Assembly (NCBI GenBank): GCA_036265915.1
Contig: DATAOC010000020.1
Span: 5,080 to 69,079, forward strand
Direction: 5' to 3'
DNA: 64,000 bases
Source: Candidatus Methylomirabilota bacterium
GTDB lineage: Bacteria; Methylomirabilota; Methylomirabilia; Rokubacteriales; CSP1-6
Part shown: piece after piece, positions 1-64,000 of the stretch
Numbering within the stretch: position 1 is the stretch's first letter
How the letters are laid out: every line of letters starts with the position of its first letter
Made by a program: the position numbers and the translations under genes
Notes under the pieces: generated by a model
What the model saw: the letters and a program-made list of their open reading frames with translations, nothing else
What the model was told of the DNA's origin: nothing
The model's database searches: none

Positions 1-1
1 A

Positions 2-625
2 CCGCCGGTGGGCGTCGTTCCGGCCGTGCCGATCGACCATCGGCACCTCGGATCGCTGTCGCTTCTCGGCAGCACGGTTGACGCTGTCCCTCCCGCGAAC
101 CCGAAGACGCTGGCGCTTCATCACGATGTGGTCGCCTCGACCCTCGAGGCGGCTGCCGTGCTGCCGTTCCGGTACGGCACCGCGGTTGCCGATGCCGACG
201 CCGATGGCTGGCTTGCGACGCAGCGCACGGCGCTCGAGGCCGCCCTGGCCCAGGTGCGCGGCTGCGTCGAGATGAGCGTCAAGCTGCTCCGCCTCGACCA
301 GGACCTGGAGCAACAGGCCAATCCGACCGACGCCGTGCTGCGCGCGCTGGCGGACCAGCTCGTGGACCGCGCGGGCGTCGAGCGGTGGCGCTATCGACCC
401 GCGGGCACTGGAGGCAATGTCGTGGCGTCCGTGGCCTTTCTGCTGCCGCGCGCGGACCTCGCGGAGTTCCTCGGTCGCATCGCGCCAATCGCATCGAGAG
501 CGATCGGGGTGGCGGTGGTGCCGACCGGGCCGTGGCCCGCGTACTCGTTCGTTCCGGCGTTCGACCGGCCGCCCCTCGCCAGCGTGCCACCGCCGTCGTC
601 GTCGTCGACTCGCCGCGCGGGGTAG
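2..625 (+). CDS. GvpL/GvpF-family gas vesicle protein, 5'-truncated by the window edge
   Basis: The frame is open from nt 2 with no upstream stop, so the true start lies outside the window. The product contains 'VLPFRYGT' and 'VVPTGPWPAYSFVP'. These match the two most conserved GvpL/GvpF blocks as I remember them (e.g. haloarchaeal GvpF 'PMSFG' and 'TGPWPPYNF'). Confidence 0.6.
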   Translation, partial: PPVGVVPAVPIDHRHLGSLSLLGSTVDAVPPANPKTLALHHDVVASTLEAAAVLPFRYGTAVADADADGWLATQRTALEAALAQVRGCVEMSVKLLRLDQDLEQQANPTDAVLRALADQLVDRAGVERWRYRPAGTGGNVVASVAFLLPRADLAEFLGRIAPIASRAIGVAVVPTGPWPAYSFVPAFDRPPLASVPPPSSSSTRRAG

Positions 626-684
626 GACCATTTGCGTACGCCCGGGCGCTCGGCTACAGTGTGCGCCACTTCCGGGAGGATCGA

Positions 685-882
685 ATGGCGAGGGTGCCAG
701 TCTCTGCCGTGGAGCGCCTGATGGCGACGAAGCCCGACGCGACGCTCGAGTCCGCGCTGGAGGTCTTCGAGGTGTTCGCCAGCGGCTCGCTCACGGACGA
801 GGTCTACATCCTGGACGACGTGGCCGGCAAGCGCATCGCCATTGCGCCGACGGCGCTGCGAGACAAGTTCCGGCGGGGGTGA
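685..882 (+). CDS. small hypothetical protein (65 aa)
   Basis: ATG at 685 is preceded by GGGAGGA (674-680). Third-codon positions are G/C-rich like neighbouring genes, and the stop lies 3 nt before the next gene's ATG. I recognised no family. Confidence 0.45.
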   Translation: MARVPVSAVERLMATKPDATLESALEVFEVFASGSLTDEVYILDDVAGKRIAIAPTALRDKFRRG

Positions 883-885
883 GCC

Positions 886-1713
886 ATGGCGATTATCGTC
901 GTGTCGACGCAGATGGGCGCGGGCGGACCGGAGATCGGCATGGCGCTCGGACAGCGCCTGGGCTACCGCTACGTGGACCAGGAGCTGCTGCAGGATGCCG
1001 GCCGACGGTACGGTCTCGCCGAGGAGAAGCTCTCGCATCTCGACGAGTCGAAGCCGACGATCTTCGAGCGGTTCGACGCGGAGACCCGGCATCACATCAC
1101 GGTGCTGCAGACGACCCTGCTCGAGCTGGCCGAGCTCGACAACTGCGTCTTCATGCGCGGCGGTGGCCAGTGGCTCCTGCGCGGCGTGCCGCACGTGCTG
1201 CGAGTCCGGCTCATCGCGCCGTTCGAGCACCGGGTGAAGTGCTGGATCAAGCGCGTGGCCGCGATGACGGGCGAGACGCCGAACCAGCGCGCCGCGGCCG
1301 ATTTCGTGCGACGCGACGACAGCGAGAAGTCGGGACGCATGCGGTACCTGTATGAGGTCGACATCAACGATCCGATGCTCTACGAGCTCATGGTGAACAC
1401 CGAGCGTCAGACGTACGACGCGGTGGTGCAGATGCTGGAGACCGTGGTGCGGCGGCCCGAGATGACCACGTCCGAGGCCGGCCGCAAGGTCGTCGCCGCC
1501 CGCGCGCTGGCGTCGCGGGTCCAGGTGGCGCTCGCGACGCACCCGGAGACGCGCCGCTATCGGATCACCGTGGAGGCGCACGATGGCGTGGTGACCCTCG
1601 AGGGCACCGCCGCCCTGGACCACGCGGTCGACGTCGCGCGCTCGGTCCCCGGCGTGCGGGACGTGCGGACCCAGCAGGTCGAGATCCCGCCGATTCCGCC
1701 GTTCGTGGCCTAG
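886..1713 (+). CDS. cytidylate-kinase-like (P-loop NMP-kinase-like) protein fused to a C-terminal BON domain
   Basis: The N-terminus 'IIVVSTQMGAGGPEIG' and overall layout resemble the cytidylate-kinase-like family. The C-terminal 'YRITVEAHDGVVTLEGTAALDHAVDVARSVPGVRDVRTQ' has a BON-domain pattern. Confidence 0.6.
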   Translation: MAIIVVSTQMGAGGPEIGMALGQRLGYRYVDQELLQDAGRRYGLAEEKLSHLDESKPTIFERFDAETRHHITVLQTTLLELAELDNCVFMRGGGQWLLRGVPHVLRVRLIAPFEHRVKCWIKRVAAMTGETPNQRAAADFVRRDDSEKSGRMRYLYEVDINDPMLYELMVNTERQTYDAVVQMLETVVRRPEMTTSEAGRKVVAARALASRVQVALATHPETRRYRITVEAHDGVVTLEGTAALDHAVDVARSVPGVRDVRTQQVEIPPIPPFVA

Positions 1714-2885
1714 CGGGTCGCGCCTCCGCCGCTCTCCGGCGACTCCGCGATCGTCAGCTGCACCGTCTTGCGCTGTCCCCGGCGGACGTAGTCGAGCTTG
1801 ACCGTCTTGCCGACCTCCGCCTCCGACGACAACCGCTGCAGGTGATGGTAGTCATCGACGTCGACACCGTCGAACTTCATCACGACGTCGTTCTGCGCGA
1901 GTCCCGCGGTCTCGGCCGGACTGCCGGGGTGCACGCGGGCCACGATCGCGCCCCTCGTGTCCGGTAGCCCGAGGGCCTGCGCCAGCTCCTTCGACATGGG
2001 CTGGAGCGAAACGCCGATCCAGCCGCGGGTGACCTTGCCGCGGTCGATGAGCTGGGCGGTGACCCGCTTCACCATGTTGGCCGGGATTGCGAAGCCGATG
2101 CCCTGGCCGGTGGCGACGATGGCGGTGTTGATGCCGATGACCTCGCCGCGCAGGTTCAGCAGCGGACCGCCGGAGTTGCCCGGGTTGATGGAGGCATCCG
2201 TCTGGATGAAGTTCTCGTAGGTCGCGATCCCGACGTCGGCGCGCCCGACGGCGCTGACGACGCCGACGGTGACCGTCTGATCGAGCCCGAACGGATTGCC
2301 GATGGCAATGGCCCATTCCCCCACGCGGAGAGCGTCGGAGTTGCCGAGCGTGGCGACACGCAGCTCCCCATCGGGGTCGAACTTGATGATCGCCAGGTCG
2401 GTCTTCGGGTCGGCGCCGACGATGCGTCCGCGCATCTCCTGCTTGGATGCAAGCCGCACGGTGACGCCGTCGGCGCCCTTGACCACGTGGAAGTTGGTGA
2501 GCACGTAGCCGCGCTTGTCGATGATGACACCCGAGCCGAGACCGGGCGTTCGAAACTCTTCCCGTTGACCCGGTCCGCCGCGACCGAAGAACTGGTCGAA
2601 GAAGTCCTTGAAGAACGGATCGTCGGCATTCGGGCCGGGGACCACCGGCGGTCGGCGTGAGCGGGCCACCTGAACGGTGCCGAGGTGCACGACGGCCGGG
2701 CGCACTGTCTCCGCGACGTTGACGAAGGCGGCCTGAAGCGCGTCGGCCGTGCCCATCGGTGAAGGCGCCGCCGCCTTCGCCGACGCGCCGGGCGCGCCCA
2801 GCCACCCGTAAAGGGCGAAAGCCGCGCCGGCACAGGCGAAAAGGGCCGAGGCGAGCACGACCGCGCGGGCGGTCTGCGGGGTCAT
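1710..2885 (-). CDS. htrA: HtrA/DegP-family periplasmic serine endoprotease with one PDZ domain
   Basis: There is an N-terminal hydrophobic signal/anchor. Catalytic-triad contexts are 'TNFHVV', 'DLAIIK' and 'GNSGGPLLN', with a C-terminal PDZ-like region 'GSPAETAGLAQNDVVMKFDG'. Confidence 0.9.
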   Translation of the reverse strand: MTPQTARAVVLASALFACAGAAFALYGWLGAPGASAKAAAPSPMGTADALQAAFVNVAETVRPAVVHLGTVQVARSRRPPVVPGPNADDPFFKDFFDQFFGRGGPGQREEFRTPGLGSGVIIDKRGYVLTNFHVVKGADGVTVRLASKQEMRGRIVGADPKTDLAIIKFDPDGELRVATLGNSDALRVGEWAIAIGNPFGLDQTVTVGVVSAVGRADVGIATYENFIQTDASINPGNSGGPLLNLRGEVIGINTAIVATGQGIGFAIPANMVKRVTAQLIDRGKVTRGWIGVSLQPMSKELAQALGLPDTRGAIVARVHPGSPAETAGLAQNDVVMKFDGVDVDDYHHLQRLSSEAEVGKTVKLDYVRRGQRKTVQLTIAESPESGGGATR

Positions 2886-3021
2886 CGGATTTCGGCGCTC
2901 ACGCTGGCCGCCACTATTGCAAAACCTATGAAAAAGTCTACCTATTTTCTTGGCGGTTTACGAGCCGGCTTGGGAAAATACGGCATTGCATCCGCCGTGT
3001 CCACGCGCACCTCACGTCTTC
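2886..3021. promoter_or_regulatory. divergent intergenic promoter region between htrA and the polysaccharide operon
   Basis: This is the only clearly AT-richer stretch in the first 35 kb ('attgcaaaacctatgaaaaagtctacctattttcttgg'). It lies between divergently oriented genes. A possible sigma70-like pair is TTGGCG (2950-2955) N18 GAAAAT (2974-2979). A sigma54-like TGGC..TTGCA element at 2905-2921 has spacing 1 nt too long. No element is strong. Confidence 0.35.
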
Positions 3022-4581
3022 ATGCGTAGGGCGATCGCCGTCGTCCTGATCGGCGCCTGTCTGTCGCCGTACGCGGCCGCTGCTCAGCCACTGTCCACCC
3101 AGCCGTCGAATTCCGTCTCGGCACCCGCGGCACCGCGGCCGCCCGGCAGTTTTGCCCCTCTCACGCCGAGCCGCTCTGACACAGGCACGCTGTTCGGCGT
3201 GCAGAACAGGAACATCGCGGGCCCGGATTATCGTCTCGGGCCGGGCGACGTCCTGGACGTTCAGATCGTAGGCCGCCTCGACGTGAATCGCCAGCAGGTC
3301 GTCGTGGATTCCGAGGGCAACGTGGCGCTGCCGCCGCTCGGCACGCTGAGCGTGGGCGGCCGGACGCTGCTCGACGCCACACGCGCCATCAGCGCCCGCG
3401 CCCGCAACGTCTTTCGCTTCGCGGACGTCAGCATCGCGGTGCTCGCGCCGCGCGCCTTCGAGATCATCGTGTCCGGCGAGGTCGAGCGGCCCGGCACGCT
3501 GCAGGCACTCGCGACGCAGCGACTGCACGAGGTCATCCTGACGACCGGAGGCATCACGCCGCGGGGCAGCGTCCGGCACGTCCAGGTGACGCATGGCGGG
3601 ACGACCAGCGAGGTCGATCTGCTCCTGTTCGAGCTGAAGGGCGACGTCGCGCAGAACCCCTTCGTCCAGGAAGGCATGCGCATCCACGTTCCGCCACGGG
3701 GGCCGGCGGTGACGCTGCAAGGCGCCGGTGTACGCCGGCCCGGGGAGTACGAGCTGTCGAGCGACGGGTCGCTTCGCGACATCCTGGCGCTCACCGGCGG
3801 CCTCGGCCCCAATGGCGCGCTCGCCGACGCGCGGCTCACGCGCGTTGGTCCCGACGGCCGCAAGGAGACGAGCGCGGTCGACCTGCGCACCGCGCAGCTC
3901 GGACTGCAGGGCGGTGACGTGCTGTACGTGCCGCCGCTCGCCGTGATCCAGGACGTGGTCGAGGTGCGCGGCGCCTTCAACGGCACCGCCGACAGCGGCA
4001 AGGCGACCACGGCCGGCAAGCCGACGATCGTGCAGCGGCTCGAGCTCGCCCGGGGCGACCGCGTGCGCGACATCGTCGTGAAGGCGGGTGGGGTGGCCGC
4101 CTTCGGCGAGCTGCGGCTGGCCTACATCGACCGTGCGGACACCGGTCCGGCGCAACGCATCCCGGTGGACCTGCATCGCCTCATGGTCGACAAGGACGAG
4201 GCGCAGAACATCGTCGTGCAGAACGGTGACGTGCTGGTGGTGCCGGTGGTGGAAGACAAGGTCTACGTCGTCGGCGAAGTGCGCAATCCGGGGCCCCAGG
4301 ATTTCCGCCCCGAGCTGACCCCGCGGGAGTACCTCGCCGCCGCCGGCGGCCTCGGGAACCGGGCGAAGGTGGCGGCCGCCACCGTGACGTTCCGCAACGG
4401 TCGCACGTATGCGATGGCGGAGGCGCCGCCGCTGGAGGCGGGCGCGGTCGTCACCGTGCCGGAGGTCGCCGTGAAGTGGTGGCAGGACTACATCACCATC
4501 GCCAGCTTCGTCGCGAGTCTGGTCACGGCCTACACGGGCATCTTCGTCCTCTTCAACGGACCGATCTCGAACAACAACTGA
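3022..4581 (+). CDS. polysaccharide export protein (Wza/Poly_export N-terminus plus repeated SLBB-like domains)
   Basis: ATG at 3022 gives the signal-peptide-like 'MRRAIAVVLIGACLSPYAAAAQP'. 'YRLGPGDVLDVQI' is the typical Poly_export motif. Several 'G.V..PG.Y.l' soluble-ligand-binding beta-grasp-like repeats follow, with a C-terminal hydrophobic helix. Confidence 0.85.
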   Translation: MRRAIAVVLIGACLSPYAAAAQPLSTQPSNSVSAPAAPRPPGSFAPLTPSRSDTGTLFGVQNRNIAGPDYRLGPGDVLDVQIVGRLDVNRQQVVVDSEGNVALPPLGTLSVGGRTLLDATRAISARARNVFRFADVSIAVLAPRAFEIIVSGEVERPGTLQALATQRLHEVILTTGGITPRGSVRHVQVTHGGTTSEVDLLLFELKGDVAQNPFVQEGMRIHVPPRGPAVTLQGAGVRRPGEYELSSDGSLRDILALTGGLGPNGALADARLTRVGPDGRKETSAVDLRTAQLGLQGGDVLYVPPLAVIQDVVEVRGAFNGTADSGKATTAGKPTIVQRLELARGDRVRDIVVKAGGVAAFGELRLAYIDRADTGPAQRIPVDLHRLMVDKDEAQNIVVQNGDVLVVPVVEDKVYVVGEVRNPGPQDFRPELTPREYLAAAGGLGNRAKVAAATVTFRNGRTYAMAEAPPLEAGAVVTVPEVAVKWWQDYITIASFVASLVTAYTGIFVLFNGPISNNN

Positions 4582-4582
4582 C

Positions 4583-5389
4583 ATGTACGAAGCGTACTGG
4601 CAGCTGAGCGAGCCACCGTTCGACAACTCGCCGAACCCGAAGTTCTTCTACCTGTCGCCCGAGCACGAGGAGGCGCTGGTCCGTCTCGTCTACACCGTCC
4701 GCCACCGCAAGGGCTGCGGGATGCTCACCGGCGAGTACGGCTGTGGCAAGACCACGCTGTCGCGCGCGCTCATCCAGCGGCTGGAAGCGGAGCGGTACGA
4801 GATCGGCCTCCTGACGAATCCGCGCTGGGATGCCACCGACTTTCTCCGCGAGGCGCTCTACCAGCTCGGCGTGGAGACGACGGAGAAGCGCAAGCCCGAG
4901 CTGCTGCACCAGCTCAACGACGTGTTCTTCCGCAACTATCGCGACGGTCGCGACACCGTCATCATCGTGGACGAGGCGCAGCTGCTGGAGGACGACGGCC
5001 TCTTCGAGGAGCTCCGGCTCCTCATGAACTTCCAGACCGACGACCGCTTCCTGGTCACCGTGCTGCTGATCGGCTCCCCGGAGCTGCGCGACAAGGTCCG
5101 CAAGCTCAAGCACCTGGACCAGCGCATCACCATCCGCTATCACCTCAACACGCTCGACGACGCGCACACGGCGGCCTACATCGCCCACCGGCTGAAGATG
5201 GCCGGACGCACCACGCCGATCTTCACCGAGGACGCGGTGAAGCTGATCTTCGACTTCACCCGCGGCACGCCGCGGGAGATCAACAACCTCTGCGACGTGG
5301 CCCTCCTCGTCGGCTACACCAAGCGCGCGAACGAGGTGGGCGAGCGGATCATCGCGGAGGTCATCAAGGACATGGTCGGCGTGTCCTGA
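4583..5389 (+). CDS. ExeA/GspA-like AAA ATPase (secretion ATPase of the type found in PEP-CTERM/exosortase EPS loci)
   Basis: It has the P-loop 'GEYGCGKTT' and the 'IIVDEAQLL' (DEAQ) box. The N-terminal 'FY.S..H.EAL..L' is typical of ExeA/GspA-like proteins. At 268 aa it has no peptidoglycan-binding C-terminal domain. Confidence 0.8.
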   Translation: MYEAYWQLSEPPFDNSPNPKFFYLSPEHEEALVRLVYTVRHRKGCGMLTGEYGCGKTTLSRALIQRLEAERYEIGLLTNPRWDATDFLREALYQLGVETTEKRKPELLHQLNDVFFRNYRDGRDTVIIVDEAQLLEDDGLFEELRLLMNFQTDDRFLVTVLLIGSPELRDKVRKLKHLDQRITIRYHLNTLDDAHTAAYIAHRLKMAGRTTPIFTEDAVKLIFDFTRGTPREINNLCDVALLVGYTKRANEVGERIIAEVIKDMVGVS

Positions 5390-6483
5390 TGGTACGGATG
5401 AGCGACCTCGTCCGCGGGATCGTGCGCCCGTCGCCCGCGTCCGCCGCGCCCGCCACCGAAGCCCCCCCCGAGCCGAAGGCGGAGGAACAACCGGCCGTCG
5501 TCGCCACCAGCCGGGTCAGCATCGCCAGCAGCGAGCCCGCGCAGCCGGTGGTCCGGCTCGAGGCCGTCATGGCGCCGCGACGTCCCGCCGAGTCGACCGA
5601 GCCGCTCGAGCCGTTGTTCACGGACCTGCAAAGGGTGCTGATCGAGGCGCGGGAGCGCGTGGACCGTCCCGGATTTCCGTGGGCGAAGCTCGAGGCCGTC
5701 GTCGAGCGCGTCATCACGGCCGTGCTCGCGTCGCCGGATCTCGTCTGGGTGGCGAGTGCGGCGAGCGCGGCCGCGGGCGCCGATTACGTCGTGCTCCACC
5801 AGGCGCGCGCGTGCGTGCTGGCGCTTCGCCTCGGCGTCGACCTCGGCTACGAGCGTCCGCGCCTGTTGCCGCTCGGTCTCGCCGCCGCGCTCTTCGACGT
5901 GGGGCTGTGGCAGGCCCCGGCCACGCTGCTGGAGCGACTCGACACGCTGTCCGGCGCCGACCTGTCGGCGTATCACGCACACCCGCGCGCATCGGCGGAG
6001 ATCGTGCAGCGCTGGTCGCCGTCCGACTCGCGCATCGTCGACGCCATCGCCGACCACCACGAGCGTGAGCTCGGCCAGGGCTTCCCGCGCGGGCTGCAGG
6101 GCGGCGCCATCGCGGTCGACGCGAAGATCATCGGCCTCGTCGACACCTATGCGGCGCTCACGGTGCCGCCGGCGCCGCGCCCCCGGCTCCGCCCGCACGA
6201 GGCCATCCGCGACATCGTGAAGACCCGCAACGACCAGTTCCCCTCGCCGCTGATCAAGGCGCTGCTGTCGGAGATCTCGGTGTTCCCGCCGGGAACCATC
6301 GTGCGGCTGAACACGGAGGAAGTCGGCCGCGTCATCGCGGTGAACCGGAACCATCCGCTGCGACCGCAGGTGGAGATCGTCGCCGACGGCAAGGGCCAGC
6401 GCCTCGCGGCGCCCAAGGTCATCGATCTCTCCGAGTCGCCCTTCCTCTACATCACGGGTCCGGTCGGCGAGAGCTCGCGGTGA
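5389..6483 (+). CDS. HD-GYP-related domain protein with degenerate catalytic motifs
   Basis: The region 'ADHHERELGQGFPRGL...IIGLVDTYAALT' (about nt 6055-6130) follows the HD-GYP signature HHExxDGxGYP. Here D is L and GYP is GFP. The upstream 'HD(I/V)GK' position reads 'FDVGLW'. The ATG overlaps the preceding stop (TGATG). Confidence 0.65.
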   Translation: MVRMSDLVRGIVRPSPASAAPATEAPPEPKAEEQPAVVATSRVSIASSEPAQPVVRLEAVMAPRRPAESTEPLEPLFTDLQRVLIEARERVDRPGFPWAKLEAVVERVITAVLASPDLVWVASAASAAAGADYVVLHQARACVLALRLGVDLGYERPRLLPLGLAAALFDVGLWQAPATLLERLDTLSGADLSAYHAHPRASAEIVQRWSPSDSRIVDAIADHHERELGQGFPRGLQGGAIAVDAKIIGLVDTYAALTVPPAPRPRLRPHEAIRDIVKTRNDQFPSPLIKALLSEISVFPPGTIVRLNTEEVGRVIAVNRNHPLRPQVEIVADGKGQRLAAPKVIDLSESPFLYITGPVGESSR

Positions 6484-6492
6484 GGGCCTAGC

Positions 6493-9400
6493 GTGGCGCA
6501 GTACGAGATGAACCTGCGCGACTACTGGCTGATCGTCCGCCGGCGGCGGATGTGGATCATCGGCACGACCGTCGTCACCATGCTCGTCGCCCTCTGGCTC
6601 GCCCGCCAGAAGGTCCCGGTGTACCAGGCGACGGCGACCGTGAAGTTCGAGCAGGCCACCAGCCTGTCGGGTCTGCTGGTGGAAGTGCTGTCCTACTCCA
6701 GCTCCGACAGCATCGAGACGCAGGCCACGCTCATCAAGAGCTACCCCGTGCTCGAGGAGGTCGCTCGCCGGCTGGGGCGCCTGCCGCCGGCCACGGGCGA
6801 GGTGGCGGTGCGCGAGTCCCGCTCCTACCAGGCCGTCCTCGACGCGATCGGCAGCAAGCTCAAGACGAGCCGCCTGCCCAACACGAGCATCCTGGAAATC
6901 ACCGCGACCTCGACCAATTCGAAGGAAGCCCGCGACCTCGCCAACACGGTGGCCGAGGTCTATCGCGACTACAACAAGCAGAACCGCAACGCCCGCATGA
7001 CGGAGGCGCGCAAATTCATCGAGGCCCAGCTGCGCGAGGTGGACGGCCGGGTCAAGCGCGCGGAGGAGGAGGTGTGGGCCTTCCGCGACGCCAACCGCGT
7101 CATCTCCCCCGGTGCGGAGTCGACGGTGCTGCTCTCGCTCTTCACGCAGGTTCGCGGCGACATGGAGAAGACACGGCAGCAGCGGACCGAGCTCGAGGAG
7201 CTGCAGGCGCGGCTGGCCCGCACCGATCCCGCCAGCATGACCGAGCGTGTCTATGTCGAGACGACGAATCCGGCGCTGCTGCGGATGCAGACCGCGCAGA
7301 CCGAGCTGACCATGGAGCGCACGCAGCTGGCGCTCGAGGTGACCGACAAGCACCCGCGGCTGCGCGCGATCGATGATCGGCTGCGCGAGGTGCGGTTCGA
7401 GATGCGGCGCGAGATCGGCGCGCAGGTCGCCACCCTGAAGAATCGCGAGGAGATCCTCGGCCGCCAGATGGCCGAGCTGATGCAGAAGAACCGCGAAGTC
7501 CCGGCCATCGAGCTGTCGCTGCAGCGCCTGCAGCGCGACGCCAAGGTCAACGACGATCTGCTGACGCTGCTCAAGACCAAGCACCAGGAGGCGCTGATCA
7601 AGGAGTCCGAGGGCGTCGAGGAAGTGGCCCTCGTCCGCCCCGCCACCGAGCCCACCTCGCCCGTGGGCGGCGACACCCTGAACACCATGCTCGTCGGCGC
7701 GCTGCTCGGGCTGATGCTCGGGCTCGTGCTGGCCTTCGTGCAGGAGACGCTCGACACGTCGATCGGCACCATCGAGGACGTCGAGTCGTACCTCGACGTC
7801 AAGGTGCTCGGCATCGTGCCTCACATCGATCCGCGGGGGACGGTGGAGCGTCTGCTCGAGCGGCGGCCGGCGCTGGCCCAGATGGACCCCGAGGCGCTCC
7901 AGAGTCACGCGCTGCTCATCACGCATTTCGATCCGAAGTCCCCGGTGGCCGAGGCGTACCGCACGCTGCGCACCAACATCCAGTTCCAGCGGATGGAGCG
8001 CGGCGGCAAGGTGCTGGTGGTGACGAGCCCCACGCTGCAGGAGGGCAAGACCACCACCATCGTGAACCTCGCCCTCACGATGGCCCAGAGCGGCCAGAAG
8101 ACGCTGCTCGTCGGCGCCAACATGCGGCGCCCGTCGATTCACCGCTTCTTCGGGATCCCGCGCGAGCCCGGCCTCTCCGACATCCTCGTCGGCAACGCGC
8201 GGTGGCAGGACTGCGTGCGCGGCGTCGCCGACATCCTGATGGGCCGCTTCGAGATGGAAGACATCATGGCCTCGCCCGGTCTCGACAACCTCCACATCAT
8301 CGAGGCGGGCCCGATTCCCGCGAATCCCTCCGAGCTCCTGTCGACGGCCGCCATGCGCGACTTCCTGCACGCCGTCAGCGCCGAGTACGACATCGTCCTC
8401 ATCGACACGCCGCCCATCCTGCCGGTCACCGATTCCGCCATCGTCGCCGGCCAGGTCGACGGCGTGCTGCTCGTGTACCAGGCGGGCAAGGTGGGCCGGC
8501 TCGTGCTCAAGCGCGCGAAGGCGCATCTCGAGAGCGCACGCGCCAAGGTCTGGGGCATCGTGCTCAACGACCTCCAGACGGAGATCTCGGGCTACACGTA
8601 CACGCACTACTACACGCACTACTACGGCGAAGAGACCGATCCGGACTCGACGAGCACGGGTGTCGTCGGGCGCGCGCTTGATTTCGCGCGCGGCAAGCTG
8701 GGGCTCGGCGCGCGGCGCCCGACCACGACCACGGTGCCCGCCGACACCGGGACGGCAGCGCCGGTGGAGACGGGGGCGGGCACGCCGAGTCGCTTCAATC
8801 GCACGACGCTTCTCGTCGGCGTCGCCGTCGCGGCGACGCTCGGCGTCGCGGCGACGGTGGCGCTCTGGCGCGCCGGCGCTTCGCGCGAGGCGGATCCCCG
8901 CGCGCAGCTTCGTCAGCGGCTCGAGCCGCCCGCACGCTCCGGTGCGCCGGCGCCGAAGTCGCCGATGAAGCCCGCCACGCCGCCGTCTGCGCCGGCGCCA
9001 GCAGCGCCGGCCCCAGCAGCGCCACCGGCCTCGTCGGCACCGACGACGTCCTCGACGATGCGGCCGCCGGTGCTGCCGCAGGCGTCGGTGCTCGCGCTGC
9101 CGCCGGCCGTGGCGAGCACGCCGGCTCCGCGGCTCGCGCCGGCGCTCACGGCTCCGCCCACGACGACCGTCGCGCCGATATCGCGGGCGGAGCGCGCCGC
9201 CGCTCCGTCTTCCGCCATCCCGCCGGCCGTCGCGCCGTCACCGATCACGCCGCCGGCCGCCGTCCCGCTGGCCGCCGCCGCACCGGTCGACGTGCCGCCG
9301 GCGCCCACGCCGTCGCCCGTCCGAATCGGCACGGCGATCACGCAGCCGTCGCCGCCAGCGCCGTCGGTGACGATCGTGGCGCCGCCGGACACGCCGCCAG

Positions 9401-9951
9401 CGACGCCGTCGACGCTGGCCGCAAAGACCGGAGCCGAGACGAGCACAGCGACGACGCGGCACGTTAAGCCCGAGGCGACGCCGGTGGCGAGGGTGCCGGC
9501 GCGCTTCGCGCTGCTCTTCGGACCGTTCGCGTCCGCCGCGGACGCCGAGCGCCTCGAGCGCACGCTCATGCGGGCCGGACACGACAGCGTCCGCACGCGA
9601 GCGGACGGCGGACCGACCCGCTACGCCGTCCTCATCGAGCGGGTGGCCAGCGCGGCCGAGGCGCGCACGATCGGCGCCGTCCTCCGCGAGCAGGGTCTGG
9701 AGACCGTCGTGTCTACGAGCGAGCCGGTCGTCATCCGTGTCGGGGAGCCGCGGGTGCTGCGCGGCGCGGTGGAGCTGGCCGCGCGGGTTCGCAAGGCGGG
9801 CTACCAGGTCCGGGTGGTCGCCCAGCCCGGCGGCGGCGCTGCGTACACGATCCGGCACGGCAGCTTCGCGACGCGTGACGAGGCCGAGGGACGGAGTCGC
9901 GAGCTTGCACGGCTCAGCGTGCCGGTGGCGCAGGTGGTCCAGGTCCGGTAG
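6493..9951 (+). CDS. polysaccharide co-polymerase (Wzz/GumC-like) fused to a BY-type tyrosine autokinase, with a C-terminal TM segment, Pro/Ala-rich region and two SPOR-like domains
   Basis: TM1 is 'MWIIGTTVVTMLVALWLA', followed by a long coiled-coil periplasmic region and TM2 'LVGALLGLMLGLVLAFV'. Kinase motifs are Walker A 'SPTLQEGKTTT', A' 'VLIDTPPILPVTD' and B 'DGVLLVYQAG', with Tyr cluster 'YTYTHYYTHYYGEE'. Then comes TM3 'LLVGVAVAATLGVAATVALW' (about 8804-8870) and roughly 170 aa rich in P/A/S/T. Two SPOR-like units follow: 'RFALLFGPFASAADAERLERTLMRAGHDSVR...YAVLIERVASAAEARTIGAVL' and 'IRVGEPRVLRGAVELAARVRKAGYQVRVV...YTIRHGSFATRDEAEGRSREL'. Confidence 0.85.
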   Translation: MAQYEMNLRDYWLIVRRRRMWIIGTTVVTMLVALWLARQKVPVYQATATVKFEQATSLSGLLVEVLSYSSSDSIETQATLIKSYPVLEEVARRLGRLPPATGEVAVRESRSYQAVLDAIGSKLKTSRLPNTSILEITATSTNSKEARDLANTVAEVYRDYNKQNRNARMTEARKFIEAQLREVDGRVKRAEEEVWAFRDANRVISPGAESTVLLSLFTQVRGDMEKTRQQRTELEELQARLARTDPASMTERVYVETTNPALLRMQTAQTELTMERTQLALEVTDKHPRLRAIDDRLREVRFEMRREIGAQVATLKNREEILGRQMAELMQKNREVPAIELSLQRLQRDAKVNDDLLTLLKTKHQEALIKESEGVEEVALVRPATEPTSPVGGDTLNTMLVGALLGLMLGLVLAFVQETLDTSIGTIEDVESYLDVKVLGIVPHIDPRGTVERLLERRPALAQMDPEALQSHALLITHFDPKSPVAEAYRTLRTNIQFQRMERGGKVLVVTSPTLQEGKTTTIVNLALTMAQSGQKTLLVGANMRRPSIHRFFGIPREPGLSDILVGNARWQDCVRGVADILMGRFEMEDIMASPGLDNLHIIEAGPIPANPSELLSTAAMRDFLHAVSAEYDIVLIDTPPILPVTDSAIVAGQVDGVLLVYQAGKVGRLVLKRAKAHLESARAKVWGIVLNDLQTEISGYTYTHYYTHYYGEETDPDSTSTGVVGRALDFARGKLGLGARRPTTTTVPADTGTAAPVETGAGTPSRFNRTTLLVGVAVAATLGVAATVALWRAGASREADPRAQLRQRLEPPARSGAPAPKSPMKPATPPSAPAPAAPAPAAPPASSAPTTSSTMRPPVLPQASVLALPPAVASTPAPRLAPALTAPPTTTVAPISRAERAAAPSSAIPPAVAPSPITPPAAVPLAAAAPVDVPPAPTPSPVRIGTAITQPSPPAPSVTIVAPPDTPPATPSTLAAKTGAETSTATTRHVKPEATPVARVPARFALLFGPFASAADAERLERTLMRAGHDSVRTRADGGPTRYAVLIERVASAAEARTIGAVLREQGLETVVSTSEPVVIRVGEPRVLRGAVELAARVRKAGYQVRVVAQPGGGAAYTIRHGSFATRDEAEGRSRELARLSVPVAQVVQVR
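8602..8625 (+). repeat. perfect 12-bp tandem duplication (ACGCACTACTAC x2) inside the tyrosine-cluster coding region
   Basis: Read directly: 8602-8613 and 8614-8625 are identical. They encode THYY-THYY within 'YTYTHYYTHYYGEE'. Confidence 0.9.
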
Positions 9952-9956
9952 CGCCG

Positions 9957-11279
9957 GTGGACTCGCCCCTTCTCGTCGGCGCCGCGCTCGTCCTGTTCGT
10001 CCTGTCGTTCGCGCGAACCGAGTTCGGACTCTACGTCGTGGTGTTCTCGATGCTCCTGTCGCCCGAGATCACCGCCGGTGGCGGCGGCCTCGCCGAGCGC
10101 CGCGAGATCACCCTGCGCACCGAGGACTTCGTGCTGATGGTCATCGGGTTCAGCTGGTTCGCCAAGACGGCGGTGAACAAGGAGCTCGGCCTCGTGGCGA
10201 AGACGCCGCTCAACGGCCCCATCGTCGTCTACATCGCCGCCAACATCGTGGCCACGCTGTTCGGCTACCTGCTCGGCACCGTGCGCACCGCCGCCGGCTA
10301 CTTCTACGTGCTCAAGTACATCGAGTACTTCGTCGTCTACTACATGGTCGTCAACAACCTGCGCGACCGCCCGCACGCCCGCCGGCTCATGGCGGCGGCG
10401 ATGCTGACGGCGGCGGTCGTGAGCGTGATCGGCATCACGCAGATCCCGTCGGGCGAGCGCGTGTCGGCGCCGTTCGAGGGGGAAACCGGAGAGCCGAATA
10501 CGTTTGGCGGCTACCTCCTGTTCATGATCGCCCTCGCGGCCGGGATGGCGCTGGAGACGCCGCGGCTCGCGATCCGCACCCGGCTGGTGACCCTCATCGG
10601 CGTCATGGCGCTACCGTTCGCATTCACGCTGTCGCGCGCCTCGTACCTCGGCGTCGTCCCCGCCTTCGTCGCGCTGACGGCGCTCACGACGCGGCGCCGG
10701 GTGATGGTCGGCATCCTCCTCGTCGTGCTCGTGTGCTCGCCGCTCGTGATGCTCGTGGCCCCGAGCGCGGTCGTCAATCGCGTCGCGTACACCTTCCAGC
10801 CCGAGGCCAACCAGCCCACGGTGCGGGTCGGCAAGCTCGGCCTCGATCCGTCGACATCCGCGCGCATTCTCAGTCTCAGCCAGGCGCTCCGTGGGTGGAT
10901 GGAGCGGCCGATCCTCGGCTGGGGCGTCACCGGCTTCGGCTTCATGGACGCGCAGTACGCGCGGGTGCTGGTGGAGACCGGCATCGTGGGGTTCCTCGCG
11001 TTCGTGTGGCTCCTGTGGTCGGTGCTGACGGCGGCGCGCGCGGCGTATCAGCAGCTGCGCGATCCGCTCGATCGCGGCCTCGCCATGGGATTCATCGCCG
11101 GCACGATCGGACTCCTGGCGCACGCGATCGGCTCGAACACGTTCACGATCATCCGGGTGATGGAGCCGTTCTGGCTCTTCGCGGGCATCGTCGTGATGCT
11201 GCCTGTCCTCGTCGGCGAAGAGCCGTCGGTGCCGGGGCCCATCCCGCTGGCGCCGACGGCGGCGCCCGTGCTGCGCTGA
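9957..11279 (+). CDS. O-antigen ligase/polymerase-family (Wzy_C-like) integral membrane protein
   Basis: There are about 10-12 hydrophobic segments. The 'FTLSRASYLGVVPAF' block resembles the Wzy_C 'SRg..l' motif, followed by a large loop with 'ILGWGVTGFGFMDAQY'. It sits directly after the PCP/BY-kinase gene. Confidence 0.7.
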   Translation: MDSPLLVGAALVLFVLSFARTEFGLYVVVFSMLLSPEITAGGGGLAERREITLRTEDFVLMVIGFSWFAKTAVNKELGLVAKTPLNGPIVVYIAANIVATLFGYLLGTVRTAAGYFYVLKYIEYFVVYYMVVNNLRDRPHARRLMAAAMLTAAVVSVIGITQIPSGERVSAPFEGETGEPNTFGGYLLFMIALAAGMALETPRLAIRTRLVTLIGVMALPFAFTLSRASYLGVVPAFVALTALTTRRRVMVGILLVVLVCSPLVMLVAPSAVVNRVAYTFQPEANQPTVRVGKLGLDPSTSARILSLSQALRGWMERPILGWGVTGFGFMDAQYARVLVETGIVGFLAFVWLLWSVLTAARAAYQQLRDPLDRGLAMGFIAGTIGLLAHAIGSNTFTIIRVMEPFWLFAGIVVMLPVLVGEEPSVPGPIPLAPTAAPVLR

Positions 11280-11294
11280 GCGGAGCCGCCGGCG

Positions 11295-11978
11295 ATGCCG
11301 TCGAGCTTCCCGGACGCGCTCTCGATCGTCGCCGCGTGGGTGCAGGCGCTGCGACCGGCCAGCGTTCTCGACGTGGGGATCGGCTTCGGCAAGTACGGCC
11401 TGCTGTTCCGGGAGTACCTCGACATCTCTCCGCGCTCGGAGCGCGGGGAGGCCTACGACGCGCGGGGGCGGCTCGTCCGCATCGACGGCATCGAGGCGCA
11501 CGCGCCGTACATCGGCGCGCTGCAGCGCGCGATCTACGATGACATCCACGTCGGCGAGGCGCTCGCCGTGCTGCCGTCGCTCGGCCGCTACGATCTCGTC
11601 TTCGCCGCCGACGTCCTGGAGCACTTCACGCGCGCGGACGGCGAGCGGTTCCTCGAGGCGGCCGCCGAGCATGCGGCGCTCGGCGTGCTGATCGTCACCC
11701 CCGCTCTCGACCTCGAGCAGGACGACGTGTTCGGCAACCCGTTCGAGCGTCACCAGAGCTTCTGGACCGCGCGCGACTTTGCGGCGCGCCCGGGCGCCGA
11801 CGTGCTGGTGTGGCGTCGCCAGCTGCTGGCGTTCCTGCCGACCGGCGCCGCGCGTCCCGCGCTGCCGCGCACGTCGGTCCGCGAGGCGCTCGGGCAAGCG
11901 GCGAAGGCGGCGCTGACCGGCGTGCTCGGAGCCGGGCGCGCCGAGGCGTTGCTGCAGGCGCGGAGGCGGCACGGATGA
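11295..11978 (+). CDS. class I SAM-dependent methyltransferase
   Basis: Motif I is 'VLDVGIGFGKYG' and the post-II region is 'YDLVFAADVLEHF'. Confidence 0.7.
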   Translation: MPSSFPDALSIVAAWVQALRPASVLDVGIGFGKYGLLFREYLDISPRSERGEAYDARGRLVRIDGIEAHAPYIGALQRAIYDDIHVGEALAVLPSLGRYDLVFAADVLEHFTRADGERFLEAAAEHAALGVLIVTPALDLEQDDVFGNPFERHQSFWTARDFAARPGADVLVWRRQLLAFLPTGAARPALPRTSVREALGQAAKAALTGVLGAGRAEALLQARRRHG

Positions 11979-13468
11979 GGGCGGCGGATGCGCAGGGCGG
12001 CGTCATGTCGGCCATCGTCCGCGGCGGAGCGCTCACGCTCGGCGGCTCCATGGTGGCGCGCGCAGCCTCGATGGCCCAGTCGGTCGTCGTGGCGCGAGGC
12101 CTGGATCCCCATCGCCTCGGCGTCTTCGCGATCGTCAACTATGTCCTCACGCTCGGCGCCGCCGTCGTCGATCTCGGCGTGCCGGTGGCGGCCATGAAGC
12201 TCGTCGCGGAGTATCGAATCGCGCGGCCGGCCGCCGTGCGGCGGATCCTCGGCGTGCTCGCGTGGCTGAGCGTCGCGCTCGCCGGCGCCGGCGCCGTCGC
12301 GCTCGTGGGCGGGGCGGACCTTCTCAGCGCGTTCTATCGCGAGCCCGGCATGACGCCCCTTTTTCGCCTGGCCGCCGCGCTGCTCTTCGTCTCGCTCGTC
12401 GGCGGTTTCCTCACGGGCGTGCTCCAGGGCTTCCGGCGGATCGACACCCTCGCGGCGCTGACACCGGTGAAGGCGGTGGTGGCGCTGGCGGCGACGATCG
12501 TGCTGTTGCCGTCGCTCGGGCTGCTGGGCGTCATCCTCGCGTCCATCATCGCCGAGCTCGTCACCTGGCCGCTGATGGCGCGCCCGCTCCGGTCCGCCGT
12601 CGCCGTGGAGGCCGGCGCCACGACCGAGAGTGTGCCAGCCGGCCTCGTGGTCGCGCGCGCGCTGGCGCTCAGCGTCCCGGTCGTGCTGAACGGGCTCGTC
12701 CTCTGGGGTGGCGCCTGGTTCATCCGCTCGTACCTGGCCCGCGCCGCGGGGTACGAGGCGGTCGGCTACTTCCACGTCGCCGATGCCTCGGCGCGCTTGA
12801 TCCTGCTCCTGCCCTCGGCGCTCGCCGTGCCGTATGTCCCCGCCGTGTCGGAGTCCTCGGCGGTCGGCCGCGATGCCATGCGCTCGATGGTCGAGGGGAC
12901 GCTGCGCGTGACGCTGCTCGTGGTGGCGCCCGCCGGTGTCCTGCTGAGCCTGGCCGCGGAGCCGCTGCTGCGGCTCGTGTACGGGCCCGCGTACGCGGCC
13001 GCCGCTGGCCTGACGTCGATGCTGGTGCTCGCCGCCGGGGTGCAGGCATTCGGTCTGATCATCTGGTCGACGCTCGTCGGTGCTGGACGAACGTGGTCCG
13101 GCTTCGGCATCCAGGCGGCTGCACAGGCGACGCTCATCGCGTTGACGGTCGCGCTCGTGCCGGCACACGGGCTCGTCGGCGTCGGCGTCGCCGCCCTCAC
13201 CGCATCGGTGGGCGGCGCGGTCGTCGGTGTCGCCATCGTGCGCCGCGATCTCGGCATCCGGCTGGCGGCCCTGCGCGGCGCGCTCGCGATCACGCTCGGC
13301 GGCTGGGGCGCGGCGCTGCTCCTGTGGCTGGCCGGCGCCACCGGCTGGATGGAGGCCGTCGCGCTGGCGGCCGCGGTCATCACACTCGAGCTCGGTGAAC
13401 TGTCGGCGGGCGAGCGCCGGTTCATCGCCGGACGCCTCCGGCTGCGCGCCGCGGAGGCCGGCCGGTGA
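11975..13468 (+). CDS. Wzx-type polysaccharide flippase (MOP/PST family)
   Basis: It is a multi-TM protein beginning 'GALTLGGSMVARAASMAQSVVVARGLDPHRLGVFAIV', typical of PST-family flippases. ATG 11975 overlaps the upstream stop (ATGA); an alternative ATG is at 12005. Confidence 0.75.
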   Translation: MRAADAQGGVMSAIVRGGALTLGGSMVARAASMAQSVVVARGLDPHRLGVFAIVNYVLTLGAAVVDLGVPVAAMKLVAEYRIARPAAVRRILGVLAWLSVALAGAGAVALVGGADLLSAFYREPGMTPLFRLAAALLFVSLVGGFLTGVLQGFRRIDTLAALTPVKAVVALAATIVLLPSLGLLGVILASIIAELVTWPLMARPLRSAVAVEAGATTESVPAGLVVARALALSVPVVLNGLVLWGGAWFIRSYLARAAGYEAVGYFHVADASARLILLLPSALAVPYVPAVSESSAVGRDAMRSMVEGTLRVTLLVVAPAGVLLSLAAEPLLRLVYGPAYAAAAGLTSMLVLAAGVQAFGLIIWSTLVGAGRTWSGFGIQAAAQATLIALTVALVPAHGLVGVGVAALTASVGGAVVGVAIVRRDLGIRLAALRGALAITLGGWGAALLLWLAGATGWMEAVALAAAVITLELGELSAGERRFIAGRLRLRAAEAGR

Positions 13469-14790
13469 GCCGTTCGCTGACGAGCTGCCAGCTCTCGATC
13501 GTGATCCCGGCTCTCGACGAAGGCGCCAGCATCGGCGAGCTGGTGCGCCGGCTCGTCGCGGAGACGATGCGGCTCGGCGTCGACTCGGAGATCATCGTCG
13601 TCGACGGCGGGTCGGTGGACGGCACGCCGCGCTGGGCGGCCGAGGCGGGCGCGACGGTCGTGCGGCAGCCCGGGCGGGGCTATGCGGATGCGCTGCTGGC
13701 CGGCATCCGCAACGCGCGCGGGGAGTACGTGGCGACGATGGACGCCGACTACTCGCACGACCCCGACTTCCTGCGCACATTGTGGGCCGCGCGGCACGAC
13801 GCGGAGGTCGTGATCGCTTCGCGCTATGTGGCCGGCGGCTACGCGTACATGCCGCGATTCCGGCGCGTGCTCAGCCGCATCCTGAACGGCGTGAGCCGCT
13901 CCGTGCTCGCGCTGCCGTTTCGCGACCTCTCCAGCGGCTTCCGCCTCTATCGCGCCGACGTCGTCCGCGCGCTGGCCCCCCGGGCGCGGCGCTTCGACGT
14001 CCTGATCGAGATCCTCGCCCGGATTCGCGCGGAGGGCTGGCGGGTGACCGAGGTGCCGTTTCACTACCGCCAGCGTCAGGGCGGTCGCTCGCACGCCGGC
14101 CTCGTGAGCTTCGGCATCGCGTACGCGCGAACGCTGGCCCGCATGTGGGCCCTCCGCAACTCGCTCGAGTCCGCGGATTACGACGATCGCGCGTTCAACT
14201 CGCGGATCCCGATCCAGCGCTTCTGGCAGCGTCGGCGGTACGCGATCGTGCTCGGCATGCTCGGCCACGCCGACGCCGTGCTCGACGTGGGCTGCGGCTC
14301 GTCGAAGATCCTCGAGGCGCTGCCCCACGCCGTTGGCCTCGACCTGAACTTCAAGGCCCTGCGCTTTCGCCGGCAGACGAACCGGCTCGTGGTCACCGGC
14401 GACGCGCGGGTCCTGCCGTTCCGGGACGGCGAGTTCGGCGCCGTCATCTGCTCGGAGATGCTCGAGCACGTGCCGTTCGACGCGCGCATCTTCGACGAGC
14501 TCGCGCGCGTGCTGCGTCCCGGCGGCGTGCTCGTGGTCGGCACGCCGGACTATGGCCGCTGGCAGTGGCCGTTCATCGAATGGTGGTACACGCGTCTGCT
14601 GCCCGGCGCGCACGGCCACGATCACGTGGAGCGCTACACCGAGGCCAGCCTTCGCCGGTGCCTGGCCGAGGCCGGCTTTGTCACCGAGCAGATTCGCTCG
14701 ATCTGGCGGGCGGAGCTGATCCTGAAGTGCAGGAAGCGGCCGGCCGCGGTGGCGGCGACCGCCCCGCCATGGCCCGCAGCGTCTCGGTGA
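13465..14790 (+). CDS. GT2 polyprenol-phosphate glycosyltransferase (Dpm1/ArnC-like) fused to a C-terminal class I methyltransferase domain
   Basis: The N-terminal half has 'LSIVIPALDEGASIGELV', 'IIVVDGGSVDGT' and 'ATMDADYSHDP'. The C-terminal half has 'VLDVGCGSSKILEAL' and 'FGAVICSEMLEHVP'. GTG overlaps the upstream stop (GTGA). Confidence 0.8.
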   Translation: MSRSLTSCQLSIVIPALDEGASIGELVRRLVAETMRLGVDSEIIVVDGGSVDGTPRWAAEAGATVVRQPGRGYADALLAGIRNARGEYVATMDADYSHDPDFLRTLWAARHDAEVVIASRYVAGGYAYMPRFRRVLSRILNGVSRSVLALPFRDLSSGFRLYRADVVRALAPRARRFDVLIEILARIRAEGWRVTEVPFHYRQRQGGRSHAGLVSFGIAYARTLARMWALRNSLESADYDDRAFNSRIPIQRFWQRRRYAIVLGMLGHADAVLDVGCGSSKILEALPHAVGLDLNFKALRFRRQTNRLVVTGDARVLPFRDGEFGAVICSEMLEHVPFDARIFDELARVLRPGGVLVVGTPDYGRWQWPFIEWWYTRLLPGAHGHDHVERYTEASLRRCLAEAGFVTEQIRSIWRAELILKCRKRPAAVAATAPPWPAASR

Positions 14791-15698
14791 TCGTGCCGAC
14801 GTACCGACGCGAGGCGCTGCTGCGCCGCACGCTCGCCGATGTGCTGCGCCTCGACTGGCCGGACCTCGATGTGGTCGTGGTCGACCAGACCGAGACCCAC
14901 GAGGCGGAGACGCGCGACCTGCTGGCGGCCCTCCGCGGCCGCATCCATCACATCCGACACGCGCCACCGGGCGTGGTGGGCGCGCTCAATCGCGGGCTGA
15001 CGGCGGCGCGCGGCGAGATCGCGCTGCTGCTCGACGACGACATCGCGATCAGCGACCGCAGGCTGGTCGCTCACCACGTCGCGAACTACGACGATCCCGC
15101 CGTCGGCGCCGTGGCGGGCCGCGTGCTGGACGCCGGCGATCCGCGCCCCGGAGCCTATGACGCCCGTTCGAGCGACGCCGTGTGGGGATTCTTTCACTCG
15201 CGCTGGGACCACGACACTCGCGCCGACGTGACAACGGCGCCCGGCGCCAACATGTCGGTGCGCCGGCAGCTCGCCCTCCATCTCGGCGGCATCGACGAGC
15301 GTATTCGCGGCAACGGCTTCCGCTGGGAGAACGATCTGTGCCTCACCCTTCGCGCCGCCGGCTTCCGGGTCGTCTACGACCCGGCGCCGGCGGTGCTGCA
15401 CTACTACGGCAGCGCGGGCGGGAACGACAACCGTCACCTGCTCGGCCGTGAGCGCGCCTCGCACGCCTGGTATCGCGACTTCTTCCACAACCACGTCTAT
15501 GTGACGCTCAAGCACCTGCCGCGCGGCACGCTGCCCGTGCTGCTGTGGCGGCTGTACCGCGCGCACGTCCTGAACCGTCCCTTCGTGCGCGAGGGGCCCG
15601 GGTTCGTGGCGGCGCGACACGCCGCGTTCGTGCGTGGCGTGGCCGCGGGACGCGCCAGCGACCGCCGGCGAAAAGCCGTGCGAGGGGCCGCCGCGTGA
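14769..15698 (+). CDS. glycosyltransferase family 2
   Basis: Motifs 'VSVIVPTYRREALL', 'VVVVDQT' and 'LLLDDDI'. ATG 14769 overlaps the upstream gene by 22 nt. Confidence 0.8.
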   Translation: MARSVSVIVPTYRREALLRRTLADVLRLDWPDLDVVVVDQTETHEAETRDLLAALRGRIHHIRHAPPGVVGALNRGLTAARGEIALLLDDDIAISDRRLVAHHVANYDDPAVGAVAGRVLDAGDPRPGAYDARSSDAVWGFFHSRWDHDTRADVTTAPGANMSVRRQLALHLGGIDERIRGNGFRWENDLCLTLRAAGFRVVYDPAPAVLHYYGSAGGNDNRHLLGRERASHAWYRDFFHNHVYVTLKHLPRGTLPVLLWRLYRAHVLNRPFVREGPGFVAARHAAFVRGVAAGRASDRRRKAVRGAAA

Positions 15699-17203
15699 GC
15701 CGGCGCGCCTGGCTGCCGGCCCTCGGCGCGATCCTCGCCGCCGCGCTCGTGCTCCGGCTCGTCTTCTTCGTCGGCTTGACGGGCTGGGACGACCTCGAGT
15801 ATCGCGAGGCGAGCGCGCGGCTCTTCGCCGGCGATCCGGTGCCGCACTCGCTCTTCGGGCTGCGCTGGGGCCTCACGCTGCCGCTCGGCATCGTGCAGGC
15901 GCTCGGTGGCCACGGCGAGCACGCGACGGCGCTGGTGCCGCTGGCGTACTCGCTGGCGGGCATCGTGCTCACCTTCGCGCTCGGGCGGTGGCTCGCCGGT
16001 GAGCGCGCCGGTCTCGCCGCCGCCGCTGTCCTCGCGCTGGTGCCGCTCGACGCGCTCGCGGCCAGCGACCTGCACGCCGACCTGCCGGCCAGCGTGTTCC
16101 TGGCGCTCGCGGCGTACCTGGCCCTGCGCGCCGGGGCGTCGTCGAGGGCGCGCACCTGGCTGGCGCTGGCCGGGGCCTGTGTCGCGGTCGCCACGCTGAC
16201 GAAGGAGTCGTCCCTCGCGTTCGTCCTGGTGCTGCTGGTGTGGGGGATCCGCCGCCGCTGGTCGCCGGCCGCCGGCACGAGCGTCGCGCTCGGGTTCATC
16301 GTTGTCGTCGCCGTGGACACGGCGTGGCTGCGCGTCGCCACCGGCGCCTGGCTCTACCGCCTCTCCCCGGCCATCACGGCGCCACACGCGGCTCACATGC
16401 GGATGACCGTGCCCTCGCACGCGTGGATGGCCGACTACGTCGCGATGTTGCTCGATCCGCGTGCCGGTCACTTCGCCGAGCTCGGCGGTGTCTTCTATCT
16501 CGTCGTTCTCGCCACCGTGGCTGCGCTGGCGGTCCGGGCAGTGATGCTCAGCGACGTGGTCGTGTGGTGGGGGACGCTCCTGGCGGCGCTCAGCCTCGCG
16601 CCGCTGGACGCCTCCTTCACGCGACCGATGTTCGTCCACTTTGCGCGCACGGCGCAGCCGCTGCTGATTCCGTTCGCGCTGACCATCGGCCTCGGGCTCG
16701 CCGCGTGGCGCGGCGGTCGTCTCGTGCCCGCGGCGTTCGCCGGCGGCTTCGCCGTCCTCTGCGCGGCCGGCCTCTGGGCCACCCACTTCGACGGGCGCCA
16801 GTGGGCCGCGGTGGCGCGCCAGGCGGCGCCCGTGATCGAGCGTGCCGCCGATGTCCCGGTGATGACGGATGCGATCACCGCGGCGCTGCTGCGCTCGCTG
16901 CTGTCCGAGCGGCGCGCGCCGGCCGTCACCACGGCCGTGGTGTCCGGGGCGGCGCCCGCGCTGGTGCTCCGCGACCCGCTCTTCATCGCGAGCGCGCTGC
17001 AGCATGAGCGGCCGGTGGCGGCCGCGGTGCTGTCGCCGCCCGCCGAGGCGGAACGCGTGGCCGTGTTCGAGCGCCGTCAGCGGCCACGCCTTCGCGCCTG
17101 GCTCGGCCAGGCCGGCTCGCGATCACCGACGACGGACGCCGCGACGCTGTGGCGGGTGGGCGGAGCCGCCACGGCGGTGCGTACGGCAGAGGCCAGCCGC
17201 TGA
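15695..17203 (+). CDS. GT-C fold glycosyltransferase (ArnT/PMT-like, polyprenyl-phosphate-sugar dependent)
   Basis: The start is a GTGA overlap. The N-terminus 'LVLRLVFFVGLTGWDDLEY' with an early acidic loop, followed by about 10 hydrophobic segments and a C-terminal soluble region, matches the ArnT/PMT_2 family layout. Confidence 0.7.
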   Translation: MSRRAWLPALGAILAAALVLRLVFFVGLTGWDDLEYREASARLFAGDPVPHSLFGLRWGLTLPLGIVQALGGHGEHATALVPLAYSLAGIVLTFALGRWLAGERAGLAAAAVLALVPLDALAASDLHADLPASVFLALAAYLALRAGASSRARTWLALAGACVAVATLTKESSLAFVLVLLVWGIRRRWSPAAGTSVALGFIVVVAVDTAWLRVATGAWLYRLSPAITAPHAAHMRMTVPSHAWMADYVAMLLDPRAGHFAELGGVFYLVVLATVAALAVRAVMLSDVVVWWGTLLAALSLAPLDASFTRPMFVHFARTAQPLLIPFALTIGLGLAAWRGGRLVPAAFAGGFAVLCAAGLWATHFDGRQWAAVARQAAPVIERAADVPVMTDAITAALLRSLLSERRAPAVTTAVVSGAAPALVLRDPLFIASALQHERPVAAAVLSPPAEAERVAVFERRQRPRLRAWLGQAGSRSPTTDAATLWRVGGAATAVRTAEASR

Positions 17204-18270
17204 TGCGCATCGTGATCGACGGGCGCGGGCTCAGCGGCAACACGACCGGTGCTGGCAACGCGCTCGGGTGGCTGCTGGCGCGACTGAAGGCGGACGCCCC
17301 CGAGCACGACTACGTCGTGCTCACGCCGCCGGCCGCAAGCTGGCGCCTGCGACGCCAGCTCTGGTGGGAGCAGGTGGAGTTCCCGCGCCAGGCGGCGCGG
17401 CTCCGCGCCGACGTCATGCACGTGCCCGGCGGAACATCGACGCCGCTCGCGGGTCGGCGCCGCACCGTCGTGACGCTTCACGATCTGGCGCCGAGCGCGC
17501 ATCCGGAGTGGCTGCCGCCGGGGCCGGGACGCTGGTACTGGGGCCGCTGGGTCGCGTGGACGGCGTCATTTGCCGACTGCGTGCTGGTGCCGTCGGAGGC
17601 GACCCGGCGCGACGCCATCGCGCGCGGCGGCATCGCCGAGCGCCGCGTGCGGGTCACGCCATGGGGCGTGCCCCCGGACGTGGCGGAGGGCATTCCGGCC
17701 GGCGCCGCTCGGGCCGCCCGCGAGCGGCATCATCTCCCCGAGCGCTACGTGCTCTATGCCGGCACCATCGACCGACGCAAGGACTACCGCACGCTGCTCC
17801 TCGCCCTGCGAGAGCTGCACGCCGACCTGGCGCTCGTCGTCGCCGGCAGCGTGGTGGCGGGACGCACGGACTTCGAGGCCGTCATCGACGCCCTCGCGCT
17901 CCGTCCCCGCGTCCGCGTGCTCGGCTACGTGCCGCGCGCCGATCTGCTCGGCCTGTACGCAGGCGCGGCGGCGTTTGTCTATCCGTCGTTCTACGAGGGA
18001 TTCGGCCTGCCGGTGCTCGAGGCGATGGCGATCGGCGCACCGGTCGTGACCTATCGCGTCTGCTCCCTGCCGGAGGTGGCGGGCGACGCCGCCATCCTGC
18101 TCGAGCCGCCGGTGTCGCCCTCGGCCCTTGCGGCGGCGCTCGCGCGCGTGCTGGACGACGGCCCGTGCCGTCGCCAGCTCGTGGCGGCCGGGCGGGCGCG
18201 CGCGCGGCGGTTCGACTGGGGCGCGACCGCGCGTGCGACGCTCGACGCCTACGCGGGCGTGCCGGCGTGA
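17203..18270 (+). CDS. glycosyltransferase family 4 (GT-B)
   Basis: C-terminal signature 'YPSFYEGFGLPVLEAMAIGAPVV'. ATG overlaps the upstream stop by 1 nt (TGATG). Confidence 0.85.
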   Translation: MRIVIDGRGLSGNTTGAGNALGWLLARLKADAPEHDYVVLTPPAASWRLRRQLWWEQVEFPRQAARLRADVMHVPGGTSTPLAGRRRTVVTLHDLAPSAHPEWLPPGPGRWYWGRWVAWTASFADCVLVPSEATRRDAIARGGIAERRVRVTPWGVPPDVAEGIPAGAARAARERHHLPERYVLYAGTIDRRKDYRTLLLALRELHADLALVVAGSVVAGRTDFEAVIDALALRPRVRVLGYVPRADLLGLYAGAAAFVYPSFYEGFGLPVLEAMAIGAPVVTYRVCSLPEVAGDAAILLEPPVSPSALAAALARVLDDGPCRRQLVAAGRARARRFDWGATARATLDAYAGVPA

Positions 18271-18274
18271 CCGC

Positions 18275-19417
18275 ATGACGATGCTCTTTCTCGCCTACGC
18301 GCACGAGCGTGGCCTCACTGCCGACGTCGGTGGCTTTCGCAAGCTGTGGGAGCTCGCGGCCGCCGTGGCCCGGCGCGGGCCGCGCGTCGAGGTCTTGTAT
18401 CCGCGGCTGCCGGGACACCGCGCGCTCCGCGACGTGCCGCATCGCGACTACGCGGTGGTCAACCGGCCGTTGCTGCGCCCGCTGACGGCGTATGGCGCGC
18501 TGTGCGCGGCCGCACTGCGCATCCGCCCGAGACCCGACGTCGTGTACTTCCGCATCGGCCTCGCACTGCTGCCAGCCGCGCTGCTGCGCGCGCGCGGCGC
18601 CCGCGTGGTCGTGGAAATCAATGCCGATCCGTGCGAGTTCCAGGCGGTCGAGGGTGCCGGGCGCGCGGCGCGCCGCCTCGCGCGGCTCGTTCTCGCCGCC
18701 AGCGTGCGCGTCAGCCACCTCGCGGTCGCGGTCACCCCGGGGCTGGCGCAGCGGCTCATCGACGATCTCGGCGTTCCGCGCGGGCGGGTGGTGCTCAGCC
18801 CGAGCGCGACCGATACCACGCACTTCGTCCCCGCCGACGCGACGGTGGCGCGCCGCCGGCTCGGCCTCGACCCCGATCGTCCGACGGTCGGCTTCGTCGG
18901 CGTGTTCTACCGGCACCAGGGCGTCCCCACGCTGCTGCACGCCGTGGCGGAGCTGCGCTGCCGCGTCCCCGGCATCCTGGCGCTCGTCGTCGGCGACGGC
19001 GTCATGCGGCGGGCGTGGGAGGCCGAGGCGGCGGCGCTGTCGCTCGGCGACGCCGTGCGCTTCACCGGCCAGGTCGCGTATGCCGACGTGCCGGCGTACT
19101 TCAACGCGATGGACGTCGTGGCGGCGCCGTTTACCGCTCACCGCGGTGAGACGTCGCCGTTCAAGGTGCTCGACGCCCTCGCCTGCGCGCGGCCCGTGGT
19201 GGCGTCCGATCTGCCCTCGGTGCGCACGCTTGCCGACAGCGGCGCGCTGACGCTCGTGCCGCCCGACGACCCGGCCGCGCTCGCGAAGGCCCTGGGGGAG
19301 CTGCTGGCCGACCCCGGCCACCGGGTCGCGATGGGATGGAAGGGGCGCGGCTTCGTCGAGCGGCACGCGAGCTGGGACCACGCGGCGGCAACGCTGCTCG
19401 GGGCGCTCGCGCGATGA
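18275..19417 (+). CDS. glycosyltransferase family 4 (GT-B)
   Basis: It has 'VGFVGVFYRHQGV', 'LVVGDG' and 'FKVLDALACARPVVASD', a GT4-like C-terminal half. Confidence 0.75.
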   Translation: MTMLFLAYAHERGLTADVGGFRKLWELAAAVARRGPRVEVLYPRLPGHRALRDVPHRDYAVVNRPLLRPLTAYGALCAAALRIRPRPDVVYFRIGLALLPAALLRARGARVVVEINADPCEFQAVEGAGRAARRLARLVLAASVRVSHLAVAVTPGLAQRLIDDLGVPRGRVVLSPSATDTTHFVPADATVARRRLGLDPDRPTVGFVGVFYRHQGVPTLLHAVAELRCRVPGILALVVGDGVMRRAWEAEAAALSLGDAVRFTGQVAYADVPAYFNAMDVVAAPFTAHRGETSPFKVLDALACARPVVASDLPSVRTLADSGALTLVPPDDPAALAKALGELLADPGHRVAMGWKGRGFVERHASWDHAAATLLGALAR

Positions 19418-20601
19418 AGGTCGTCATCCTCACCAAGCGCACGCTCGCGCACGGCTTCGGCGGCGTCGAAGCATACGTGCACCACCTGGCGCGGGCGGCG
19501 GCCGCGCTGGGGCACGACGTCGTCGTGCTGGCCACCGCGCATCCCGATGCGCGCGCCGCGGACGCGGTGAGCGGCTACCGCGTCGAGTACCTCGCCGGCA
19601 CCGCGCCCGGCGTCTACTCCGACGCCTTCTGGCGGATCAGCGCCGACGCCGTGCGCCGGCACGCCCCCTACGACCTGCTCTACAGCACCAACCTCGCCGG
19701 CTACGGCGCCGCCCTCGCCGGTGTGCCGCGGCCGCACGTCGCGTGGTGCACCGGGCGCACGCTCGGCCACCTGCGCAGCGAGTGGCACGATCGCGCCGGG
19801 ATCCGCGCGCTCGCCGGCTATCCCAAGGCGGCGCTGGCGCTCTTGTACTACGCGGCGCTCGAGCGGCGGCTCTATCGCCGCCTCGACGGCATCGTCGCCG
19901 AGGACGACGGCACGTGCGCGGCGCTGCGCCGGCGTGGCTGGCCGGTGCGCCTGGTGCACACGGGCGTCGACACCGGCGAGTTCCGCCCTCACGCCGGCGT
20001 TCGCGCGCAGACGCGCGACTGGCTCGGGATCCCGCGGGACGCCGAGGTGCTGTTCATGGCCGCGGCCGTCAATCGGCAGAAGGGGATTGCGCTCGGCGTC
20101 GATGTGTTCGACCGGCTCGCCGCATCGCGGCCGCGCCTGCACTTGGTCGTCGCCGGCGACGGTCCCGAGCGGCGCGCGCTGGAGGCTCGGGCGCGGCGCG
20201 GGCACGGGGGCGCGCGTGTCCGCTTCGTCGGCGCCGTCCCCGAGGGCAGCATGTCGCGCTATCACGCCGCCGCGGACGTGCTGCTCTATCCCACGCGCCG
20301 CACGGAAGGCGTGCCGCGCGCAATTCTGGAAGGCATGGCCACCGGCCTGGTCGTGGTCGCGACCGACCGCGGCGGCGTGCGCACCGCCGTCCGCGACGGC
20401 GACACCGGTGTGCTGCTGCCGCGGCCGGCGATCGGGCTGCTCGAGCGCGCGGTGGCCGGCCTGCTCGCCGATCCCGCGCGACGTCGCGCACTGGCCGACC
20501 GCGCGCTCGCCGTCGCGCGCGAGGAGTTCGACCTGCACGAAACGGTCAGCGCCGTGCTCGAGACGGCGGGCGCGGGCGGGCGCGCGGCGGTGCGCGCGTG
20601 A
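19414..20601 (+). CDS. glycosyltransferase family 4 (GT-B)
   Basis: It has 'GFGGVEAYVHHLA' and 'LYPTRRTEGVPRAILEGMATGLVVVATDRGG'. The start is an ATGA overlap. Confidence 0.85.
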   Translation: MKVVILTKRTLAHGFGGVEAYVHHLARAAAALGHDVVVLATAHPDARAADAVSGYRVEYLAGTAPGVYSDAFWRISADAVRRHAPYDLLYSTNLAGYGAALAGVPRPHVAWCTGRTLGHLRSEWHDRAGIRALAGYPKAALALLYYAALERRLYRRLDGIVAEDDGTCAALRRRGWPVRLVHTGVDTGEFRPHAGVRAQTRDWLGIPRDAEVLFMAAAVNRQKGIALGVDVFDRLAASRPRLHLVVAGDGPERRALEARARRGHGGARVRFVGAVPEGSMSRYHAAADVLLYPTRRTEGVPRAILEGMATGLVVVATDRGGVRTAVRDGDTGVLLPRPAIGLLERAVAGLLADPARRRALADRALAVAREEFDLHETVSAVLETAGAGGRAAVRA

Positions 20602-21590
20602 GCGTGCGCAGCGTCGGGCGCCGCGTGCTGTCGCTGGCGCCCGTCCTCGGGCTCGTCGCCCGCCCGGAGCCGCGCCCCGACGGCATCAGCGCGATTGTCC
20701 GCGTGCGCGGTGAGGAGGAGTGGATCGAGCCGGCGCTGCTGTCGATCACCGACTTCGCCGACGAGATCGTCGTGCTCGACAACGGCGCGTCCTCGGCGGC
20801 GCGCGAGGCGATCGACGCACTCGCCGAGCGGCTCGGATCGCAGCTCGTCCGCGTGGAGTGCCCCGCGCTCGATCTCTTCGAGGTCTCGAACCTCGGGCTC
20901 GCGCGCGCCCGCTATCGGTTCGTGGTGCGGTGGGACGCTGACTTCGTCGCGCACACCGAGGGGCCGGGTGACGTGCGCCATCTCCGGCACCATCTGCTGA
21001 CCCTCGATCGGCGGCGGTTCTTCCGGATCGTCATCCCCGCGGCCGAGGTCGCCGGCGATCTCCGTCACCAGTTTCCCGATCGCCGCCTGCGCTTCGACGG
21101 CGAGGCGCACACCGCGTCCGCGCACGCCCGCTATGTCAAGGTCACGCGCGACACGCCGACGGAATCGCTCGGCGCCGCCGACCGGCCGCTGCGCGGGCGC
21201 GCGCGGCTGACGCTGGCCCTCGAGGCCCTGGCGCTGCCGCCCGTCTACGCGATCCTCCGCTGGCCGACGGTCGCCTACTTCCACGTGCACGTGAAGCCCG
21301 CGCGGCACCTGCTGCTCCGCCACTTCTGGCTCGAGTGGCTGGCGGAGCCCGATACCGCCCGGTATCCGACGCTCGAGTCCTACGCGCGCGAGCAGGCGCG
21401 CATCCGCTGGGGCATTGCCGACGCCGACGCCGCGGCCGAGCACCTGATGCGTCGTCTGTGGGCGGGGCTCGTGCCGTTCGACGAGTCGGTCTGCGGGCCG
21501 TACCCGGCGCTGCTGCGGCCGCATCTCGACGTGAGCCGCTACACCGTGCAGTACGCCGGCGCGCAGATCGTCGGGCGGAGGGAGCGCTGA
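20598..21590 (+). CDS. GT2-like glycosyltransferase / hypothetical protein
   Basis: 'ISAIVRVRGEEEWIEPALLSITDFADEIVVLDNGASS' and 'VVRWDADF' resemble a GT-A N-terminal fold with a DxD. The C-terminal 150 aa is unassigned. The start is a GTGA overlap. Confidence 0.45.
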   Translation: MSVRSVGRRVLSLAPVLGLVARPEPRPDGISAIVRVRGEEEWIEPALLSITDFADEIVVLDNGASSAAREAIDALAERLGSQLVRVECPALDLFEVSNLGLARARYRFVVRWDADFVAHTEGPGDVRHLRHHLLTLDRRRFFRIVIPAAEVAGDLRHQFPDRRLRFDGEAHTASAHARYVKVTRDTPTESLGAADRPLRGRARLTLALEALALPPVYAILRWPTVAYFHVHVKPARHLLLRHFWLEWLAEPDTARYPTLESYAREQARIRWGIADADAAAEHLMRRLWAGLVPFDESVCGPYPALLRPHLDVSRYTVQYAGAQIVGRRER

Positions 21591-21591
21591 C

Positions 21592-22371
21592 GTGCTGCGC
21601 ACGGGCCACCAGCTGGACGACCGCACCATCCGCGAGCGCTACGAGCATCTCGGCCACCGCGGCGGGCTCGGTCGGCCCTTCGCGCGCCGCGTCCTCGCGC
21701 TCGCCGGCCCGCCGGCGGCGGGGCCGGTGGGCGACATCGGCTGCGGCACTGGTGATCTCCTCCGCGAGCTCGCCGAGCAGTGGCCCGACAGCCGCCTGTA
21801 CGGGGTGGACTTCGCGACATCGCGATTGCGGACCACCGCCGGCCGCGTGGCGCGGCGAGTGACGCTCGTCGACGCGGACCTGGGCGCGCGCCTGCCGTTC
21901 GCCGACGGCGCCTTCCGCGCGCTGTTCTGCACCGAGGTGCTGGAGCACCTCAAGCGGCCGGTGGAGGCGCTGCGCGAGCTGGCGCGCATCCTGGCCTGCG
22001 GAGGCCGTCTCACGCTGTCGGTGCCGAACGCCACTGGCTTCGCGCCGTTCCACCGGCTGGGTGGCCGCGTGCCCGGCGCCTGGCTGCGCGGCAAGCTGTT
22101 GCCGTACGAGCACCCCGCCAACACCGACCAGCCGATCGACACGTGCTGGTCGTACGACGAGATCCTGGCGATGGTCGCCGCCGGCGGCTTCGTGATCGAA
22201 GCGGCGGACGGCCTCGCCTACTTCCGGTATCTCGAGATGCTGCCGGTGGTCCGAGTCGTGTGGCGACCCGCGGCGGCGCGCGCCGAGCGCCTGCTGCCGC
22301 GCCTCGGCGCACGGCGGTTCGCCTATCATCTGTTGCTGCGCTGCCGTCCGGCGGGAGCGCCCGGATGCTGA
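21592..22371 (+). CDS. class I SAM-dependent methyltransferase
   Basis: Motifs 'VGDIGCGTGDLL', 'FRALFCTEVLEHL' and 'LACGGRLTLSVPN'. Confidence 0.75.
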   Translation: MLRTGHQLDDRTIRERYEHLGHRGGLGRPFARRVLALAGPPAAGPVGDIGCGTGDLLRELAEQWPDSRLYGVDFATSRLRTTAGRVARRVTLVDADLGARLPFADGAFRALFCTEVLEHLKRPVEALRELARILACGGRLTLSVPNATGFAPFHRLGGRVPGAWLRGKLLPYEHPANTDQPIDTCWSYDEILAMVAAGGFVIEAADGLAYFRYLEMLPVVRVVWRPAAARAERLLPRLGARRFAYHLLLRCRPAGAPGC

Positions 22372-23222
22372 CCTGTCCCGTGTGCGCGGAGGTGCGCGTC
22401 CGCGCGGTCGACGTGCCCGGCGGCCGCGGCTTCGTGCGCTGCGCGCGGTGCCGGCTGCTGTTCGACCCGGAGCGCACGCCGGACGTCGCACGGCCGGAGC
22501 TGTCCGAGCGCGAGCGGCGGCTGGAGGAGCGCGTGGCGCTTCGGCGCGCGTCGCACTTCGACGCGCTGCTGCGCCGCGCCGGCGGCCCCGGGCGCGTGCT
22601 CGACGTGGGCGCCGGCATCGGCGCCTTCGTGCAGTGCGCGTGCGACGCGGGCTGGCAGGCTGTCGGCGTCGACGTCGATCCCGCCGTCGTCGCCTACGCG
22701 CGCGCACGTGGCCGCGACGTCCGCCTGGGTGACCTTTCGTCGCTGGCGCTCGAGCCCGAGACCTTCGACCTCGTGACGCTGTGGAACGTCCTGGACTTCC
22801 TGCGCGAGCCGCTGGCCGCGCTGCGCGAGGCGCGCCGCGTGCTGCGCCCGGGCGGCAGCCTGTTCGTCCGCACGCCGAACGCGCCGGTGCAGATCGCCGG
22901 CGTCCGGCTGACCGCCGTACTCGCCGCGATGCTGCGGCACCCCGGCGGTCGGCCACGCTGGGCCGGCATCCTGCACACGTCCAATTTCGGCGCGCGCGGC
23001 CTGCGTATCGCGCTCGGGCGTGCGGGCTTCGCCGGCATCGACATCCGCAACAGCGATCCGATCGCTGGCGATCCCTATCTCGGGCTGGGCCCCGTGAGAG
23101 AGGCGGCCCTCGGAGTCGCCAAGCAGACGATCTTCGGCGTTGCCCAGGCGATGGCGGTGGCGAGCGGCGGCCGCTGCCTGCTCTCACCCTCGCTCGAGGC
23201 CCTGGCGAGGCGGGCCGCGTGA
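22365..23222 (+). CDS. SAM-dependent methyltransferase with N-terminal CxxC...CxxC zinc-ribbon
   Basis: It starts 'MLTCPVCAE...FVRCARCRLLF' and then has 'VLDVGAGIGAFV', 'FDLVTLWNVLDFL' and 'LRPGGSLFVRTPN'. It overlaps the upstream gene by 7 nt. Confidence 0.7.
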   Translation: MLTCPVCAEVRVRAVDVPGGRGFVRCARCRLLFDPERTPDVARPELSERERRLEERVALRRASHFDALLRRAGGPGRVLDVGAGIGAFVQCACDAGWQAVGVDVDPAVVAYARARGRDVRLGDLSSLALEPETFDLVTLWNVLDFLREPLAALREARRVLRPGGSLFVRTPNAPVQIAGVRLTAVLAAMLRHPGGRPRWAGILHTSNFGARGLRIALGRAGFAGIDIRNSDPIAGDPYLGLGPVREAALGVAKQTIFGVAQAMAVASGGRCLLSPSLEALARRAA

Positions 23223-24361
23223 CGCCCGCGTCCGTTGTTCACGTGGCGGGGTCGGCCGGCTGGGCGGGTGGCGAGCGATATCTGCTCGCGCTGGCCACCG
23301 AGCTCGACCGCAAGCGCTTCCGCCTGTCGGTCGTCGTGCCGGAAGCCGGACCGCTCGTCGATCGCCTGCGCGCACTCGACGTGCCGACCGCGCACGTGCC
23401 GCTGAGCTCGCGGCTGGTGAGCCCGGCCGCGTTCGCCGGCCTCGTTCGCGCGCTCTCCGAGTGGGGCCCGGCGATCGTGCAGTCGCATGGCGCCCGCGCG
23501 AACGTCTACACGCGTCTGGCCGCGCGGGCTGCCGGCGTGCCCGTTGTGGTGTCCACCGTGCACAACTCGCTCTTCGACTACGAGGTCGCGGGCTGGCGCC
23601 GTCGCGCGTACGTGACCGCCGAGCGTCTCACCAGCCCGCTGAGCCAGCGCATCATCGCCGTGTCGCACGCCATCGCGCACGACCTGCGGGCGCGCTATCA
23701 CATCGACCCGGGCCGGACGGTCGTCGTGCACAACGGTATCGACGCGTGGGCGTTCCGCCCCACGCGCGGCCGCGCGGCCATGCGCGCCGAGCTCGGCCTC
23801 GCCGCCGCCCGCCGTGTCGTGGTGATGGCCGGGCGCATGACACCGCAGAAGGGCTGGGACGTGCTGCTGGAGGCGGCCGCGCGGCTGGCCGCGACGCGGG
23901 CCGATGTCACCTGGCTGCTCGTCGGGGACGGACCGCTGCGCCCGGCGCTCGTCCGACGCGCGAGCGAGCTCGGCGTGGAGGCGCGGTTCACCGGCCCGCG
24001 CGCCGACATGGCGGACGTGCTCGACTGCGCCGACGTCGTGGCCCTCGCCTCGCGCTCGGAAGGGCTGCCGTTCACGCTGCTGGAGGCCATGGCCCTCGGC
24101 AAGCCGGTGGTGGCGACGCGCGTCGGCGGCGTGCCCGAAGTCGTGGACGACGGCCGCAGCGGACGTCTCGTGCCCCGCGACGACGCGGCGGCGCTGGCGA
24201 GCGCGGTGGCCAGCGTCCTGGACTCGCCCGACGCGGCGGCGGCCATGGGCGCGCGCGGACGCGCGCGCGTGGAGTCCGGGTTCACGCTCGACGCCATGGT
24301 GCGCGCGGTGGAGCGCCTGTACGCCACGGCGCTGCAGGAGCGCGGGATGGCGATCGACTGA
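23219..24361 (+). CDS. glycosyltransferase family 4 (GT-B)
   Basis: It has 'HVAGSAGWAGGERY' and 'ALASRSEGLPFTLLEAMALGKPVVATRVGGVPEVV'. The start is a GTGA overlap. Confidence 0.85.
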   Translation: MTPASVVHVAGSAGWAGGERYLLALATELDRKRFRLSVVVPEAGPLVDRLRALDVPTAHVPLSSRLVSPAAFAGLVRALSEWGPAIVQSHGARANVYTRLAARAAGVPVVVSTVHNSLFDYEVAGWRRRAYVTAERLTSPLSQRIIAVSHAIAHDLRARYHIDPGRTVVVHNGIDAWAFRPTRGRAAMRAELGLAAARRVVVMAGRMTPQKGWDVLLEAAARLAATRADVTWLLVGDGPLRPALVRRASELGVEARFTGPRADMADVLDCADVVALASRSEGLPFTLLEAMALGKPVVATRVGGVPEVVDDGRSGRLVPRDDAAALASAVASVLDSPDAAAAMGARGRARVESGFTLDAMVRAVERLYATALQERGMAID

Positions 24362-26244
24362 TGTGCGGCATCGCCGGCTACGTCGGCGCCGCACCGCCGG
24401 GGCTGCTGCCAGCGATGGTGAAGGCGCTCGCTCACCGCGGCCCCGACGATTCGGGATTGCATGTGGACGACCACGCCGGTCTCGGCATGACGCGGCTGGC
24501 CATCATCGACCTCGTCACCGGCCGGCAGCCGATGGCGAGCGATGACGGCGCCGCCTGGCTCGTGTTCAACGGCGAGATCTACAACTATCGTGCTTTGCGC
24601 GCCGAGCTGCAGGCGCGCGGCCATGTGTTCCGGACCCAGAGCGATACCGAGGTGATCCTGCGCGCCTGGCAGGCGTTCGGCGACGACTGCGTGGCGCGGC
24701 TGCACGGCATGTTCGCCTTGGCGCTGTGGGACGCGCGCCGCCAGGCGCTGCTGCTCGCCCGCGACCGGCTCGGCAAGAAGCCGCTCTACTATGCCCAGCA
24801 CGGGGGCCTGTTCCTGTTCGCCTCCGAGATCAAGGCGCTGCTCTGCCACGGAGCGCTGCCGCGCGAGCTCGACCCCGACGCGTTCCACCACTACCTGGCC
24901 TTCGGCTACACGCCCGGCCACCGCTCGATGGTGGCCGGCATCGCGAAGCTGCCGCCGGCACACGTCGCCGTGCTGCAGCGCGGCGGCCTCGCGCAGCACC
25001 GGTACTGGACGCTGCCGCCCGCCACGCCGGCGGTGCCGCTCGCCTTCGCCGACGCAGCCGGCCGCGTGCGCGCGGCCGTGCGCGAGGCCGTCCGCGCGCG
25101 CCTCGAGAGCGACGTGCCGCTCGGCGTGTTCCTGAGCGGCGGCGTCGACTCCGCGGCGATCGTCGCCAGCATGCGCGAGCTGACCAGCGGTCCGATCGCG
25201 ACGTTCACCATCGGCTTCGGCGACGCGGAGTCCTTCGACGAGCGGCCGCTGGCCCGCGAGGTGGCGCGGCGCTTCGGCACCGCGCACCACGAGGAGGTCC
25301 TGGCCCCCGACATTGCCGGTCTGCTGCCCGGCGTCGTGGAGGCGCTCGACGAGCCGTTCGCCGACTCATCGGCGATCCCGACCTACGCGGTGGCGATGGC
25401 CACCGCGCGCCACGTGAAGGTCGCGCTCTCGGGCGTCGGCGGCGACGAGGCGTTCGCCGGATACCCGCGCTACGTCGGCGTGCGCGCGGCGGGTCACTAC
25501 GCGCGCCTGCCGCGCGCGCTCCGTGCGCTCACCGAGCAGCTGACTCTCAGGTGCGTGCCCGAGTCGGAGGGCAGTCGCGACTGGGGCGGCCGTGTCCGGC
25601 GCTTCGTCGCCGGCGGCGACGCCGACGTGGCCAGCCGCTACATCGGCTGGACGCGGTTCTTCGGCGAGCGGCTGCTCGACGATCTCGCAGTCCCCGCCCT
25701 GCGCGCGCGGTGGCGCGAGGACGTCGAGGCCACCGCGCGCGAGGCGTTCGCCGCGCATGCTCACGCGGATGCCGTCGACGGCGCCTTCCGCGCCGACCTG
25801 GCGTCCTACCTCCCCGACGACCTGCTGGTCATGGCCGATCGGCTCGGCATGGCGCACTCGCTCGAGGTCCGCGCGCCATTCTGCGATCATGCGCTGCTGG
25901 AAGCCGCGCTGGCGCTGCCGCCCTCGCTCAAGCTGCGGCACGGACGCCTCAAGGCGCTGCTGAAGGCGGCCTTCGCCGACGTGCTGCCGCCGGCGGTGCT
26001 CGCGGCCCCCAAGCGCGGCTTCATGATCCCGCTCGCGCGCTGGCTGCGTCACGACCTGCGCGACATGGTCGACGACGTGCTCGCCCCCGCGCAGGTGCGC
26101 GCGCGCGGGCTCTTCGAGCCGGCCGCCGTCGCCCGCCTGGTGGCCGAGCATCGCGACGGCCGTCGCAGCCACAGCGATCGGCTGTGGGCGCTGATGATGA
26201 CGGAGCTGTGGCTGCGGCGGTACTGCGACCGGCGCGGGGACTGA
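24361..26244 (+). CDS. asnB: asparagine synthase (glutamine-hydrolysing) family amidotransferase
   Basis: The N-terminal nucleophile is 'MCGIAGY' and the PP-loop is 'FLSGGVDSAAIV'. ATG overlaps the upstream stop (TGATG). Confidence 0.9.
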   Translation: MCGIAGYVGAAPPGLLPAMVKALAHRGPDDSGLHVDDHAGLGMTRLAIIDLVTGRQPMASDDGAAWLVFNGEIYNYRALRAELQARGHVFRTQSDTEVILRAWQAFGDDCVARLHGMFALALWDARRQALLLARDRLGKKPLYYAQHGGLFLFASEIKALLCHGALPRELDPDAFHHYLAFGYTPGHRSMVAGIAKLPPAHVAVLQRGGLAQHRYWTLPPATPAVPLAFADAAGRVRAAVREAVRARLESDVPLGVFLSGGVDSAAIVASMRELTSGPIATFTIGFGDAESFDERPLAREVARRFGTAHHEEVLAPDIAGLLPGVVEALDEPFADSSAIPTYAVAMATARHVKVALSGVGGDEAFAGYPRYVGVRAAGHYARLPRALRALTEQLTLRCVPESEGSRDWGGRVRRFVAGGDADVASRYIGWTRFFGERLLDDLAVPALRARWREDVEATAREAFAAHAHADAVDGAFRADLASYLPDDLLVMADRLGMAHSLEVRAPFCDHALLEAALALPPSLKLRHGRLKALLKAAFADVLPPAVLAAPKRGFMIPLARWLRHDLRDMVDDVLAPAQVRARGLFEPAAVARLVAEHRDGRRSHSDRLWALMMTELWLRRYCDRRGD

Positions 26245-26248
26245 CGGC

Positions 26249-27505
26249 ATGAGAGCCCTCGACGTGCTGCTGGTCACCGACGCGGCGCCGCCGGCCATGG
26301 GCGGGGGCGCCGAGCGCGTGCTCTGGGAGCAGGCCACGCGCCTGGCGCGGCGCGGCCACGGCGTCCGGATCCTCGCGCGCGCGCCCGAGCGCATGCCCGC
26401 GTACCGCGTGGAGCCGGCGCTGGCGATCACGCACTTCGCCGTCGACCGAGGCTCGGTCGCCCGGTTCGTCCGGACCGCGGTGCTCGGGGCGCGTGCGGCG
26501 GGCGAGCACGCGGTGCGCGAGCGGCGGCCGCACGCGCTGCACGTGCACCAGCCGCTGGCGGGCTACGGCGTGCTCGGGGCGGCGGCCGCGCGCGGGCTGC
26601 CGGCCCTGTACACGTTCCATTCGGCGGCGCCGAGCGAGTACCGCTCGCGCCGCGGCATGACGGGACTCCACCGCCGCGGTCTCGCCGGCACCGCGATGCT
26701 GGCCGCGCTCTGGCTCCTCGAATGGTCGTGCCTGCGCCGTGCCGCCCGCGTGCACGTGCTCAGCGACTTCTCCGCGAGCCAGCTCCGCGCGCTGTACGGA
26801 ATCGGCGGGGCGCGCGTGGTGCGAATCGGCGGCGGCGCCGACGTCGAGCGCTTCCGACCGGCCGCCGACCGGGTCGCTGCCCGCGCGGCGCTCGGTGTCG
26901 GACCGCGTGTGGCGTTGCTGTTCACGGCCCGCAACCTCGAGGCGCGCATGGGACTCGATCGCTTGCTGGAGGCGATGGCCCGGCTGCGCTACTTCCATCC
27001 GCACGCGCATCTCGTCGTGGCCGGCACCGGCTCCCGTGGCGACGCGCTCCGCGCGCAGGCGGCCGCGCTCGGCCTGGCGGACACCGTCGACTTCGTCGGC
27101 TTCGTGGACGACGCACGCCTGGCCGCGTACTACGCGGCCGCCGATGCGTTCGTGCTTCCGACGCGCGAGCTGGAGGGCTTCGGGCTGGTCACGGTGGAGG
27201 CGCTGGCCTCCGGCACGCCGGTGCTGGGGACGCCGATCGGCGCCACGCCCGAGATCCTCGGCCCGCTGGACCGCTCGCTCCTCTTTCGCGACGCCTCCGC
27301 GGCCGCGATCGCGGACGGGCTCGACGCGTTCTTGCAGCGCCTCGCCGCGGATCCCGGGCTGGCGGCGCTGCGCGCCGCGTGTCGACGCTATGCCGAGTCG
27401 CGCTACGGCTGGGACCGCGCGGTCACCGCGCTCGAGGGCGTGCTCGAGTCGGTCGCCGCCCAGCGGCCGCGCCTGCTGCCGCGGGCCGGGGAGGCGTCGG
27501 CGTGA
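26249..27505 (+). CDS. glycosyltransferase family 4 (GT-B)
   Basis: It has 'GGAERVLWEQA' and 'VLPTRELEGFGLVTVEALASGTPVLGTPIGATPE'. Confidence 0.85.
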   Translation: MRALDVLLVTDAAPPAMGGGAERVLWEQATRLARRGHGVRILARAPERMPAYRVEPALAITHFAVDRGSVARFVRTAVLGARAAGEHAVRERRPHALHVHQPLAGYGVLGAAAARGLPALYTFHSAAPSEYRSRRGMTGLHRRGLAGTAMLAALWLLEWSCLRRAARVHVLSDFSASQLRALYGIGGARVVRIGGGADVERFRPAADRVAARAALGVGPRVALLFTARNLEARMGLDRLLEAMARLRYFHPHAHLVVAGTGSRGDALRAQAAALGLADTVDFVGFVDDARLAAYYAAADAFVLPTRELEGFGLVTVEALASGTPVLGTPIGATPEILGPLDRSLLFRDASAAAIADGLDAFLQRLAADPGLAALRAACRRYAESRYGWDRAVTALEGVLESVAAQRPRLLPRAGEASA

Positions 27506-28659
27506 GCGTGCGGGTGCTGCATGTCATCACGCGGCTGAGCCTCGGCGGCTCCGCGGAGAACACCGTGGGCGCCATGGTCGGGCTCGCCGCCGCCGGCTAC
27601 GGTGGGCCGCTGGCCGTCGGGCTCGCGGAATCCGACGCCGCCAGCGTGCGCTCGGCGCGCGAGCGCGGCGTCGCGATCGTGGACGTTCCGGGGCTCGGGC
27701 GCGAGGTCGGCGCACGGGACCTCGTCGCGCTGGCGCAGCTGCTCGCGGTCATTCGCCGCGAGCGGCCGGCGATCGTCCACACGCACACATCGAAGGCGGG
27801 GTTCGTCGGTCGGCTGGCCGCGCGGCTGGCCCGCGTGCCGGCGGTGATCCACCAGCCGCACGGCCACATCTTCTATGGCTACTGGGGCCCGCGCCGCACC
27901 GCGATGTACGTCCACCTGGAGCGGCTCGCCGCGCGCTGGACCGATCGGATCGTGACCCTCACCGAGCGCGGCACCGAGGAGCACCTGGCGCAGCGGATCG
28001 GACGACGGGCGCAGTACCGCACGGTGCCGAGCGGTGTGCCGACCGCGGAGCTGCGCGCGCAGGCGCCGGGGCGCTCGGCGGCCCGCGCCGCGCTCGGCGT
28101 GCCGGCCGGCGCGTTCGTGATCGGCGGCCTCGGGCGGTTCGTTCGCGTGAAGGGCTTCGATCTCCTCGTCGCCGCGCTGCCCGCGGTGGCGGCGGCGGTA
28201 CCGTCGGTGCAGCTCCTGCTGATCGGCGACGGCCCCGAGCGACTGGCGCTCGAGGCACAGGCGAGCGCGCTCGGCGTCCGCGCGCGCGTGCGGATCACCG
28301 GCGCCACGCGCGACATCGCGCGCGCCCTGGCCGCCTGCGATGCGCTGGCGGCGCCGTCGCGAAACGAGGGGATGGGACGCGCGCTGGTGGAGGCGATGGC
28401 CCTCGGCCTGCCGGTCGTCGGCGCCGACGTGGGCGGCATTCCGGCGGTGATCGTGGACGGCGAATGCGGGCGCATCGTGCGGGCGGGCGACGCCGATGCG
28501 CTCGCGGAGGCGCTGGTGGACCTGGGGCTGGATGTGGCGCTGCGCGAGAAGCTGGCCGCGGCGGCCATCACGCGGGCCGAGGCCTTCTCCACGCAGGTCG
28601 CCGACGTGGCGATGCGCGCGATCTACGCCGAGCTCGCGCGCGAGAAGCAGCTCGGCTGA
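27502..28659 (+). CDS. glycosyltransferase family 4 (GT-B)
   Basis: It has 'VLHVITRLSLGGSAENT' and 'LAAPSRNEGMGRALVEAMALGLPVVGADVGGIP'. The start is a GTGA overlap. Confidence 0.85.
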   Translation: MSVRVLHVITRLSLGGSAENTVGAMVGLAAAGYGGPLAVGLAESDAASVRSARERGVAIVDVPGLGREVGARDLVALAQLLAVIRRERPAIVHTHTSKAGFVGRLAARLARVPAVIHQPHGHIFYGYWGPRRTAMYVHLERLAARWTDRIVTLTERGTEEHLAQRIGRRAQYRTVPSGVPTAELRAQAPGRSAARAALGVPAGAFVIGGLGRFVRVKGFDLLVAALPAVAAAVPSVQLLLIGDGPERLALEAQASALGVRARVRITGATRDIARALAACDALAAPSRNEGMGRALVEAMALGLPVVGADVGGIPAVIVDGECGRIVRAGDADALAEALVDLGLDVALREKLAAAAITRAEAFSTQVADVAMRAIYAELAREKQLG

Positions 28660-30125
28660 TGCGCGGGCGGCTCGGCGCCGCACTCGTCGCCGCCCTCGCG
28701 CTGCTGACGCCGCCCGCGGATGCCGACGAGCTGCTGCCGGTGGCGGCCGTCGTGCACCTGCACTCGGATCTGTCGAGCGGCGAGTACGCGCTCGACGAGC
28801 TCGCCGGGATGGCGGCGCGTCAGGAGATCGGGGCGCTGCTGCTCGCCGAGAACTATCTCAATCGCATCGAATACGGCCTGCCCCCGTTTCGCGCGCTGAC
28901 GCGGGTGCGCTACGAGGCGCCGTCGGTGTACGGACGACTCGACGCGTACCGCGAGCGCGTGACCCGCGCGCGCGCCGCGCACCCCGACCTCGTCATCGTG
29001 CCCGGCGTGGAAGTGATGCCGCACTACCGCTGGAGCGGCTCGCCGCTCGCGCTCGAGCTCGCCGTCGCCAACACGCAAAAGAACCTCCTCGTGTTCGGTC
29101 TCGACGACCCGCACGCGCTGGCCGCGATCCCGGTGGTCGGCAACAGCGCGGCGGGGACGTACTCCACCCACTCGCTCGTCGAGGCGGCGCCGGTCGTGCT
29201 GCTCGCGCCCGGCCTGCTGCTGCTCCTCCTGAAGCGCCCGCGGCGTCGCCGCGTCGGCGCGGCCGTCATCCTCGTCCGCCAGCGTCAGTGGCTGCCCGGC
29301 TCGATCCTGTGCGCCGTGGCGCTGGCCACCGTGATCCGCGGCTGGCCGTTCACCCAGACACCGTACTCGCCGTACGCCGACTACGGCGCGGCGCCGTACC
29401 AGGACGTCATCGACTACGTCGAGCAGCGCGGCGGCGCCGCCGTCTGGTCCTTTCCGGAGGCGCGCGACAGCGGCAGCGACGCCGCCGGCCCGGTCCGCGT
29501 GACCTGGTCGACGGAGCCGTACCCCGACGACCTGCTGCGGACGTTCCGCTACACCGCGTTCGGCGCGCTCTACGAGGACACGACGCAGGTGGAACGGCCG
29601 GGCGGCGGCTGGGATCGGCTGCTGGCCCAGTACGCGGCGGGCGAGCGCAGCCGGCCGGCGTGGGGGCTCGGAGAGTCGGGCTATCACGACTCCAGCGCGG
29701 GCAAGCGGCTGGGACGCGTGCAGACGGTCTTCCTCGTCCGCGAGCGCTCCGAGGCGGGCGTGCTCGAGGCGCTGCGCGGTGGCCGGCTGTACGCGCGGCT
29801 CCGCACACCGCAGAGCGCGCTGGCGCTGACGGAGTTCGCCGCGGCCACCGATGCCGCACGCGCCGGCGCCGGCGACACGCTGCGTCCGGCGCCGGGTGCC
29901 GTGGTGACGCTCACGATCGGCGTCGACGTCGTCGGCACGCCGCCCGCCGATCTCCGCGTCGTGCTCGTCAAGGACGGGATCATCGCCGAGGCGTGGACCG
30001 GCACGACGCCGTTTCGCGCCGCGCACCGCGAGACCTGGGACGGGCGCCCCGCAGTCTTCCGGCTGGAAGCGCGTGGCGGCGGCGGGCGCCTGCTCTCGAG
30101 CGCCATCTTCCTGAGGCCATCGTGA
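28659..30125 (+). CDS. exported PHP-domain-like metal-dependent phosphoesterase-like protein with an internal TM hairpin
   Basis: The signal peptide is 'MRGRLGAALVAALALLTPPADA'. PHP-like blocks are 'VVHLHSDLSSGE', 'VIVPGVEV' and, late in the protein, 'GLGESGYHDSSAG'. Two hydrophobic segments, 'APVVLLAPGLLLLLL' and 'LPGSILCAVALATVI', separate the halves. The family call is tentative. Confidence 0.45.
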   Translation: MRGRLGAALVAALALLTPPADADELLPVAAVVHLHSDLSSGEYALDELAGMAARQEIGALLLAENYLNRIEYGLPPFRALTRVRYEAPSVYGRLDAYRERVTRARAAHPDLVIVPGVEVMPHYRWSGSPLALELAVANTQKNLLVFGLDDPHALAAIPVVGNSAAGTYSTHSLVEAAPVVLLAPGLLLLLLKRPRRRRVGAAVILVRQRQWLPGSILCAVALATVIRGWPFTQTPYSPYADYGAAPYQDVIDYVEQRGGAAVWSFPEARDSGSDAAGPVRVTWSTEPYPDDLLRTFRYTAFGALYEDTTQVERPGGGWDRLLAQYAAGERSRPAWGLGESGYHDSSAGKRLGRVQTVFLVRERSEAGVLEALRGGRLYARLRTPQSALALTEFAAATDAARAGAGDTLRPAPGAVVTLTIGVDVVGTPPADLRVVLVKDGIIAEAWTGTTPFRAAHRETWDGRPAVFRLEARGGGGRLLSSAIFLRPS

Positions 30126-30826
30126 AGGTCGCCATCCATCAGCCGCAGTACCTGCCGTGGCTCGGTTACCTCGCGAAGTGGGCGGCCGCCGACCTGTTCG
30201 TCTTCCTCGACACCGTGCAGTACGAGAAGAATGGCTGGCAGAACCGCAACCGCATCCGCGGCGCCGACGGGACCGCCCACTGGCTGACCGTTCCCGTCCA
30301 CGCGCATCTCGGGACGTCGATCGCGGAGGTCGTGGTCGACGGCACCCAGCCGTGGCGGGCCCGCCACGTGCGCGCGATCGAGCACGCCTACGCGCGGGCA
30401 CCGCACTTGCCGGTGCACGCGCCCGCGCTCCACGACCTGCTCGGTCGCGACTGGCCGCGTCTGGCGCCGCTGGCGGCAGCGAGCGCCGAGTGGCTCGCGC
30501 GCGCCGTCGGCGTCGCGGCGCCGACGCGCCTGGCCTCGACGCTCGCGGTCGACGACAGCGACGCGACGGCGCGGCTGGTGGCCATCTGTCGCACCGTGGG
30601 CGCCGACACCTACCTCGCCGGCGGCCACGGGGCGCGCTACCTCGACGGCGAGCGCTTCCGCCGGGCCGGGATCACCGTGCTCTACCAGCGCTACGAGCAC
30701 CCCGTATATGCGCAGCAACACGGCGAATTCATGCCGTTCCTGTCGGGCGTCGACCTATTATTGACTCACGGCGATGAGAGCCTGCCCATCCTCCGGCGCG
30801 GGGACGCCTGGTCACGGGAGCCGTAG
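30122..30826 (+). CDS. WbqC-like family protein
   Basis: The N-terminus 'KVAIHQPQYLPWLGYLAKWAAADLFVFLDTVQYEKNGWQNRNRI' is the characteristic WbqC-family opening. The start is a GTGA overlap. Confidence 0.7.
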   Translation: MKVAIHQPQYLPWLGYLAKWAAADLFVFLDTVQYEKNGWQNRNRIRGADGTAHWLTVPVHAHLGTSIAEVVVDGTQPWRARHVRAIEHAYARAPHLPVHAPALHDLLGRDWPRLAPLAAASAEWLARAVGVAAPTRLASTLAVDDSDATARLVAICRTVGADTYLAGGHGARYLDGERFRRAGITVLYQRYEHPVYAQQHGEFMPFLSGVDLLLTHGDESLPILRRGDAWSREP

Positions 30827-31441
30827 ATGAACGTCCTCGCCATCGGCGCGCACCCGGACGACATCGAATACGGCTGCGGCGGCATGCTCACCAAGTACGC
30901 GGAGAAAGGGCACACCGTGTACCTCTTCATCGCCTCCGACGGCAGCCTCGGCGGCGAGCCGGCCGTGCGCCGGCGTGAGCAGATGGACTCCGCGATGATC
31001 ATGGGCGCCCGCGAGGTGTTCTGGGGCGAATACCCGGACACGGAGATTCCGCTGAACCGCGAGCTCATCGTGCGGCTCGAGCAGGTGATCCGCCGCGTGG
31101 AGCCACGCATGATCTTCGTGAATTTTCCGGAGGACACGCACCAGGACCATCGCAACCTCGCCCAGGGGACGCTGTCGGCCACCCGGTACGTCCCCAACTT
31201 TCTCTTCTACGAGGGCCCCACCACGGTCAACTTCACGCCGAACTGCTTCACCGACGTCGAGAAGGTGCTCGACAAGAAGCTCGCGTGCCTGGAGGCGCAC
31301 CGCTCGCAGGTGGCGAAGACGAACATCGAGGACCAGACGATCCTGGAGCTGGCGCTGTCGTGCGCCAACTTCCGGGGCATCCAGGCCCGGGTGAAATACG
31401 CCGAAGCGTTCCAGTCGATCCGTCTGCTGCTGAACATTTGA
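30827..31441 (+). CDS. PIG-L/LmbE-family N-acetylglucosaminyl deacetylase
   Basis: It has the 'VLAIGAHPDDIEYGCGG' motif and 'HQDH'. ATG immediately follows the upstream TAG. Confidence 0.85.
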   Translation: MNVLAIGAHPDDIEYGCGGMLTKYAEKGHTVYLFIASDGSLGGEPAVRRREQMDSAMIMGAREVFWGEYPDTEIPLNRELIVRLEQVIRRVEPRMIFVNFPEDTHQDHRNLAQGTLSATRYVPNFLFYEGPTTVNFTPNCFTDVEKVLDKKLACLEAHRSQVAKTNIEDQTILELALSCANFRGIQARVKYAEAFQSIRLLLNI

Positions 31442-32475
31442 TTCCGCACTCGCGACCGTCCATCAGCGATGCCGACATCGCGCGCGTCTCCGCCGTCCTG
31501 CGCGCGGGTCAGCTGGCGCAGGGCCCCGAGGTGGCCGCGCTCGAGCTCGAGCTGGCGGCGCGCCTGAGCGTGGCGTCCGCGGCCGTGGTGAGCTCGGGAA
31601 CGGCGGCGCTGGAGCTGGCGCTGCGCGCGCTCGACGTCGGCCCCGGCGACGAGGTGCTCATCCCGACCTACGTCTGCGACGCGCTCTATCACGCCGTCAC
31701 CCGCTGCGGCGCCGCGCCGGTGCTCGTCGATGCCGACCCCGCCACGCTGACGCTCTCGGCCAAGGACGCCGAGGCGCGGCGCACGCGGCGCACGCGGGCG
31801 GCCATCGTGCCGCACGCCTTCGGTCTCGCGGTCGACCTCGAGCCGTTCGTCGCGCTCGGCGTGCCGGTCATCGAGGACTGTGCGCAGGCGCTCGGCGCCG
31901 AGGTGGGCGGGCGGGCCGCGGGAGCGGCGGGAACGCTCGCAGTGTGCTCGTTCTACGCCACGAAGATGATCGCGGCCGGCGAGGGCGGCGCCGTGCTCGG
32001 GCCGGCGGCACTGGTGGCGCGTGTGCGCGAGGCGCGCGACTACGACGAGCGAGAGCGGCTCACGCCGCACACGAACGCCAAGCTCACCGACCTGCAGGCC
32101 GCGCTCGCGCGCAGCCAGCTGGCGCGCCTCGAGCAGTTCGTGGCCCGGCGGCGCGCCATCGCCGCGCGCTATCGCGCGCGATTGGCCGGCGCCGACTGTG
32201 CGGTGCCCCCGGACCCGGCGCGCCGGCACGTGTACCATCGGTTCGTCGTGAGCGTCGAGCGCGATCCCGCCGAGCTGCAGTCGACGCTCGCGGCCAGGGG
32301 CGTGGCCGTCCGCCGGCCCGTGTTCCGGCCCGCCCACCGCGCGCTCGGCCTGCACGGCTATCCCGAGGCGGAGAGGCTGTGGGCCACGGCGCTGTCGCTG
32401 CCCTGCTATCCGGCGCTCACCGACGGCGAGGTCGACGTCGTCGCCTCGGCGTTGCGGGAGGCGCTCGGCGCGTGA
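31438..32475 (+). CDS. DegT/DnrJ/EryC1/StrS-family sugar aminotransferase
   Basis: It has 'IPHSRPSISDADI', 'LIPTYVCDALYHAV' and 'CSFYATKMIAAGEGGAV' (the PLP-lysine context). The only start consistent with full length is TTG 31438, overlapping the upstream stop (TTGA). Confidence 0.8.
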   Translation: MIPHSRPSISDADIARVSAVLRAGQLAQGPEVAALELELAARLSVASAAVVSSGTAALELALRALDVGPGDEVLIPTYVCDALYHAVTRCGAAPVLVDADPATLTLSAKDAEARRTRRTRAAIVPHAFGLAVDLEPFVALGVPVIEDCAQALGAEVGGRAAGAAGTLAVCSFYATKMIAAGEGGAVLGPAALVARVREARDYDERERLTPHTNAKLTDLQAALARSQLARLEQFVARRRAIAARYRARLAGADCAVPPDPARRHVYHRFVVSVERDPAELQSTLAARGVAVRRPVFRPAHRALGLHGYPEAERLWATALSLPCYPALTDGEVDVVASALREALGA

Positions 32476-33587
32476 CGAAGAGCCTGGCGCGACTGGCGCT
32501 TCTGGCGGTGGTGATGCTGCCGCCGGTGCGCCGCGCTTTCGGCGCCGCCGGGCTCAGCTGGCTCTATCTGATGGCGCTGGCCTTTGCCGCGTCGCTGGCC
32601 GCCGTGCCCCTCGTGCGGGCGCTGGCGACCTGGTGGAGCGTGCTCGACGTGCCGGCCGCGCGCAAGGTGCACGCGGTGCCCACGCCGCTCCTGGGTGGCG
32701 CTGCCGTGTACGCGGCGTTCGCGGCGACCGTGCTCTTCAACTTCTCCTTCTCGCGGCAGCTGAAAGGCGTGGCCGTCGGGGCCACCATCGTGGTCGTGGT
32801 CGGGGTGCTCGACGACATCTTCGACCTCTCCCCGCGGCTGAAGCTGCTCGGCCAGCTCGCGGCCGGTGTGGTCGCGCTCGCGTACGGCGTCACGCTGAAC
32901 GTCGTGCCGCACCAGCTTGCGGGGGCGGTCGCCATCAACGCGCTGCTGACCCTGCTGTGGCTGCTCACGGTCACCAACGCGCTGCAGTTCCTCGACGGCA
33001 TGGACGGCCTCGCGGCCGGCGTCGGCGCCATCGCCGCCCTCTTCTTCAGCATGGCCGCGCTGCAGACCAACCAGCGCTACCTGATGTTCCTCGCGGCGCC
33101 GCTGGTCGGCGCGTGCCTCGGGTTCCTGCCGTACAACTTCCGGCCCAGTCGGCGCGCCAGCATCTTTCTCGGCGACGCCGGCGCAAGCTTCATCGGCTTC
33201 ACGCTGGCCGGGTTGGCCGTCATGGGAGAATGGGCGCAGGACGATCCGCTCGTCGCCCTGCTGACGCCGATGCTCATTCTCTCCGTGCCCCTGTTCGACA
33301 TCGCGTATGTTGGCATCGTGCGCATCGTCACGGGCAAGGTGCACTCGGTGTCCGAGTGGCTCGCGTACACCGGCAAGGATCACATCCACCACCGGTTCGA
33401 GGCGCTGGGCATGAACCGGCCGGAGAGCGTGCTGCTCATCCTTGCCATCGCGGCCACGCTCGGTCTCTCGGCCCTGCTCCTGAAGTTCGCGAACCGGGCG
33501 GAAGCCGTGCTGGTGCTCGTCCAGGCCGGCTGCATTCTGGCCATCATCGCCGTGCTGGAGAGCGTGGCGCGCGGGCGCGGACGATGA
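32472..33587 (+). CDS. MraY/WecA-family polyprenyl-phosphate N-acetylhexosamine-1-phosphate transferase (initiating transferase)
   Basis: It has 'LDVPAARKVHAVPTPLLGG', 'VGVLDDIFDLSPRLKL', 'NALQFLDGMDGLAAG' and 'IFLGDAGASFIGF'. The start is a GTGA overlap. Confidence 0.85.
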   Translation: MTKSLARLALLAVVMLPPVRRAFGAAGLSWLYLMALAFAASLAAVPLVRALATWWSVLDVPAARKVHAVPTPLLGGAAVYAAFAATVLFNFSFSRQLKGVAVGATIVVVVGVLDDIFDLSPRLKLLGQLAAGVVALAYGVTLNVVPHQLAGAVAINALLTLLWLLTVTNALQFLDGMDGLAAGVGAIAALFFSMAALQTNQRYLMFLAAPLVGACLGFLPYNFRPSRRASIFLGDAGASFIGFTLAGLAVMGEWAQDDPLVALLTPMLILSVPLFDIAYVGIVRIVTGKVHSVSEWLAYTGKDHIHHRFEALGMNRPESVLLILAIAATLGLSALLLKFANRAEAVLVLVQAGCILAIIAVLESVARGRGR

Positions 33588-34015
33588 AGGCAGCCGTCCG
33601 GAGGCTGCGCGAGCGGTTCCTGGCGCTGCTGCACCTCGACGATCCACCGTGGCGGGTGGCGCTGGCCCTCGCCGTCGGCGTGTTCATCAGCTTCACGCCC
33701 TTCCTCGGCTTCCAGACGCTCCTGGCCCTTCTCGTGGGCACCGTGTTCCGACTGAATGCCGCCGTCGTGGTGACCGGGACGTGGCTCAACCTGCCGTGGT
33801 TCATGCCGTTCGTCTATGCCGGCTCGCTGAAGGTGGGCGCGCTGCTCCTGCCGGACCTCAAGGACGTCGGTGACTGGTCGCTCGCGCTGCTCATCGGCAC
33901 CACGCTGCTCGGATCCGCAGCGGCGGTGGTGACGTATGTCGTCGCCCTCGGCGTCATGCGCCGACGCGGAAAGCACCGCTCCCGGGAGCCGCGCTCCAAG
34001 CGCGAGGCGGCGTGA
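33584..34015 (+). CDS. DUF2062-like small membrane protein
   Basis: 'DDPPWRVALALAVGVFISFTPFLGFQTLLALLVGTVFRLN' matches the DUF2062 opening pattern as I recall it. The start is an ATGA overlap. Confidence 0.6.
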   Translation: MKAAVRRLRERFLALLHLDDPPWRVALALAVGVFISFTPFLGFQTLLALLVGTVFRLNAAVVVTGTWLNLPWFMPFVYAGSLKVGALLLPDLKDVGDWSLALLIGTTLLGSAAAVVTYVVALGVMRRRGKHRSREPRSKREAA

Positions 34016-34785
34016 GCCCCGCCGTCGGTCGGGCGCTGACGCTGGCGGTGACGCTGGCGCTGCTCATCGTCGGCTATCGGGTCGTGCTGGGTCTCATCGA
34101 CCGTCTGGTGGCCGCGGTCGCCGAGCGGCATCCCGACGCGATCCGCTCCCGCACGCTCGGCTCGCTGCTCACGAATCTGCTGCGCTGGGTGCTCGCGTTC
34201 GTCGTGCTGGTGCTCCTGCTGCGCGAGCTCGGCATCGACGTCGGCGCGCTCGTCGTGTCGGCCGGCGTCATCGGCATCGTCGTCGGCCTCGGGGCGCAGG
34301 CGCTGATCCGCGACCTGATCACCGGGATCTTCCTGCTCTTCGAGGGCTTGCTCGCCATCGGCGACGTCGTCAAGGTCGGCGATCACACGGGCGTGGTGGA
34401 GGCCATCGGGCTGCGGGTGACGCGGTTGCGCCTGCCCGACGGCGCGCTGCGCGTGGTACCGAACGGGCTGCTGACGGACTTCTCCAACTACAGCTCGGGG
34501 TGGGCGCGCGCCATCGTCGACGTCGCCGTGCCCCGCACGGTGGACGTCGAGCGGGCGCTGGCGGCGCTGCGGGCGATCGGCGAGGCGTGGGCGCGCGACA
34601 GCTCGCGCGCGCTGGACCCGCCGATGGCGCAGGGTATTATGAGGTTCAGCGGCGGCGGTGACGCGGTGCTTCGGTTGACCGTCAAGGTCGAGGCCGCCCG
34701 TCGCGAAGAAACGGAGCTCGAGCTCCGACGGCGCATCCGAGACGCGTTCGACCGCGAGCAGTGGCCCGTGGCCGGCGCATCCTGA
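34012..34785 (+). CDS. small-conductance mechanosensitive channel (MscS family)
   Basis: The pore-helix/beta-domain junction is 'GVIGIVVGLGAQALIRDLITGIFLLFEGLLAIGDVVKVGDHTGVVEAIGLRVTRLRLPDG'. The start is a GTGA overlap. Confidence 0.8.
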   Translation: MSPAVGRALTLAVTLALLIVGYRVVLGLIDRLVAAVAERHPDAIRSRTLGSLLTNLLRWVLAFVVLVLLLRELGIDVGALVVSAGVIGIVVGLGAQALIRDLITGIFLLFEGLLAIGDVVKVGDHTGVVEAIGLRVTRLRLPDGALRVVPNGLLTDFSNYSSGWARAIVDVAVPRTVDVERALAALRAIGEAWARDSSRALDPPMAQGIMRFSGGGDAVLRLTVKVEAARREETELELRRRIRDAFDREQWPVAGAS

Positions 34786-34803
34786 AAACGAGGAGTCCCC
34801 GCC

Positions 34804-35670
34804 ATGCGCGTGCGGAAGGGCGTGTTCCCCGCGGCCGGGCTCGGCACGCGGTTCCTGCCGGCCACCAAGGCGCAGCCGAAGGAGATGCTGCCGCTCGTCG
34901 ACAAGCCGATGATCCAGTACGTCGTCGAGGAGGCGGTCGCCTCCGGCCTGGCCGAGATCATCATCGTCACCGGGCGCGGCAAGCGCGCGATCGAGGATCA
35001 CTTCGACGCCGCCTTCGAGCTCGAGTACTACCTGAACGACCGCGGCAAGGTCGACGAGCTCGCGCAGATCAAGACGATCTCCGAGCTGGCTTCGGTCTCG
35101 TACGTGCGGCAGAAGGAGCCGCTCGGCCTCGGCCACGCCATCCTGTGCGCGCGCACGCTGGTCGGTGACGAGCCGTTCGGCGTGTTTCTCGGCGACGACA
35201 TCATCGGCGGCGCCCGGGTCCCGTGCATGAAGCAGCTCCTCGACGTCTTCGCGCAGTACGACGGGCCGGTGATCGCCGTGGAGCGAGTGCCGCGCGAGCG
35301 CATCCACCAGTACGGCGTCATCGCCGGCCGCAACGTCGCGGGTAACGTGTGGGAGATCAGCGACCTCGTCGAGAAGCCGCGTCCGGAAGACGCGCCGTCC
35401 GATTTGGCCATCATCGGCCGCTACGTGCTGACCCCCGATCTGTTCGGCATTCTCGCCGATACCGCGGCCGACAAGCGCGGCGAGATCCAGCTCACGGACG
35501 GGCTGCGGACGCTGCGCAAGCGGCGGCCGATGTACGCGGTGGAGTTCCAGGGCAAGCGCTACGACACCGGCGACAAGCTCGGGTTCCTCAAGGCCACGGT
35601 GGAGTTCGCGCTCGAGCGGCCGGATCTCGCAGACGCGTTTCGCGCGTATCTGAGGAGCCTGCAACTCTAG
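34804..35670 (+). CDS. galU: UTP--glucose-1-phosphate uridylyltransferase
   Basis: It has 'KGVFPAAGLGTRFLPATKAQPKEMLPLVDKPMIQY' and 'VEKP'. The SD GAGGAG lies upstream of the ATG. Confidence 0.92.
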   Translation: MRVRKGVFPAAGLGTRFLPATKAQPKEMLPLVDKPMIQYVVEEAVASGLAEIIIVTGRGKRAIEDHFDAAFELEYYLNDRGKVDELAQIKTISELASVSYVRQKEPLGLGHAILCARTLVGDEPFGVFLGDDIIGGARVPCMKQLLDVFAQYDGPVIAVERVPRERIHQYGVIAGRNVAGNVWEISDLVEKPRPEDAPSDLAIIGRYVLTPDLFGILADTAADKRGEIQLTDGLRTLRKRRPMYAVEFQGKRYDTGDKLGFLKATVEFALERPDLADAFRAYLRSLQL

Positions 35671-35726
35671 CCCCTTTACGTCGGTTCCGAGTTCTGAGAC
35701 CTTCGCGCACCAGGAGGAGATCTCGC

Positions 35727-36335
35727 ATGCGGAGCCACCTCGTCGCGCTCTCCATCACTGCGGTTGCGGTGTCGCTCGTCTTCGGCGCGTGCGCCAAGCG
35801 GCCGGCCATCACGCTGGCGCCGGCTCCGCCGCCCGCCGCGGAAACACGCGTGGTTCCGCCGACGCCGCCGCCGGCGGCGCCCGCACCCGCGCCCGTCGCA
35901 CCGGCGCCGGCGCCCGTGGCTCCCGCGCCGCCGCCGCCGACTCCGGCTCCACCCGTTGCCGCCGCGGAGCCGCGTCCCGCGCCGACGGAGTTCCGCGCGG
36001 ACGCGAACGTCCGCACGGTGTACTTCGCCTTCGACAAGGCGGTGATCCGTCCCGGCGACGCGAAGATCCTCGATGCCAACGCGGCGTGGCTCAAGCAGCA
36101 CGATGTCCTCTTGATGATCGAGGGCCACTGCGACGAGCGCGGTACCGAGCAGTACAACCTCGCGCTCGGAGAGCGGCGGGCGGTGGCCGTCATGCAGTAT
36201 CTGCGCGATCACGGTGTGGCGGCCGATCGCATGTCGCTCGTCTCCTACGGTGAGGAGGCGCCCGCGTGTCAGGCCCACACCGAAGCGTGCTGGTCGAAGA
36301 ATCGCCGCGCGCAGTTCAAGATCAAGGAGCGCTGA
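35727..36335 (+). CDS. pal: peptidoglycan-associated lipoprotein (Pal/OmpA-C family) with a Pro/Ala-rich linker
   Basis: The SD is CAGGAGGAG and the lipobox is 'LVFGAC'. A linker of about 65 aa rich in P/A (APAPAPV repeats) follows. The OmpA-like domain has 'VYFAFDKAVIRP', 'IEGHCDERGTEQYNLALGERRA' and 'NRRAQF'. Confidence 0.85.
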   Translation: MRSHLVALSITAVAVSLVFGACAKRPAITLAPAPPPAAETRVVPPTPPPAAPAPAPVAPAPAPVAPAPPPPTPAPPVAAAEPRPAPTEFRADANVRTVYFAFDKAVIRPGDAKILDANAAWLKQHDVLLMIEGHCDERGTEQYNLALGERRAVAVMQYLRDHGVAADRMSLVSYGEEAPACQAHTEACWSKNRRAQFKIKER

Positions 36336-36336
36336 C

Positions 36337-37782
36337 ATGCCGACCGACGCGAGCCGGCTGCGCGCGCGTCTGAGCCATCCCGTCATCGACGCCGACGGCC
36401 ACTGGCTCGAGTACGGTCCGGTCATGCGCGAGGAGTTCCGGCGCATCGGCGGCGATGCCGCGGTGGAGGCGCTCGCGCTCGCCTCCCAGCGCGTGCCGAG
36501 CGCGCTGTCGATGTCGGTGGCCGAGCGGACGCGGCGGCGGGTCGGCCAGGAGGCGTTCTGGGCCTCACCGTCCGAGAACGTCCTCGACCGGGCCACGGCC
36601 ATGCTGCCGCGGCTCATGCACGAGCGGCTCGACGATCTCGGCATCGACGTCTCGGTCGTCTATCCGACGTCGGGGCTCAGCTTCCATCGCATGCAGGACA
36701 CGCGGCTGCGTCGCGCCATCTGCCGCGCCTACAACGTCTTCACGGCCGATCAGTTCAGCGGGCTGGGCGATCGCGTCATCCCGGCCGCCATCATCCCCAT
36801 GTACACGCCGGAGGAGGCGATCGAGGAGCTGGAGTTCGTGGTGCGGCAGCTCGGCTACAAGGTGGTCATGGTCGGCGGCATGATGCGGCGGCGCGTGCCG
36901 GCGCTCGAGGAGGAGCACCCGGAGGCTTCGAAGCTCGTCGAGTGGTACGACGTGATCGGTCTCGACAGCCCGTACGACTACGACCCCGTGTGGGCGAAGT
37001 GCCGGGAGCTGCGCGTGGCGCCGAGCTTCCACAACGGCGCGCGCTCGATCCTGCTGCGCAACTCGCCGTCGAACTTCTGCTACAACCACATCGGCCACTT
37101 CGCCTCCGCCGGGCACGCGGTGGCCAAGGCCCTGTTCTTCGGCGGCGTGACGAGGCGGTTTCCCGACCTCAACTTTGCGTTCCTCGAGGGCGGCGTGGGC
37201 TGGGCGTGCATGCTCTACGCCGACCTCATCGGTCACTGGGAGAAGCGCAACCGGGACGCGCTCGAGCTGACGAATCCCGGCCGCCTGGATCGCGCCGCGC
37301 TGCTGTTCTACGCCGAGAAGTACGGACGCGAGGCGATGGCGGCGGCCGTGCGTCGCGGCGAAGGGCTCGAAGGCGATGGCGGCAGCTCCGCGCTCACCGG
37401 TGGCATCGAGAACCTGGACGACTACTTCCGGTGCGGGGTCGAGCGGAAGGAGGACATCCGCGACCGCTTCGTGCGGCCCTACTACTTCGGCTGCGAGGCC
37501 GACGATCCCGTGAACGGCTGGGCATTCAACCGGGCGGCCAATCCGCTCGGCGCGCGGCTGAACGCGCTGTTCAGCTCCGACATCGGGCACTTCGACGTGC
37601 CGGACATGGCGGACGTGGTGCCCGAGGCCTTCGAGCTCGTCGAGCACGGCCTGCTGAGCGACGACGACTTCCGCGATTTCATGTTCGCCAACGCCGTGCG
37701 GTTCTGGGGCGAGGTCAATCCCGATTTCTTCCATGGCACGGCCGTGGAGAAGCCGGCCGCGCAGCTGCTCGCCGCGCGATGA
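36337..37782 (+). CDS. amidohydrolase-2 family metal-dependent hydrolase
   Basis: It has 'VIDADGHWLE' near the N-terminus and a TIM-barrel hydrolase-like length (481 aa). ATG is 1 nt after the pal stop. Confidence 0.65.
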   Translation: MPTDASRLRARLSHPVIDADGHWLEYGPVMREEFRRIGGDAAVEALALASQRVPSALSMSVAERTRRRVGQEAFWASPSENVLDRATAMLPRLMHERLDDLGIDVSVVYPTSGLSFHRMQDTRLRRAICRAYNVFTADQFSGLGDRVIPAAIIPMYTPEEAIEELEFVVRQLGYKVVMVGGMMRRRVPALEEEHPEASKLVEWYDVIGLDSPYDYDPVWAKCRELRVAPSFHNGARSILLRNSPSNFCYNHIGHFASAGHAVAKALFFGGVTRRFPDLNFAFLEGGVGWACMLYADLIGHWEKRNRDALELTNPGRLDRAALLFYAEKYGREAMAAAVRRGEGLEGDGGSSALTGGIENLDDYFRCGVERKEDIRDRFVRPYYFGCEADDPVNGWAFNRAANPLGARLNALFSSDIGHFDVPDMADVVPEAFELVEHGLLSDDDFRDFMFANAVRFWGEVNPDFFHGTAVEKPAAQLLAAR

Positions 37783-38552
37783 TCCGCGTCGTCGCCCTCT
37801 GCACCGGGTACATCGAGCTCGACCGCGCGAGCATGCTGTCCGACCTGGCGCCCGGACAGCCGTGGACGGTGCCGGTGACCAGCTATCTCGTGACCCATCC
37901 GCGCGGCCGGCTGCTCTTCGACACCGGCGTGCACTGCCTGGCGCGCGTCGATCCGGTGGCCCGGCTCGGCGCCGAGCGCGTCAAGCGCCTCACCGTGAAA
38001 TCCGCCGAGGGCGACGACGTGGTGAGCGAGCTCGCCCGCATCGGGCTCACGCCCGCCGACGTGCGCTTCGTCGCCAACTCGCACCTGCACTTCGACCACT
38101 GCGGCGGCAACGAGTTCTTTCCGTCCTCGACGTTCCTGGTGCAGCGGCCGGAGCTCGAGGCGGCGCGTCGGCCCGGCTTCGCGCCCGGCTACAGTCCGAG
38201 TCCGATCGACTTCGACCATCCGCTCGACTACCGCATGGTGGACGGTGAGCACGACGTGTTCGGCGACGGCAGCGTGCTGCTGCTGCCGACGTACGGCCAC
38301 ACGCCCGGGCACCAGTCGCTGCTCGTACGCGACGGCAAGAGGGCGACGCTGGTCTGCGCCTCCGACGCGTGCTACACGCGCGAGAACATGGATCGCGACG
38401 TGCTGCCGAAGATCCTCTGGGACGCGCCGGTCATGCGGGAATCCCTCGGGCGGCTTCGAAAGCTGCGGGACAGCGCGGGCGCCACGATGTTCTATGGCCA
38501 CGACCCCGCGCAGTGGGCGGCCACCCCGCGCGCGCCGGCCCCGGTGCTCTAG
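37779..38552 (+). CDS. MBL-fold metallo-hydrolase, N-acyl-homoserine-lactonase-like
   Basis: The 'NSHLHFDHCGGN' (HxHxDH) motif and 'YGHTPGH' resemble AiiA-type lactonases. The start is an ATGA overlap. Confidence 0.7.
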   Translation: MIRVVALCTGYIELDRASMLSDLAPGQPWTVPVTSYLVTHPRGRLLFDTGVHCLARVDPVARLGAERVKRLTVKSAEGDDVVSELARIGLTPADVRFVANSHLHFDHCGGNEFFPSSTFLVQRPELEAARRPGFAPGYSPSPIDFDHPLDYRMVDGEHDVFGDGSVLLLPTYGHTPGHQSLLVRDGKRATLVCASDACYTRENMDRDVLPKILWDAPVMRESLGRLRKLRDSAGATMFYGHDPAQWAATPRAPAPVL

Positions 38553-38592
38553 CGCGACTCTGCCGCAGAATCTGCTACCGTAGCGGCTCACC

Positions 38593-39708
38593 ATGCGCAT
38601 CGACGCCATCGACGTCCACTGGGTCCGGATCCCGCTCGCCTTCGTGTGGAAGACGTCATACGCCGATCAGCACGTCACCGACACGATCCTCGTCCGGCTG
38701 CAGAGTGACGGTGTGCACGCGTGGGGCGAGAGCTGCCCGCCCTACATTCCCGCGTACTCCGCCGAGCACACGCTGGCCACCTTCCACACCATCCGCGAGC
38801 ACCTCGCGCCGCGGCTCATCGGGCAGGAGGTCGGCTCGGCCGAGGATCTGCTCGATCGCCTGGCCTTCGTGAAGGGCAACCAGTTCGCGCGGGCGGCGCT
38901 CGAGATCGCGTGGTGGGTGCTGGAGGCGACGCGCAAGGGGGTGCCGCTGCACGTGGCGCTCGGGGGCGCCGGCGACACGGTGGCCGTCGGCGCCGACTTC
39001 GGGATTCAGGACTCGCTCGACGTGCTGATCGGCAAGATCCAGGGCGCCATCGACGCGGGCTTCCCGCGCATCAAGCTCAAGTTCCGGCCCGGCTGGGACA
39101 CGGACATGGTGGCGGCCGTGCGGACCACGTTCCCGAAATTCACGTTCCACATCGACTGCAATGCCGCGTACACGCTCGCCGACGCCCCGCTCTTCCGTGC
39201 GCTCGACCGCTACGAGCTGGCCATGATCGAGCAGCCGCTGGCCGATGACGGCATGAGCCTGGTGAACCATGCGGCCCTGCAGGCGCAGCTCGCGACGCCG
39301 ATCTGCCTGGACGAGAGCGGTCACAGCACGGCCCACATCGAGGCTGCCATCCGGCTCGGCAGCTGCAAGGTCGTAAACATCAAGATGGCGCGCGTGGGCG
39401 GGCTGGCGGCGTCGCGCGAGATCCAGGCGCTGTGCGCGCGGCACGGGATCCCGTGCTGGGTGGGCGGCATGCTGGAAAGCGCGATCGGTGAGGCGATCTG
39501 CGCCGAGCTGGCGACGCTGCCGAACTTCACGTATCCCGGCGACATCTTCCCGTCGTCGTATTTCTATCCCGTCGACATCGGCAAGCCGGAGATCGTCCTG
39601 AGCGGGCGCGGCCGGGTGGCCACCTCGCGCGTGCCCGGCATCGCGCAGGCGCCCGATCCCGAGCTGCTCGAGCGGTGGACCGTGCAGCACGCGTCGTTCC
39701 GGGCGTAG
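38593..39708 (+). CDS. enolase-superfamily enzyme (o-succinylbenzoate synthase / N-acylamino-acid racemase-like)
   Basis: It has the KxK motif 'RIKLKFRPG', metal ligand contexts 'HIDCNAAY', 'MIEQPL' and 'LDES', and 'NIKMARVGG'. Confidence 0.8.
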   Translation: MRIDAIDVHWVRIPLAFVWKTSYADQHVTDTILVRLQSDGVHAWGESCPPYIPAYSAEHTLATFHTIREHLAPRLIGQEVGSAEDLLDRLAFVKGNQFARAALEIAWWVLEATRKGVPLHVALGGAGDTVAVGADFGIQDSLDVLIGKIQGAIDAGFPRIKLKFRPGWDTDMVAAVRTTFPKFTFHIDCNAAYTLADAPLFRALDRYELAMIEQPLADDGMSLVNHAALQAQLATPICLDESGHSTAHIEAAIRLGSCKVVNIKMARVGGLAASREIQALCARHGIPCWVGGMLESAIGEAICAELATLPNFTYPGDIFPSSYFYPVDIGKPEIVLSGRGRVATSRVPGIAQAPDPELLERWTVQHASFRA

Positions 39709-39727
39709 ATTCCCAGGAGGAGGCAGC

Positions 39728-40456
39728 ATGAGCCAGAGCGTCGTCACCCCCGAGCGCTTCGCGCAGGGCCGGACGTTCGACGAGTACGTGCGCTACGTCG
39801 GCAGCCCGGAGAACCTGTCGCGCGAGGCCTTCGGCAGCTACTATCCGGACGGTGGCGCCATGCCGGCCACGCGCAAGGACCAGAGCGCCGTCTTCCGCGA
39901 GCGATATGCGCGCGTGCGCCTGGGCGAGCAGCAGACGGCCGCCATCAAGTGGCTCGCGGCCCAGCCGCACGGGCCCGCGAAGATTCTGGTGATCTCCGAG
40001 GACTGGTCCTCCGACTGCCGTCGCGACGTCCCCATGCTGGCGCGCGTGGCCGAGGCGGGACGCATGGAGCTGCGCATCTTCAATCGCGACGGCAAGAAGA
40101 TCCTCGGCACGCGGCGGCCCGATCCCGCCGCGCATCCGGACGGCAACCACGATCTCATGCTGGAATTCCTGAACACGAAGAACGGCGGCGCCTGGGCATC
40201 GGTGCCAGTGGCCGTCTTCTACACGGCCGAGCTCGAGGAGCTGCATCGGTACATCGAGTACCCGGCGATCTACCACAAGGACGCGATCCGCGGCCGCCAG
40301 CAGGCCGTTCGCCCCGGCGAGACGGAGGCCGAGGCGCGCGAGCGCGCGCAGCGGGAGTTCGTGGCGCTGCAGCAGTCGCCCTTCTTCGACGTGTGGGCGG
40401 CCGCCGGCGTCGACGAGATCATCAGCGCGCTCTACGAAGCGGTCACCAGCCGCTAG
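39728..40456 (+). CDS. thioredoxin-fold family protein
   Basis: 'ILVISEDWSSDCRRDVPMLARV' is the thioredoxin-like-fold family pattern with a single Cys. The SD is GGAGGAGG. Confidence 0.55.
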   Translation: MSQSVVTPERFAQGRTFDEYVRYVGSPENLSREAFGSYYPDGGAMPATRKDQSAVFRERYARVRLGEQQTAAIKWLAAQPHGPAKILVISEDWSSDCRRDVPMLARVAEAGRMELRIFNRDGKKILGTRRPDPAAHPDGNHDLMLEFLNTKNGGAWASVPVAVFYTAELEELHRYIEYPAIYHKDAIRGRQQAVRPGETEAEARERAQREFVALQQSPFFDVWAAAGVDEIISALYEAVTSR

Positions 40457-40466
40457 AGGAGCTTCG

Positions 40467-41447
40467 ATGAGCAGTGTGACGACGACCGAGCCGCGGCTGG
40501 CGCTGGAGCAGAACCTGCATCTCTACCGCCAGATGGCGAAGATCCGCGCCTTCGAGGAGCAGGTGAACGAGCTGTACAGGAGCGCCCGGATGCCGGGGCT
40601 CGCCCACCTCTACGTGGGCGAGGAGGGCGTGGCGGTCGGGGTGTGCGAGGCGCTGCGGCGCGACGATTTCATCACGAGCACCCATCGCGGCCACGGCCAC
40701 TGCCTGGCCAAGGGCGCCGCGGTGAACCGCATGTTTGCCGAGCTGCTCGGCAAGGAGCCCGGCTACTGCCGCGGCAAGGGCGGCTCCATGCACATCGCCG
40801 ATCCGGAAACCGGCAACCTGGGGGCCAACGCGATCGTCGGCGGCTCGGCCGGGATCGCCACCGGCGCCGCGCTCTCGGCGAAGATGCGGGGCAGCGGGCA
40901 GGTGGCGGTATGCTTCTTCGGCGACGGCGCGCTCGGGCAGGGCGTGCTCTACGAGGCGATGAACATGGCCGCCTTGTGGAAGCTGCCGGTCATCTACGTC
41001 TGCGAGAACAACCTCTACGGCGAGTACACCCCGTGCGGCGAGACGCTGGCCGGCGAGATCCTCGCGCGCGCGCGTGCCTTCGGCATCCAGGCCGAGACCG
41101 TCGACGGCCAGGACGTCCAGCTCGTCAACGCGACCATGCTGCGGCTCGTGGAGCGCGCCCGCCGCGGCGAGGGGCCGGCGTTCCTCGAGTGCAAGACCTA
41201 CCGGTACTACGGTCACCACGTGGGCGACGTCAATCGCGATTACCGCACGCGTGAGGAGGAGCGGCTCTGGATGACCGAGCACGATCCGCTCGAGACGCTG
41301 GCCGCGCGCCTGAAGCCGTTCGTCGACGACGGGACGTTCGAGCGCATCCTGAGCGACGTGAAGTCGGAGATCGAGCGCGGCGTCGAGTATGCGCTCGCGG
41401 CGCCGTACCCCGACGTCCGTCAGGTGGACGAGGACGTCTACGCGTGA
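40467..41447 (+). CDS. thiamine-diphosphate-dependent 2-oxoacid (pyruvate/acetoin-type) dehydrogenase E1 alpha subunit
   Basis: It has 'GLAHLYVGEEGVAVG', 'TSTHRGHGHCLAKG', 'GKGGSMH', the TPP motif 'FFGDGALGQG...NMAALWKLPVIYVCENN' and 'YRYYGHHVGD'. Confidence 0.88.
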   Translation: MSSVTTTEPRLALEQNLHLYRQMAKIRAFEEQVNELYRSARMPGLAHLYVGEEGVAVGVCEALRRDDFITSTHRGHGHCLAKGAAVNRMFAELLGKEPGYCRGKGGSMHIADPETGNLGANAIVGGSAGIATGAALSAKMRGSGQVAVCFFGDGALGQGVLYEAMNMAALWKLPVIYVCENNLYGEYTPCGETLAGEILARARAFGIQAETVDGQDVQLVNATMLRLVERARRGEGPAFLECKTYRYYGHHVGDVNRDYRTREEERLWMTEHDPLETLAARLKPFVDDGTFERILSDVKSEIERGVEYALAAPYPDVRQVDEDVYA

Positions 41448-41454
41448 GGCGCCG

Positions 41455-42438
41455 ATGCTGACGCGGCGCGCGCTGCTGCGGCTCATGTCCGCGGCGACGG
41501 CAGGGGCGGCGCTGCGGCCATCGGTGACGCTGGCGCAGCGAGGAGGACCGCCGCGCGTCGGCTGGCTGTCCTACGTGACCAATCCCGACCAGGGGCTCGA
41601 GCACCTGCGCGAGGGGCTGCGCGAGCTCGGCTACGCGGAGGGGAAATCCTTTGTCGTGGTGGCGCGGTTCGCCGACTGGGACTTCACCCGCCTGCCGCGC
41701 CTGGTGGAGGAGCTCGGCGGTGAGCGGCTCGACGTCGTCGTCTCGCGTGGACCGTCCACGGACTATCTGAAGCCGCTGCGCGCGAAGGTGCCCGTGGTCT
41801 TCGCCTACAGCGGCGACCCGGTCGTGGCCGGGTTCGCCGACGCGCTCGGCCGGCCCGGGCGCAACATGACCGGCATCACGTTCATGGCGCTGGAGCTCTC
41901 GGCCAAGCGGGTTGACGTCCTGAAGGAGCTGCTGCCGCGGGCAGGCCGGATCGCGCTCCTTTCCAACCCGGAGCACGCCGGTGAGCTCGAGGAGTACCGC
42001 GTGACGGACGAGGCCGCCCGCCGCGCCGGCGTGGTCATGACGCGCCATCTCGTGCGCAATCCCCAGGAACTGGTCGCGATGATGGCCGAGATTCGCTCGA
42101 CCCGTCCCGACGGGATGATCGTCTTTCCCGACTCGCTGACGCTGAACCGCCGCAAGGAGATCGCCGACTTCGCGGCGCGCGAGCGCATCCCGACGATGTA
42201 CGGGTGGACGGAGTTCGTGGAGTCCGGGGGTCTCATCAGCTACGGGCCCACCGTCACCGAGCACTTCAAGACGCTGGCCAAGTTCGTCGACAAGATCCTG
42301 AAGGGCGCCGACGCCAACACGCTGCCCATCGAGCAGGTGAGCCGCATCGGTCTGTCGCTCAACATGAGCGCCGTGCGGGCCATGGGCCTCACCGTTCCGC
42401 CGTCGATCCTGCTGCGTGCCGATCGCGTGATCGAGTAG
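41455..42438 (+). CDS. ABC transporter substrate-binding protein (ABC_sub_bind-like) with a twin-arginine-type signal
   Basis: The N-terminus is 'MLTRRALLRLMSAATAGAALRP'. Later blocks 'NMTGITF', 'KRVDVLKELLP' and 'LSLNMSAVRAMGLTVP' are typical of this family. Confidence 0.7.
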   Translation: MLTRRALLRLMSAATAGAALRPSVTLAQRGGPPRVGWLSYVTNPDQGLEHLREGLRELGYAEGKSFVVVARFADWDFTRLPRLVEELGGERLDVVVSRGPSTDYLKPLRAKVPVVFAYSGDPVVAGFADALGRPGRNMTGITFMALELSAKRVDVLKELLPRAGRIALLSNPEHAGELEEYRVTDEAARRAGVVMTRHLVRNPQELVAMMAEIRSTRPDGMIVFPDSLTLNRRKEIADFAARERIPTMYGWTEFVESGGLISYGPTVTEHFKTLAKFVDKILKGADANTLPIEQVSRIGLSLNMSAVRAMGLTVPPSILLRADRVIE

Positions 42439-42446
42439 ACGACCGC

Positions 42447-43409
42447 TCACGCCTCCGTGCCGCCCGCCGCCAGTGGCGCGAGCGCCGTCAGCGGATACCC
42501 GCGCTCCCGCCACGCGCGCAGGCCGCCGTCGAGCGGGTGCACGCGCGAGATCCCCCGACGTCGAAGCAGCAGCGCCACCCGGGCGCTCGACGCTTCGTTC
42601 GGTCACGTGCAGTAGAGGACGATGTCGCGCTCGCGCGGGATCTCGCGGTACCGCGCGTCCAGCTCGTCGGTGGCGAGGTGGAGCGCGCCCGGGATGATGG
42701 TCGGCTCGGCGTCGAAGTCCAGCCGGTCGCGCACGTCGACCACGACGATGTTCTCGCCCGCGTCCAGACGGCGCTTGAGCTCCTCCGGCGTGATGCGGGC
42801 GATGCGGATCTTGCGCAGGAAGCGGCGTCGCGCGACGTACTTGTAGGCAATGTACGCGGCGAAGCCGGCGACGATCATGAAGCCGACCCGGCCGCCGAGA
42901 CGCTGCGCGTACGCCGCCACGATCTCCAGCTGGTCGGTGAAGATCCAGCCGAGCGCCACCCACGCCCCCGCCCAGATCAAGCCGCCGGCCGCGGTGAAGA
43001 GCACGAAGGTCGCGAGCGGCATGCGGACGATGCCGGCCAGCGGCGGCGCCGCCGTGTTGAAGCCCGGGATGAACTTGGCCACGAGCAGTGAGGGTGCGCC
43101 GTGGGCGCTGAAGTTGCGCTCGGTGCGTCGGACGCACGAGTCGGGCTCGAGCGAGATCCGGCACAGCCAGCCGAGCACGCGCATGCCGCCGCGGCGGCCG
43201 ATCCAGTACCAGATGGTGTCGCTGATGAGCGAGGCCGTCCCGGCCGCCACGAGCACCACCGCGAAGCTGAGGCGGCCGGTCCCGGCCAGCCCCCCGGCGG
43301 CCAGTAAGAAGGGCACGGCGGGCAGCGGCAGGCCGATCTGCTCTGCGAGGACCCAGCCGAACACGATCAGATAGCCGTGTCGCGCCAGGGCGTCCGCGAT
43401 GGCGTCCAT
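42447..43409 (-). CDS. DedA-family membrane protein fused to a rhodanese-like domain, interrupted by an in-frame TGA (42603-42605): candidate selenoprotein or pseudogene
   Basis: The N-terminus 'YLIVFGWVLAEQIGLPLPAVPFLLAAG' is DedA/SNARE-associated. After the last TM comes 'ITPEELKRRLDAGENIVVVDVRD...RDIVLYCT', then TGA. The same frame continues 'PNEASSARVALLLRRRGISRVHPLDGGLRAWRERGYPL' to a TGA at 42447-42449, which completes the rhodanese fold. Confidence 0.6.
42559..42596 (-). other. RNA hairpin starting 7 nt 3' of the in-frame UGA (candidate bacterial SECIS-like element)
   Basis: The mRNA reads UGA CCGAAC GAAGCGUCG AGCGCC CGGGU GGCGCU GCUGCUUCGACG. AGCGCC/GGCGCU form 6 perfect bp closing the 5-nt loop CGGGU. 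The lower stem is either GAAGC/GCUUC or CGUCG/CGACG (5 bp each). Confidence 0.3.
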
Positions 43410-43544
43410 GACGAGCGTCCTTTCTCGAGCGACCGGCGCTGCATCGGCCTGCCGGACCGGGACCGGCGCGTGCCGCCGCTGACGTCCTGAAGATGCTCGC
43501 GCCGGGGGCCGAGGTTCACCGACGACTCGGCGGGCCGCCCGCGG

Positions 43545-44276
43545 TCAGACGCCGAGATAGTACTGCTTCACGAGCTCGTGCTCCCGCAGCGCGCTCGTGC
43601 TGCCGCCCTCGAAGGCGATCTGCCCGTGCACGATGATGTAGCCGCGGTCGGCGATCTTGGTGGCCTGGTTGAAGTTCTGCTCCGCCATGAGCACGGTCAG
43701 CTGGTACTCGTCCTTCAGCTCCTTGATCTTGGCGATGACGCGGCTGACGAGGATCGGGGCCAGCCCCACCGACGGCTCGTCGACCAGGAGCAGGCGCGGC
43801 GAGGACATCAGCGCGCGCGCGATGGCCAGCATCTGCTGCTCGCCGCCGCTCATGCTGCCGGCGAGCTGGCGGCGGCGGGCGCGCAGGACGGCGAAGGCCT
43901 CGTACGCGAAGGCGAGATTGCGTGCGATGTCGGCGCGGGCGGCCTTGCGATACGCGCCGAGCAGCAGGTTCTCCTCGACGGTGAGGCGGGGGAACAGCCG
44001 GCGCCCTTCGGGCACGAGCGCGATGCCGAGGCCGACGATCTCCTCCGTCGACTTGCGGGTGAGGTCGATGCGCTGCCCGTCCGTCTCGAGGAAGACTTCG
44101 CCCGCGGCCGGCGTGACCATGCCCATGATGCACTTGATGAGCGTGCTCTTGCCGTTGCCATTGGTGCCGAGCAGGGCGACCGTCTCGCCCTCGCGCACCT
44201 CGATCGACACGCCGTGCAGCACGCGCACGGCGCCGTACCCGGCCTCGACGCCGCGCACCACGAGCCTACTCGCCAA
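43545..44276 (-). CDS. livF: branched-chain amino acid-type ABC transporter ATP-binding protein (LivF-like)
   Basis: It has Walker A 'GTNGNGKST', signature 'MSGGEQQMLAIARAL' and Walker B 'LLLVDEPS'. Confidence 0.9.
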   Translation of the reverse strand: MASRLVVRGVEAGYGAVRVLHGVSIEVREGETVALLGTNGNGKSTLIKCIMGMVTPAAGEVFLETDGQRIDLTRKSTEEIVGLGIALVPEGRRLFPRLTVEENLLLGAYRKAARADIARNLAFAYEAFAVLRARRRQLAGSMSGGEQQMLAIARALMSSPRLLLVDEPSVGLAPILVSRVIAKIKELKDEYQLTVLMAEQNFNQATKIADRGYIIVHGQIAFEGGSTSALREHELVKQYYLGV

Positions 44277-44982
44277 GGTAGGCCTTCTCGACGGCGGGAT
44301 GCCTGACGATCTCCGCCGGCGTTCCCTCCGCGATGCGCTCGCCGGCGTCGAGCACGACGATTCGCTCGGAGAAGCGCATCACCGCCCGCATGATGTGCTC
44401 GATCATGATGATCGTGATCCCCTGCGCGCTCAGGCGGAACAGGATGGCGAGGATGTCATCGACCTCGGCGCTCGACAGGCCGGCCATCGCCTCGTCGGAG
44501 ATGAGCAGCTTCGGGCGCGCGGCCATGGCCCGGGCCAGCTCGAGCTTGCGCATCTCGATCTGGGTGAGCCCGGCCGGCCGCAGGTGCGCCTTGGCATGAA
44601 GCCCGATCTCGCGCAGGATGTCGGCGGCCTCCGCGGCGCCGCCGTGGCGCGCGTGGCCGGCGTACTCGAGCGGGATCTCGAGATTCTCGCGCACCGTCAT
44701 GCTGGTGAACGGCTTCGGAATCTGAAAGCTCCGCGCGATGCCGAGGCGGGTGCGCCGGTGCGGCGGCAGCGTCGTGATGTCCTGGCCGGCCAGGCGGATG
44801 CGCCCCTCGTCCGCGCGCAGCGAGCCGGCCACGCAGTTGATCAGCGTCGTCTTGCCGGAGCCGTTGGGCCCGATGAGGCCGAAGCGCTCGCCGGCCCGGA
44901 CCTCGAGCGTCACGCGGTTGAGCGCGGTGAAGCCGCCGAAGCGCTTCACCACGCCCTCGACCTCGAGCAGCGGCGCTGCCAT
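44266..44982 (-). CDS. livG: branched-chain amino acid-type ABC transporter ATP-binding protein (LivG-like)
   Basis: The start at ATG 44982 ('MAAPLLEVEGVVKRFGG') was chosen inside the longer track ORF. It has Walker A 'GPNGSGKTT' and Walker B 'LLISDEAMAG'. It overlaps livF by 11 nt. Confidence 0.9.
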   Translation of the reverse strand: MAAPLLEVEGVVKRFGGFTALNRVTLEVRAGERFGLIGPNGSGKTTLINCVAGSLRADEGRIRLAGQDITTLPPHRRTRLGIARSFQIPKPFTSMTVRENLEIPLEYAGHARHGGAAEAADILREIGLHAKAHLRPAGLTQIEMRKLELARAMAARPKLLISDEAMAGLSSAEVDDILAILFRLSAQGITIIMIEHIMRAVMRFSERIVVLDAGERIAEGTPAEIVRHPAVEKAYLGE

Positions 44983-44987
44983 CGCGT

Positions 44988-45923
44988 TCAGCGTCCTCGC
45001 AGCCGCCGCACGAGGCCCAGCAAACCCTCGGGCGCCAGGACCACGAAGCCGACCAGCACGACGCCGACGATGAAGAGGTTCAGCTCGGACGAGATCGTCA
45101 CCGTGGCCAGCTGCTGCGCGCTGCCGAGCAGGATGGCCCCGATGACGGGGCCGACCCAGCTGGTGGTGCCGCCGATCATCGGCATGGCGAGCGCGTTCAC
45201 GGCGTAATCCAGGTTGAAGGCGGAGTTCGGCTCCACGAACGTCACGTAGTACGGAAACGGTGCCCCGGCCACGCCGAGCAGAAAGCCGCTCACCGTCGTC
45301 GCGAAGAGCTTGAGCCGGAGCGTCGGCACGCCCATGCACTCGGCCGCCTCCTCGTTGTCTCGCAGCGCGGCCAGTCCGCGCCCGACCCACGACCGCTCGA
45401 TGAGGCGGGCCACGGTGACCGCGATCACGGCGAGCGCGAGCATGACGGTGAAGAGGAACACGACGTAGTTGCCGAACGGCGGCCCGGGCGGGCGGATGAC
45501 GCTGATGCCGCGCGAGCCACCCACGTACTCCCAGTTGATGATCATCGTCTGCAGCACCACCGAGAGCGCCAGCGTGGCGATGGAGAAGAACGTGCCGCGC
45601 AGACGCAGGGTGAGGTAGCCGATGCCGAGCCCGAGCAGGGCGGACACGAGGCCGCCGGCGAGGATGAGCACCGGCAGCGGCGCGTGCAGTGACCGGATGA
45701 GCGCCACCGCGGTGTAGGCGCCGAGCGCGAAGAAGGCGGGGGTGCCGAAGTTCACGTAGCCCGCGTAGCCGCCGAGGATATTCCACGCGGTCGCGATGAC
45801 GACATACTGCAGGATGACGTAGCCGGCGAAGTAGAGGTACGGATTCAGCCGCAGCGTGGCGAGCGCCACGCCGGCGGCGACGATCGCGGCCCCCGCCACC
45901 ACCGTGAGGCTCGCGCGTTGCAT
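44988..45923 (-). CDS. livM: branched-chain amino acid-type ABC transporter permease (LivM-like)
   Basis: It is a multi-TM protein with 'ILGGYAGYVNFGTPAFFALGAY' and 'ALRDNEEAAECMGV', typical of LivM. Confidence 0.85.
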   Translation of the reverse strand: MQRASLTVVAGAAIVAAGVALATLRLNPYLYFAGYVILQYVVIATAWNILGGYAGYVNFGTPAFFALGAYTAVALIRSLHAPLPVLILAGGLVSALLGLGIGYLTLRLRGTFFSIATLALSVVLQTMIINWEYVGGSRGISVIRPPGPPFGNYVVFLFTVMLALAVIAVTVARLIERSWVGRGLAALRDNEEAAECMGVPTLRLKLFATTVSGFLLGVAGAPFPYYVTFVEPNSAFNLDYAVNALAMPMIGGTTSWVGPVIGAILLGSAQQLATVTISSELNLFIVGVVLVGFVVLAPEGLLGLVRRLRGR

Positions 45924-46796
45924 CTAGCGGCCGAACAGTCCGGCCGGCCGCACGGCCAGGACGAGGAGGAGCACGCCGAACGACACCGCCTGTGACCACG
46001 AGGGACCGAAGAAGGTCGACATGAGGCTCTCGGTGATGCCGAGCATGACGGCCGCCACCAGCGTCCCGCCGATGCTGCCCATGCCGCCCAGCACGGTGAT
46101 CGCGAACATGCGGCCGATGTAGTCGCGGTCCGTCGACGGCACCACCGGCGCGATGGTGATGAGCAGCGCGCCGGCGAGGCTGGCGGCCGCGATGCCGATG
46201 CCGAAGGCGATCGTCTTGATCTGCACGGGATCCGCCCCCATCAGCCGCAGCGCGAGGCGGTCCTGCGAGACGGCCATGATGGCGCGCCCGTAGAACGTCC
46301 GGCCGAGGAAGACGTAGAGCGCCACCGTCATCGCGATGCCGACCACGCAGGGCACCAGGTAGCGATACGCGATGCCGACGCCGCCGATGTCGATGGACTT
46401 GCCGATGTAGGGGGCCTGCACGAGGCGATAGTCGACGCCGAACTTCAGGCTGAGGCTCACCTCGATGATGAAGAGAATGCCGAAGAAGAACACCAGCCCG
46501 CGCAGCGACTCCTCACCGCGCCGCTCGAAGCTGCCGTAGTAGACGCGGTACACGACGGCGCCGACGACATAGAACACCGGCGTGAACAGGATGCCGGTCA
46601 GGATGGGGTCGAGGCCGTAGGCGCCGTTCATCACGTAGGCGGCGTAGGCGCCCACGATCACGAACGCCGGCTGCGCGATGTTCGCGATGTCGAGCAGCCC
46701 GAAGATGAGACCCACGCCGAGGCTGACCGCCGCGTAGAAGCCGCCGATCAGCAGGCCGGCGACCACCGCGTTGGCCAGCAGGTCCCACGAGAACAC
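45924..46796 (-). CDS. livH: branched-chain amino acid-type ABC transporter permease (LivH-like)
   Basis: It has 'GLLIGGFYAAVSLGVGLIFG' and 'AMRAVSQD'-like 'IMAVSQDRLALRLMG'. It abuts livM with no gap. Confidence 0.85.
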   Translation of the reverse strand: MFSWDLLANAVVAGLLIGGFYAAVSLGVGLIFGLLDIANIAQPAFVIVGAYAAYVMNGAYGLDPILTGILFTPVFYVVGAVVYRVYYGSFERRGEESLRGLVFFFGILFIIEVSLSLKFGVDYRLVQAPYIGKSIDIGGVGIAYRYLVPCVVGIAMTVALYVFLGRTFYGRAIMAVSQDRLALRLMGADPVQIKTIAFGIGIAAASLAGALLITIAPVVPSTDRDYIGRMFAITVLGGMGSIGGTLVAAVMLGITESLMSTFFGPSWSQAVSFGVLLLVLAVRPAGLFGR

Positions 46797-46806
46797 GGGC
46801 CGCGCG

Positions 46807-48078
46807 CTACTTCAGCGCGGCCGAGTACGGATAGATGAGGCTGCCCGACTTGAACTCGTCGGGATAGAGCACGACCTTCTTGCCGGGACCGCGAAACTGG
46901 TCGATGCCGTTGCCGCTGATCTTCTGGTACTGGACCATGAGCGTGCGCGCCTTGGCCCACTCGCCGTTCTTGCCGAACCGGATCTTGCCGACGATGGTGC
47001 TGAACTCGTTGGCGCGGATGTGGTCGGCGATCTTCTGCTGGTCCAAACTCTTGGTGGCCTCCACCGCCTGGCCCAGGATCTGGACGGCCGAATACGCGTA
47101 CGGCGGCAGGTAGTACCCGAGCGGGTCGACGCCGGCCTTCTCCGCGCGCGCCTGGTACTCCTTCAGGAAGTCCTTGATTCCGGGGATCGCGAGGAAGGGA
47201 CCTTCCGGCGCCCAGAAATCGTAGTTCACGACGCCATTGAGCAGCGGCCCCATGCTCGTCATCACGCTCGTGAACATCAGCCCCACCATGCCGCCGCCGA
47301 AGATCTTCGGTTGCAGGCCGACCTCGTGGGCCGCCCGCAGCATGCCGACGGAGTCGGGCGGATACGAGGCCACGAACACGATGTCGGGGTTGGTGGCCTT
47401 GATGGCGCGGACGATCGGCGTGTAGTCGACCGTGCTCGGCGGATAGTTCCTGTCGTACACGACCTTCATGCCGAAGCGCTTGGCGAGCTCGCGCGCGCCC
47501 ACCATGGCGTTCTGCGGATACTCGGCGTCGGCGCCGACGAGGGCGACCGTTTGCGGCTTCGGCGTCTGCTTGGCGGCCAGCTCGAAGAAGCCGATGGCCG
47601 TGCTGATCTGCGGGTCGGGACCGGCCGGCTGGATCTGGAAGTAGTTCGGGTACTGGTATTTCTCGTTGTTGGCGAGACCCAGCATGCCCATGATCGTCAG
47701 CTTCCGCTCCATCGCGATCGGCAGCAGCGGCGCGATGAGATTGGTGCCGTAGCCCGAGATGACGAGATCGACCTTGTCGACGTCGAGCAGCTTCGTGTAG
47801 ATGCCGGGCACGGTCGCGGGATTCGTCTGGTCGTCGTAGAAGACGAGCTCGACCGGCCGGCCGAGCAGCCCGCCCTTCTTGTTCACGTCGTCCTTCCAGA
47901 TCTGGATGGCGAGCAGCGCGGGCTTGCCGTTGGCCGACAGCCCGCCCGTCAGCGCGATGCCGAACCCGAGCTTGATGGGATCCGCCGCGCGCGCGGTCAA
48001 CGCGCCGCCGGCGGCGACGAGCGCGACGAGGATTGCCGCGAGCACCCCGAGCATCCGCCGACGCCGAACGACCCTCAT
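46807..48078 (-). CDS. periplasmic substrate-binding protein of the Leu/Ile/Val (LivK) type
   Basis: ATG 48078 follows GAGG and gives the signal peptide 'MRVVRRRRMLGVLAAILVALVAAGGALTARA'. The mature start 'DPIKLGFGIALTGGLSANGKP' and 'VDLVISGYGT' are typical of this family. Confidence 0.85.
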   Translation of the reverse strand: MRVVRRRRMLGVLAAILVALVAAGGALTARAADPIKLGFGIALTGGLSANGKPALLAIQIWKDDVNKKGGLLGRPVELVFYDDQTNPATVPGIYTKLLDVDKVDLVISGYGTNLIAPLLPIAMERKLTIMGMLGLANNEKYQYPNYFQIQPAGPDPQISTAIGFFELAAKQTPKPQTVALVGADAEYPQNAMVGARELAKRFGMKVVYDRNYPPSTVDYTPIVRAIKATNPDIVFVASYPPDSVGMLRAAHEVGLQPKIFGGGMVGLMFTSVMTSMGPLLNGVVNYDFWAPEGPFLAIPGIKDFLKEYQARAEKAGVDPLGYYLPPYAYSAVQILGQAVEATKSLDQQKIADHIRANEFSTIVGKIRFGKNGEWAKARTLMVQYQKISGNGIDQFRGPGKKVVLYPDEFKSGSLIYPYSAALK

Positions 48079-48207
48079 CGTCGCCTCACTCTCTGCGCTG
48101 GATGGCGCGACCGCGTGACGTGGGCCCAAAGCTGCGCCCCGCGGGCGCGGGTTGTCAAGAGCGCGCTGCGCGGCGACCATAGCGGCCGCTCGCAAGGAGG
48201 GCACGCC

Positions 48208-49167
48208 ATGGAGACGGTGTCGCGACGAGGATGGCTGGGGACTGCAGGGTGGCTGGCCGCACTGACCGCACTGGGCGCGGCGGACATGCGGGGACCGGCG
48301 TCGGCGGACGCGCAGCCGCGCTCGGCGGACGGGCTGCTCGGCGCCCTGAAGACCGCGCGCCTGTTCGACCTGTCGTTCACATGGAACGATCAGTCGCCGG
48401 TGCTGTCGCTGAACCCGCCGTACTCGTTCGCGCTGAACCGGACGCACAAGATGACGTACGAGATCTACGGCCAGGTGCCCGGCAGCCGCGTGTCGTGGGC
48501 CTCGGACATCATGTACTTCAGCGGCCAGCACGGCGCGCCGACGATCGATGCGATCGGCCACATCGGCCGCGATCTGAAGCTGCACGGCGGCGTGGATGCG
48601 GTGGCGGCGACGTCCACGCCCGGCGGCATCGGCAACGACCTCGGCATCGACCATTTCCCCGTCGACCTGATGGTGAATCGCGCCGTGTTCCTCGACGTCG
48701 CGCGTCAGGTGGCGGGAGGCGGCGCCGACCCGCTGCCCGCGGGCTTCGAGATCACGGGCAAGCACCTCGACGACACGGCGGCCTCGCAGGCGGTCGACGT
48801 CCGCAAGGGGGACAGCGTGCTCATCCGCACGGGGTGGGGCCAGTTCTTCGGCAAGGACAACGCAAAGTTCCTTGGCGAGCAGTCGCCGGGCCCGGGGCAG
48901 GACGGCGCGAAGTGGATCATCGCCAAGGGCGCGCGCCTGGCGGGCGACGACACCGCCACCTTCGAGAAGCGGCCGGCCGCGTACGGCAAGGAGCTGTTCA
49001 GCGTGCACATGATGCTGCTCGCCGACAGCGGTATCTACATCGTCGAGAACATGAACCTCGAAGCGCTGTCGGCAGCGCGCGCGTACATCGTCGCCCTCAT
49101 CATCACGCCGCTGAAGATCCAGGGAGCGACCGGCTCGCCGCTGCGCGCCATCGCGCTGGCGCCCTAG
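48208..49167 (+). CDS. cyclase-family protein (kynurenine-formamidase-like fold) with a twin-arginine signal peptide
   Basis: The SD AAGGAGGG precedes ATG 48208. The signal is 'METVSRRGWLGTAGWLAALTALGAA'. 'SGQHGAPTIDAIGHIG' resembles the cyclase-family HxGTHxDxPxH block. Confidence 0.7.
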   Translation: METVSRRGWLGTAGWLAALTALGAADMRGPASADAQPRSADGLLGALKTARLFDLSFTWNDQSPVLSLNPPYSFALNRTHKMTYEIYGQVPGSRVSWASDIMYFSGQHGAPTIDAIGHIGRDLKLHGGVDAVAATSTPGGIGNDLGIDHFPVDLMVNRAVFLDVARQVAGGGADPLPAGFEITGKHLDDTAASQAVDVRKGDSVLIRTGWGQFFGKDNAKFLGEQSPGPGQDGAKWIIAKGARLAGDDTATFEKRPAAYGKELFSVHMMLLADSGIYIVENMNLEALSAARAYIVALIITPLKIQGATGSPLRAIALAP

Positions 49168-49185
49168 CCGTCAGCCCGCTGACGG
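49168..49185 (+). terminator. short GC hairpin immediately after the cyclase stop (weak intrinsic-terminator candidate)
   Basis: CCGTCAG (49168-49174) pairs with CTGACGG (49179-49185) around loop CCCG. It is followed by the T-poor 'TCGTGCCGTTTCG', so it is weak. Confidence 0.3.
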
Positions 49186-49312
49186 TCGTGCCGTTTCGCG
49201 TGCACCGATGCCCGGCTCCCGCTCGAGCGTCCCGAAAAACGCGAGAATCGGCAGATTTTTCGGCCGTTCGGCGCCGCCGCGGGTCCGGCAGCGCCGTTGC
49301 AACCCATCCTCA

Positions 49313-49338
49313 CCCCGGAGGGCCAGAACCCTCGGGGG
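49313..49338 (+). promoter_or_regulatory. 5'-leader hairpin overlapping the Shine-Dalgarno of the downstream small secreted-protein gene
   Basis: CCCCGGAGGG (49313-49322) pairs with CCCTCGGGGG (49329-49338) at 9 of 10 positions around loop CCAGAA. The 3' arm overlaps the SD GGGGGAGG (49334-49341), 5 nt before ATG 49347. Confidence 0.3.
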
Positions 49339-49346
49339 AGGCAACG

Positions 49347-49778
49347 ATGACGATCGGACGAGCCGTCGCGGCGCTCGGTCTTGCACTGGCGGTGTCCGGT
49401 ATGCCTGGCATGTCGCAGGCGCAGCAGGCGGCCGTGCCCACGCAAGCCGCGCACATCGAGGCAGCACAGAGGTTCCTCATGACGTGGGGTGCGCAGCGCT
49501 GGGACGACCTGCGTACCGTCACGGGTGACACGGTCGCCGTGAAGGTCGGGGACACCGCCTACACGCTCGACCCCGGCGCCCACCGGTCGGACGTGATGCT
49601 CACGCTGCCGTTCCGCGGACTGTCCACCGTCCGCACGGACGGCAAGGTCACCGGCGTGAAGGTCGACGAGCTCGTGCTGAAGGTCGGCGCCGGCGAGACG
49701 CGCGGTCCGGGCACCGTGCAGCTCGCGGAGGACAACGGCGTCTTCCGGGTGACCGGCATCACGGTCACCGCGCCGTAG
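49347..49778 (+). CDS. small secreted hypothetical protein (143 aa)
   Basis: The SD is GGGGGAGG and the signal peptide is 'MTIGRAVAALGLALAVSGMPGMSQA'. I recognised no family. Confidence 0.5.
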   Translation: MTIGRAVAALGLALAVSGMPGMSQAQQAAVPTQAAHIEAAQRFLMTWGAQRWDDLRTVTGDTVAVKVGDTAYTLDPGAHRSDVMLTLPFRGLSTVRTDGKVTGVKVDELVLKVGAGETRGPGTVQLAEDNGVFRVTGITVTAP

Positions 49779-51464
49779 CTAGATCGCTTCCTCGATGACG
49801 GCGGCCGGGCGGTCGTGTGTGTCCGCCCGCGCCGCCGTCGGCTTTTCCAGCCGGATCCTGCGCATGAACGGCAGCAGCAGCGTCATGCCGGCGAACATGA
49901 TGGCGAGCAGCCAGAAGTCGTCGGCGTACGCGAGCAGCTGCGCCTGCTCCACCGTCTCGCGATAGAGCATCGCCACCGCCTGACGGTCGGCCGTGAACCC
50001 ATCGCTGCCCTGGGCCACGAAGTGGCGCGCCCAGCGGGCCAGCCGCGCGGCCGTCTCACCGTCGAACGCGGTGATGTGACTCACCAGCGTCGACTGGTGG
50101 TATTGCGCCCGCTGCGCCAGCAGCGTGGTCGCGACCGCGATGCCGACGCTGCCGCCGACGTTGCGCATCATGCCGTACACCGCCGTCGCGTTCACGAGCT
50201 TGTCGCGCCGGATGGTGGCCAGCGTCAGCGTCGAGAGCGGCACGAAGATGAAGCCGATGGCGAAGCCCTGGATGAAGCGCGGCAACGCCAGCGCCCAGTA
50301 GTCCATGCCGAGCGTGAGCGACGTCATCATGTACAGGCTGGCCGCGTTCAGCAGACAGCCGAAGGCCAGCATGAAGCGCTGATCCACGCGCGTCACCAGG
50401 CCCGAGGCGAAGAGCGAGGCGATGTTGCCGAGCCCGCCGGGTGCGAGCACCAGCCCCGATGTCCACGCGTCGTAGCCGAGAAGCTTCTGCGTGAAGACGG
50501 CGACGAGCAGCATGCCGGAGAACATGCAGAAGCCGACGATGCAGATCAGCGTGACGCCGGTGGCAAAGTTGCGGTCGGAGAACACGGTGAGGTCGACGAT
50601 CGGCTCGGCGGCGAACAGCTCGCGGACGACGAATCCGGCGAGCGCGCACACGGCGACGATGCTCATGGCGATGATGACCGGCGAGTCGAACCAGTTCTCG
50701 CGCTCGCCGCGATCGAGCACCAGCTGCAGGCAGCCGAAGCCCGCGACCATGAGGCCCAGACCCCACCAGTCGACGCGCGCCGCGCGCCTGAGGTACGGCG
50801 GGTCGAACAGGCAGGCGCTCGCAAGAAAGAAGCCGACCACGCCGACCGGCAGGTTGATGTAGAAGATCCATCGCCACGACCACTCGTCGGCCAGGTATCC
50901 GCCGACCGTTGGCCCGAGGATCGGCCCCAGGATGAAGCCGAGCCCCCATACCGCCATGGCCAGGCCGCGCTGGTGGAATGGAAAGATCTCCCACAGGATC
51001 GCCTGCGACAGCGGGATGATCGGCCCGCCGCCGAGGCCCTGGAAGATGCGAGCGACGATGAGTGTGGGCAGGTCCGGCGCGATGCCCGACAGGAACGAGC
51101 TGGCAACGAACAGCGTGCAGCAGATCAGGAAGAACCGCTTGCGGCCGAAGTAGCCGGCGAGCCAGCCGCTGGCCGGAATGACGATCGCGTTGGCGGCCAG
51201 ATATGACGTGATCACCCATGAGACCTCGTCGAGCCCGGCCGACAGCGAGCCCTGGAGGTGCGGCAGGATCACGTTCGTCACGCTCGTGTCGAGGATCTGC
51301 ATGAACGCCACGACCATGACCGTCAGGGTGGTGAGCCACTTGCGGGCGGGTGAGACGGGCGGTGCGTCCGGTGCCGGGGCTGTCAGCGTCAGTGCTCGAG
51401 TGCGGTCGGGCGCAGGCCGAGCGGCAGCGCGATCTTGTAGTAGGACGCCAGAAAGCCATCCCAC
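49779..51464 (-). CDS. MFS transporter, DHA2/EmrB-like (14-TM drug:H+ antiporter type)
   Basis: It has 'FMQILDTSVTNVILPHLQGSLS', 'YFGRKRFFLICCTLFVASSFLSG' and 'IVARIFQGLGGGPIIPLSQAIL'. The start is uncertain. GTG 51464 (weak AGGA 3 nt upstream) preserves TM1 but overlaps the upstream gene by 76 nt. The first ATG (51317) would truncate TM1. CTG 51392 would give a CTGA overlap. Confidence 0.75.
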   Translation of the reverse strand: MGWLSGVLLQDRAAARPAPDRTRALTLTAPAPDAPPVSPARKWLTTLTVMVVAFMQILDTSVTNVILPHLQGSLSAGLDEVSWVITSYLAANAIVIPASGWLAGYFGRKRFFLICCTLFVASSFLSGIAPDLPTLIVARIFQGLGGGPIIPLSQAILWEIFPFHQRGLAMAVWGLGFILGPILGPTVGGYLADEWSWRWIFYINLPVGVVGFFLASACLFDPPYLRRAARVDWWGLGLMVAGFGCLQLVLDRGERENWFDSPVIIAMSIVAVCALAGFVVRELFAAEPIVDLTVFSDRNFATGVTLICIVGFCMFSGMLLVAVFTQKLLGYDAWTSGLVLAPGGLGNIASLFASGLVTRVDQRFMLAFGCLLNAASLYMMTSLTLGMDYWALALPRFIQGFAIGFIFVPLSTLTLATIRRDKLVNATAVYGMMRNVGGSVGIAVATTLLAQRAQYHQSTLVSHITAFDGETAARLARWARHFVAQGSDGFTADRQAVAMLYRETVEQAQLLAYADDFWLLAIMFAGMTLLLPFMRRIRLEKPTAARADTHDRPAAVIEEAI

Positions 51465-52183
51465 CAGTCCTGCCGCTCGCCGCCGCGCGCCACCTCGACG
51501 AACAGCTGGAGGCTCTCGTCCTGCCACTGCTGGATGACATCGAGGTTGTCGGGATCGTCCTCGATGAGCGCCTTGACCAGCGCACGCGCGAAGCTGATGT
51601 GGCGTGTCTCGTCCCGCACGCGCGCGCGATGATTGAGGGCGGAAAAGAGGTCGCCCCGTGCCTCCGCGCCGTCCGCGAGCACGGCAAAGGTGCCGGGGCC
51701 GGCCGCGCCCTCGGCCACGAAGTTCGCCTTCACGATGATCTCGAAGCTGTCGTCCAGCTCGAGGACGTGGCGAAAGAACCGGCAGGTGGTGCCGGGCGCC
51801 TCCCAGGCCGCGAGCCAGTCCGCTTCCGGGATGCGAGCGTGCTCGAACACCTCGCGATCCATCTCGAGATGCCGCTGCTCGTCCGCCAGCTGGAACAGGC
51901 AGCACTTCTTCAGCTCGTCGAACGGTGCGTTCGCCGCCGCGGTCGCGACATAATGCGTGGCCGACAGCTCGGAGTAATAGTTGTTGGCGAACTGGTCGAC
52001 GGCGCGCTCCAGATACCGGCGCGAGACGCTGCGGTACTCGAGCGCCTCCTGTGGCAGCGTCGCGCGCTCCGCGAGATAGCGCTCGCGCTCGCGCGCCTGC
52101 AGCGCGACGTAACGCTCCCAGCTGAGATTGGCCGGGTCCTTGAACAGGCCGGGATCCTTCAGGACGATGCGCCGGCGGCTCAT
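51389..52183 (-). CDS. ferritin-like diiron-carboxylate protein (AurF/R2-like oxygenase fold, function unknown)
   Basis: There are two E-x-x-H motifs in helical contexts, 'LADEQRHLEMD' and 'VRDETRHISFA', plus additional acidic residues ('NFVAEGAAG'). There is no signal peptide. Confidence 0.5.
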   Translation of the reverse strand: MSRRRIVLKDPGLFKDPANLSWERYVALQARERERYLAERATLPQEALEYRSVSRRYLERAVDQFANNYYSELSATHYVATAAANAPFDELKKCCLFQLADEQRHLEMDREVFEHARIPEADWLAAWEAPGTTCRFFRHVLELDDSFEIIVKANFVAEGAAGPGTFAVLADGAEARGDLFSALNHRARVRDETRHISFARALVKALIEDDPDNLDVIQQWQDESLQLFVEVARGGERQDWWDGFLASYYKIALPLGLRPTALEH

Positions 52184-52283
52184 GCGCGCCTCCAGTGACC
52201 GGTACAGTAGGCAGGCAACGCAGGTGTGTCAAACGCGCTGCGAGCGGCGAGAGGGCGTTGCACCCTCTCGCCGCGGCGGCACT

Positions 52284-52871
52284 CTACAGGGCGGCGATGA
52301 TCTGGTTCAGAAGCGCCACGAGCTGCGTCAGCAGCGCGTTGAGCCCCAGACCGCCGTTCAGCAGATTGGCGACCGCACACAGAAGGTTGCCGAGCAGGTT
52401 GCCCGGGCCCGGCACGGCCACGATGTCGAGCACGACCTGATCGAGATGAATTGTCAGGCCGAGGAGATTGAGATCGAGCGGACCGAGCACGAGGTTGAGA
52501 ATGTCGCAGCCGGCCTGCGGCTGTGCAAGGGCCGCAGCACCGCCCGTTCCGGACAGGTCAAAGCCGTTGATGCTCTTCACCGGGATTTTGACTTGCTGCA
52601 CGGCCGCCTGCGCCACGCCATCACCTGCTGCGGTAGCAATGGTCGCGGTCCCGACGGCGAGGATGGTATTGCCGCTACGTTCGAATCCGGTGATCCTGAG
52701 TGTGCCGCTGAACGGGGTGGGGTTGGCGCCGGTTGACGTCCCGGTTATTGGAACGGTGAGCGCATTTGCCTTGCTGTTGCCTTGCGCGCCAGCATCGAGC
52801 GGCAGAACCAGCGCGAACGTGACAGCCAAGACGAGGCTGATAGCCATCGAACGCTTCCATAGTGAGTGCAT
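52284..52871 (-). CDS. secreted hypothetical protein with a Leu/Asn/Gly-rich C-terminal region
   Basis: The SD GAGGAGG precedes ATG 52871. The signal peptide is 'MHSLWKRSMAISLVLAVTFALVLPLDAGAQG'. The C-terminal half is 'CDILNLVLGPLDLNLLGLTIHLDQVVLDIVAVPGPGNLLGNLLCAVANLLNGGLGLNALLTQLVALLNQIIAAL'. Confidence 0.55.
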   Translation of the reverse strand: MHSLWKRSMAISLVLAVTFALVLPLDAGAQGNSKANALTVPITGTSTGANPTPFSGTLRITGFERSGNTILAVGTATIATAAGDGVAQAAVQQVKIPVKSINGFDLSGTGGAAALAQPQAGCDILNLVLGPLDLNLLGLTIHLDQVVLDIVAVPGPGNLLGNLLCAVANLLNGGLGLNALLTQLVALLNQIIAAL

Positions 52872-53100
52872 GCGAACCTCCTCAGTGAAGATGGCCCGCG
52901 TCATTGCAAGCCGCTGGCCGCGGCGCGCGAGCGGCGCGCCGTAAAGCGGTCACGCGCGGTGTGAACTTGCCTGGGAGACGCCCCGCGCAACGGAAGAGCG
53001 GTGCAGGATCAGCGTTGTAATACGGACGCGGCGCCGGCCAAACATGTGGCAATATCCGCGACACTCATGGCGTGCCGGCCATGACCAGGAGGACGCACGC

Positions 53101-54180
53101 ATGAAAGCCGCCGTGTTTCACGGAGCGCACAAGCCGCTGACGATCGAGGACGTCCACATCGACAAGCCCATGGGCCGCGAGGTGCTCGTGCGCACCGTGG
53201 CCTCCGGCGTCTGTCACAGCGATCTGCACTTCATCGAGGGCCTCTACCCGTTCCCGACGCCGGCCATTCTGGGCCACGAGGCGGCGGGCATCGTGGAGGC
53301 GGTGGGGCCGCACGTGTTCGAGTTCAAGGCGGGCGACCACGTCATCGCGTGCCTGTCGGTGTTCTGCGGTGCCTGCGACTACTGCCTGACCGGCAAGACG
53401 CATCTCTGCCAGACGCGGCCGATCCGCGCCAAGCACGAGCCGCCGAAGCTCTCGTGGAACGGACAGCCGGTGAACCAGTTCGCCAACCTGTCGGCCTACG
53501 CGGAGCAGATGCTGGTGCACGAGAACGCGCTCGTCCGGATCGACGACGCGATGCCGCTCGACCGGGCCGCGCTCATCGGCTGCGGCGTCACCACCGGCGT
53601 GGGCGCCGTGCTGAACACGGCGCGCATCGAGGCCGGCTCCACCGTGGCCGTGTTCGGCGCCGGCGGCGTGGGCCTGGCCGCCATCCAGGGCGCGCGCATC
53701 GCCGGCGCGCGCATGATCATCGCGGTCGACACCGTCGAGTCCAAGTTCGCCAAGGCCCGCGAGCTCGGCGCCACGCACACGGTGAACGCCAAGAGCGACG
53801 ATCCCGTGAAGGCGATTCGCGCGCTGACGACGGGCGGCGTCGATTACTCGTTCGAGGCGATCGGGCTCAAGATCGCCGCCGAGCAGTGCTTCGACTGCCT
53901 GCGCCCGGGCGGGACGGCCACCGTCATCGGCATGATCCCGGTCGGTCAGAAGATCGAGCTCGACGGCCCGATGTTCCTGCGCGAGAAGAAGATCCAGGGC
54001 TGCAGCATGGGCAGCAACCGCTTCAAGGTCGACATGCCGCGCTACATCGACTTCTACCGGCAGGGGCGCCTGAAGCTCGACGAGATGATCACCCGCCGCG
54101 GCCGCCTCGAGGATGTCAACGAGGCGTTCCGCGCCATGAAGGCGGGCGAGGTCGCGCGCACCGTGCTCATGTTCGAGTAG
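53101..54180 (+). CDS. zinc-dependent alcohol dehydrogenase (class III / formaldehyde-dehydrogenase-like MDR)
   Basis: The SD is CAGGAGGA. It has 'MKAAVFHG', 'GVCHSDLH', 'GHEAAGIVEAVG', a structural Zn site 'CGACDYCLTGKTHLC' and 'VFGAGGVGLA'. Confidence 0.88.
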   Translation: MKAAVFHGAHKPLTIEDVHIDKPMGREVLVRTVASGVCHSDLHFIEGLYPFPTPAILGHEAAGIVEAVGPHVFEFKAGDHVIACLSVFCGACDYCLTGKTHLCQTRPIRAKHEPPKLSWNGQPVNQFANLSAYAEQMLVHENALVRIDDAMPLDRAALIGCGVTTGVGAVLNTARIEAGSTVAVFGAGGVGLAAIQGARIAGARMIIAVDTVESKFAKARELGATHTVNAKSDDPVKAIRALTTGGVDYSFEAIGLKIAAEQCFDCLRPGGTATVIGMIPVGQKIELDGPMFLREKKIQGCSMGSNRFKVDMPRYIDFYRQGRLKLDEMITRRGRLEDVNEAFRAMKAGEVARTVLMFE

Positions 54181-54185
54181 CGCCC

Positions 54186-55265
54186 GTGCGCGCCGCCGTC
54201 ATGCGCGACCGGAAGCTGATCGTCGCCGAGGTGCCGATGCCCGAGCCTGGCCCGGGCGAAGTCCTGGCGCGGACGCTGGCGTGCGGGATCTGCGGCTCCG
54301 ACCTGCACGCGCTGAAGCACGCCGACGCGTTCGTGGCCACGTCCCGGCGCGCCGGCAATCCGCGTGTGATGGATCTCGGGCGGGACGTCGTGATGGGCCA
54401 CGAGTTCTGCGCCGAGATCGTCGAGCACGGACCCCGTACGGCGCGGACGCTGCCGGTCGGCACGCGCGTCTGCTCACGCCCGATCCTGATGCGGGACACG
54501 GGCCCGCAGACGATCGGGTACTCGAACGAGCATCCCGGCGGCTACGGCGAATATATGCGCCTCAGCGAGGCGCTTCTGCTGCCCGTGCCGGACGGCCTGC
54601 CGACCGAGCACGCCGCGCTCACGGAGCCCATGGCGGTGGGCCTGCATGCGGTGCAGAAGGCGCGGCTGGCGCCCGACGACGCGCCGCTGGTCGTCGGGTG
54701 CGGCCCGGTGGGCCTCGCGGTGATCGCGGCTCTCCGCCTGCTCGACGTCCGGCCGATCGTGGCCGCCGACTTCTCGCCGCGCCGGCGGGAGCTGGCCGCC
54801 AGCCTGGGAGCCGATGTCGTCGTCGATCCCGCCGCCACCACGCCCTGGCAGAGCTGGCGCGAGGCGGCCGCGGTCTGGCGAGATCCGAGCCGGGCGCCGC
54901 AACCACCGCCGTGGGTGCCTGGGCCGCCGATCCGCCCCGCCGTGGTATTCGAGTGCGTCGGCGTTCCGGGCGTGCTCGATCAGCTCATGGCCGCGGCGCC
55001 GCGCGACACGCGCATCGTGGTGGTCGGGGTCTGCATGGAGCCGGACACGATTCACCCGATGCTCGGCATCGTGAAGGAGCTGGCGCTCCAGTTCGTGCTG
55101 GGGTACACGCAGGATGAGTTCGCGGCGACCCTCGGCCACATCGCCGCCGGCCGGATCGCCGCGGCGCCGCTGATCACCGGTCGCGTCGGTCTCGACGGCG
55201 TGCCGCAGGCATTCGAGGCGCTCGCGTCACCGGAGCGCCACGCCAAGATCATCGTCGGCGTCTGA
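54186..55265 (+). CDS. zinc-dependent alcohol dehydrogenase family (MDR) oxidoreductase
   Basis: It has 'RAAVMRDRKLIV', 'CGICGSDLH', 'GHEFCAEIVEHG' and 'VVGCGPVGLAVI'. The start is GTG 54186; an alternative ATG is at 54201. Confidence 0.85.
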   Translation: MRAAVMRDRKLIVAEVPMPEPGPGEVLARTLACGICGSDLHALKHADAFVATSRRAGNPRVMDLGRDVVMGHEFCAEIVEHGPRTARTLPVGTRVCSRPILMRDTGPQTIGYSNEHPGGYGEYMRLSEALLLPVPDGLPTEHAALTEPMAVGLHAVQKARLAPDDAPLVVGCGPVGLAVIAALRLLDVRPIVAADFSPRRRELAASLGADVVVDPAATTPWQSWREAAAVWRDPSRAPQPPPWVPGPPIRPAVVFECVGVPGVLDQLMAAAPRDTRIVVVGVCMEPDTIHPMLGIVKELALQFVLGYTQDEFAATLGHIAAGRIAAAPLITGRVGLDGVPQAFEALASPERHAKIIVGV

Positions 55266-55271
55266 CCGCGG

Positions 55272-56171
55272 TCAGGCGAGCTTGGCACGCACGCGCTCGG
55301 CGAACGTCATCATCTGCGCGTCGAGCTCGGCGCCGTCGGCCGCGAGGAACTCGACCACCAGGTGCTCGACGCCGCAGTCGGTCAGCTCCGTCAGCTGATC
55401 GACGAGACTCGCCGGCTCGCCGGCCAGCACGTGGCCCGGGTGGGCCGACGTCGGCGCCCCCTCGCCGGCGCGCAGCACGCGGACGTCGTTGCGCATCGTG
55501 ATGCCGGGCGGGACGGCGCGGCCCCGCGTCGCCGACTGCCGTACGAGCTCCTGACGGCCGGCGCGCAGCTCGGCGGGCGCCCGATTGATCGGATGCCACG
55601 TGGCGCCGAACTCCACGGCGCGGCGGAGCGCCGCGCGGCTGTGGCCGCCGACCCAGATCGGCGGGTGCGGCTTCTGGATCGGCTTGGGCTCGAACACCAT
55701 GTCGTCGAATTGCGTGTAGCGCCCGCGGAACGACGGCGCGGGGCTCGTCCACAGCTCCTGCATCGCGCGAAGGTACTCGTCGGTCATGGGGCCGCGCTCC
55801 GCGAACGGCACGCCGAGCATGGCGCTCTCGGCGGCCACCCAGCCGGCACCGATGCCGAGGACGACGCGGCCGCCGCTGAGCGCGTCGAGCGAGGACACCA
55901 TCTTCGCGGTGACCACGGCGTTGCGGTACGGCACGATCAGCACCGTCGTGCCGAGCTGCACGCGAGCGGTGGCGCCGGCCACGACCCCGAGCGTGATCAG
56001 CGGATCGAAGATCGTCTCCCCGAAGTTCGGAATGTTCGCGCGCGGTACGACGACGTGGTCACTGACCCAGACCGAGTCGTAGCCGAGCTGCTCGGCGCGC
56101 ACCGCCGTGCGCCGGATGATCTCCGGCGTGGCGAGATGCCGGCAGTTGGGGAGCCAGACGCCGAACTTCAT
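55272..56171 (-). CDS. LLM-class (luciferase-like) flavin/F420-dependent oxidoreductase
   Basis: 'MKFGVWLPN...AEQLGYDSVWVSDHVV' and 'GGRVVLGIGAGW' are typical LLM blocks. Confidence 0.85.
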   Translation of the reverse strand: MKFGVWLPNCRHLATPEIIRRTAVRAEQLGYDSVWVSDHVVVPRANIPNFGETIFDPLITLGVVAGATARVQLGTTVLIVPYRNAVVTAKMVSSLDALSGGRVVLGIGAGWVAAESAMLGVPFAERGPMTDEYLRAMQELWTSPAPSFRGRYTQFDDMVFEPKPIQKPHPPIWVGGHSRAALRRAVEFGATWHPINRAPAELRAGRQELVRQSATRGRAVPPGITMRNDVRVLRAGEGAPTSAHPGHVLAGEPASLVDQLTELTDCGVEHLVVEFLAADGAELDAQMMTFAERVRAKLA

Positions 56172-56276
56172 TGCGGAGTCACCGGGCTGATGGTCGTCAT
56201 GGCGCCGAGCTTACTGCAGTGGCGGCCTCTGCGCTCGCCGCGCGGCTTGGAGTAGGATGGCCTCCCGGAGGTGAGC

Positions 56277-57263
56277 ATGGGTGAGCGCGAGCTGACGTAC
56301 GGTGAGGCCGTGCGCGAGGCGATCGCCGAGGAGATGCGGCGCGACCCGCGTGTCTTCCTGATCGGCGAGGACGTCGCCGAGGCCGGGCATCCGTTCAAGA
56401 CGCTGGTGGGGCTCGTGCAGGAATTCGGCACGGGGCGGATCATCGACACGCCGATCTCCGAGCCAGGCTACGCCGGCATCGGCGTCGGCGCGGCCATGAC
56501 CGGCATGCGGCCGATCGTCGACGTCATGTTCGGCGACTTCATCACGCTCACCATGGATCAGATGGTCAACCAGGCCGCCAAGGCGCACTACATGTCGGGC
56601 GGCAAGATCAAGGTGCCCATCGTGTTCCGCACCACGCTCGGCGCCACGCGGCGGTCGGCGGCGCAGCACTCGCAGTCGCTGCACGCCTGGGTCAGCCACA
56701 TCCCCGGCCTGAAGGTGGCGCTGCCGTCCGGCCCCTACGAGGCGAAGGGACTCATGAAGACGGCGATCCGCGACGACAGCCCCGTCGTCATCTTCGAGGA
56801 CAAGATGATGTACCGCGTGAAGGGGCCCGTGCCGGAGGCCGACTACACGATCCCGTTCGGCGTGGCCGAGGTGAAGCGCCCGGGCCGGGACATCACGATC
56901 GTCGCCACCAGCAGCATGGTCGCCGTCGCCGAGGGCGCGGCCAAGCTGCTCGACGAGGCGGGCATCAGCGCCGAGATCATCGATCCGCGCACGACGTGGC
57001 CGCTGGACAAGCAGACGCTCGTCGACTCGGCCAAGAAGACGTCGCGCGCGCTCGTGGTCGACGAGGGCTACGAGCGCTACGGCGTCACCGCCGAGATCGC
57101 CTCCGTCATCGCGGAGGGCGCGTTCTACCACCTCGACGCCCCGGTCAAGCGCATCGGCGCCATGGACGTGCCGGTGCCGTTCTCGCCGGTGCTCGAGGAT
57201 CTGACCGTCCCGACCGAGCAACGGGTGTTCGAGGTGGCGCGGGCACTGTGCCGGAAGGCGTGA
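56277..57263 (+). CDS. 2-oxoacid (pyruvate/acetoin-type) dehydrogenase E1 beta subunit
   Basis: GGAGG lies 7 nt upstream of ATG 56277 (alternative GTG 56271). It has 'LTYGEAVREAIAEEM', 'VFLIGEDV', 'DTPISEPGYAGIGVGAAMTGMRPI' and 'VVIFEDK'. Confidence 0.9.
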   Translation: MGERELTYGEAVREAIAEEMRRDPRVFLIGEDVAEAGHPFKTLVGLVQEFGTGRIIDTPISEPGYAGIGVGAAMTGMRPIVDVMFGDFITLTMDQMVNQAAKAHYMSGGKIKVPIVFRTTLGATRRSAAQHSQSLHAWVSHIPGLKVALPSGPYEAKGLMKTAIRDDSPVVIFEDKMMYRVKGPVPEADYTIPFGVAEVKRPGRDITIVATSSMVAVAEGAAKLLDEAGISAEIIDPRTTWPLDKQTLVDSAKKTSRALVVDEGYERYGVTAEIASVIAEGAFYHLDAPVKRIGAMDVPVPFSPVLEDLTVPTEQRVFEVARALCRKA

Positions 57264-58300
57264 GCGTGCGCCTGGACGTCGATCTCTACAGCGACACGGT
57301 CACGCGGCCCACGCCCGAGATGCGCCGCTTCATGTGCGAGGCCGAGGTCGGCGACGAGCAGAAGCTCGAGGATCCGACCGTCAATCTCCTGTGCGACATG
57401 GTGGCCGAGCTGCTCGGCAAGGAGGCCGCGGTCTTCCTGCCCTCGGGCACCATGTGCAACGAGATCGCGCTGCGCGTGCACGCCCGTCCCGGCGAGGAAG
57501 TCATCGCGCACCAGTCCGCCCATCCCATCCACTTCGAGACGGGCGGCCCGGGCGCGCTCGCCGGCGTGAACATGCGGCCCGTCGATGGGCCGCGCGGCCA
57601 GTTCGACGCCGCGGCGGTGGAGGCGGCCGTTCGCCCGGCCTTCCGTCACTTCCCGCGCAGCCGTCTGCTGTGGGTCGAGCAGACCAGCAACCTCGGCGGC
57701 GGCTCGGTGTGGCCGCTGGCGCGGATCGCGGAGGTGACGCAGGTGGCCCGCCGTCACGGGCTCGCCACGCATCTCGACGGCGCGCGGCTCATGAACGCTG
57801 TCATCGCGAGCGGCGTCGCCGCCCGCGACTACGCGGCGCCGTTCGACTCGGCGTGGATCGACTTCACCAAGGGCCTCGGCGCGCCGGTGGGCGCGGCGCT
57901 GGCCGGCTCGCGCGCCTTCATCGACGAGGCGTGGCGCTGCAAGCAGCAGATGGGCGGCGCCATGCGCCAGGCGGGCATCATCGCCGCCGGCGGCGTGTAC
58001 GCGCTTCGCCACCACGTCAAGCGCCTGGCCGAGGACCACGCGAACGCCCGCCGGCTCGCCGACGGGCTCGCGGCCCTGCCGGGCGTGCGCCTCGATCCCG
58101 CCACGGTGGAGACGAACATCGTCTTCTTCGAGACGACCGGCTCGCTCACCGCAGCGGCGGCCGTCGACGCGCTCCTGGCCCGCGGCGTCCGGATGGGCGC
58201 GCTCGGACCGCATACCGTGCGGGCGGTCACGCACCTGGACGTCGACGCCGCCGCCATCGAGCGCGCGCTCGGCGCCGCGCGCCAGGTGTTCGCGCGCTGA
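57260..58300 (+). CDS. ltaE: low-specificity threonine aldolase-like PLP enzyme (beta-eliminating lyase family)
   Basis: It has 'DLYSDTVTRPTPEMRRFM', 'VGDEQKLEDPTVNLL', 'FLPSGTMCNEIAL' and 'FTKGLGAPVGAALAG' (the PLP-Lys context). The start is a GTGA overlap with E1 beta. Confidence 0.8.
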   Translation: MSVRLDVDLYSDTVTRPTPEMRRFMCEAEVGDEQKLEDPTVNLLCDMVAELLGKEAAVFLPSGTMCNEIALRVHARPGEEVIAHQSAHPIHFETGGPGALAGVNMRPVDGPRGQFDAAAVEAAVRPAFRHFPRSRLLWVEQTSNLGGGSVWPLARIAEVTQVARRHGLATHLDGARLMNAVIASGVAARDYAAPFDSAWIDFTKGLGAPVGAALAGSRAFIDEAWRCKQQMGGAMRQAGIIAAGGVYALRHHVKRLAEDHANARRLADGLAALPGVRLDPATVETNIVFFETTGSLTAAAAVDALLARGVRMGALGPHTVRAVTHLDVDAAAIERALGAARQVFAR

Positions 58301-59544
58301 TGGCGACCAACGTCATCATGCCGGCGCTCGAGCTCGCGCAGGAGACGGGCAAGGTGCTGCGCTGGCTCAAGCGCCCCGGCGACGCGGTCACCAGGGGCGA
58401 GCCAATCGTGGAGATCGAGACCGACAAGGTCACCGTGGAGATCGAGTCGCCGGCCACCGGTCGTCTCGGCGAGGTCAGCGCGCAGGCGGGCGACGTCGTC
58501 CCGGTCGGTACGCCGATCGCGACCATCGTCACGGAAGCGGGGCCGCCGTCCACGCCGGAGCGCGAGGTGAAGGCGTCGCCGCTGGCGCGCAAGCTGGCGG
58601 CGGAGCATGGGGTCAAGCTCACGGAGGTGCCGGGCGGTGGCGGCCGCATCGCGCGCGCGGACGTGATGGCGTTCGTCGAGCGCCGCAAGGGCGGCGAGGG
58701 CGAGGCGGAGGTGGCGCGGCTCACTCTCGCGTCGCCGAAGGCGCGTCGCCTGGCTGCCGAGCGCGGCGTCGAGCTGCACCTCGTGCGCGGCTCCGGGCCG
58801 GACGGGGCCGTGCTCGCGGGCGATGTCCCGGCCGCGGCTCACGCGCCGGATGCGGCGGCCGGCGCGCCGCCGGGGGCCGGCGGCGTCAGCAACGTCTGGC
58901 GGATCATGGCCGAGCGGATGACGCAGAGCTGGACGAGCGTCCCGCACTTCTACCTGGTGCGCGAGGTGAACGCGAGCCGTCTCGTGACCTGGCGCACGCG
59001 CGTCGCCGCGCAGACGGGCGCGCGCATCACGTACACCGACCTCCTCGTGAAGCTGGTGGCGAGCGCGCTGACGAAGCACCCGCGCCTGAACGCCTCGTGG
59101 ACGAACGGCGCCATCATCACGCATCGGGAGATCGACATCGGGCTGGCGGTTGCCATCGCGGACGGCCTGGTCGTCCCGGTCGTGCACGCGGCCGACACGC
59201 TGTCGCTGGACCAGATCGCGGCGCGCCGCGAGGATCTCGTCACGCGCGCGCAGAGCGGCAAGCTCCGGCCCGCCGACATCCAGGGCGGCCGGTTCACCGT
59301 GAGCAACCTCGGCATGCACGGCGTCGACGCCTTCAACGCCATCGTGAACCCGCCGCAGGCCGCCATCCTGGCCGTGGGACGGATCACGGATCGCGTGCTC
59401 GCAGTGGGCGGTCGACCGGCCGTGCAGCCCGCCATGGTCCTGACGCTGTCGTGCGATCACCGGGCGGTGGACGGCGCCCGCGCGGCGGAGTTTCTCGGCG
59501 CCCTCGCCGAGCTCGTCGAGGAACCGCTCGCGCTGCTCGTGTGA
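58300..59544 (+). CDS. dihydrolipoamide acyltransferase (E2) with one lipoyl domain and two peripheral-subunit-binding-like motifs
   Basis: The lipoyl motif is 'VEIETDKVTVEIESPATG'. Two PSBD-like segments are 'ASPLARKLAAEHGVKL' and 'ASPKARRLAAERGVEL'. The catalytic motif is 'LSCDHRAVDGA'. ATG overlaps the upstream stop (TGATG). Confidence 0.9.
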   Translation: MATNVIMPALELAQETGKVLRWLKRPGDAVTRGEPIVEIETDKVTVEIESPATGRLGEVSAQAGDVVPVGTPIATIVTEAGPPSTPEREVKASPLARKLAAEHGVKLTEVPGGGGRIARADVMAFVERRKGGEGEAEVARLTLASPKARRLAAERGVELHLVRGSGPDGAVLAGDVPAAAHAPDAAAGAPPGAGGVSNVWRIMAERMTQSWTSVPHFYLVREVNASRLVTWRTRVAAQTGARITYTDLLVKLVASALTKHPRLNASWTNGAIITHREIDIGLAVAIADGLVVPVVHAADTLSLDQIAARREDLVTRAQSGKLRPADIQGGRFTVSNLGMHGVDAFNAIVNPPQAAILAVGRITDRVLAVGGRPAVQPAMVLTLSCDHRAVDGARAAEFLGALAELVEEPLALLV

Positions 59545-59548
59545 CATC

Positions 59549-60163
59549 GTGGTGACCTCCGGGCGACCGGCCCGCCATTTCTCGATGATCCGCAGCTTTC
59601 ATCTCGCGGATCTGTTCACCATCGCCAACGGCTTCTGCGGCGTGGCCGCGCTGTTCGAGGCGATGAAGTTTCTGGCCACGCGGGACGCGCGTCATCTGTA
59701 CGTGGCCGCTCTGCTGGTGCCGGTGGCGCTCCTGTGCGACGTCCTCGACGGCCGCATCGCCCGCTGGCGGCACGACGCCTCGGCCATGGGACGCGAGCTC
59801 GACTCGCTCGCCGACGTGATCTCGTTCGGGGTGGCGCCGGCCGGCATCGCATTTGCGGCCGGGCTCGACACGCCACTGGACCAGCTCGTGCTCATGTATT
59901 TCGTCGCGTGCGGGCTGAGCCGCCTGGCCCGCTACAACGTCACCGCGGAGTCGATGGCGGCCGAGACGGGCAAGGTGCGCTACTTCGAGGGAACGCCGAT
60001 CCCGACCAGCATCGTGCCGCTCGCGATCCTCATGCTGGCGTTCCATCGCGGAGCGCTCTGGCCGGTCCGCATCGGCGGCATGTCGATGCACCTGGTGAGC
60101 CTCGTCTTCGTCGTGTCGGGCGCGCTCATGATCAGCAAGACGCTGAAGATCCCCAAGCCCTGA
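59549..60163 (+). CDS. pssA: CDP-alcohol phosphatidyltransferase (phosphatidylserine synthase type)
   Basis: 'DVLDGRIARW...GRELDSLADVISFGVAP' matches the D-G-x2-A-R-x8-G-x3-D-x3-D motif. The start is GTG 59549; an alternative ATG is at 59585. Confidence 0.8.
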   Translation: MVTSGRPARHFSMIRSFHLADLFTIANGFCGVAALFEAMKFLATRDARHLYVAALLVPVALLCDVLDGRIARWRHDASAMGRELDSLADVISFGVAPAGIAFAAGLDTPLDQLVLMYFVACGLSRLARYNVTAESMAAETGKVRYFEGTPIPTSIVPLAILMLAFHRGALWPVRIGGMSMHLVSLVFVVSGALMISKTLKIPKP

Positions 60164-60195
60164 GCCGACATGCCGGCGATATACTGCTCGTCGCC

Positions 60196-61509
60196 ATGCC
60201 GCTGACCGATCGCTACGGGCTCACCATCAGCGCCGCCTCGTCGCACGCCGCCGAGCGCTTCCAGGACGGCATGGACCGCCTGCTCGCGTACAGCGCCGGC
60301 GCCGACGACGCCTTCACGGCCGCGCTGGCCGACGATCCCGAGCTCGCGGTGGCGCACGCCGGCGTCGCGATGATCGCCGCCGTCCACGGCGACGCCGCCG
60401 CCGCCCGCGCTGCCATCGCCCGCGCCCGCGCGACCGTGCACGGCGCCACCCGGCGCGAGCGCCAGCATGTCGAGGCGGTCAGCGCGATGATCGGCGGCGA
60501 CGCCGCGCGCGGCCTGGCGCTGGCCGCCGAGCACCTCGCCGAGTTCCCGCGCGACGCGCTGCTCGTCAACCAGGCCAGCAGCGCCATCGGCTTCCTCGGC
60601 GCCGCCGATCGCGAGGCGCAGCGCGTGGCGTTCGTCGAGGGCCTGGCCCCGGCCTACGGCGACGACTGGTGGTTCGAGTCGGCGCTCGCGTTCACCTATC
60701 ACGAGGTCGGGCGCTACGCGGAGTCGCGTCGGCTCTCGGAGCATTCGCTGGCGCAGTATCCCGGCAACGCCAACGCCAGTCACAATCTCGCGCACATCGC
60801 CTTCGAGACGCTCGAGACGGACAGCGGCGCCGCGTTCCTGGCGCAGTGGCTCGAGACCTACGACCGGCGCGCGAGCTTTCACTGCCACCTCGCCTGGCAT
60901 CTGGCGATGTTCGAGCTGCATCGCGGCCGCTACGCGCGGGCGCTGGACGTGTTCGAGCGCGACATCCTGGGCGCGGTCAACCTGCGCCTGGCGCTGATCG
61001 ATGGCGCTGCGCTGCTGTGGCGCTTCCGCCTCGACGGCCAGCCGGAGGGACGCCCCGGCGCCTGGCGCTCGCTCGCCGACATGGCCGACCGCGTCTCGCG
61101 GCCCGGGTTCGTGTTCGGCGAGATCCACGCGGCGCTGGCGTACGCGGCGGCGGGCGATCGGGCGGCGCTCGACAAGCTCATCGACGGGCTGCGCGACCTG
61201 CATGCCAAGGGGCACCCGATCGCCGGCACGTTGGCCGTGCCGCTGGTGCAGGGGCTCGCCGCGTTCGCATCCGGCGATCATGGCGCAGCGTTGCGCTACC
61301 TGGAACCGGTCGCGGCCGACGCCCATCGCATCGGCGGCAGCCACGCGCAGTGGGAGCTGGTCGAGGAGACGATGGTCGTCAGCTACCTGGCGCTCGAGCG
61401 CTACGACGACGCGCTGGCGCTGGTGCGCCGGCGTCTCGGGCGCCGCGCCTCGCCGCGGGACCGCCGCTGGCTCGAGGCCGCCTCCACGGGCCTCGCCGCG
61501 CGCGCGTGA
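60196..61509 (+). CDS. all-helical TPR-like protein (TTC38-like family)
   Basis: It is alanine-rich and helical-repeat in character. 'WWFESALAFTYHEVGRYAESRRLSEHSLAQYPGNANASHNLAHI' and 'CHLAWHLAMFEL' resemble the TTC38-like family as I recall it. This is a tentative call. Confidence 0.5.
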   Translation: MPLTDRYGLTISAASSHAAERFQDGMDRLLAYSAGADDAFTAALADDPELAVAHAGVAMIAAVHGDAAAARAAIARARATVHGATRRERQHVEAVSAMIGGDAARGLALAAEHLAEFPRDALLVNQASSAIGFLGAADREAQRVAFVEGLAPAYGDDWWFESALAFTYHEVGRYAESRRLSEHSLAQYPGNANASHNLAHIAFETLETDSGAAFLAQWLETYDRRASFHCHLAWHLAMFELHRGRYARALDVFERDILGAVNLRLALIDGAALLWRFRLDGQPEGRPGAWRSLADMADRVSRPGFVFGEIHAALAYAAAGDRAALDKLIDGLRDLHAKGHPIAGTLAVPLVQGLAAFASGDHGAALRYLEPVAADAHRIGGSHAQWELVEETMVVSYLALERYDDALALVRRRLGRRASPRDRRWLEAASTGLAARA

Positions 61510-61525
61510 GGCGCCCGATCGTCCG

Positions 61526-62137
61526 GTGATCTTCCTCATCCGGCACGGCGAGACGGTGGGCAACGCAGCCCGCGTCGTGCAGCTGCCCGACAGTTCGCTC
61601 TCGCCCCGCGGGCTCGCGCAGGCCGAGCGCCTCGCGCGTCGCCTGGCCGGCGAGGGCGTCGGCCACATCGTCTCCAGCGACTTCGCGCGCGCGGCGGCGA
61701 CCGCGCACGCGCTGCAGCGCGCGACGGGCGCGCCGCTGAGCTGGGAGCCGCTGCTGCAGGAGCGGAACTTCGGCGACCTGCGCGGCCGCGCCTACGTCGA
61801 CCTCGGTCTCGACATGTTCGCGCCGGATTACGCGCCGCCGAACGGCGAGTCCTGGCCCGTGTTCCACGCGCGCGTCGATCGCGCCTGGGAACGGCTGCAG
61901 ACGCTGGCGACCTCGACCGACGGCCATCTTGCCGTCGTCACCCACGGGCTCGTCTGCCGCTCGCTGGCCGGGCGCTACTTGATGTTGCCGCCGGGGGAGG
62001 CCGTCCCCGAGCGCTGGGAGAACTCGTCGGTGACGATCATCGACTGCCCGGCGCCGTGGCGCGTGCGCCGCCTCAACTGCGTCGCCCACCTGGACGACAT
62101 CGGCGCCGCGCCCCTCGAAGGCTCGACCGCGGTATAG
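61526..62137 (+). CDS. histidine phosphatase family protein (phosphoglycerate-mutase-like)
   Basis: It has the 'IFLIRHGET.GN' catalytic RHG motif and a later 'VVTHG'. The start is GTG. Confidence 0.8.
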   Translation: MIFLIRHGETVGNAARVVQLPDSSLSPRGLAQAERLARRLAGEGVGHIVSSDFARAAATAHALQRATGAPLSWEPLLQERNFGDLRGRAYVDLGLDMFAPDYAPPNGESWPVFHARVDRAWERLQTLATSTDGHLAVVTHGLVCRSLAGRYLMLPPGEAVPERWENSSVTIIDCPAPWRVRRLNCVAHLDDIGAAPLEGSTAV

Positions 62138-62199
62138 CGCTCACTCGCCGCCGCGTGCGTTATGATCGCGCCTCACCCTGCCACGACAGGAGAGCGTCG

Positions 62200-63147
62200 A
62201 TGACGAGGCACAAACCCGCGTTCAAGCAGATTGCGTCGGGCCTGCGGTTTCCCGAGGGACCGGTGGCGATGCCCGACGGCTCGGTGATCCTGGTGGAGAT
62301 CGAGCGCCGCACGCTGACGCGCGTCACGCCCGACGGCAGGGTGCGCGTGATCGCGGAGCTCGGCGGCGGTCCGAATGGCGCCGCCATGGGGCCGGGCGGG
62401 AAGATCTACGTCACCAACAACGGCGGACTGCGGTTCGTGGAGCGGCCGGGCAAGCTCTTTCCCGTGCTGCAGGGCGACGACTACACCGGCGGCAGCATCC
62501 AGGTCGTCGACCCCGAGACCGGCAAGTTCGAGACGCTCTACGATGGCTGCGACGGCCAGCGCCTGCGCGGGCCGAACGACCTCGTCTTCGATGCCGCCGG
62601 CGGCTTCTGGTTCACGGACCTCGGCAAGACCCGGGAGCGCGACGCGGATCGCGGCGTCGTGTACTACGCGAAGGCGGATGGCTCGATGATCAAGGAGGCG
62701 ATCTTCCCGCTGGAGCGGCCGAACGGCATCGGGCTCTCGCCCGACGAGCGCACGCTCTACGTCGCCGAGACGCCGACGGCGCGCTGCTGGTCGTTCCGCC
62801 TGTCGGCGCCCGGCGAGATCGCGTCCGCCAACGGACCGTATCGCGGCGAGAAGGGCGCGGTCGTGGTCGGGCTCGGCGGCTATCAGATGTTCGACTCGCT
62901 GGCCGTGGACGGGGAGGGGCACGTCTGCGTGGCCACCCTGATCACGGGCGCCGTGAGCGACATCTGGCCCGACGGTAGCCGCGTCGACCAGTTCATGCTG
63001 CCCGACATGATGGTCACCAACGTCTGCTTCGGCGGCCGCGATCTGCGGACGGCGTACGCCACGCTGTCGATGGGCGGCACGCTGGTGTCGTTCGAGTGGC
63101 CGCGCCCCGGGCTGCCGTTGCACTACCTGAACCGGAGGCCGGCGTGA
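62200..63147 (+). CDS. SMP-30/gluconolactonase/LRE-family beta-propeller protein
   Basis: It has 'GLRFPEGPVAMPDGSVILVE', 'GPNDLVFDAAGGFWFTD', 'PNGIGLSPDERTLYVAET' and 'TNVCFGG'. Confidence 0.8.
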   Translation: MTRHKPAFKQIASGLRFPEGPVAMPDGSVILVEIERRTLTRVTPDGRVRVIAELGGGPNGAAMGPGGKIYVTNNGGLRFVERPGKLFPVLQGDDYTGGSIQVVDPETGKFETLYDGCDGQRLRGPNDLVFDAAGGFWFTDLGKTRERDADRGVVYYAKADGSMIKEAIFPLERPNGIGLSPDERTLYVAETPTARCWSFRLSAPGEIASANGPYRGEKGAVVVGLGGYQMFDSLAVDGEGHVCVATLITGAVSDIWPDGSRVDQFMLPDMMVTNVCFGGRDLRTAYATLSMGGTLVSFEWPRPGLPLHYLNRRPA

Positions 63148-64000
63148 ACGACGCTTTGACCGCGCAGACGGTCGAGCTGCTGCAGCAGCTGATCCGCAAC
63201 CAGTGCGTCAACGACGGCACCGTCGGCTCCGGCCACGAGGTGCGCACGACCGACGTGCTGCGGACGTACCTGGCGGGCAGCGGGCTCGACCTCGAGGTCT
63301 ACGAGCCGGAGGGCGCACCGGGCCGCGCCAGCCTCGTCGCCCGCATCGAGGGCAGCGATCCGGCGGCGCCGACGCTATGTCTCATGGGCCACACCGACGT
63401 GGTGCCGGTGACGCCGGCGCACTGGACGCGCGATCCGTTCGGCGGCGAGCTGGTGGGCGGCGAGGTGTGGGGCCGCGGCGCCGTCGACATGCTGAACCTC
63501 ACGGCGTCGCAAGCGGTCGCGCTCAAGGCGCTCGCGCGGCGGGGCTGGCGGCCCCGCGGCACGCTCGTGTATCTGGCGTGCGCGGACGAAGAGGCCGGCG
63601 GCGCCCTCGGCGCCGGCCACGTGTCCAGGCGCCACTGGGATGCGCTGCGCGCCGACTACCTGTTGACCGAGAACGGCGGCACCGTGAGCCAGCACGGCGA
63701 CGAGCTGAACGTGACGGTGCACGTCGGCGAGAAGGGGGTGGCGTGGCGCAAGCTGCGCGTGCAGGGAACGCCCGGCCACGGCTCGATGCCGTACGGCGCC
63801 GACAACGCGCTGGTCAAGGCGGCGCAGGTCGTGAGCCGTCTGGCGGAATACCGCCCCGCCCCCTACGTGGACGAGCTGTGGGCCGCGTTCGTCGGCTCCC
63901 TCGCCCTCGATCCGGACGTCAAGGCGGCGCTGGTCGATCCCGCGCGCCTCGACGAGACGATCGGCCGGCTGCCCGCGACGCTCGCGAAGCTGGCGTGGTC
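63144..64000 (+). CDS. M20/M25/M40-family metallopeptidase/deacylase, 3'-truncated by the window edge
   Basis: This gene is not in the supplied ORF track because it runs off the window. My translation from GTG 63144 (GTGA overlap) gives 'VNDALTAQTVELLQQLIRNQCVNDG...LCLMGHTDVVPV...WTRDPFGGELVGGEVWGRGAVDMLN...ADEEAGG', the M20 metal-ligand blocks. Confidence 0.8.
   Translation, partial: MNDALTAQTVELLQQLIRNQCVNDGTVGSGHEVRTTDVLRTYLAGSGLDLEVYEPEGAPGRASLVARIEGSDPAAPTLCLMGHTDVVPVTPAHWTRDPFGGELVGGEVWGRGAVDMLNLTASQAVALKALARRGWRPRGTLVYLACADEEAGGALGAGHVSRRHWDALRADYLLTENGGTVSQHGDELNVTVHVGEKGVAWRKLRVQGTPGHGSMPYGADNALVKAAQVVSRLAEYRPAPYVDELWAAFVGSLALDPDVKAALVDPARLDETIGRLPATLAKLAW

Follow-up and report, generated by a model that had tools for sequence, protein, structure and literature searches.

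Described systems related to the locus

E. coli K30 is the paradigm of the Wza-Wzb-Wzc, Wzx/Wzy-dependent systems of the group-1 capsule/colanic-acid type. ExeA/GspA of type II secretion (Aeromonas ExeAB) and MshM of MSHA pili are TIGR03015 homologues. Polysaccharide machines also include degenerate c-di-GMP-domain receptors (PelD and the PilZ domains of Alg44/BcsA), and degenerate HD-GYP proteins are known (e.g., P. aeruginosa PA2572). Of the families at XrtA/PEP-CTERM exopolysaccharide (EPS) loci, only EpsH is specific to PEP-CTERM-positive species, and the EPS families neighbouring EpsH have homologues in PEP-CTERM-negative genomes too (Haft et al., 2006; PMC1569441).

The operon described here has an export protein, chain-length determinant/Tyr kinase, ATPase, GT4 and AsnB homologous to those of the XrtA/PEP-CTERM EPS loci (PMC1569441; Methylobacillus eps cluster) and, like them, is a large EPS operon of co-directional genes carried by a soil bacterium. 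It lacks their exosortase, EpsI, PEP-CTERM gene, PrsK/PrsR-type regulator, TIGR03006 deacetylase, TIGR03013 priming transferase and TIGR03016 outer-membrane protein. Its initiator is WecA-type, whereas a bacterial sugar transferase is used in the XrtA/PEP-CTERM loci; its PCP and kinase are fused, whereas they are split in the XrtA locus; and it adds HD-GYP-like, exported PHP-like, WbqC, LmbE and DegT genes. The operon shares with the group-1 capsule/colanic-acid systems a Wza OPX lipoprotein, Wzx, a Wzy-like protein, an initiator acting on polyprenyl phosphate, a GT block and a Wzc, which is a PCP-2a whose Walker motifs are accompanied by a C-terminal Tyr cluster. Unlike those systems, the operon has no Wzb phosphatase, places an ExeA-like ATPase and a degenerate HD-GYP protein between Wza and Wzc, has a Wzc to which a third TM segment and SPOR tail are added, uses a WecA-type rather than a WbaP/WcaJ-type initiator and encodes an exported PHP-like protein. 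The locus is most probably a self-contained, exosortase-independent, Wzx/Wzy-dependent operon for the assembly and export of a heteropolysaccharide (EPS or capsule-like) in an uncultured soil bacterium of Candidatus Rokuibacteriota/Methylomirabilota.

Extent and gene content of the operon

Gene calls based on codon usage gave 28 consecutive + strand genes (29 in the initial annotation) over 32.6 kb, beginning with the ATG at 3022 and ending with the stop codon of GalU at 35670 of the window (the whole 64,000-nt stretch of DNA that was analysed). Adjacent genes overlap or are separated by gaps of at most 20 nt; the widest (23223-23242) exceeds the 18 nt given initially as the maximum. The + strand run extends beyond GalU to 42438 with genes unrelated to the operon (Pal/OmpA, amidohydrolase, MBL, enolase-superfamily and others). 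Searches with Pfam and NCBIfam bore out the annotated export and assembly set (Wza-like, ExeA-like AAA_22 ATPase, PCP/BY-kinase, Wzy_C and Wzx), together with AsnB, WbqC, LmbE/PIG-L, DegT and GalU. Four operon genes were absent from the initial list: the degenerate HD-GYP, the exported PHP-like, DUF2062 and MscS.

Export and assembly genes

The first gene (3022..4581) encodes a Wza-like outer-membrane polysaccharide export lipoprotein with Poly_export and three SLBB domains (PF02563, PF10531, PF22461; TIGR03028, 131.8 bits, cut-off 262.65); the start at 3022 gives a signal peptide with a lipobox-like motif, MRRAIAVVLIGAC. It is followed by an ExeA/GspA-like AAA_22 ATPase of 268 aa (4583..5389; PF13401, 88 bits; TIGR03015, 247.6 bits, cut-off 324.5), the weakest scorer among the four paralogues of the genome. 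Its Walker A (GCGKTT) and B (VDEAQ) motifs are intact, and no peptidoglycan-binding domain or TM segment was found in the protein. As for ExeA/GspA and MshM, an AAA_22-type P-loop ATPase with a DEAQ Walker B is encoded beside an outer-membrane channel gene. Peptidoglycan binding is likewise present in the system, as in ExeA/GspA, but in the operon SPOR sits on Wzc and not on the ATPase, and there is neither a secretin nor an ExeB/GspB partner.

The HD-GYP-like (HD_5) protein (5398..6483; PF13487, 86.9 bits) has a disordered, Ala/Pro-rich N-terminus, and its closest PDB match is the c-di-GMP phosphodiesterase 4r8z. The HD dyad is degenerate, with His replaced by F, L or I in 5/5 Rokubacteria orthologues; only the His of the dyad is lost, and residual activity is possible. 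Like PelD, Alg44/BcsA and PA2572, the protein combines a signalling domain and impaired catalytic residues, and its gene lies within an EPS export operon. In contrast to PelD and Alg44/BcsA, the domain is HD-GYP-like and not GGDEF, EAL or PilZ, and the receptor role is putative.

The PCP-2a/Wzc-type chain-length regulator with BY-kinase (6493..9951; Pfam Wzz, GNVR, AAA_31 and SPOR; TIGR01007, 186.8 bits, cut-off 108) has a Tyr cluster, GYTYTHYYTHYY, near residue 700. Its TM segments lie at 19-38, 394-421 and 771-793; the third of these, a Pro/Ala linker and SPOR domain(s) form an extension. A polytopic membrane protein of the Wzy_C family with about 10 hydrophobic segments (9957..11279; PF04932, 33.8 bits, cut-off 31.7) is probably the Wzy polymerase, but could be a WaaL-like ligase instead. 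The flippase is of the Wzx/MOP family (11975..13468; PF13440, PF01943).

Glycosyltransferase, methyltransferase and amidotransferase block

A possible SAM methyltransferase (11295..11978) matched PF13489 weakly (24.2 bits, cut-off 27). The gene at 13465..14790 encodes a GT2 fused to a SAM methyltransferase (PF00535, 91 bits; PF08241, 69 bits); the GT2 portion is similar to polyprenyl-phosphate sugar synthases (AglJ, ArnC, PpgS), the top NCBIfam matches being AglJ, dolichyl-P hexose transferase, PpgS and ArnC. Next come a GT2 (14727..15698; PF00535, PF13641), a GT-C (PMT_2/ArnT-like) periplasmic-face glycosyltransferase with about nine hydrophobic segments (15695..17203; PF13231, 44 bits), three GT4 enzymes (17203-18270, 18275-19417 and 19414-20601; PF00534, PF13692, PF13439), a weak GT2-like protein (20598..21590; PF00535, 26.5 bits, no single stretch passing alone) and two SAM methyltransferases (21592-22371 and 22365-23222; PF08241, PF13649 and related methyltransferase families). 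A further GT4 (23243..24361) has TIGR03088 as its top NCBIfam match (203.7 bits, cut-off 409). The AsnB-type glutamine amidotransferase (24361..26244) scored 479 bits with TIGR01536 (cut-off 267) and 566.9 bits, below the cut-off of 816.9, with TIGR03108, and its N-terminal MCG nucleophile is intact. Two GT4 enzymes identified by Pfam domains (26249-27505 and 27502-28659) close the block; in the synteny comparison the second always adjoined the PHP-like gene. Eleven glycosyltransferases had been counted initially: the six GT4, the GT-C (PMT_2) and the one WecA/MraY-type enzyme stood, and the third GT2 and the fourth of the four methyltransferase domains are the weak matches given above.

PHP-like protein and distal genes

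The product of 28659..30125 is an exported PHP-like two-domain protein of 488 aa, as assigned with AlphaFold2 and Foldseek; it has no Pfam family and no PDB match by sequence. The model (pLDDT 86.6) matched best to 3e38, a PHP-like phosphoesterase (E 8e-9), and the protein is predicted to consist of a signal peptide, a PHP-like barrel into which a hydrophobic hairpin (171-228) is inserted, and an Ig-like sandwich at the C-terminus. At E<=1e-30, the family comprises 602 representatives. The WbqC-family protein (30122..30826; PF08889, 217 bits) gave an AlphaFold2 model of pLDDT 92.6, yet no significant fold match in the PDB. It is followed by an LmbE/PIG-L-type zinc de-N-acetylase with AHPDD and HxDH motifs (30827..31441; PF02585, 90 bits), a DegT/PseC/ArnB-type PLP sugar aminotransferase (31438..32475; PF01041, 254 bits; PseC- and ArnB-like by NCBIfam, with scores below the cut-offs), a WecA/MraY-family initiating phosphoglycosyltransferase (32472..33587; PF00953, 115 bits; TIGR02380, 128 bits, cut-off 326), a DUF2062 small membrane protein (33584..34015; PF09835, 93 bits) and an MscS-type mechanosensitive channel (34012..34785; PF00924, PF21088). 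The final gene is that of GalU, UTP-glucose-1-phosphate uridylyltransferase (34804..35670; TIGR01099, 365.3 bits, cut-off 326.8).

Proposed pathway

The pathway steps were drawn from family knowledge. GalU would supply UDP-glucose, and the WecA-type enzyme would prime synthesis by transferring HexNAc-1-phosphate onto undecaprenyl phosphate. The LmbE de-N-acetylase, the DegT aminotransferase and WbqC, all conserved, may modify an amino sugar located at the reducing end or close to it. The repeat unit would be extended by up to nine cytoplasmic GT4/GT2 enzymes, modified by three or four methyltransferases and possibly amidated by AsnB, then flipped by Wzx and polymerised by the Wzy_C protein, with a side sugar added at the periplasmic face by the ArnC-like GT2 and the ArnT-like GT-C. 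Export would proceed through the Wzc-type BY-kinase, presumably tethered to peptidoglycan by its SPOR tail, and the Wza lipoprotein. Speculatively, the ATPase might act with the HD-GYP protein, whose catalysis is impaired, as a checkpoint or assembly factor of the Wza/Wzc machine that depends on a nucleotide signal. Several steps are inferred only, since the operon contains no gene for a Wzb-type phosphatase, for a sugar 4,6-dehydratase or oxidoreductase that would serve the DegT step, or for a uronic-acid-forming UDP-sugar dehydrogenase for the AsnB substrate. The complex, methylated heteropolysaccharide proposed initially is a reasonable product; its amidation is uncertain because of the missing dehydrogenase.

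The same genes could be read as a WecA-initiated, Wzx/Wzy-dependent O-antigen/LPS locus, in which the Wzy_C protein is a WaaL-type ligase and the GT2/GT-C pair modifies the O-antigen. A WecA-type initiator, Wzx, Wzy_C (an O-antigen ligase Pfam family) and an ArnC/ArnT-like pair are all present, and the central GT/MT block varies among relatives, its glycosyltransferases being hypervariable like those of serotype loci. This reading is unlikely, however, as a Wza OPX together with a BY-kinase of the Wzc/PCP-2a type that bears a Tyr cluster is a hallmark of capsule/EPS export, the single Wzy_C-family gene would leave no polymerase if it encoded the ligase, and core-oligosaccharide genes are absent nearby.

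Comparison with the XrtA/PEP-CTERM system of the genome

The reference models were NCBIfam TIGR03006/03007/03013/03015/03016/03018/03027/03088/03108. Five operon proteins (export protein, ATPase, PCP/kinase, one GT4 and AsnB) have XrtA-system models as their best NCBIfam matches, and the resemblance to XrtA/PEP-CTERM loci is therefore real homology. Every such model fell below its trusted cut-off: in addition to TIGR03015, TIGR03088 and TIGR03108 (see above), TIGR03027 scored 87.8 bits (cut-off 180), TIGR03007 122.3 bits (cut-off 278.85) and TIGR03018 129.7 bits (cut-off 230.65). TIGR03097 matched no operon protein, the Wzy_C protein included. The PEP-CTERM-locus hallmarks of the initial annotation thus hold as homology but not as matches above trusted cut-offs.

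No exosortase or PEP-CTERM-tailed gene was found in searches of the window, as had been annotated. The genome encodes at least two PEP-CTERM proteins and two exosortases, on contigs C118 and C150, neither of which is the window contig. The C118 exosortase (TIGR02602, 184, cut-off 105) sits in a canonical XrtA-type locus that spans contigs C26(rc)+C118 and is collinear with a single contig of the congener G005. Beside it are an export protein, chain-length determinant, ATPase, Tyr kinase, deacetylase, priming transferase (TIGR03013/03025), GTs and flippase, as well as a TIGR03016-like outer-membrane protein and a sigma-54 response regulator. Most copies in this locus outscore those of the operon (TIGR03015, 316; TIGR03007, 266.6; TIGR03027, 154.6), and TIGR03006 reached 337 (cut-off 276). 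The suggestion that an exosortase lies elsewhere is literally true, but the C118 enzyme belongs to a separate, self-sufficient locus, and comparison shows the operon to be a paralogue of that locus and not a part of it. Both systems are present in one genome and might engage in functional cross-talk, e.g., by attachment of PEP-CTERM proteins to the polymer of the operon.

Conservation in relatives, metagenomes and other phyla

Synteny of the operon extended from the neighbouring DegP gene through GalU in G016, G019, G007 and G010. This comparison with related bins showed the operon kept without an exosortase in the near-complete G007 (97% complete) and G019 (98% complete), although all comparison genomes were MAGs and exosortase absence from any single one is not proof. 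The single-copy PHP-like gene 28659-30125, used as the marker for the operon, was present in 20 of 41 relatives (MAGs); 10 of these carriers had no exosortase (six of the 10 being at least 94% complete), and six relatives had an exosortase and no marker. Marker and exosortase showed no phyletic coupling (10/10/6/15).

In soil metagenomes the marker was followed by WbqC-LmbE-DegT-WecA in 33/33 loci with enough flank, and an exosortase was found in 0/80 loci. Carriers of the GT4/PHP-like/WbqC/LmbE/DegT/WecA cassette spanned at least five other phyla and were Planctomycetia, Latescibacterota, Poribacteria, Desulfosarcina, Firestonebacteria (partial) and the unclassified MAG CSMAG_1299, with a window-type ATPase in three (Poribacteria, Desulfosarcina and CSMAG_1299) and no exosortase near the cassette in any. 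In the ATPase tree, the window-type and cassette-linked ATPases were separated from the XrtA-locus, C148 and C114 paralogues (support 100/99). The ExeA-like ATPase, degenerate HD-GYP, exported PHP-like, WbqC, LmbE, DegT, WecA and GT4 genes define a module type that is unnamed but widespread and accessory. The operon belongs to this type, present in several phyla without exosortase, and is not categorically new.

These data weigh on whether the operon provides glycan synthesis for the XrtA/PEP-CTERM system of the genome, as an arm physically split from the exosortase yet functionally dependent on it. The five best matches and the exosortases and PEP-CTERM proteins of the same genome are in its favour, but the matches are all below cut-offs, the C118 exosortase has its own adjoining export/assembly set, the operon persists in near-complete relatives without exosortase and without phyletic coupling, and its ATPase falls in another clade; such dependence is very unlikely. 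The alternative initially offered, an exosortase-independent derivative, is backed by the relatives without exosortase, the metagenome loci and the ATPase tree. Glycosylation of proteins or of an S-layer by the PMT_2-type GT-C and the AglJ-like GT2, with no free polysaccharide, is highly improbable: protein O-mannosyltransferases do belong to the PMT_2 family and the GT2 half of 13465-14790 matches the S-layer N-glycosyltransferase AglJ best, but both matches are far below cut-offs, a secreted polymer is the product to be expected from the Wza/Wzc/Wzx/Wzy set, and G007, G019 and G010 lack the GT-C in their syntenic loci, which makes it an accessory part.

The MscS gene, missing from this position in G007, G016 and G019 and found in 11/33 metagenome loci, is a lineage-specific passenger.

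Gene content and limits of the locus

The source genome (G000) is a metagenome-assembled genome (MAG) of 4.56 Mb in 162 contigs, 87% complete and with a GC content of 70–75%; the window covers positions 5080–69079 of its contig C20. Because the high GC content gives rise to many spurious open reading frames, genes were called with a codon-usage caller, trained on the long open reading frames of G000 itself. Between positions 3022 and 35670 this yielded 28 consecutive genes on the plus strand, which overlap their neighbours by up to 64 nt or are spaced from them by up to 20 nt. The contiguous one-strand run described in the initial annotation was thus retained, with the gene count corrected from 29 to 28 and the largest gap from 18 to 20 nt. 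The start of the Wza-like gene was left at 3022, since the ATG there is the sole start that encodes a signal peptide with a lipobox-like cysteine.

Pfam and NCBIfam searches matched the classes assigned earlier to the Wza-like exporter, the ExeA-like ATPase (4583–5389), the PCP/BY-kinase, the Wzy_C and Wzx proteins, six GT4 enzymes, one GT-C enzyme and the WecA-type initiator, as well as to AsnB, WbqC, LmbE, DegT and GalU. Two of the three proposed GT2 enzymes were firm and the third gave a weak match only; three of the four methyltransferase domains were firm, the fourth scoring under the Pfam cut-off. Genes for an HD-GYP-like protein (5398–6483), a 488-residue protein without a Pfam family (28659–30125), a DUF2062 protein and an MscS channel were added to the list. 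The MscS gene (34012–34785) is inserted between the DUF2062 and GalU genes with 4-nt overlaps; it was found in 11 of 33 soil metagenome loci and in a subset of relatives only, being absent from three related MAGs (G007, G016 and G019).

The flanking genes are unrelated, with GvpL/F, a cytidylate-kinase-like/BON protein and a divergent DegP-like protease upstream, and Pal/OmpA, an amidohydrolase, an MBL-fold protein, an enolase-superfamily protein and others downstream. The GvpL/GvpF gas-vesicle homologue lies at the start of the window (8–625), and gas-vesicle genes may extend upstream on the contig. Scans for sigma-54 and sigma-70 promoters 5' of 3022 and for terminators near 35670 gave nothing usable, and the limits of the transcript were therefore deduced solely from spacing and synteny. 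No TGGCAC-N5-TTGC-like site was present in 2886–3022 at up to two mismatches, promoter scans of this kind being weak evidence. Nor was a regulator gene found in the locus, the point of both checks being possible PrsK/PrsR-type sigma-54 control.

Predicted assembly and export pathway

By homology, the predicted pathway is Wzx/Wzy-dependent: it is initiated by a WecA-type enzyme, employs a large set of GT4 and GT2 enzymes, includes methylation and exports its product through Wzc/Wza. The exporter was classed as an OPX (Wza) lipoprotein from its PF02563 and SLBB domains, signal peptide and lipobox-like cysteine. The chain-length determinant has the Wzz, GNVR and P-loop regions of a PCP-2a/BY-kinase (TIGR01007, 186.8 bits; cut-off 108), with Walker motifs and a cluster of six tyrosines (YTYTHYYTHYY). 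Beyond the kinase domain it continues into a third transmembrane segment, a Pro/Ala linker of about 200 residues and one or more SPOR domains. The flippase matched PF13440 and PF01943. The polytopic Wzy_C protein, the candidate polymerase, matched PF04932 at 33.8 bits (cut-off 31.7); sequence does not separate polymerase from ligase. The initiating transferase matched PF00953 at 115 bits, being WecA-like with TIGR02380 under cut-off. The Cys nucleophile of AsnB and the zinc motifs of LmbE are kept. Two activities had no candidate among the 28 genes: formation of a keto sugar for DegT and supply of a uronic acid for AsnB.

No cognate phosphotyrosine phosphatase (Wzb or CpsB) was found in the locus, none of the 28 proteins giving an LMW-PTP match. 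The PHP-like 488-residue protein was considered as the CpsB-type phosphatase that the BY-kinase lacks, and was ruled out: its signal peptide makes it unlikely to reach a cytoplasmic kinase, and most of the histidines that would bind metal in a PHP domain vary across the alignment of its family.

Comparison with XrtA/PEP-CTERM systems

The initial annotation had seen in the locus the hallmarks of an exosortase (EpsH)/PEP-CTERM locus. All NCBIfam models of that system that matched did so under their trusted cut-offs: TIGR03015 (247.6 bits; cut-off 324.5), TIGR03027 (87.8; 180), TIGR03007 (122.3; 278.85), TIGR03018 (129.7; 230.65), TIGR03088 (203.7; 409) and TIGR03108 (566.9; 816.9). TIGR03097 had no match among the locus proteins at E ≤ 1e-5. 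A second AsnB paralogue, encoded on contig C13 and not within an EPS locus, scored 616 bits with TIGR03108, above the AsnB of the window. EPS families that neighbour EpsH have close homologues elsewhere, and EpsH alone is confined to PEP-CTERM-positive species, defined as those with more than two tailed proteins (Haft et al., 2006; PMC1569441). Judged by these scores, the likeness of the locus to XrtA/PEP-CTERM systems is one of homology, not membership. PEP-CTERM-locus hallmarks minus the exosortase are not diagnostic, and an EPS system that is widespread and independent of exosortase can be taken for one of the XrtA type by annotation pipelines and readers.

As noted at the outset, no exosortase or PEP-CTERM tail was visible; profile and tail searches found none on the whole contig (C20). 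In the 87%-complete assembly, PF07589 gave one match over cut-off and a regular expression gave two credible tails, on contigs C150 and C90. Only 2–3 PEP-CTERM substrates are detectable, a small number for an XrtA system.

Whole-genome searches with PF09721 and TIGR04178 found exactly two exosortases in G000, on contigs C118 and C150. The C118 exosortase scored 184 bits with TIGR02602 (cut-off 105) and 204.9 with the XrtA model (cut-off 208), and lies at the contig start with a TIGR03088-like GT4, GT2 enzymes, a flippase and a GalE-like epimerase. TIGR03015-like ATPases are present as four paralogues, of which the window copy scored lowest and the copy on contig C26 best (316 bits). Among the neighbours of the C26 copy, a TIGR03006 deacetylase exceeds its cut-off (337 bits; cut-off 276), and an exporter (TIGR03027) and a chain-length determinant (TIGR03007) reach 154.6 and 266.6 bits. 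Also encoded there are a priming transferase (TIGR03013/03025), a TIGR03016-like outer-membrane protein, a TIGR03018-like kinase, a TIGR03087-like glycosyltransferase and a sigma-54 response regulator. The canonical XrtA-type EPS locus of G000 is broken over two contig ends (C26:1–12400 and C118:1–8569). In a congener (G005) the orthologues of C26, in reverse, and of C118 follow in unbroken order on one contig (C5:10–28.6 kb), with 12 kb between ATPase and exosortase; the distance is 10–12 kb in G002, G008 and G021. From this order and spacing, G000 owns a complete XrtA-type locus elsewhere.

The second, shorter exosortase (C150:18045–19173; XrtA model, 136 bits) is directly 3' of the gene for an 80-residue protein with a terminal PEP-CTERM signal (VPEPSTLYALGSGVALLGGAGWYIRRRK). 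The two look like a dedicated one-substrate sortase pair, apart from any glycan locus. The remaining ATPase paralogues are found between an EpsF-like chain-length determinant and a separate BY-kinase, beside a UDP-sugar dehydrogenase (C148:843–5831), and, as a 559-residue protein without EPS neighbours, beside glutaminyl-tRNA synthetase (C114:48877–50556).

Conservation in relatives with and without an exosortase

Synteny was compared with related genomes, all of them MAGs. The conserved order begins with the DegP neighbour and Wza–ATPase–HD-GYP–PCP–Wzy, passes through a variable middle of glycosyltransferases and methyltransferases, and ends in AsnB–GT4–GT4–PHP-like–WbqC–LmbE–DegT–WecA–(DUF2062)–GalU. 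It was kept in G016 (of another genus, 100% complete), G019 (98%), G007 (97%) and G010. Comparison with related bins had been proposed in the initial annotation as a check, and G007 and G019, which conserve the locus, had no exosortase at E ≤ 1e-10. The four loci in synteny (G007, G010, G016 and G019) and 14 genome loci contained no exosortase.

The single-copy gene for the 488-residue protein was used as a marker of the locus and was found in 20 of 41 relatives. Marker and exosortase occurred together in 10 of the 41 genomes, the marker alone in 10, the exosortase alone in 6 and neither in 15; six of the 10 genomes with the marker alone are at least 94% complete. Where the flanks of soil metagenome loci were long enough, WbqC, LmbE, DegT and WecA came after the marker in 33 of 33, with GalU also 3' in 32 of 33 and AsnB upstream in 33 of 34. 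An exosortase was present in 0 of 80 metagenome loci, all of them Rokubacteria-like (at least 52% identity), the scan thus adding depth and no new phyla.

The GT4–PHP-like–WbqC–LmbE–DegT–WecA cassette was also found in Planctomycetia, Latescibacterota, Poribacteria, Desulfosarcina, Firestonebacteria (partial) and an unclassified MAG, with no exosortase near it in any of these carriers. Three of them have the window-type ATPase, at 44–49% identity as against 38–40% to the paralogues within G000, and the Desulfosarcina carrier has the HD-GYP-like gene and a PCP as well. A maximum-likelihood tree of only 12 sequences, some on long branches, placed the window-type ATPases with the cassette-linked ones, apart from the paralogues of the XrtA locus, C148 and C114 (support 100/99). 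One relative (G018, 98% complete) has the marker, and no TIGR03015-like ATPase was found in it at E ≤ 1e-20, so the cassette can occur without this partner.

Synteny, phyletic pattern, metagenome loci and the other phyla indicate that the locus is not tied to an exosortase, in support of the exosortase-independent alternative that had been offered. On comparative sequence evidence it is an EPS locus of the Wza/Wzc/Wzx/Wzy kind that is independent of exosortase, and its accessory set is conserved and uncharacterised.

The locus is conserved at either end, and the glycosyltransferase/methyltransferase block at 11295–23222 varies among relatives: the GT-C, one GT2, Wzx and one methyltransferase (MT-a) are missing or replaced in G007, G016 and G019. 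The pattern is like that of the serotype-determining regions of O-antigen and capsule loci. Rokubacteria are abundant, uncultured soil bacteria. The conserved 28-gene locus, with its serotype-like middle, is probably one of the main determinants of the cell surface in these bacteria and of the matrix of soil aggregates or biofilms.

Accessory proteins and proposed mechanism

Within the conserved accessory set, neither the WbqC family nor that of the exported PHP-like protein has an assigned reaction, and the ATPase and pseudo-HD-GYP protein are candidates for a signalling pair. The 488-residue protein has a signal peptide and no family match in Pfam or NCBIfam scans; its family counts 602 representatives (50% identity) at E ≤ 1e-30. 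A confident AlphaFold2 model (pLDDT 86.6) gave a PHP-like barrel and an Ig-like sandwich, with a hydrophobic hairpin inserted at 171–228; the closest structure was the two-domain PHP-like protein 3e38 (E 8e-9). WbqC (30122–30826) was modelled confidently (pLDDT 92.6), and a Foldseek search of the model against the PDB returned nothing significant (best E 7e-3, TM 0.16). The WbqC family has a strongly conserved N-terminal motif, HQPxYLPWxGYF. Sequence searches of the PDB with both proteins gave no matches, and a literature search on WbqC yielded solely the statement that it is uncharacterised.

The ATPase has an intact Walker A motif and DEAQ and consists of an AAA_22 domain only, with no transmembrane or hydrophobic segment and no peptidoglycan-binding domain. 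In contrast, the P-loop ATPase of ExeA/GspA of type II secretion is fused to a transmembrane segment and a peptidoglycan-binding domain and works with GspB and a secretin; neither of these partners was found in the window. The HD-GYP-like protein aligns to solved c-di-GMP phosphodiesterases, which have an intact HD dyad and HHE...GYP, whereas in five Rokubacteria orthologues the dyad reads FD, LD or ID, its His being replaced by Phe, Leu or Ile in all five, and GYP has become GFP. In the orthologue from Desulfosarcina, HD and GYP are retained and VYE stands in place of HHE. A sensor role would fit these substitutions better than an enzyme role.

The following working is proposed. The conserved LmbE/DegT/WbqC trio would tailor an amino sugar at the primer or close to it, and the ArnC-like GT2 and ArnT-like GT-C may attach a periplasmic side branch; the latter two are regarded as accessory because the GT-C is absent in G007, G010 and G019. 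The SPOR tail of the PCP/BY-kinase, a possible functional analogue of the peptidoglycan-binding domain of ExeA, would fix the trans-envelope complex to peptidoglycan, and the ATPase and pseudo-HD-GYP protein may regulate or assemble the export machine.

A joint reading, tentative and rather unlikely in its entirety, is that of an unnamed cross-phylum Wzx/Wzy class with a co-inherited accessory set, a nucleotide-messenger checkpoint and PHP-like polymer processing. The set would comprise an ExeA-like ATPase from a dedicated clade, an HD-GYP protein with impaired catalysis, a PHP-like protein that is exported, tethered to the membrane and without a Pfam family, and a WbqC/LmbE/DegT/WecA/GT4 cassette building a conserved amino-sugar primer. 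The ATPase and pseudo-HD-GYP protein would act as a nucleotide-second-messenger checkpoint on Wza/Wzc export, and the periplasmic PHP-like protein would process the undecaprenyl-diphosphate-linked polymer.

A second Wza/HD-GYP-like/PCP-BYK module, without an ExeA-like ATPase, is present on contig C5 of G000 (9222–13659); in its HD-GYP-like paralogue the HD region is largely lost.

Follow-up and report, generated by a model that had tools for sequence, protein, structure and literature searches.

The window analysed here, a 64-kb stretch of DNA, contains on its minus strand an open reading frame (ORF) from 43409 to 42606 whose translation closes with ...RDIVLYCT, directly before a TGA at 42605-42603. 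Past this TGA the same frame reads PNEASSARVALLLRRRGISRVHPLDGGLRAWRERGYPLTALAPLAAGGTEA, that is, 51 sense codons followed by a stop at 42449-42447. Translation thus bears out the end of the ORF and its in-frame continuation as given in the earlier note, whose 52 additional codons correspond to these 51 sense codons plus the stop. On the evidence of the translation, of Pfam matches to the read-through product and of homologues, the complete gene probably spans 42447..43409 (-) and would encode a recoded DedA-rhodanese selenoprotein of 320 aa, with an ATG start at 43409-43407, a predicted selenocysteine (Sec) codon at 42605-42603 and the true TGA stop at 42449-42447. A Shine-Dalgarno-like AAGGA (43418..43422, minus strand) can be read 8 nt 5' of the ATG; a promoter and terminator scan of 42300-43700 returned neither a sigma-70-like promoter nor a terminator. 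The stretch downstream of the internal TGA has a coding-like GC3 of 0.88.

TGA is the ordinary stop of 21 of the 30 confident ORFs in the window, the true stop of this gene included, and a global reassignment of UGA is therefore ruled out. We also scanned the window for other genes with an in-frame TGA using GC3; the five matches were all adjacent genes in the same frame, in a scan that is insensitive, as its GC2 threshold missed the true site too.

The N-terminal part of the protein is a VTT/DedA membrane domain (aa 29-155; 42945..43325, minus strand; PF09335, 59.8 bits against a cut-off of 33.9). An extramembrane loop of this domain carries a pair of cysteines, C83-x8-C92 (CRISLEPDSC; 43134..43163, minus strand), that stands out in column conservation: both columns are Cys in each of the 80 complete genes, of Sec type and Cys type alike, and the pair is absent from E. 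coli YghB. By analogy with the topology of TMEM41B, this loop would be cytoplasmic. Beyond the membrane domain come a last transmembrane helix and a strongly basic linker, KYVARRRFLRKIRIAR, at aa ~173-205 (42795..42893, minus strand), as placed by the AlphaFold model of a Cys homologue (P0002, 68 % identical, pLDDT 77.6), in which a helix spans residues 173-203. The basic linker, by the positive-inside rule, together with the topology of the DedA superfamily, suggests that the rhodanese domain probably faces the cytoplasm.

The rhodanese domain itself (aa 207-302; 42504..42791, minus strand; PF00581, 55.6 bits against a cut-off of 22.2) is interrupted by the UGA, and the read-through product contains it complete in Pfam terms, in agreement with the earlier suggestion that the downstream codons complete a rhodanese fold. 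The domain matches the solved rhodaneses 6mxv, 3tp9, 3ilm and GlpE (1gmx) in sequence and fold; a Foldseek search of the P0002 model against the PDB likewise confirmed the rhodanese fold and gave no match to a solved DedA structure. The codon of Cys267 (42609..42611, minus strand) occupies the position of the canonical catalytic Cys of the active-site loop, aligning with the active-site Cys of 6mxv (YFYCGGGFRS) and 3tp9 (VYCRTGGRS), and this Cys is invariant in 81 of 81 genes. Judged by its Pfam score and the position of Cys267, the domain is predicted to be of the catalytically competent type. The UGA lies two codons further on, at residue 269 (42603..42605, minus strand), and the codon alignment of 80 genomes suggests that it is read as Sec within the motif C267-T-U269-P-N-E.

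Across 80 species-level genomes, the codon in the UGA column is TGA in 48, TGC in 21 and TGT in 11, and never TAA or TAG; comparing this Cys/Sec column among DedA-rhodanese homologues had been proposed as a check, and the outcome is a clean division between TGA and TGY. The protein databases give the same picture. A total of 76 of the 120 top protein clusters (66-85 % identity) end precisely at ...YC[TS], and the 44 full-length ones all have Cys at this column; C-x is likewise the exact end of 99 of the best 150 representatives of clusters at 50 % identity. The full-length homologues, of 310-332 aa, read LYC[TA]-C-P in 44 of 44 cases, and the motif C-x-C-P-[NST]-E is found in all 44 as well as in 32 of 32 Cys-type genomic loci, which confirms the C-x-C-P-N-E-A motif named in the earlier note. 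After the TGA the frame is open in every one of the 48 TGA loci and encodes a conserved PNEA[ST]SARVALLL..RPLxGG..W. Conservation in this downstream part is at the amino-acid level and in the same frame, with synonymous positions varying freely outside the hairpin described below. The C-x-U form occurs in Methylomirabilota/Rokubacteria, Acidobacteriota, Binatia, metagenome-assembled genomes (MAGs) annotated as Deltaproteobacteria, and some Planctomycetota. Cys-type orthologues include those of Nitrospira and Verrucomicrobia type. Complete or near-complete genomes with the TGA form are, for instance, OY969786.1, QHRU01, CAVVOZ01 and DASXSB01, and CP092081 and AP038806 have the Cys form. No conserved gene neighbourhood hinting at a pathway emerged over 81 loci: nothing was universal, and the neighbours that recur, namely an SDR in 20 loci, a gene resembling nitroreductases in 17 and a MarR-like gene in 14, reflect lineage-specific synteny.

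Directly 3' of the UGA, the mRNA can fold into a core hairpin with the stem AGCGCC/GGCGCU and the apical loop CGGGU (42571..42587, minus strand; -9.2 kcal/mol). Counting the U of UGA as +1, the hairpin begins 15 nt past the UGA, nt +19..+24 pairing with +30..+35 around a loop at +25..+29. It can be extended by a lower stem that includes GAAGC/GCUUC, which begins at the 7th nt past the UGA in the window gene (42562..42597, minus strand, nt +9..+44; -20.5 kcal/mol for 47 nt). The 6-bp stem, its loop and the 5-bp lower stem noted earlier are thus all present, and across homologues the GAAGC/GCUUC stem is not conserved. In this DNA of 71.6 % GC, the z-scores compared with shuffled sequences were -0.29 for 71 nt, -1.64 for 47 nt and -1.78 for 17 nt. 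Taken alone, the window hairpin is within chance expectation; its significance derives solely from the comparison of homologues.

This comparison, in which the Sec genes number 49 and the Cys genes 32 (some counts refer to 81 genes or loci), separates the two types sharply. A near-invariant AGCGCC-CGKGY-GGCGCU is found in 49 of 49 Sec genes, and the hairpin is perfect in 44 of them as opposed to 4 of the 32 Cys genes. Over codons +6..+11, third positions have a mean entropy of 0.37 bits in the Sec genes and of 1.40 bits in the Cys genes, while outside these codons it is ~1.5 bits in both; the 17-nt element has a mean free energy of -9.26 kcal/mol in the former and -4.75 kcal/mol in the latter. 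Decayed hairpins occur in Cys genes that are nested within the Sec clade. A seventh, flanking pair at nt +18/+36, where both nucleotides are synonymous sites, is C-G in 25 genes, G-C in 8, G-U in 2 and U-G in 2; its covariation score was matched by 0 of 500 shuffles, and the covariation is confined to TGA genes (the window's own pair here is G.G). Since five of the six core stem pairs show no variation at all, support for a conserved structure, rather than a conserved primary sequence, comes from this one covarying pair only.

The bacterial SECIS (bSECIS) model of PMC13188914 sets limits of 3-9 nt for the loop, 4-16 bp for the stem and 16-37 nt for the spacing between UGA and loop, with a G in the first two loop positions and a minimum free energy of -7.5 kcal/mol or lower. 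The family hairpin lies within all of these limits, having a loop of 5 nt, a stem of 6-7 bp, a spacing of 21 nt and a free energy of -9.2 kcal/mol; loop position 2 is G and the next base is G or U, as the model asks. It resembles the bacterial SECIS consensus (Zhang and Gladyshev, via PMC13188914) in being a hairpin in the coding region, directly 3' of the UGA and with a small apical loop, and differs from it in that loop and stem sequences are family-specific and almost invariant. An Rfam scan of 42350-42750 at E <= 10 returned no SECIS family and only noise (an ovine lentivirus frameshift element and a trypanosome snoRNA). We conclude that the interpretation of 42587-42571 as a putative bacterial SECIS is supported.

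If the gene works like other selenoprotein genes of bacteria, its hairpin would recruit SelB with Sec-tRNA(Sec) to the ribosome, and the UGA at 42605-42603 would then be decoded as Sec by a machinery whose presence we infer. Neither selA, selB, selD nor a tRNA-Sec gene was found within the window, in the flanks of the 80 loci or, in sister assemblies, within ~10 kb past either window end. ARAGORN detected no tRNA-Sec in the window and 48 Sec-type loci, and tblastn with E. coli SelA, SelB and SelD gave no matches in the window or the 80 loci, so the sel genes are unlinked to the DedA-rhodanese gene. The short sister contigs extending past the window ends (ENA ERZ27279688 and JGI 3300038400) carry genes for a response regulator, GvpL/F, an M20 peptidase, an MFS protein and HpcH. 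Methylomirabilota and Acidobacteriota are both reported Sec users, with Sec-type hydrogenases reported in both phyla (PMC13188914, PMC13582414), and one Methylomirabilota MAG (Deng et al. 2026, Cell Rep 45:116760) is reported to have 63 predicted selenoprotein genes.

Taken as a whole, these observations are in all probability best explained by a real DedA-rhodanese selenoprotein gene whose UGA is decoded as Sec, one of a selenoprotein family widespread among soil bacteria. The division of the column into TGA and TGY, the conserved open frame, the hairpin restricted to TGA genes, the covariation and the fit to the bSECIS model together argue for a Sec codon over a mutation or an error, and lend support to the Sec and SECIS reading that the earlier note had preferred. 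Its alternative of a recent nonsense mutation or a base-call error, widened here to pseudogene lesions and assembly errors in an ordinary Cys-type gene, would need just a single change from TGC or TGT, and 32 of the 80 loci do hold Cys-type orthologues. An accident of this kind would hardly recur in one and the same column of 48 species-level genomes that are independent of each other, and of 76 of 120 protein clusters with 66-85 % identity, nor would it leave the downstream frame intact and conserved in all TGA genes, or an RNA hairpin conserved in these genes only; we give it practically no chance.

That the UGA is a true terminator, with a functional 268-aa DedA protein ending in a rhodanese stub and an RNA element or a separate peptide downstream, is how gene callers and NCBI annotate the gene (P0001, 'VTT domain-containing protein'), and when selenium is limiting, any selenoprotein gene should show some stopping at its Sec-UGA. 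Yet such a product would sever the rhodanese fold within its active-site loop, Cys orthologues run on continuously through this point, and a separate peptide would lack a conserved start codon or ribosome-binding context; the in-frame conservation of amino acids downstream, with synonymous sites free outside the hairpin, also speaks against termination, which we therefore regard as very improbable. A slight chance, small as it is, goes to a UGA that is recoded through SECIS and SelB with another residue inserted, either Cys by a non-canonical tRNA(Cys) or an amino acid delivered by near-cognate read-through. SelB-dependent conversion of UGA to Cys by such a tRNA has been described (Vargas-Rodriguez et al. 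2018, as cited in PMC13582414), and the identity of the inserted amino acid is beyond the reach of sequence analysis alone. Against this, repeated swaps between Sec and Cys, with loss of the hairpin when the codon turns TGY, are the standard pattern of selenoproteins, keeping a costly UGA and SECIS across several phyla just for Cys would be unparsimonious, and the motif fits a family already curated as selenoprotein (NF041203).

This family, rhodanese_LYCAU or 'rhodanese-related (seleno)protein', is the best NCBIfam model for the domain (86.9 bits over model positions 17-123 of 126, short of the curated cut-off of 115 bits; related forms of the Cys type, whether fused or short, reach 65-90 bits). 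NF041203 ('rhodanese form 3') shares with the present protein a single rhodanese fold and the L-Y-C-x-U motif, with Sec two residues past the catalytic Cys, and its C-x-U rhodaneses are predicted selenoproteins in PMC13188914 and PMC9312934. The two differ in the x of this motif, which is T or S in the DedA fusion and A in NF041203, and in architecture: NF041203 describes a stand-alone soluble protein of ~126 aa, whereas here the domain makes up residues ~200-307 of a 320-aa membrane protein. TsoB (NF045694, rhodanese/DsbD fusion-like, 'rhodanese form 5') also has a Sec-bearing rhodanese fused to a polytopic membrane domain and is a precedent for membrane-tethered rhodanese selenoproteins; unlike the present protein it contains two Sec residues (UxxxxU) and a DsbD-like membrane part instead of DedA, and the match to its model is a trace one (16 bits against a cut-off of 805). 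YgaP of E. coli likewise tethers a rhodanese domain to the inner membrane, and this domain (2mrm, 5hbo) is a fold match, but it is N-terminal, followed by two C-terminal helices, with no DedA domain and a Cys-only active site, and the resemblance is functional only.

The proposal of a new selenoprotein architecture in the earlier note thus holds in part. The C-x-U rhodanese motif is already catalogued as the 'LYCAU' of NF041203; the fusion to DedA appears uncatalogued, being absent from a 2026 inventory of 119 selenoprotein families, and we found no account of a DedA selenoprotein in the searchable literature, although an earlier mention in Deng et al. 2026 or in Haft and Tolstoy 2025 is possible. 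Fusions of COG0586 to rhodanese have been noted before, with their 'connection to UndP unclear' (PMC10127716), so that the role of the rhodanese-DedA fusion is an acknowledged puzzle.

Compared with the DedA proteins of COG0586 (YghB/YqjA and the undecaprenyl-phosphate, UndP, flippase UptA), the window protein has the same PF09335 VTT domain and the essential membrane Glu, while an invariant C-x8-C loop and D64 are peculiar to the DedA-rhodanese family. Over the core, 28 % of residues are identical with E. coli YghB. Among the residues essential in YghB, E39 is conserved as E23 and R130 corresponds to K112, whereas D51 (V32, a variable position) and R136 (N118, N or S in the family) are not conserved. 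The scores fall far below the cut-offs of the UptA equivalog models (57.1 against 250 and 48.3 against 300) and of the PRK10847 equivalog (42 against 236). The active-site Sec, the family-specific invariant Cys pair and the loss of two residues essential in UndP flippases suggest redox or sulfur/selenium chemistry on the cytoplasmic side, not plain lipid-carrier flipping.

In such chemistry, Sec269 would act as the attacking or resolving nucleophile beside Cys267, the canonical persulfide-carrying Cys. The two residues may form a selenenylsulfide, or may accept sulfane sulfur or selenium and pass it on, presumably faster than the Cys of the Nitrospira- and Verrucomicrobia-type orthologues would. 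Sec269 may also relay to the invariant Cys83 and Cys92 in the putatively cytoplasmic DedA loop. Sulfur/selenium or redox chemistry would in this way be coupled to the movement across the membrane of whatever the DedA domain carries. More speculatively, and in our view doubtful as a whole, the protein might represent an uncatalogued and very widespread family of membrane selenoproteins in soil and groundwater bacteria, in which a cytoplasmic relay of C83, C92, C267 and U269 is mechanically coupled to a non-UndP DedA transporter, maybe one that helps to take up or traffic oxyanions of selenium or sulfur. The idea of oxyanion uptake echoes an early genetic connection between DedA and the uptake of selenite.

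If the UGA is decoded as Sec, the product is 320 aa long and not the 268 aa given in databases. Hundreds of family entries, the NCBI record of this gene among them, are truncated at residue 268, which deprives the rhodanese active site of its second half; recognition of the Sec codon would correct them and extend the list of prokaryotic selenoproteins by an architecture embedded in the membrane. Sec-type and Cys-type genes differ so sharply that they offer a natural experiment on the gain and decay of SECIS elements, and the orthologues would allow the catalytic advantage of Sec beside a persulfide-forming Cys to be studied. Acidobacteriota and Methylomirabilota, where the family occurs frequently, abound in soils, and its members may therefore add substantially to selenium demand there.

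The minus-strand DedA-rhodanese gene starts at an ATG at 43409-43407, with AAGGA 8 nt upstream (both read from the sequence), and its open reading frame runs for 268 codons, ending ...R-D-I-V-L-Y-C-T, before a TGA at 42605-42603. Past this TGA the same frame stays open, as the earlier note had read it: 51 further sense codons (PNEASSARVALLLRRRGISRVHPLDGGLRAWRERGYPLTALAPLAAGGTEA) precede a second TGA, at 42449-42447. This stretch is coding-like (GC3 0.88; the window is 71.6% GC). In the read-through product, Pfam recognizes a VTT/DedA domain at residues 29-155 (59.8 bits) and a rhodanese domain at residues 207-302 (55.6 bits), which is complete when the first TGA is read through. NCBI lists the 268-aa product itself under the name 'VTT domain-containing protein [Methylomirabilota bacterium]', so its annotation is truncated. 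The protein cluster of the exact gene (P0001; NCBI and JGI records) has the same length and goes by 'VTT domain-containing protein' or 'membrane protein DedA'. Dozens of homologous clusters are cut short in the same way, some with more than 100 members (214 in P0051, 179 in P0079 and 115 in P0052).

The earlier note took the UGA as a selenocysteine (Sec) codon, with a recent nonsense mutation or a base-call error as the alternative. When the read-through product, with Cys in place of U, served as query against 5.8 billion proteins, thousands of relatives came back. Of the top 120 clusters, 76 break off at this same site, 72 of which have a length of exactly 268 aa, tails of the form ...[IV][IV]LYC[TS] and 66-85% identity. 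The remaining 44 are 310-332 aa long and all read LYC[TA]-C-P-[SNT]-E, so that the Cys which the note had expected at this column (C-x-C-P-N-E-A) is indeed found there. With residues 200-268 alone as query, HMMER was run exhaustively over 1.84 billion cluster representatives and gave 1726 relatives; 99 of the best 150 end exactly at C-x, and most have the last DedA helix just upstream. Several short database proteins (P0213, P0222, P0230, P0238 and P0245; 66-75 aa) have the rhodanese domain right from their start (M-A-R-I...) and stop at ...[FY]C-x. They are 45-54% identical to the rhodanese domain of the window and look like stand-alone C-x-U rhodanese selenoproteins cut at the Sec codon, possibly of the NF041203 type.

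At the genomic level, scanning a single representative genome for each bacterial species yielded 80 loci, in which the codon at this column alternates between TGA (48) and a Cys codon (TGC 21, TGT 11) and is never TAA or TAG. All 48 TGA loci retain an open frame encoding the conserved C-terminal half of the rhodanese domain. TGA-type genes occur in Rokubacteria/Methylomirabilota, many Acidobacteriota (Terriglobia, Acidoferrum, Bryobacteraceae, Blastocatellia), Binatia, MAGs annotated Deltaproteobacteria and one MAG annotated Planctomycetota; the Cys type is carried mainly by Nitrospira/Nitrospiraceae and Verrucomicrobiota. A neighbour-joining tree requires at least five Sec/Cys changes. This recurrence of a conserved TGA in alternation with Cys codons, together with the open conserved frame and the same-site truncations, therefore excludes a nonsense mutation, a pseudogene or a base-call error. 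Global reassignment of UGA is likewise ruled out, since TGA is the ordinary stop of 21 of the 30 confident ORFs in the window.

The hairpin that the earlier note placed after the UGA exists as described: a core at 42587-42571 (minus strand; stem AGCGCC/GGCGCU, loop CGGGU) is extended by a lower stem, GAAGC/GCUUC. The 17-nt core folds at -9.2 kcal/mol and a 47-nt stretch at -20.5 kcal/mol; the hairpin is no more stable than shuffled sequences of the same composition (z = -0.29, -1.64 and -1.78), and the single-sequence observation, though real, is therefore by itself not beyond chance. It becomes significant only in the comparison between genes. From the codon onward, 49/49 TGA genes share the pattern TGA CCN AAY GAR GCN NCN AGC GCC CGK GYG GCG CTN, with four invariant synonymous positions. 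Third-codon-position entropy over the hairpin (codons +6 to +11) is 0.37 bits in Sec genes versus 1.40 in Cys genes, as against 1.45 versus 1.51 in the 30 codons upstream and 1.69 versus 1.51 in codons +12 to +25. The 17-nt element has a mean energy of -9.26 kcal/mol in Sec genes versus -4.75 in Cys genes, and 44 of 49 Sec genes, versus 4 of 32 Cys genes, form a perfect 6-bp stem closing a 5-nt loop. Four Cys-type genes inside the Sec clade (L031, L049, L060 and L075), where the codon has become TGC, have lost the hairpin through decay at synonymous sites, as in L031 (AGCGCGCGGTTGGCGCT); this is a clean case of erosion of a selenocysteine insertion sequence (SECIS) after Sec-to-Cys replacement.

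The core stem is too conserved for covariation. Counting the U of UGA as nt +1, the flanking pair +18/+36, which consists of two synonymous third positions, does covary (C-G 25, G-C 8, G-U 2, U-G 2, unpaired 12), with a score reached by none of 500 shuffles and lower scores in slid registers. One Sec-type locus (L015:6805-6852) carries a variant hairpin, AGCGCCA-GUC-UGGCGCU, in which 7 bp close a 3-nt loop with G as its first base; its two changes create a new A-U pair, and it still fits the SECIS model. Four others (L020, L026, L065 and L078) have A rather than U at nt +35, where a Gln codon follows, which disrupts the A19-U35 pair at the outer end of the stem; all five G-C pairs are invariant. 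No Rfam family matches around the hairpin, as expected since bacterial SECIS elements are family-specific. The element fits the published bacterial SECIS model on every point (a loop of 3-9 nt; an upper stem of 4-16 bp; MFE <= -7.5 kcal/mol; G in the first two loop positions, then G or U; UGA-to-loop spacing 16-37 nt, here 21 nt; PMC13188914). TGA/Cys alternation, constraint confined to Sec genes and the fit to the SECIS model all support the Sec reading of the earlier note. Comparative evidence shows, at the level of sequence, UGA 42605-42603 as the Sec codon, hairpin 42587-42571 as its recoding signal and a 320-aa DedA-rhodanese protein as the predicted product; this is very probably a real selenoprotein gene.

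Cys267 aligns with the catalytic cysteine of solved rhodaneses (6mxv, YFYCGGGFRS; 3tp9, VYCRTGGRS), and the AlphaFold model of P0002, a Cys homologue 68% identical (pLDDT 77.6), matches rhodanese folds including GlpE; by alignment and model, Sec269 is therefore placed third in the active-site loop C-T-U-P-N-E. Among NCBIfam models the highest score, 86.9 bits, comes from NF041203 ('rhodanese_LYCAU, rhodanese-related (seleno)protein'), aligned over positions 17-123 of its 126. Its cut-off of 115 bits is reached neither by the window domain nor by the Cys-type relatives of its clade, fused or short (only 65-90 bits), so that by score the window domain belongs to a sister clade with the L-Y-C-x-U motif in common and falls outside the family as NCBI defines it.

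Bacterial Sec/Cys families with a coding-region SECIS are a well-established kind. Rhodanese selenoproteins have five catalogued forms, one of them C-x-U (PMC13188914, PMC9312934), and Cys-type DedA-rhodanese fusions have been noticed (PMC10127716). The novelty suggested by the earlier note appears to hold for the DedA-fused Sec form and not for the C-x-U rhodanese selenoprotein: the fused form does not appear in the 2026 inventory of 119 prokaryotic selenoprotein families/subfamilies, no NCBIfam model covers it, and a search of the accessible full texts found no paper describing a DedA selenoprotein, though an earlier mention may exist.

The N-terminal DedA/VTT part (43409-42945, minus strand) is 28% identical to E. 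coli YghB. For the COG0586 undecaprenyl-phosphate-flippase type, four residues have been reported to be essential (PMC10127716). E39 is conserved (E23 here) and R130 is an invariant Lys (K112), but D51 falls at a variable hydrophobic position (V32) and R136 is Asn or Ser (N118), so that two of the four are not conserved; these replacements suggest a substrate other than undecaprenyl phosphate. The protein also scores far below the cut-offs of the UptA equivalog models. The family has invariant features of its own, D64 and a Cys pair, C83-x8-C92 (CRISLEPDSC; CRISLEPDSCVRR, 43134-43163, minus strand), in an extramembrane loop; the pair occurs in every one of the 80 complete genes, Sec-type and Cys-type alike, and is missing in YghB. 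In TMEM41B, whose topology is verified, the cytosolic parts include both termini and the extramembrane region that follows TMH1. From this, the last helix at residues ~173-203 (P0002 model) and the basic linker that follows it (KYVARRRFLRKIRIAR), we infer that the C-x8-C loop and the rhodanese domain are cytoplasmic; the four conserved Cys/Sec residues (C83, C92, C267 and U269) would presumably share that face.

The gene adjoins a convergent ABC substrate-binding gene (41389-42438, plus strand), and a LivFGMH-like ABC transporter operon lies upstream (43545-46796, minus strand). The longest ORF of the substrate-binding gene overlaps the end of an E1 dehydrogenase subunit gene (40467-41447, plus strand) by 59 nt (41389-41447); its true start is probably further downstream, and a signal-peptide-like MLTRRALLRLMSAATAGAAL begins at residue 23. 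A Thioredoxin_9-family protein with an S-S-D-C motif (39728-40456, plus strand; 52 bits) is encoded ~2 kb downstream and is not a conserved neighbour; across 81 loci no conserved neighbour was found. A scan around the gene in the window gave no promoter- or terminator-like sites. A GvpL/GvpF-family (gas-vesicle) gene at the window start (8-625, plus strand; also at L083:3317-3988), unexpected in a Methylomirabilota soil or groundwater MAG, adjoins genes for a cytidylate-kinase-like/BON protein (886-1713) and an HtrA-type protease (1710-2885, minus strand). No tRNA-Sec, selA, selB or selD was found in the window, in the flanks of 80 loci or, using sister assemblies, in ~10 kb past each window end. 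At the phylum level, one Methylomirabilota MAG is reported to have 63 predicted selenoprotein genes (PMC13188914), and Sec-type [NiFeSe] hydrogenases are reported in Methylomirabilota and Acidobacteriota.

We propose that SelB carrying Sec-tRNA(Sec) would bind the hairpin, and that on the cytoplasmic side the rhodanese domain would form a persulfide, or a selenium adduct, on Cys267. Sec269, two residues away, could then attack this adduct to give a selenenylsulfide, or take over the sulfane sulfur or selenium, acting as a C-x-U redox or transfer pair with C83/C92 as possible relay partners. Such chemistry may be linked to transport by the DedA domain, which probably lacks canonical undecaprenyl phosphate binding. 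Our confidence in this chemistry is much lower than in the selenoprotein gene itself. DedA was reportedly tied to selenite uptake by the older genetic work of Ledgham et al. in 2005, as cited by later papers, and for that reason a role in selenium or sulfur oxyanion handling is, as speculation, attractive.
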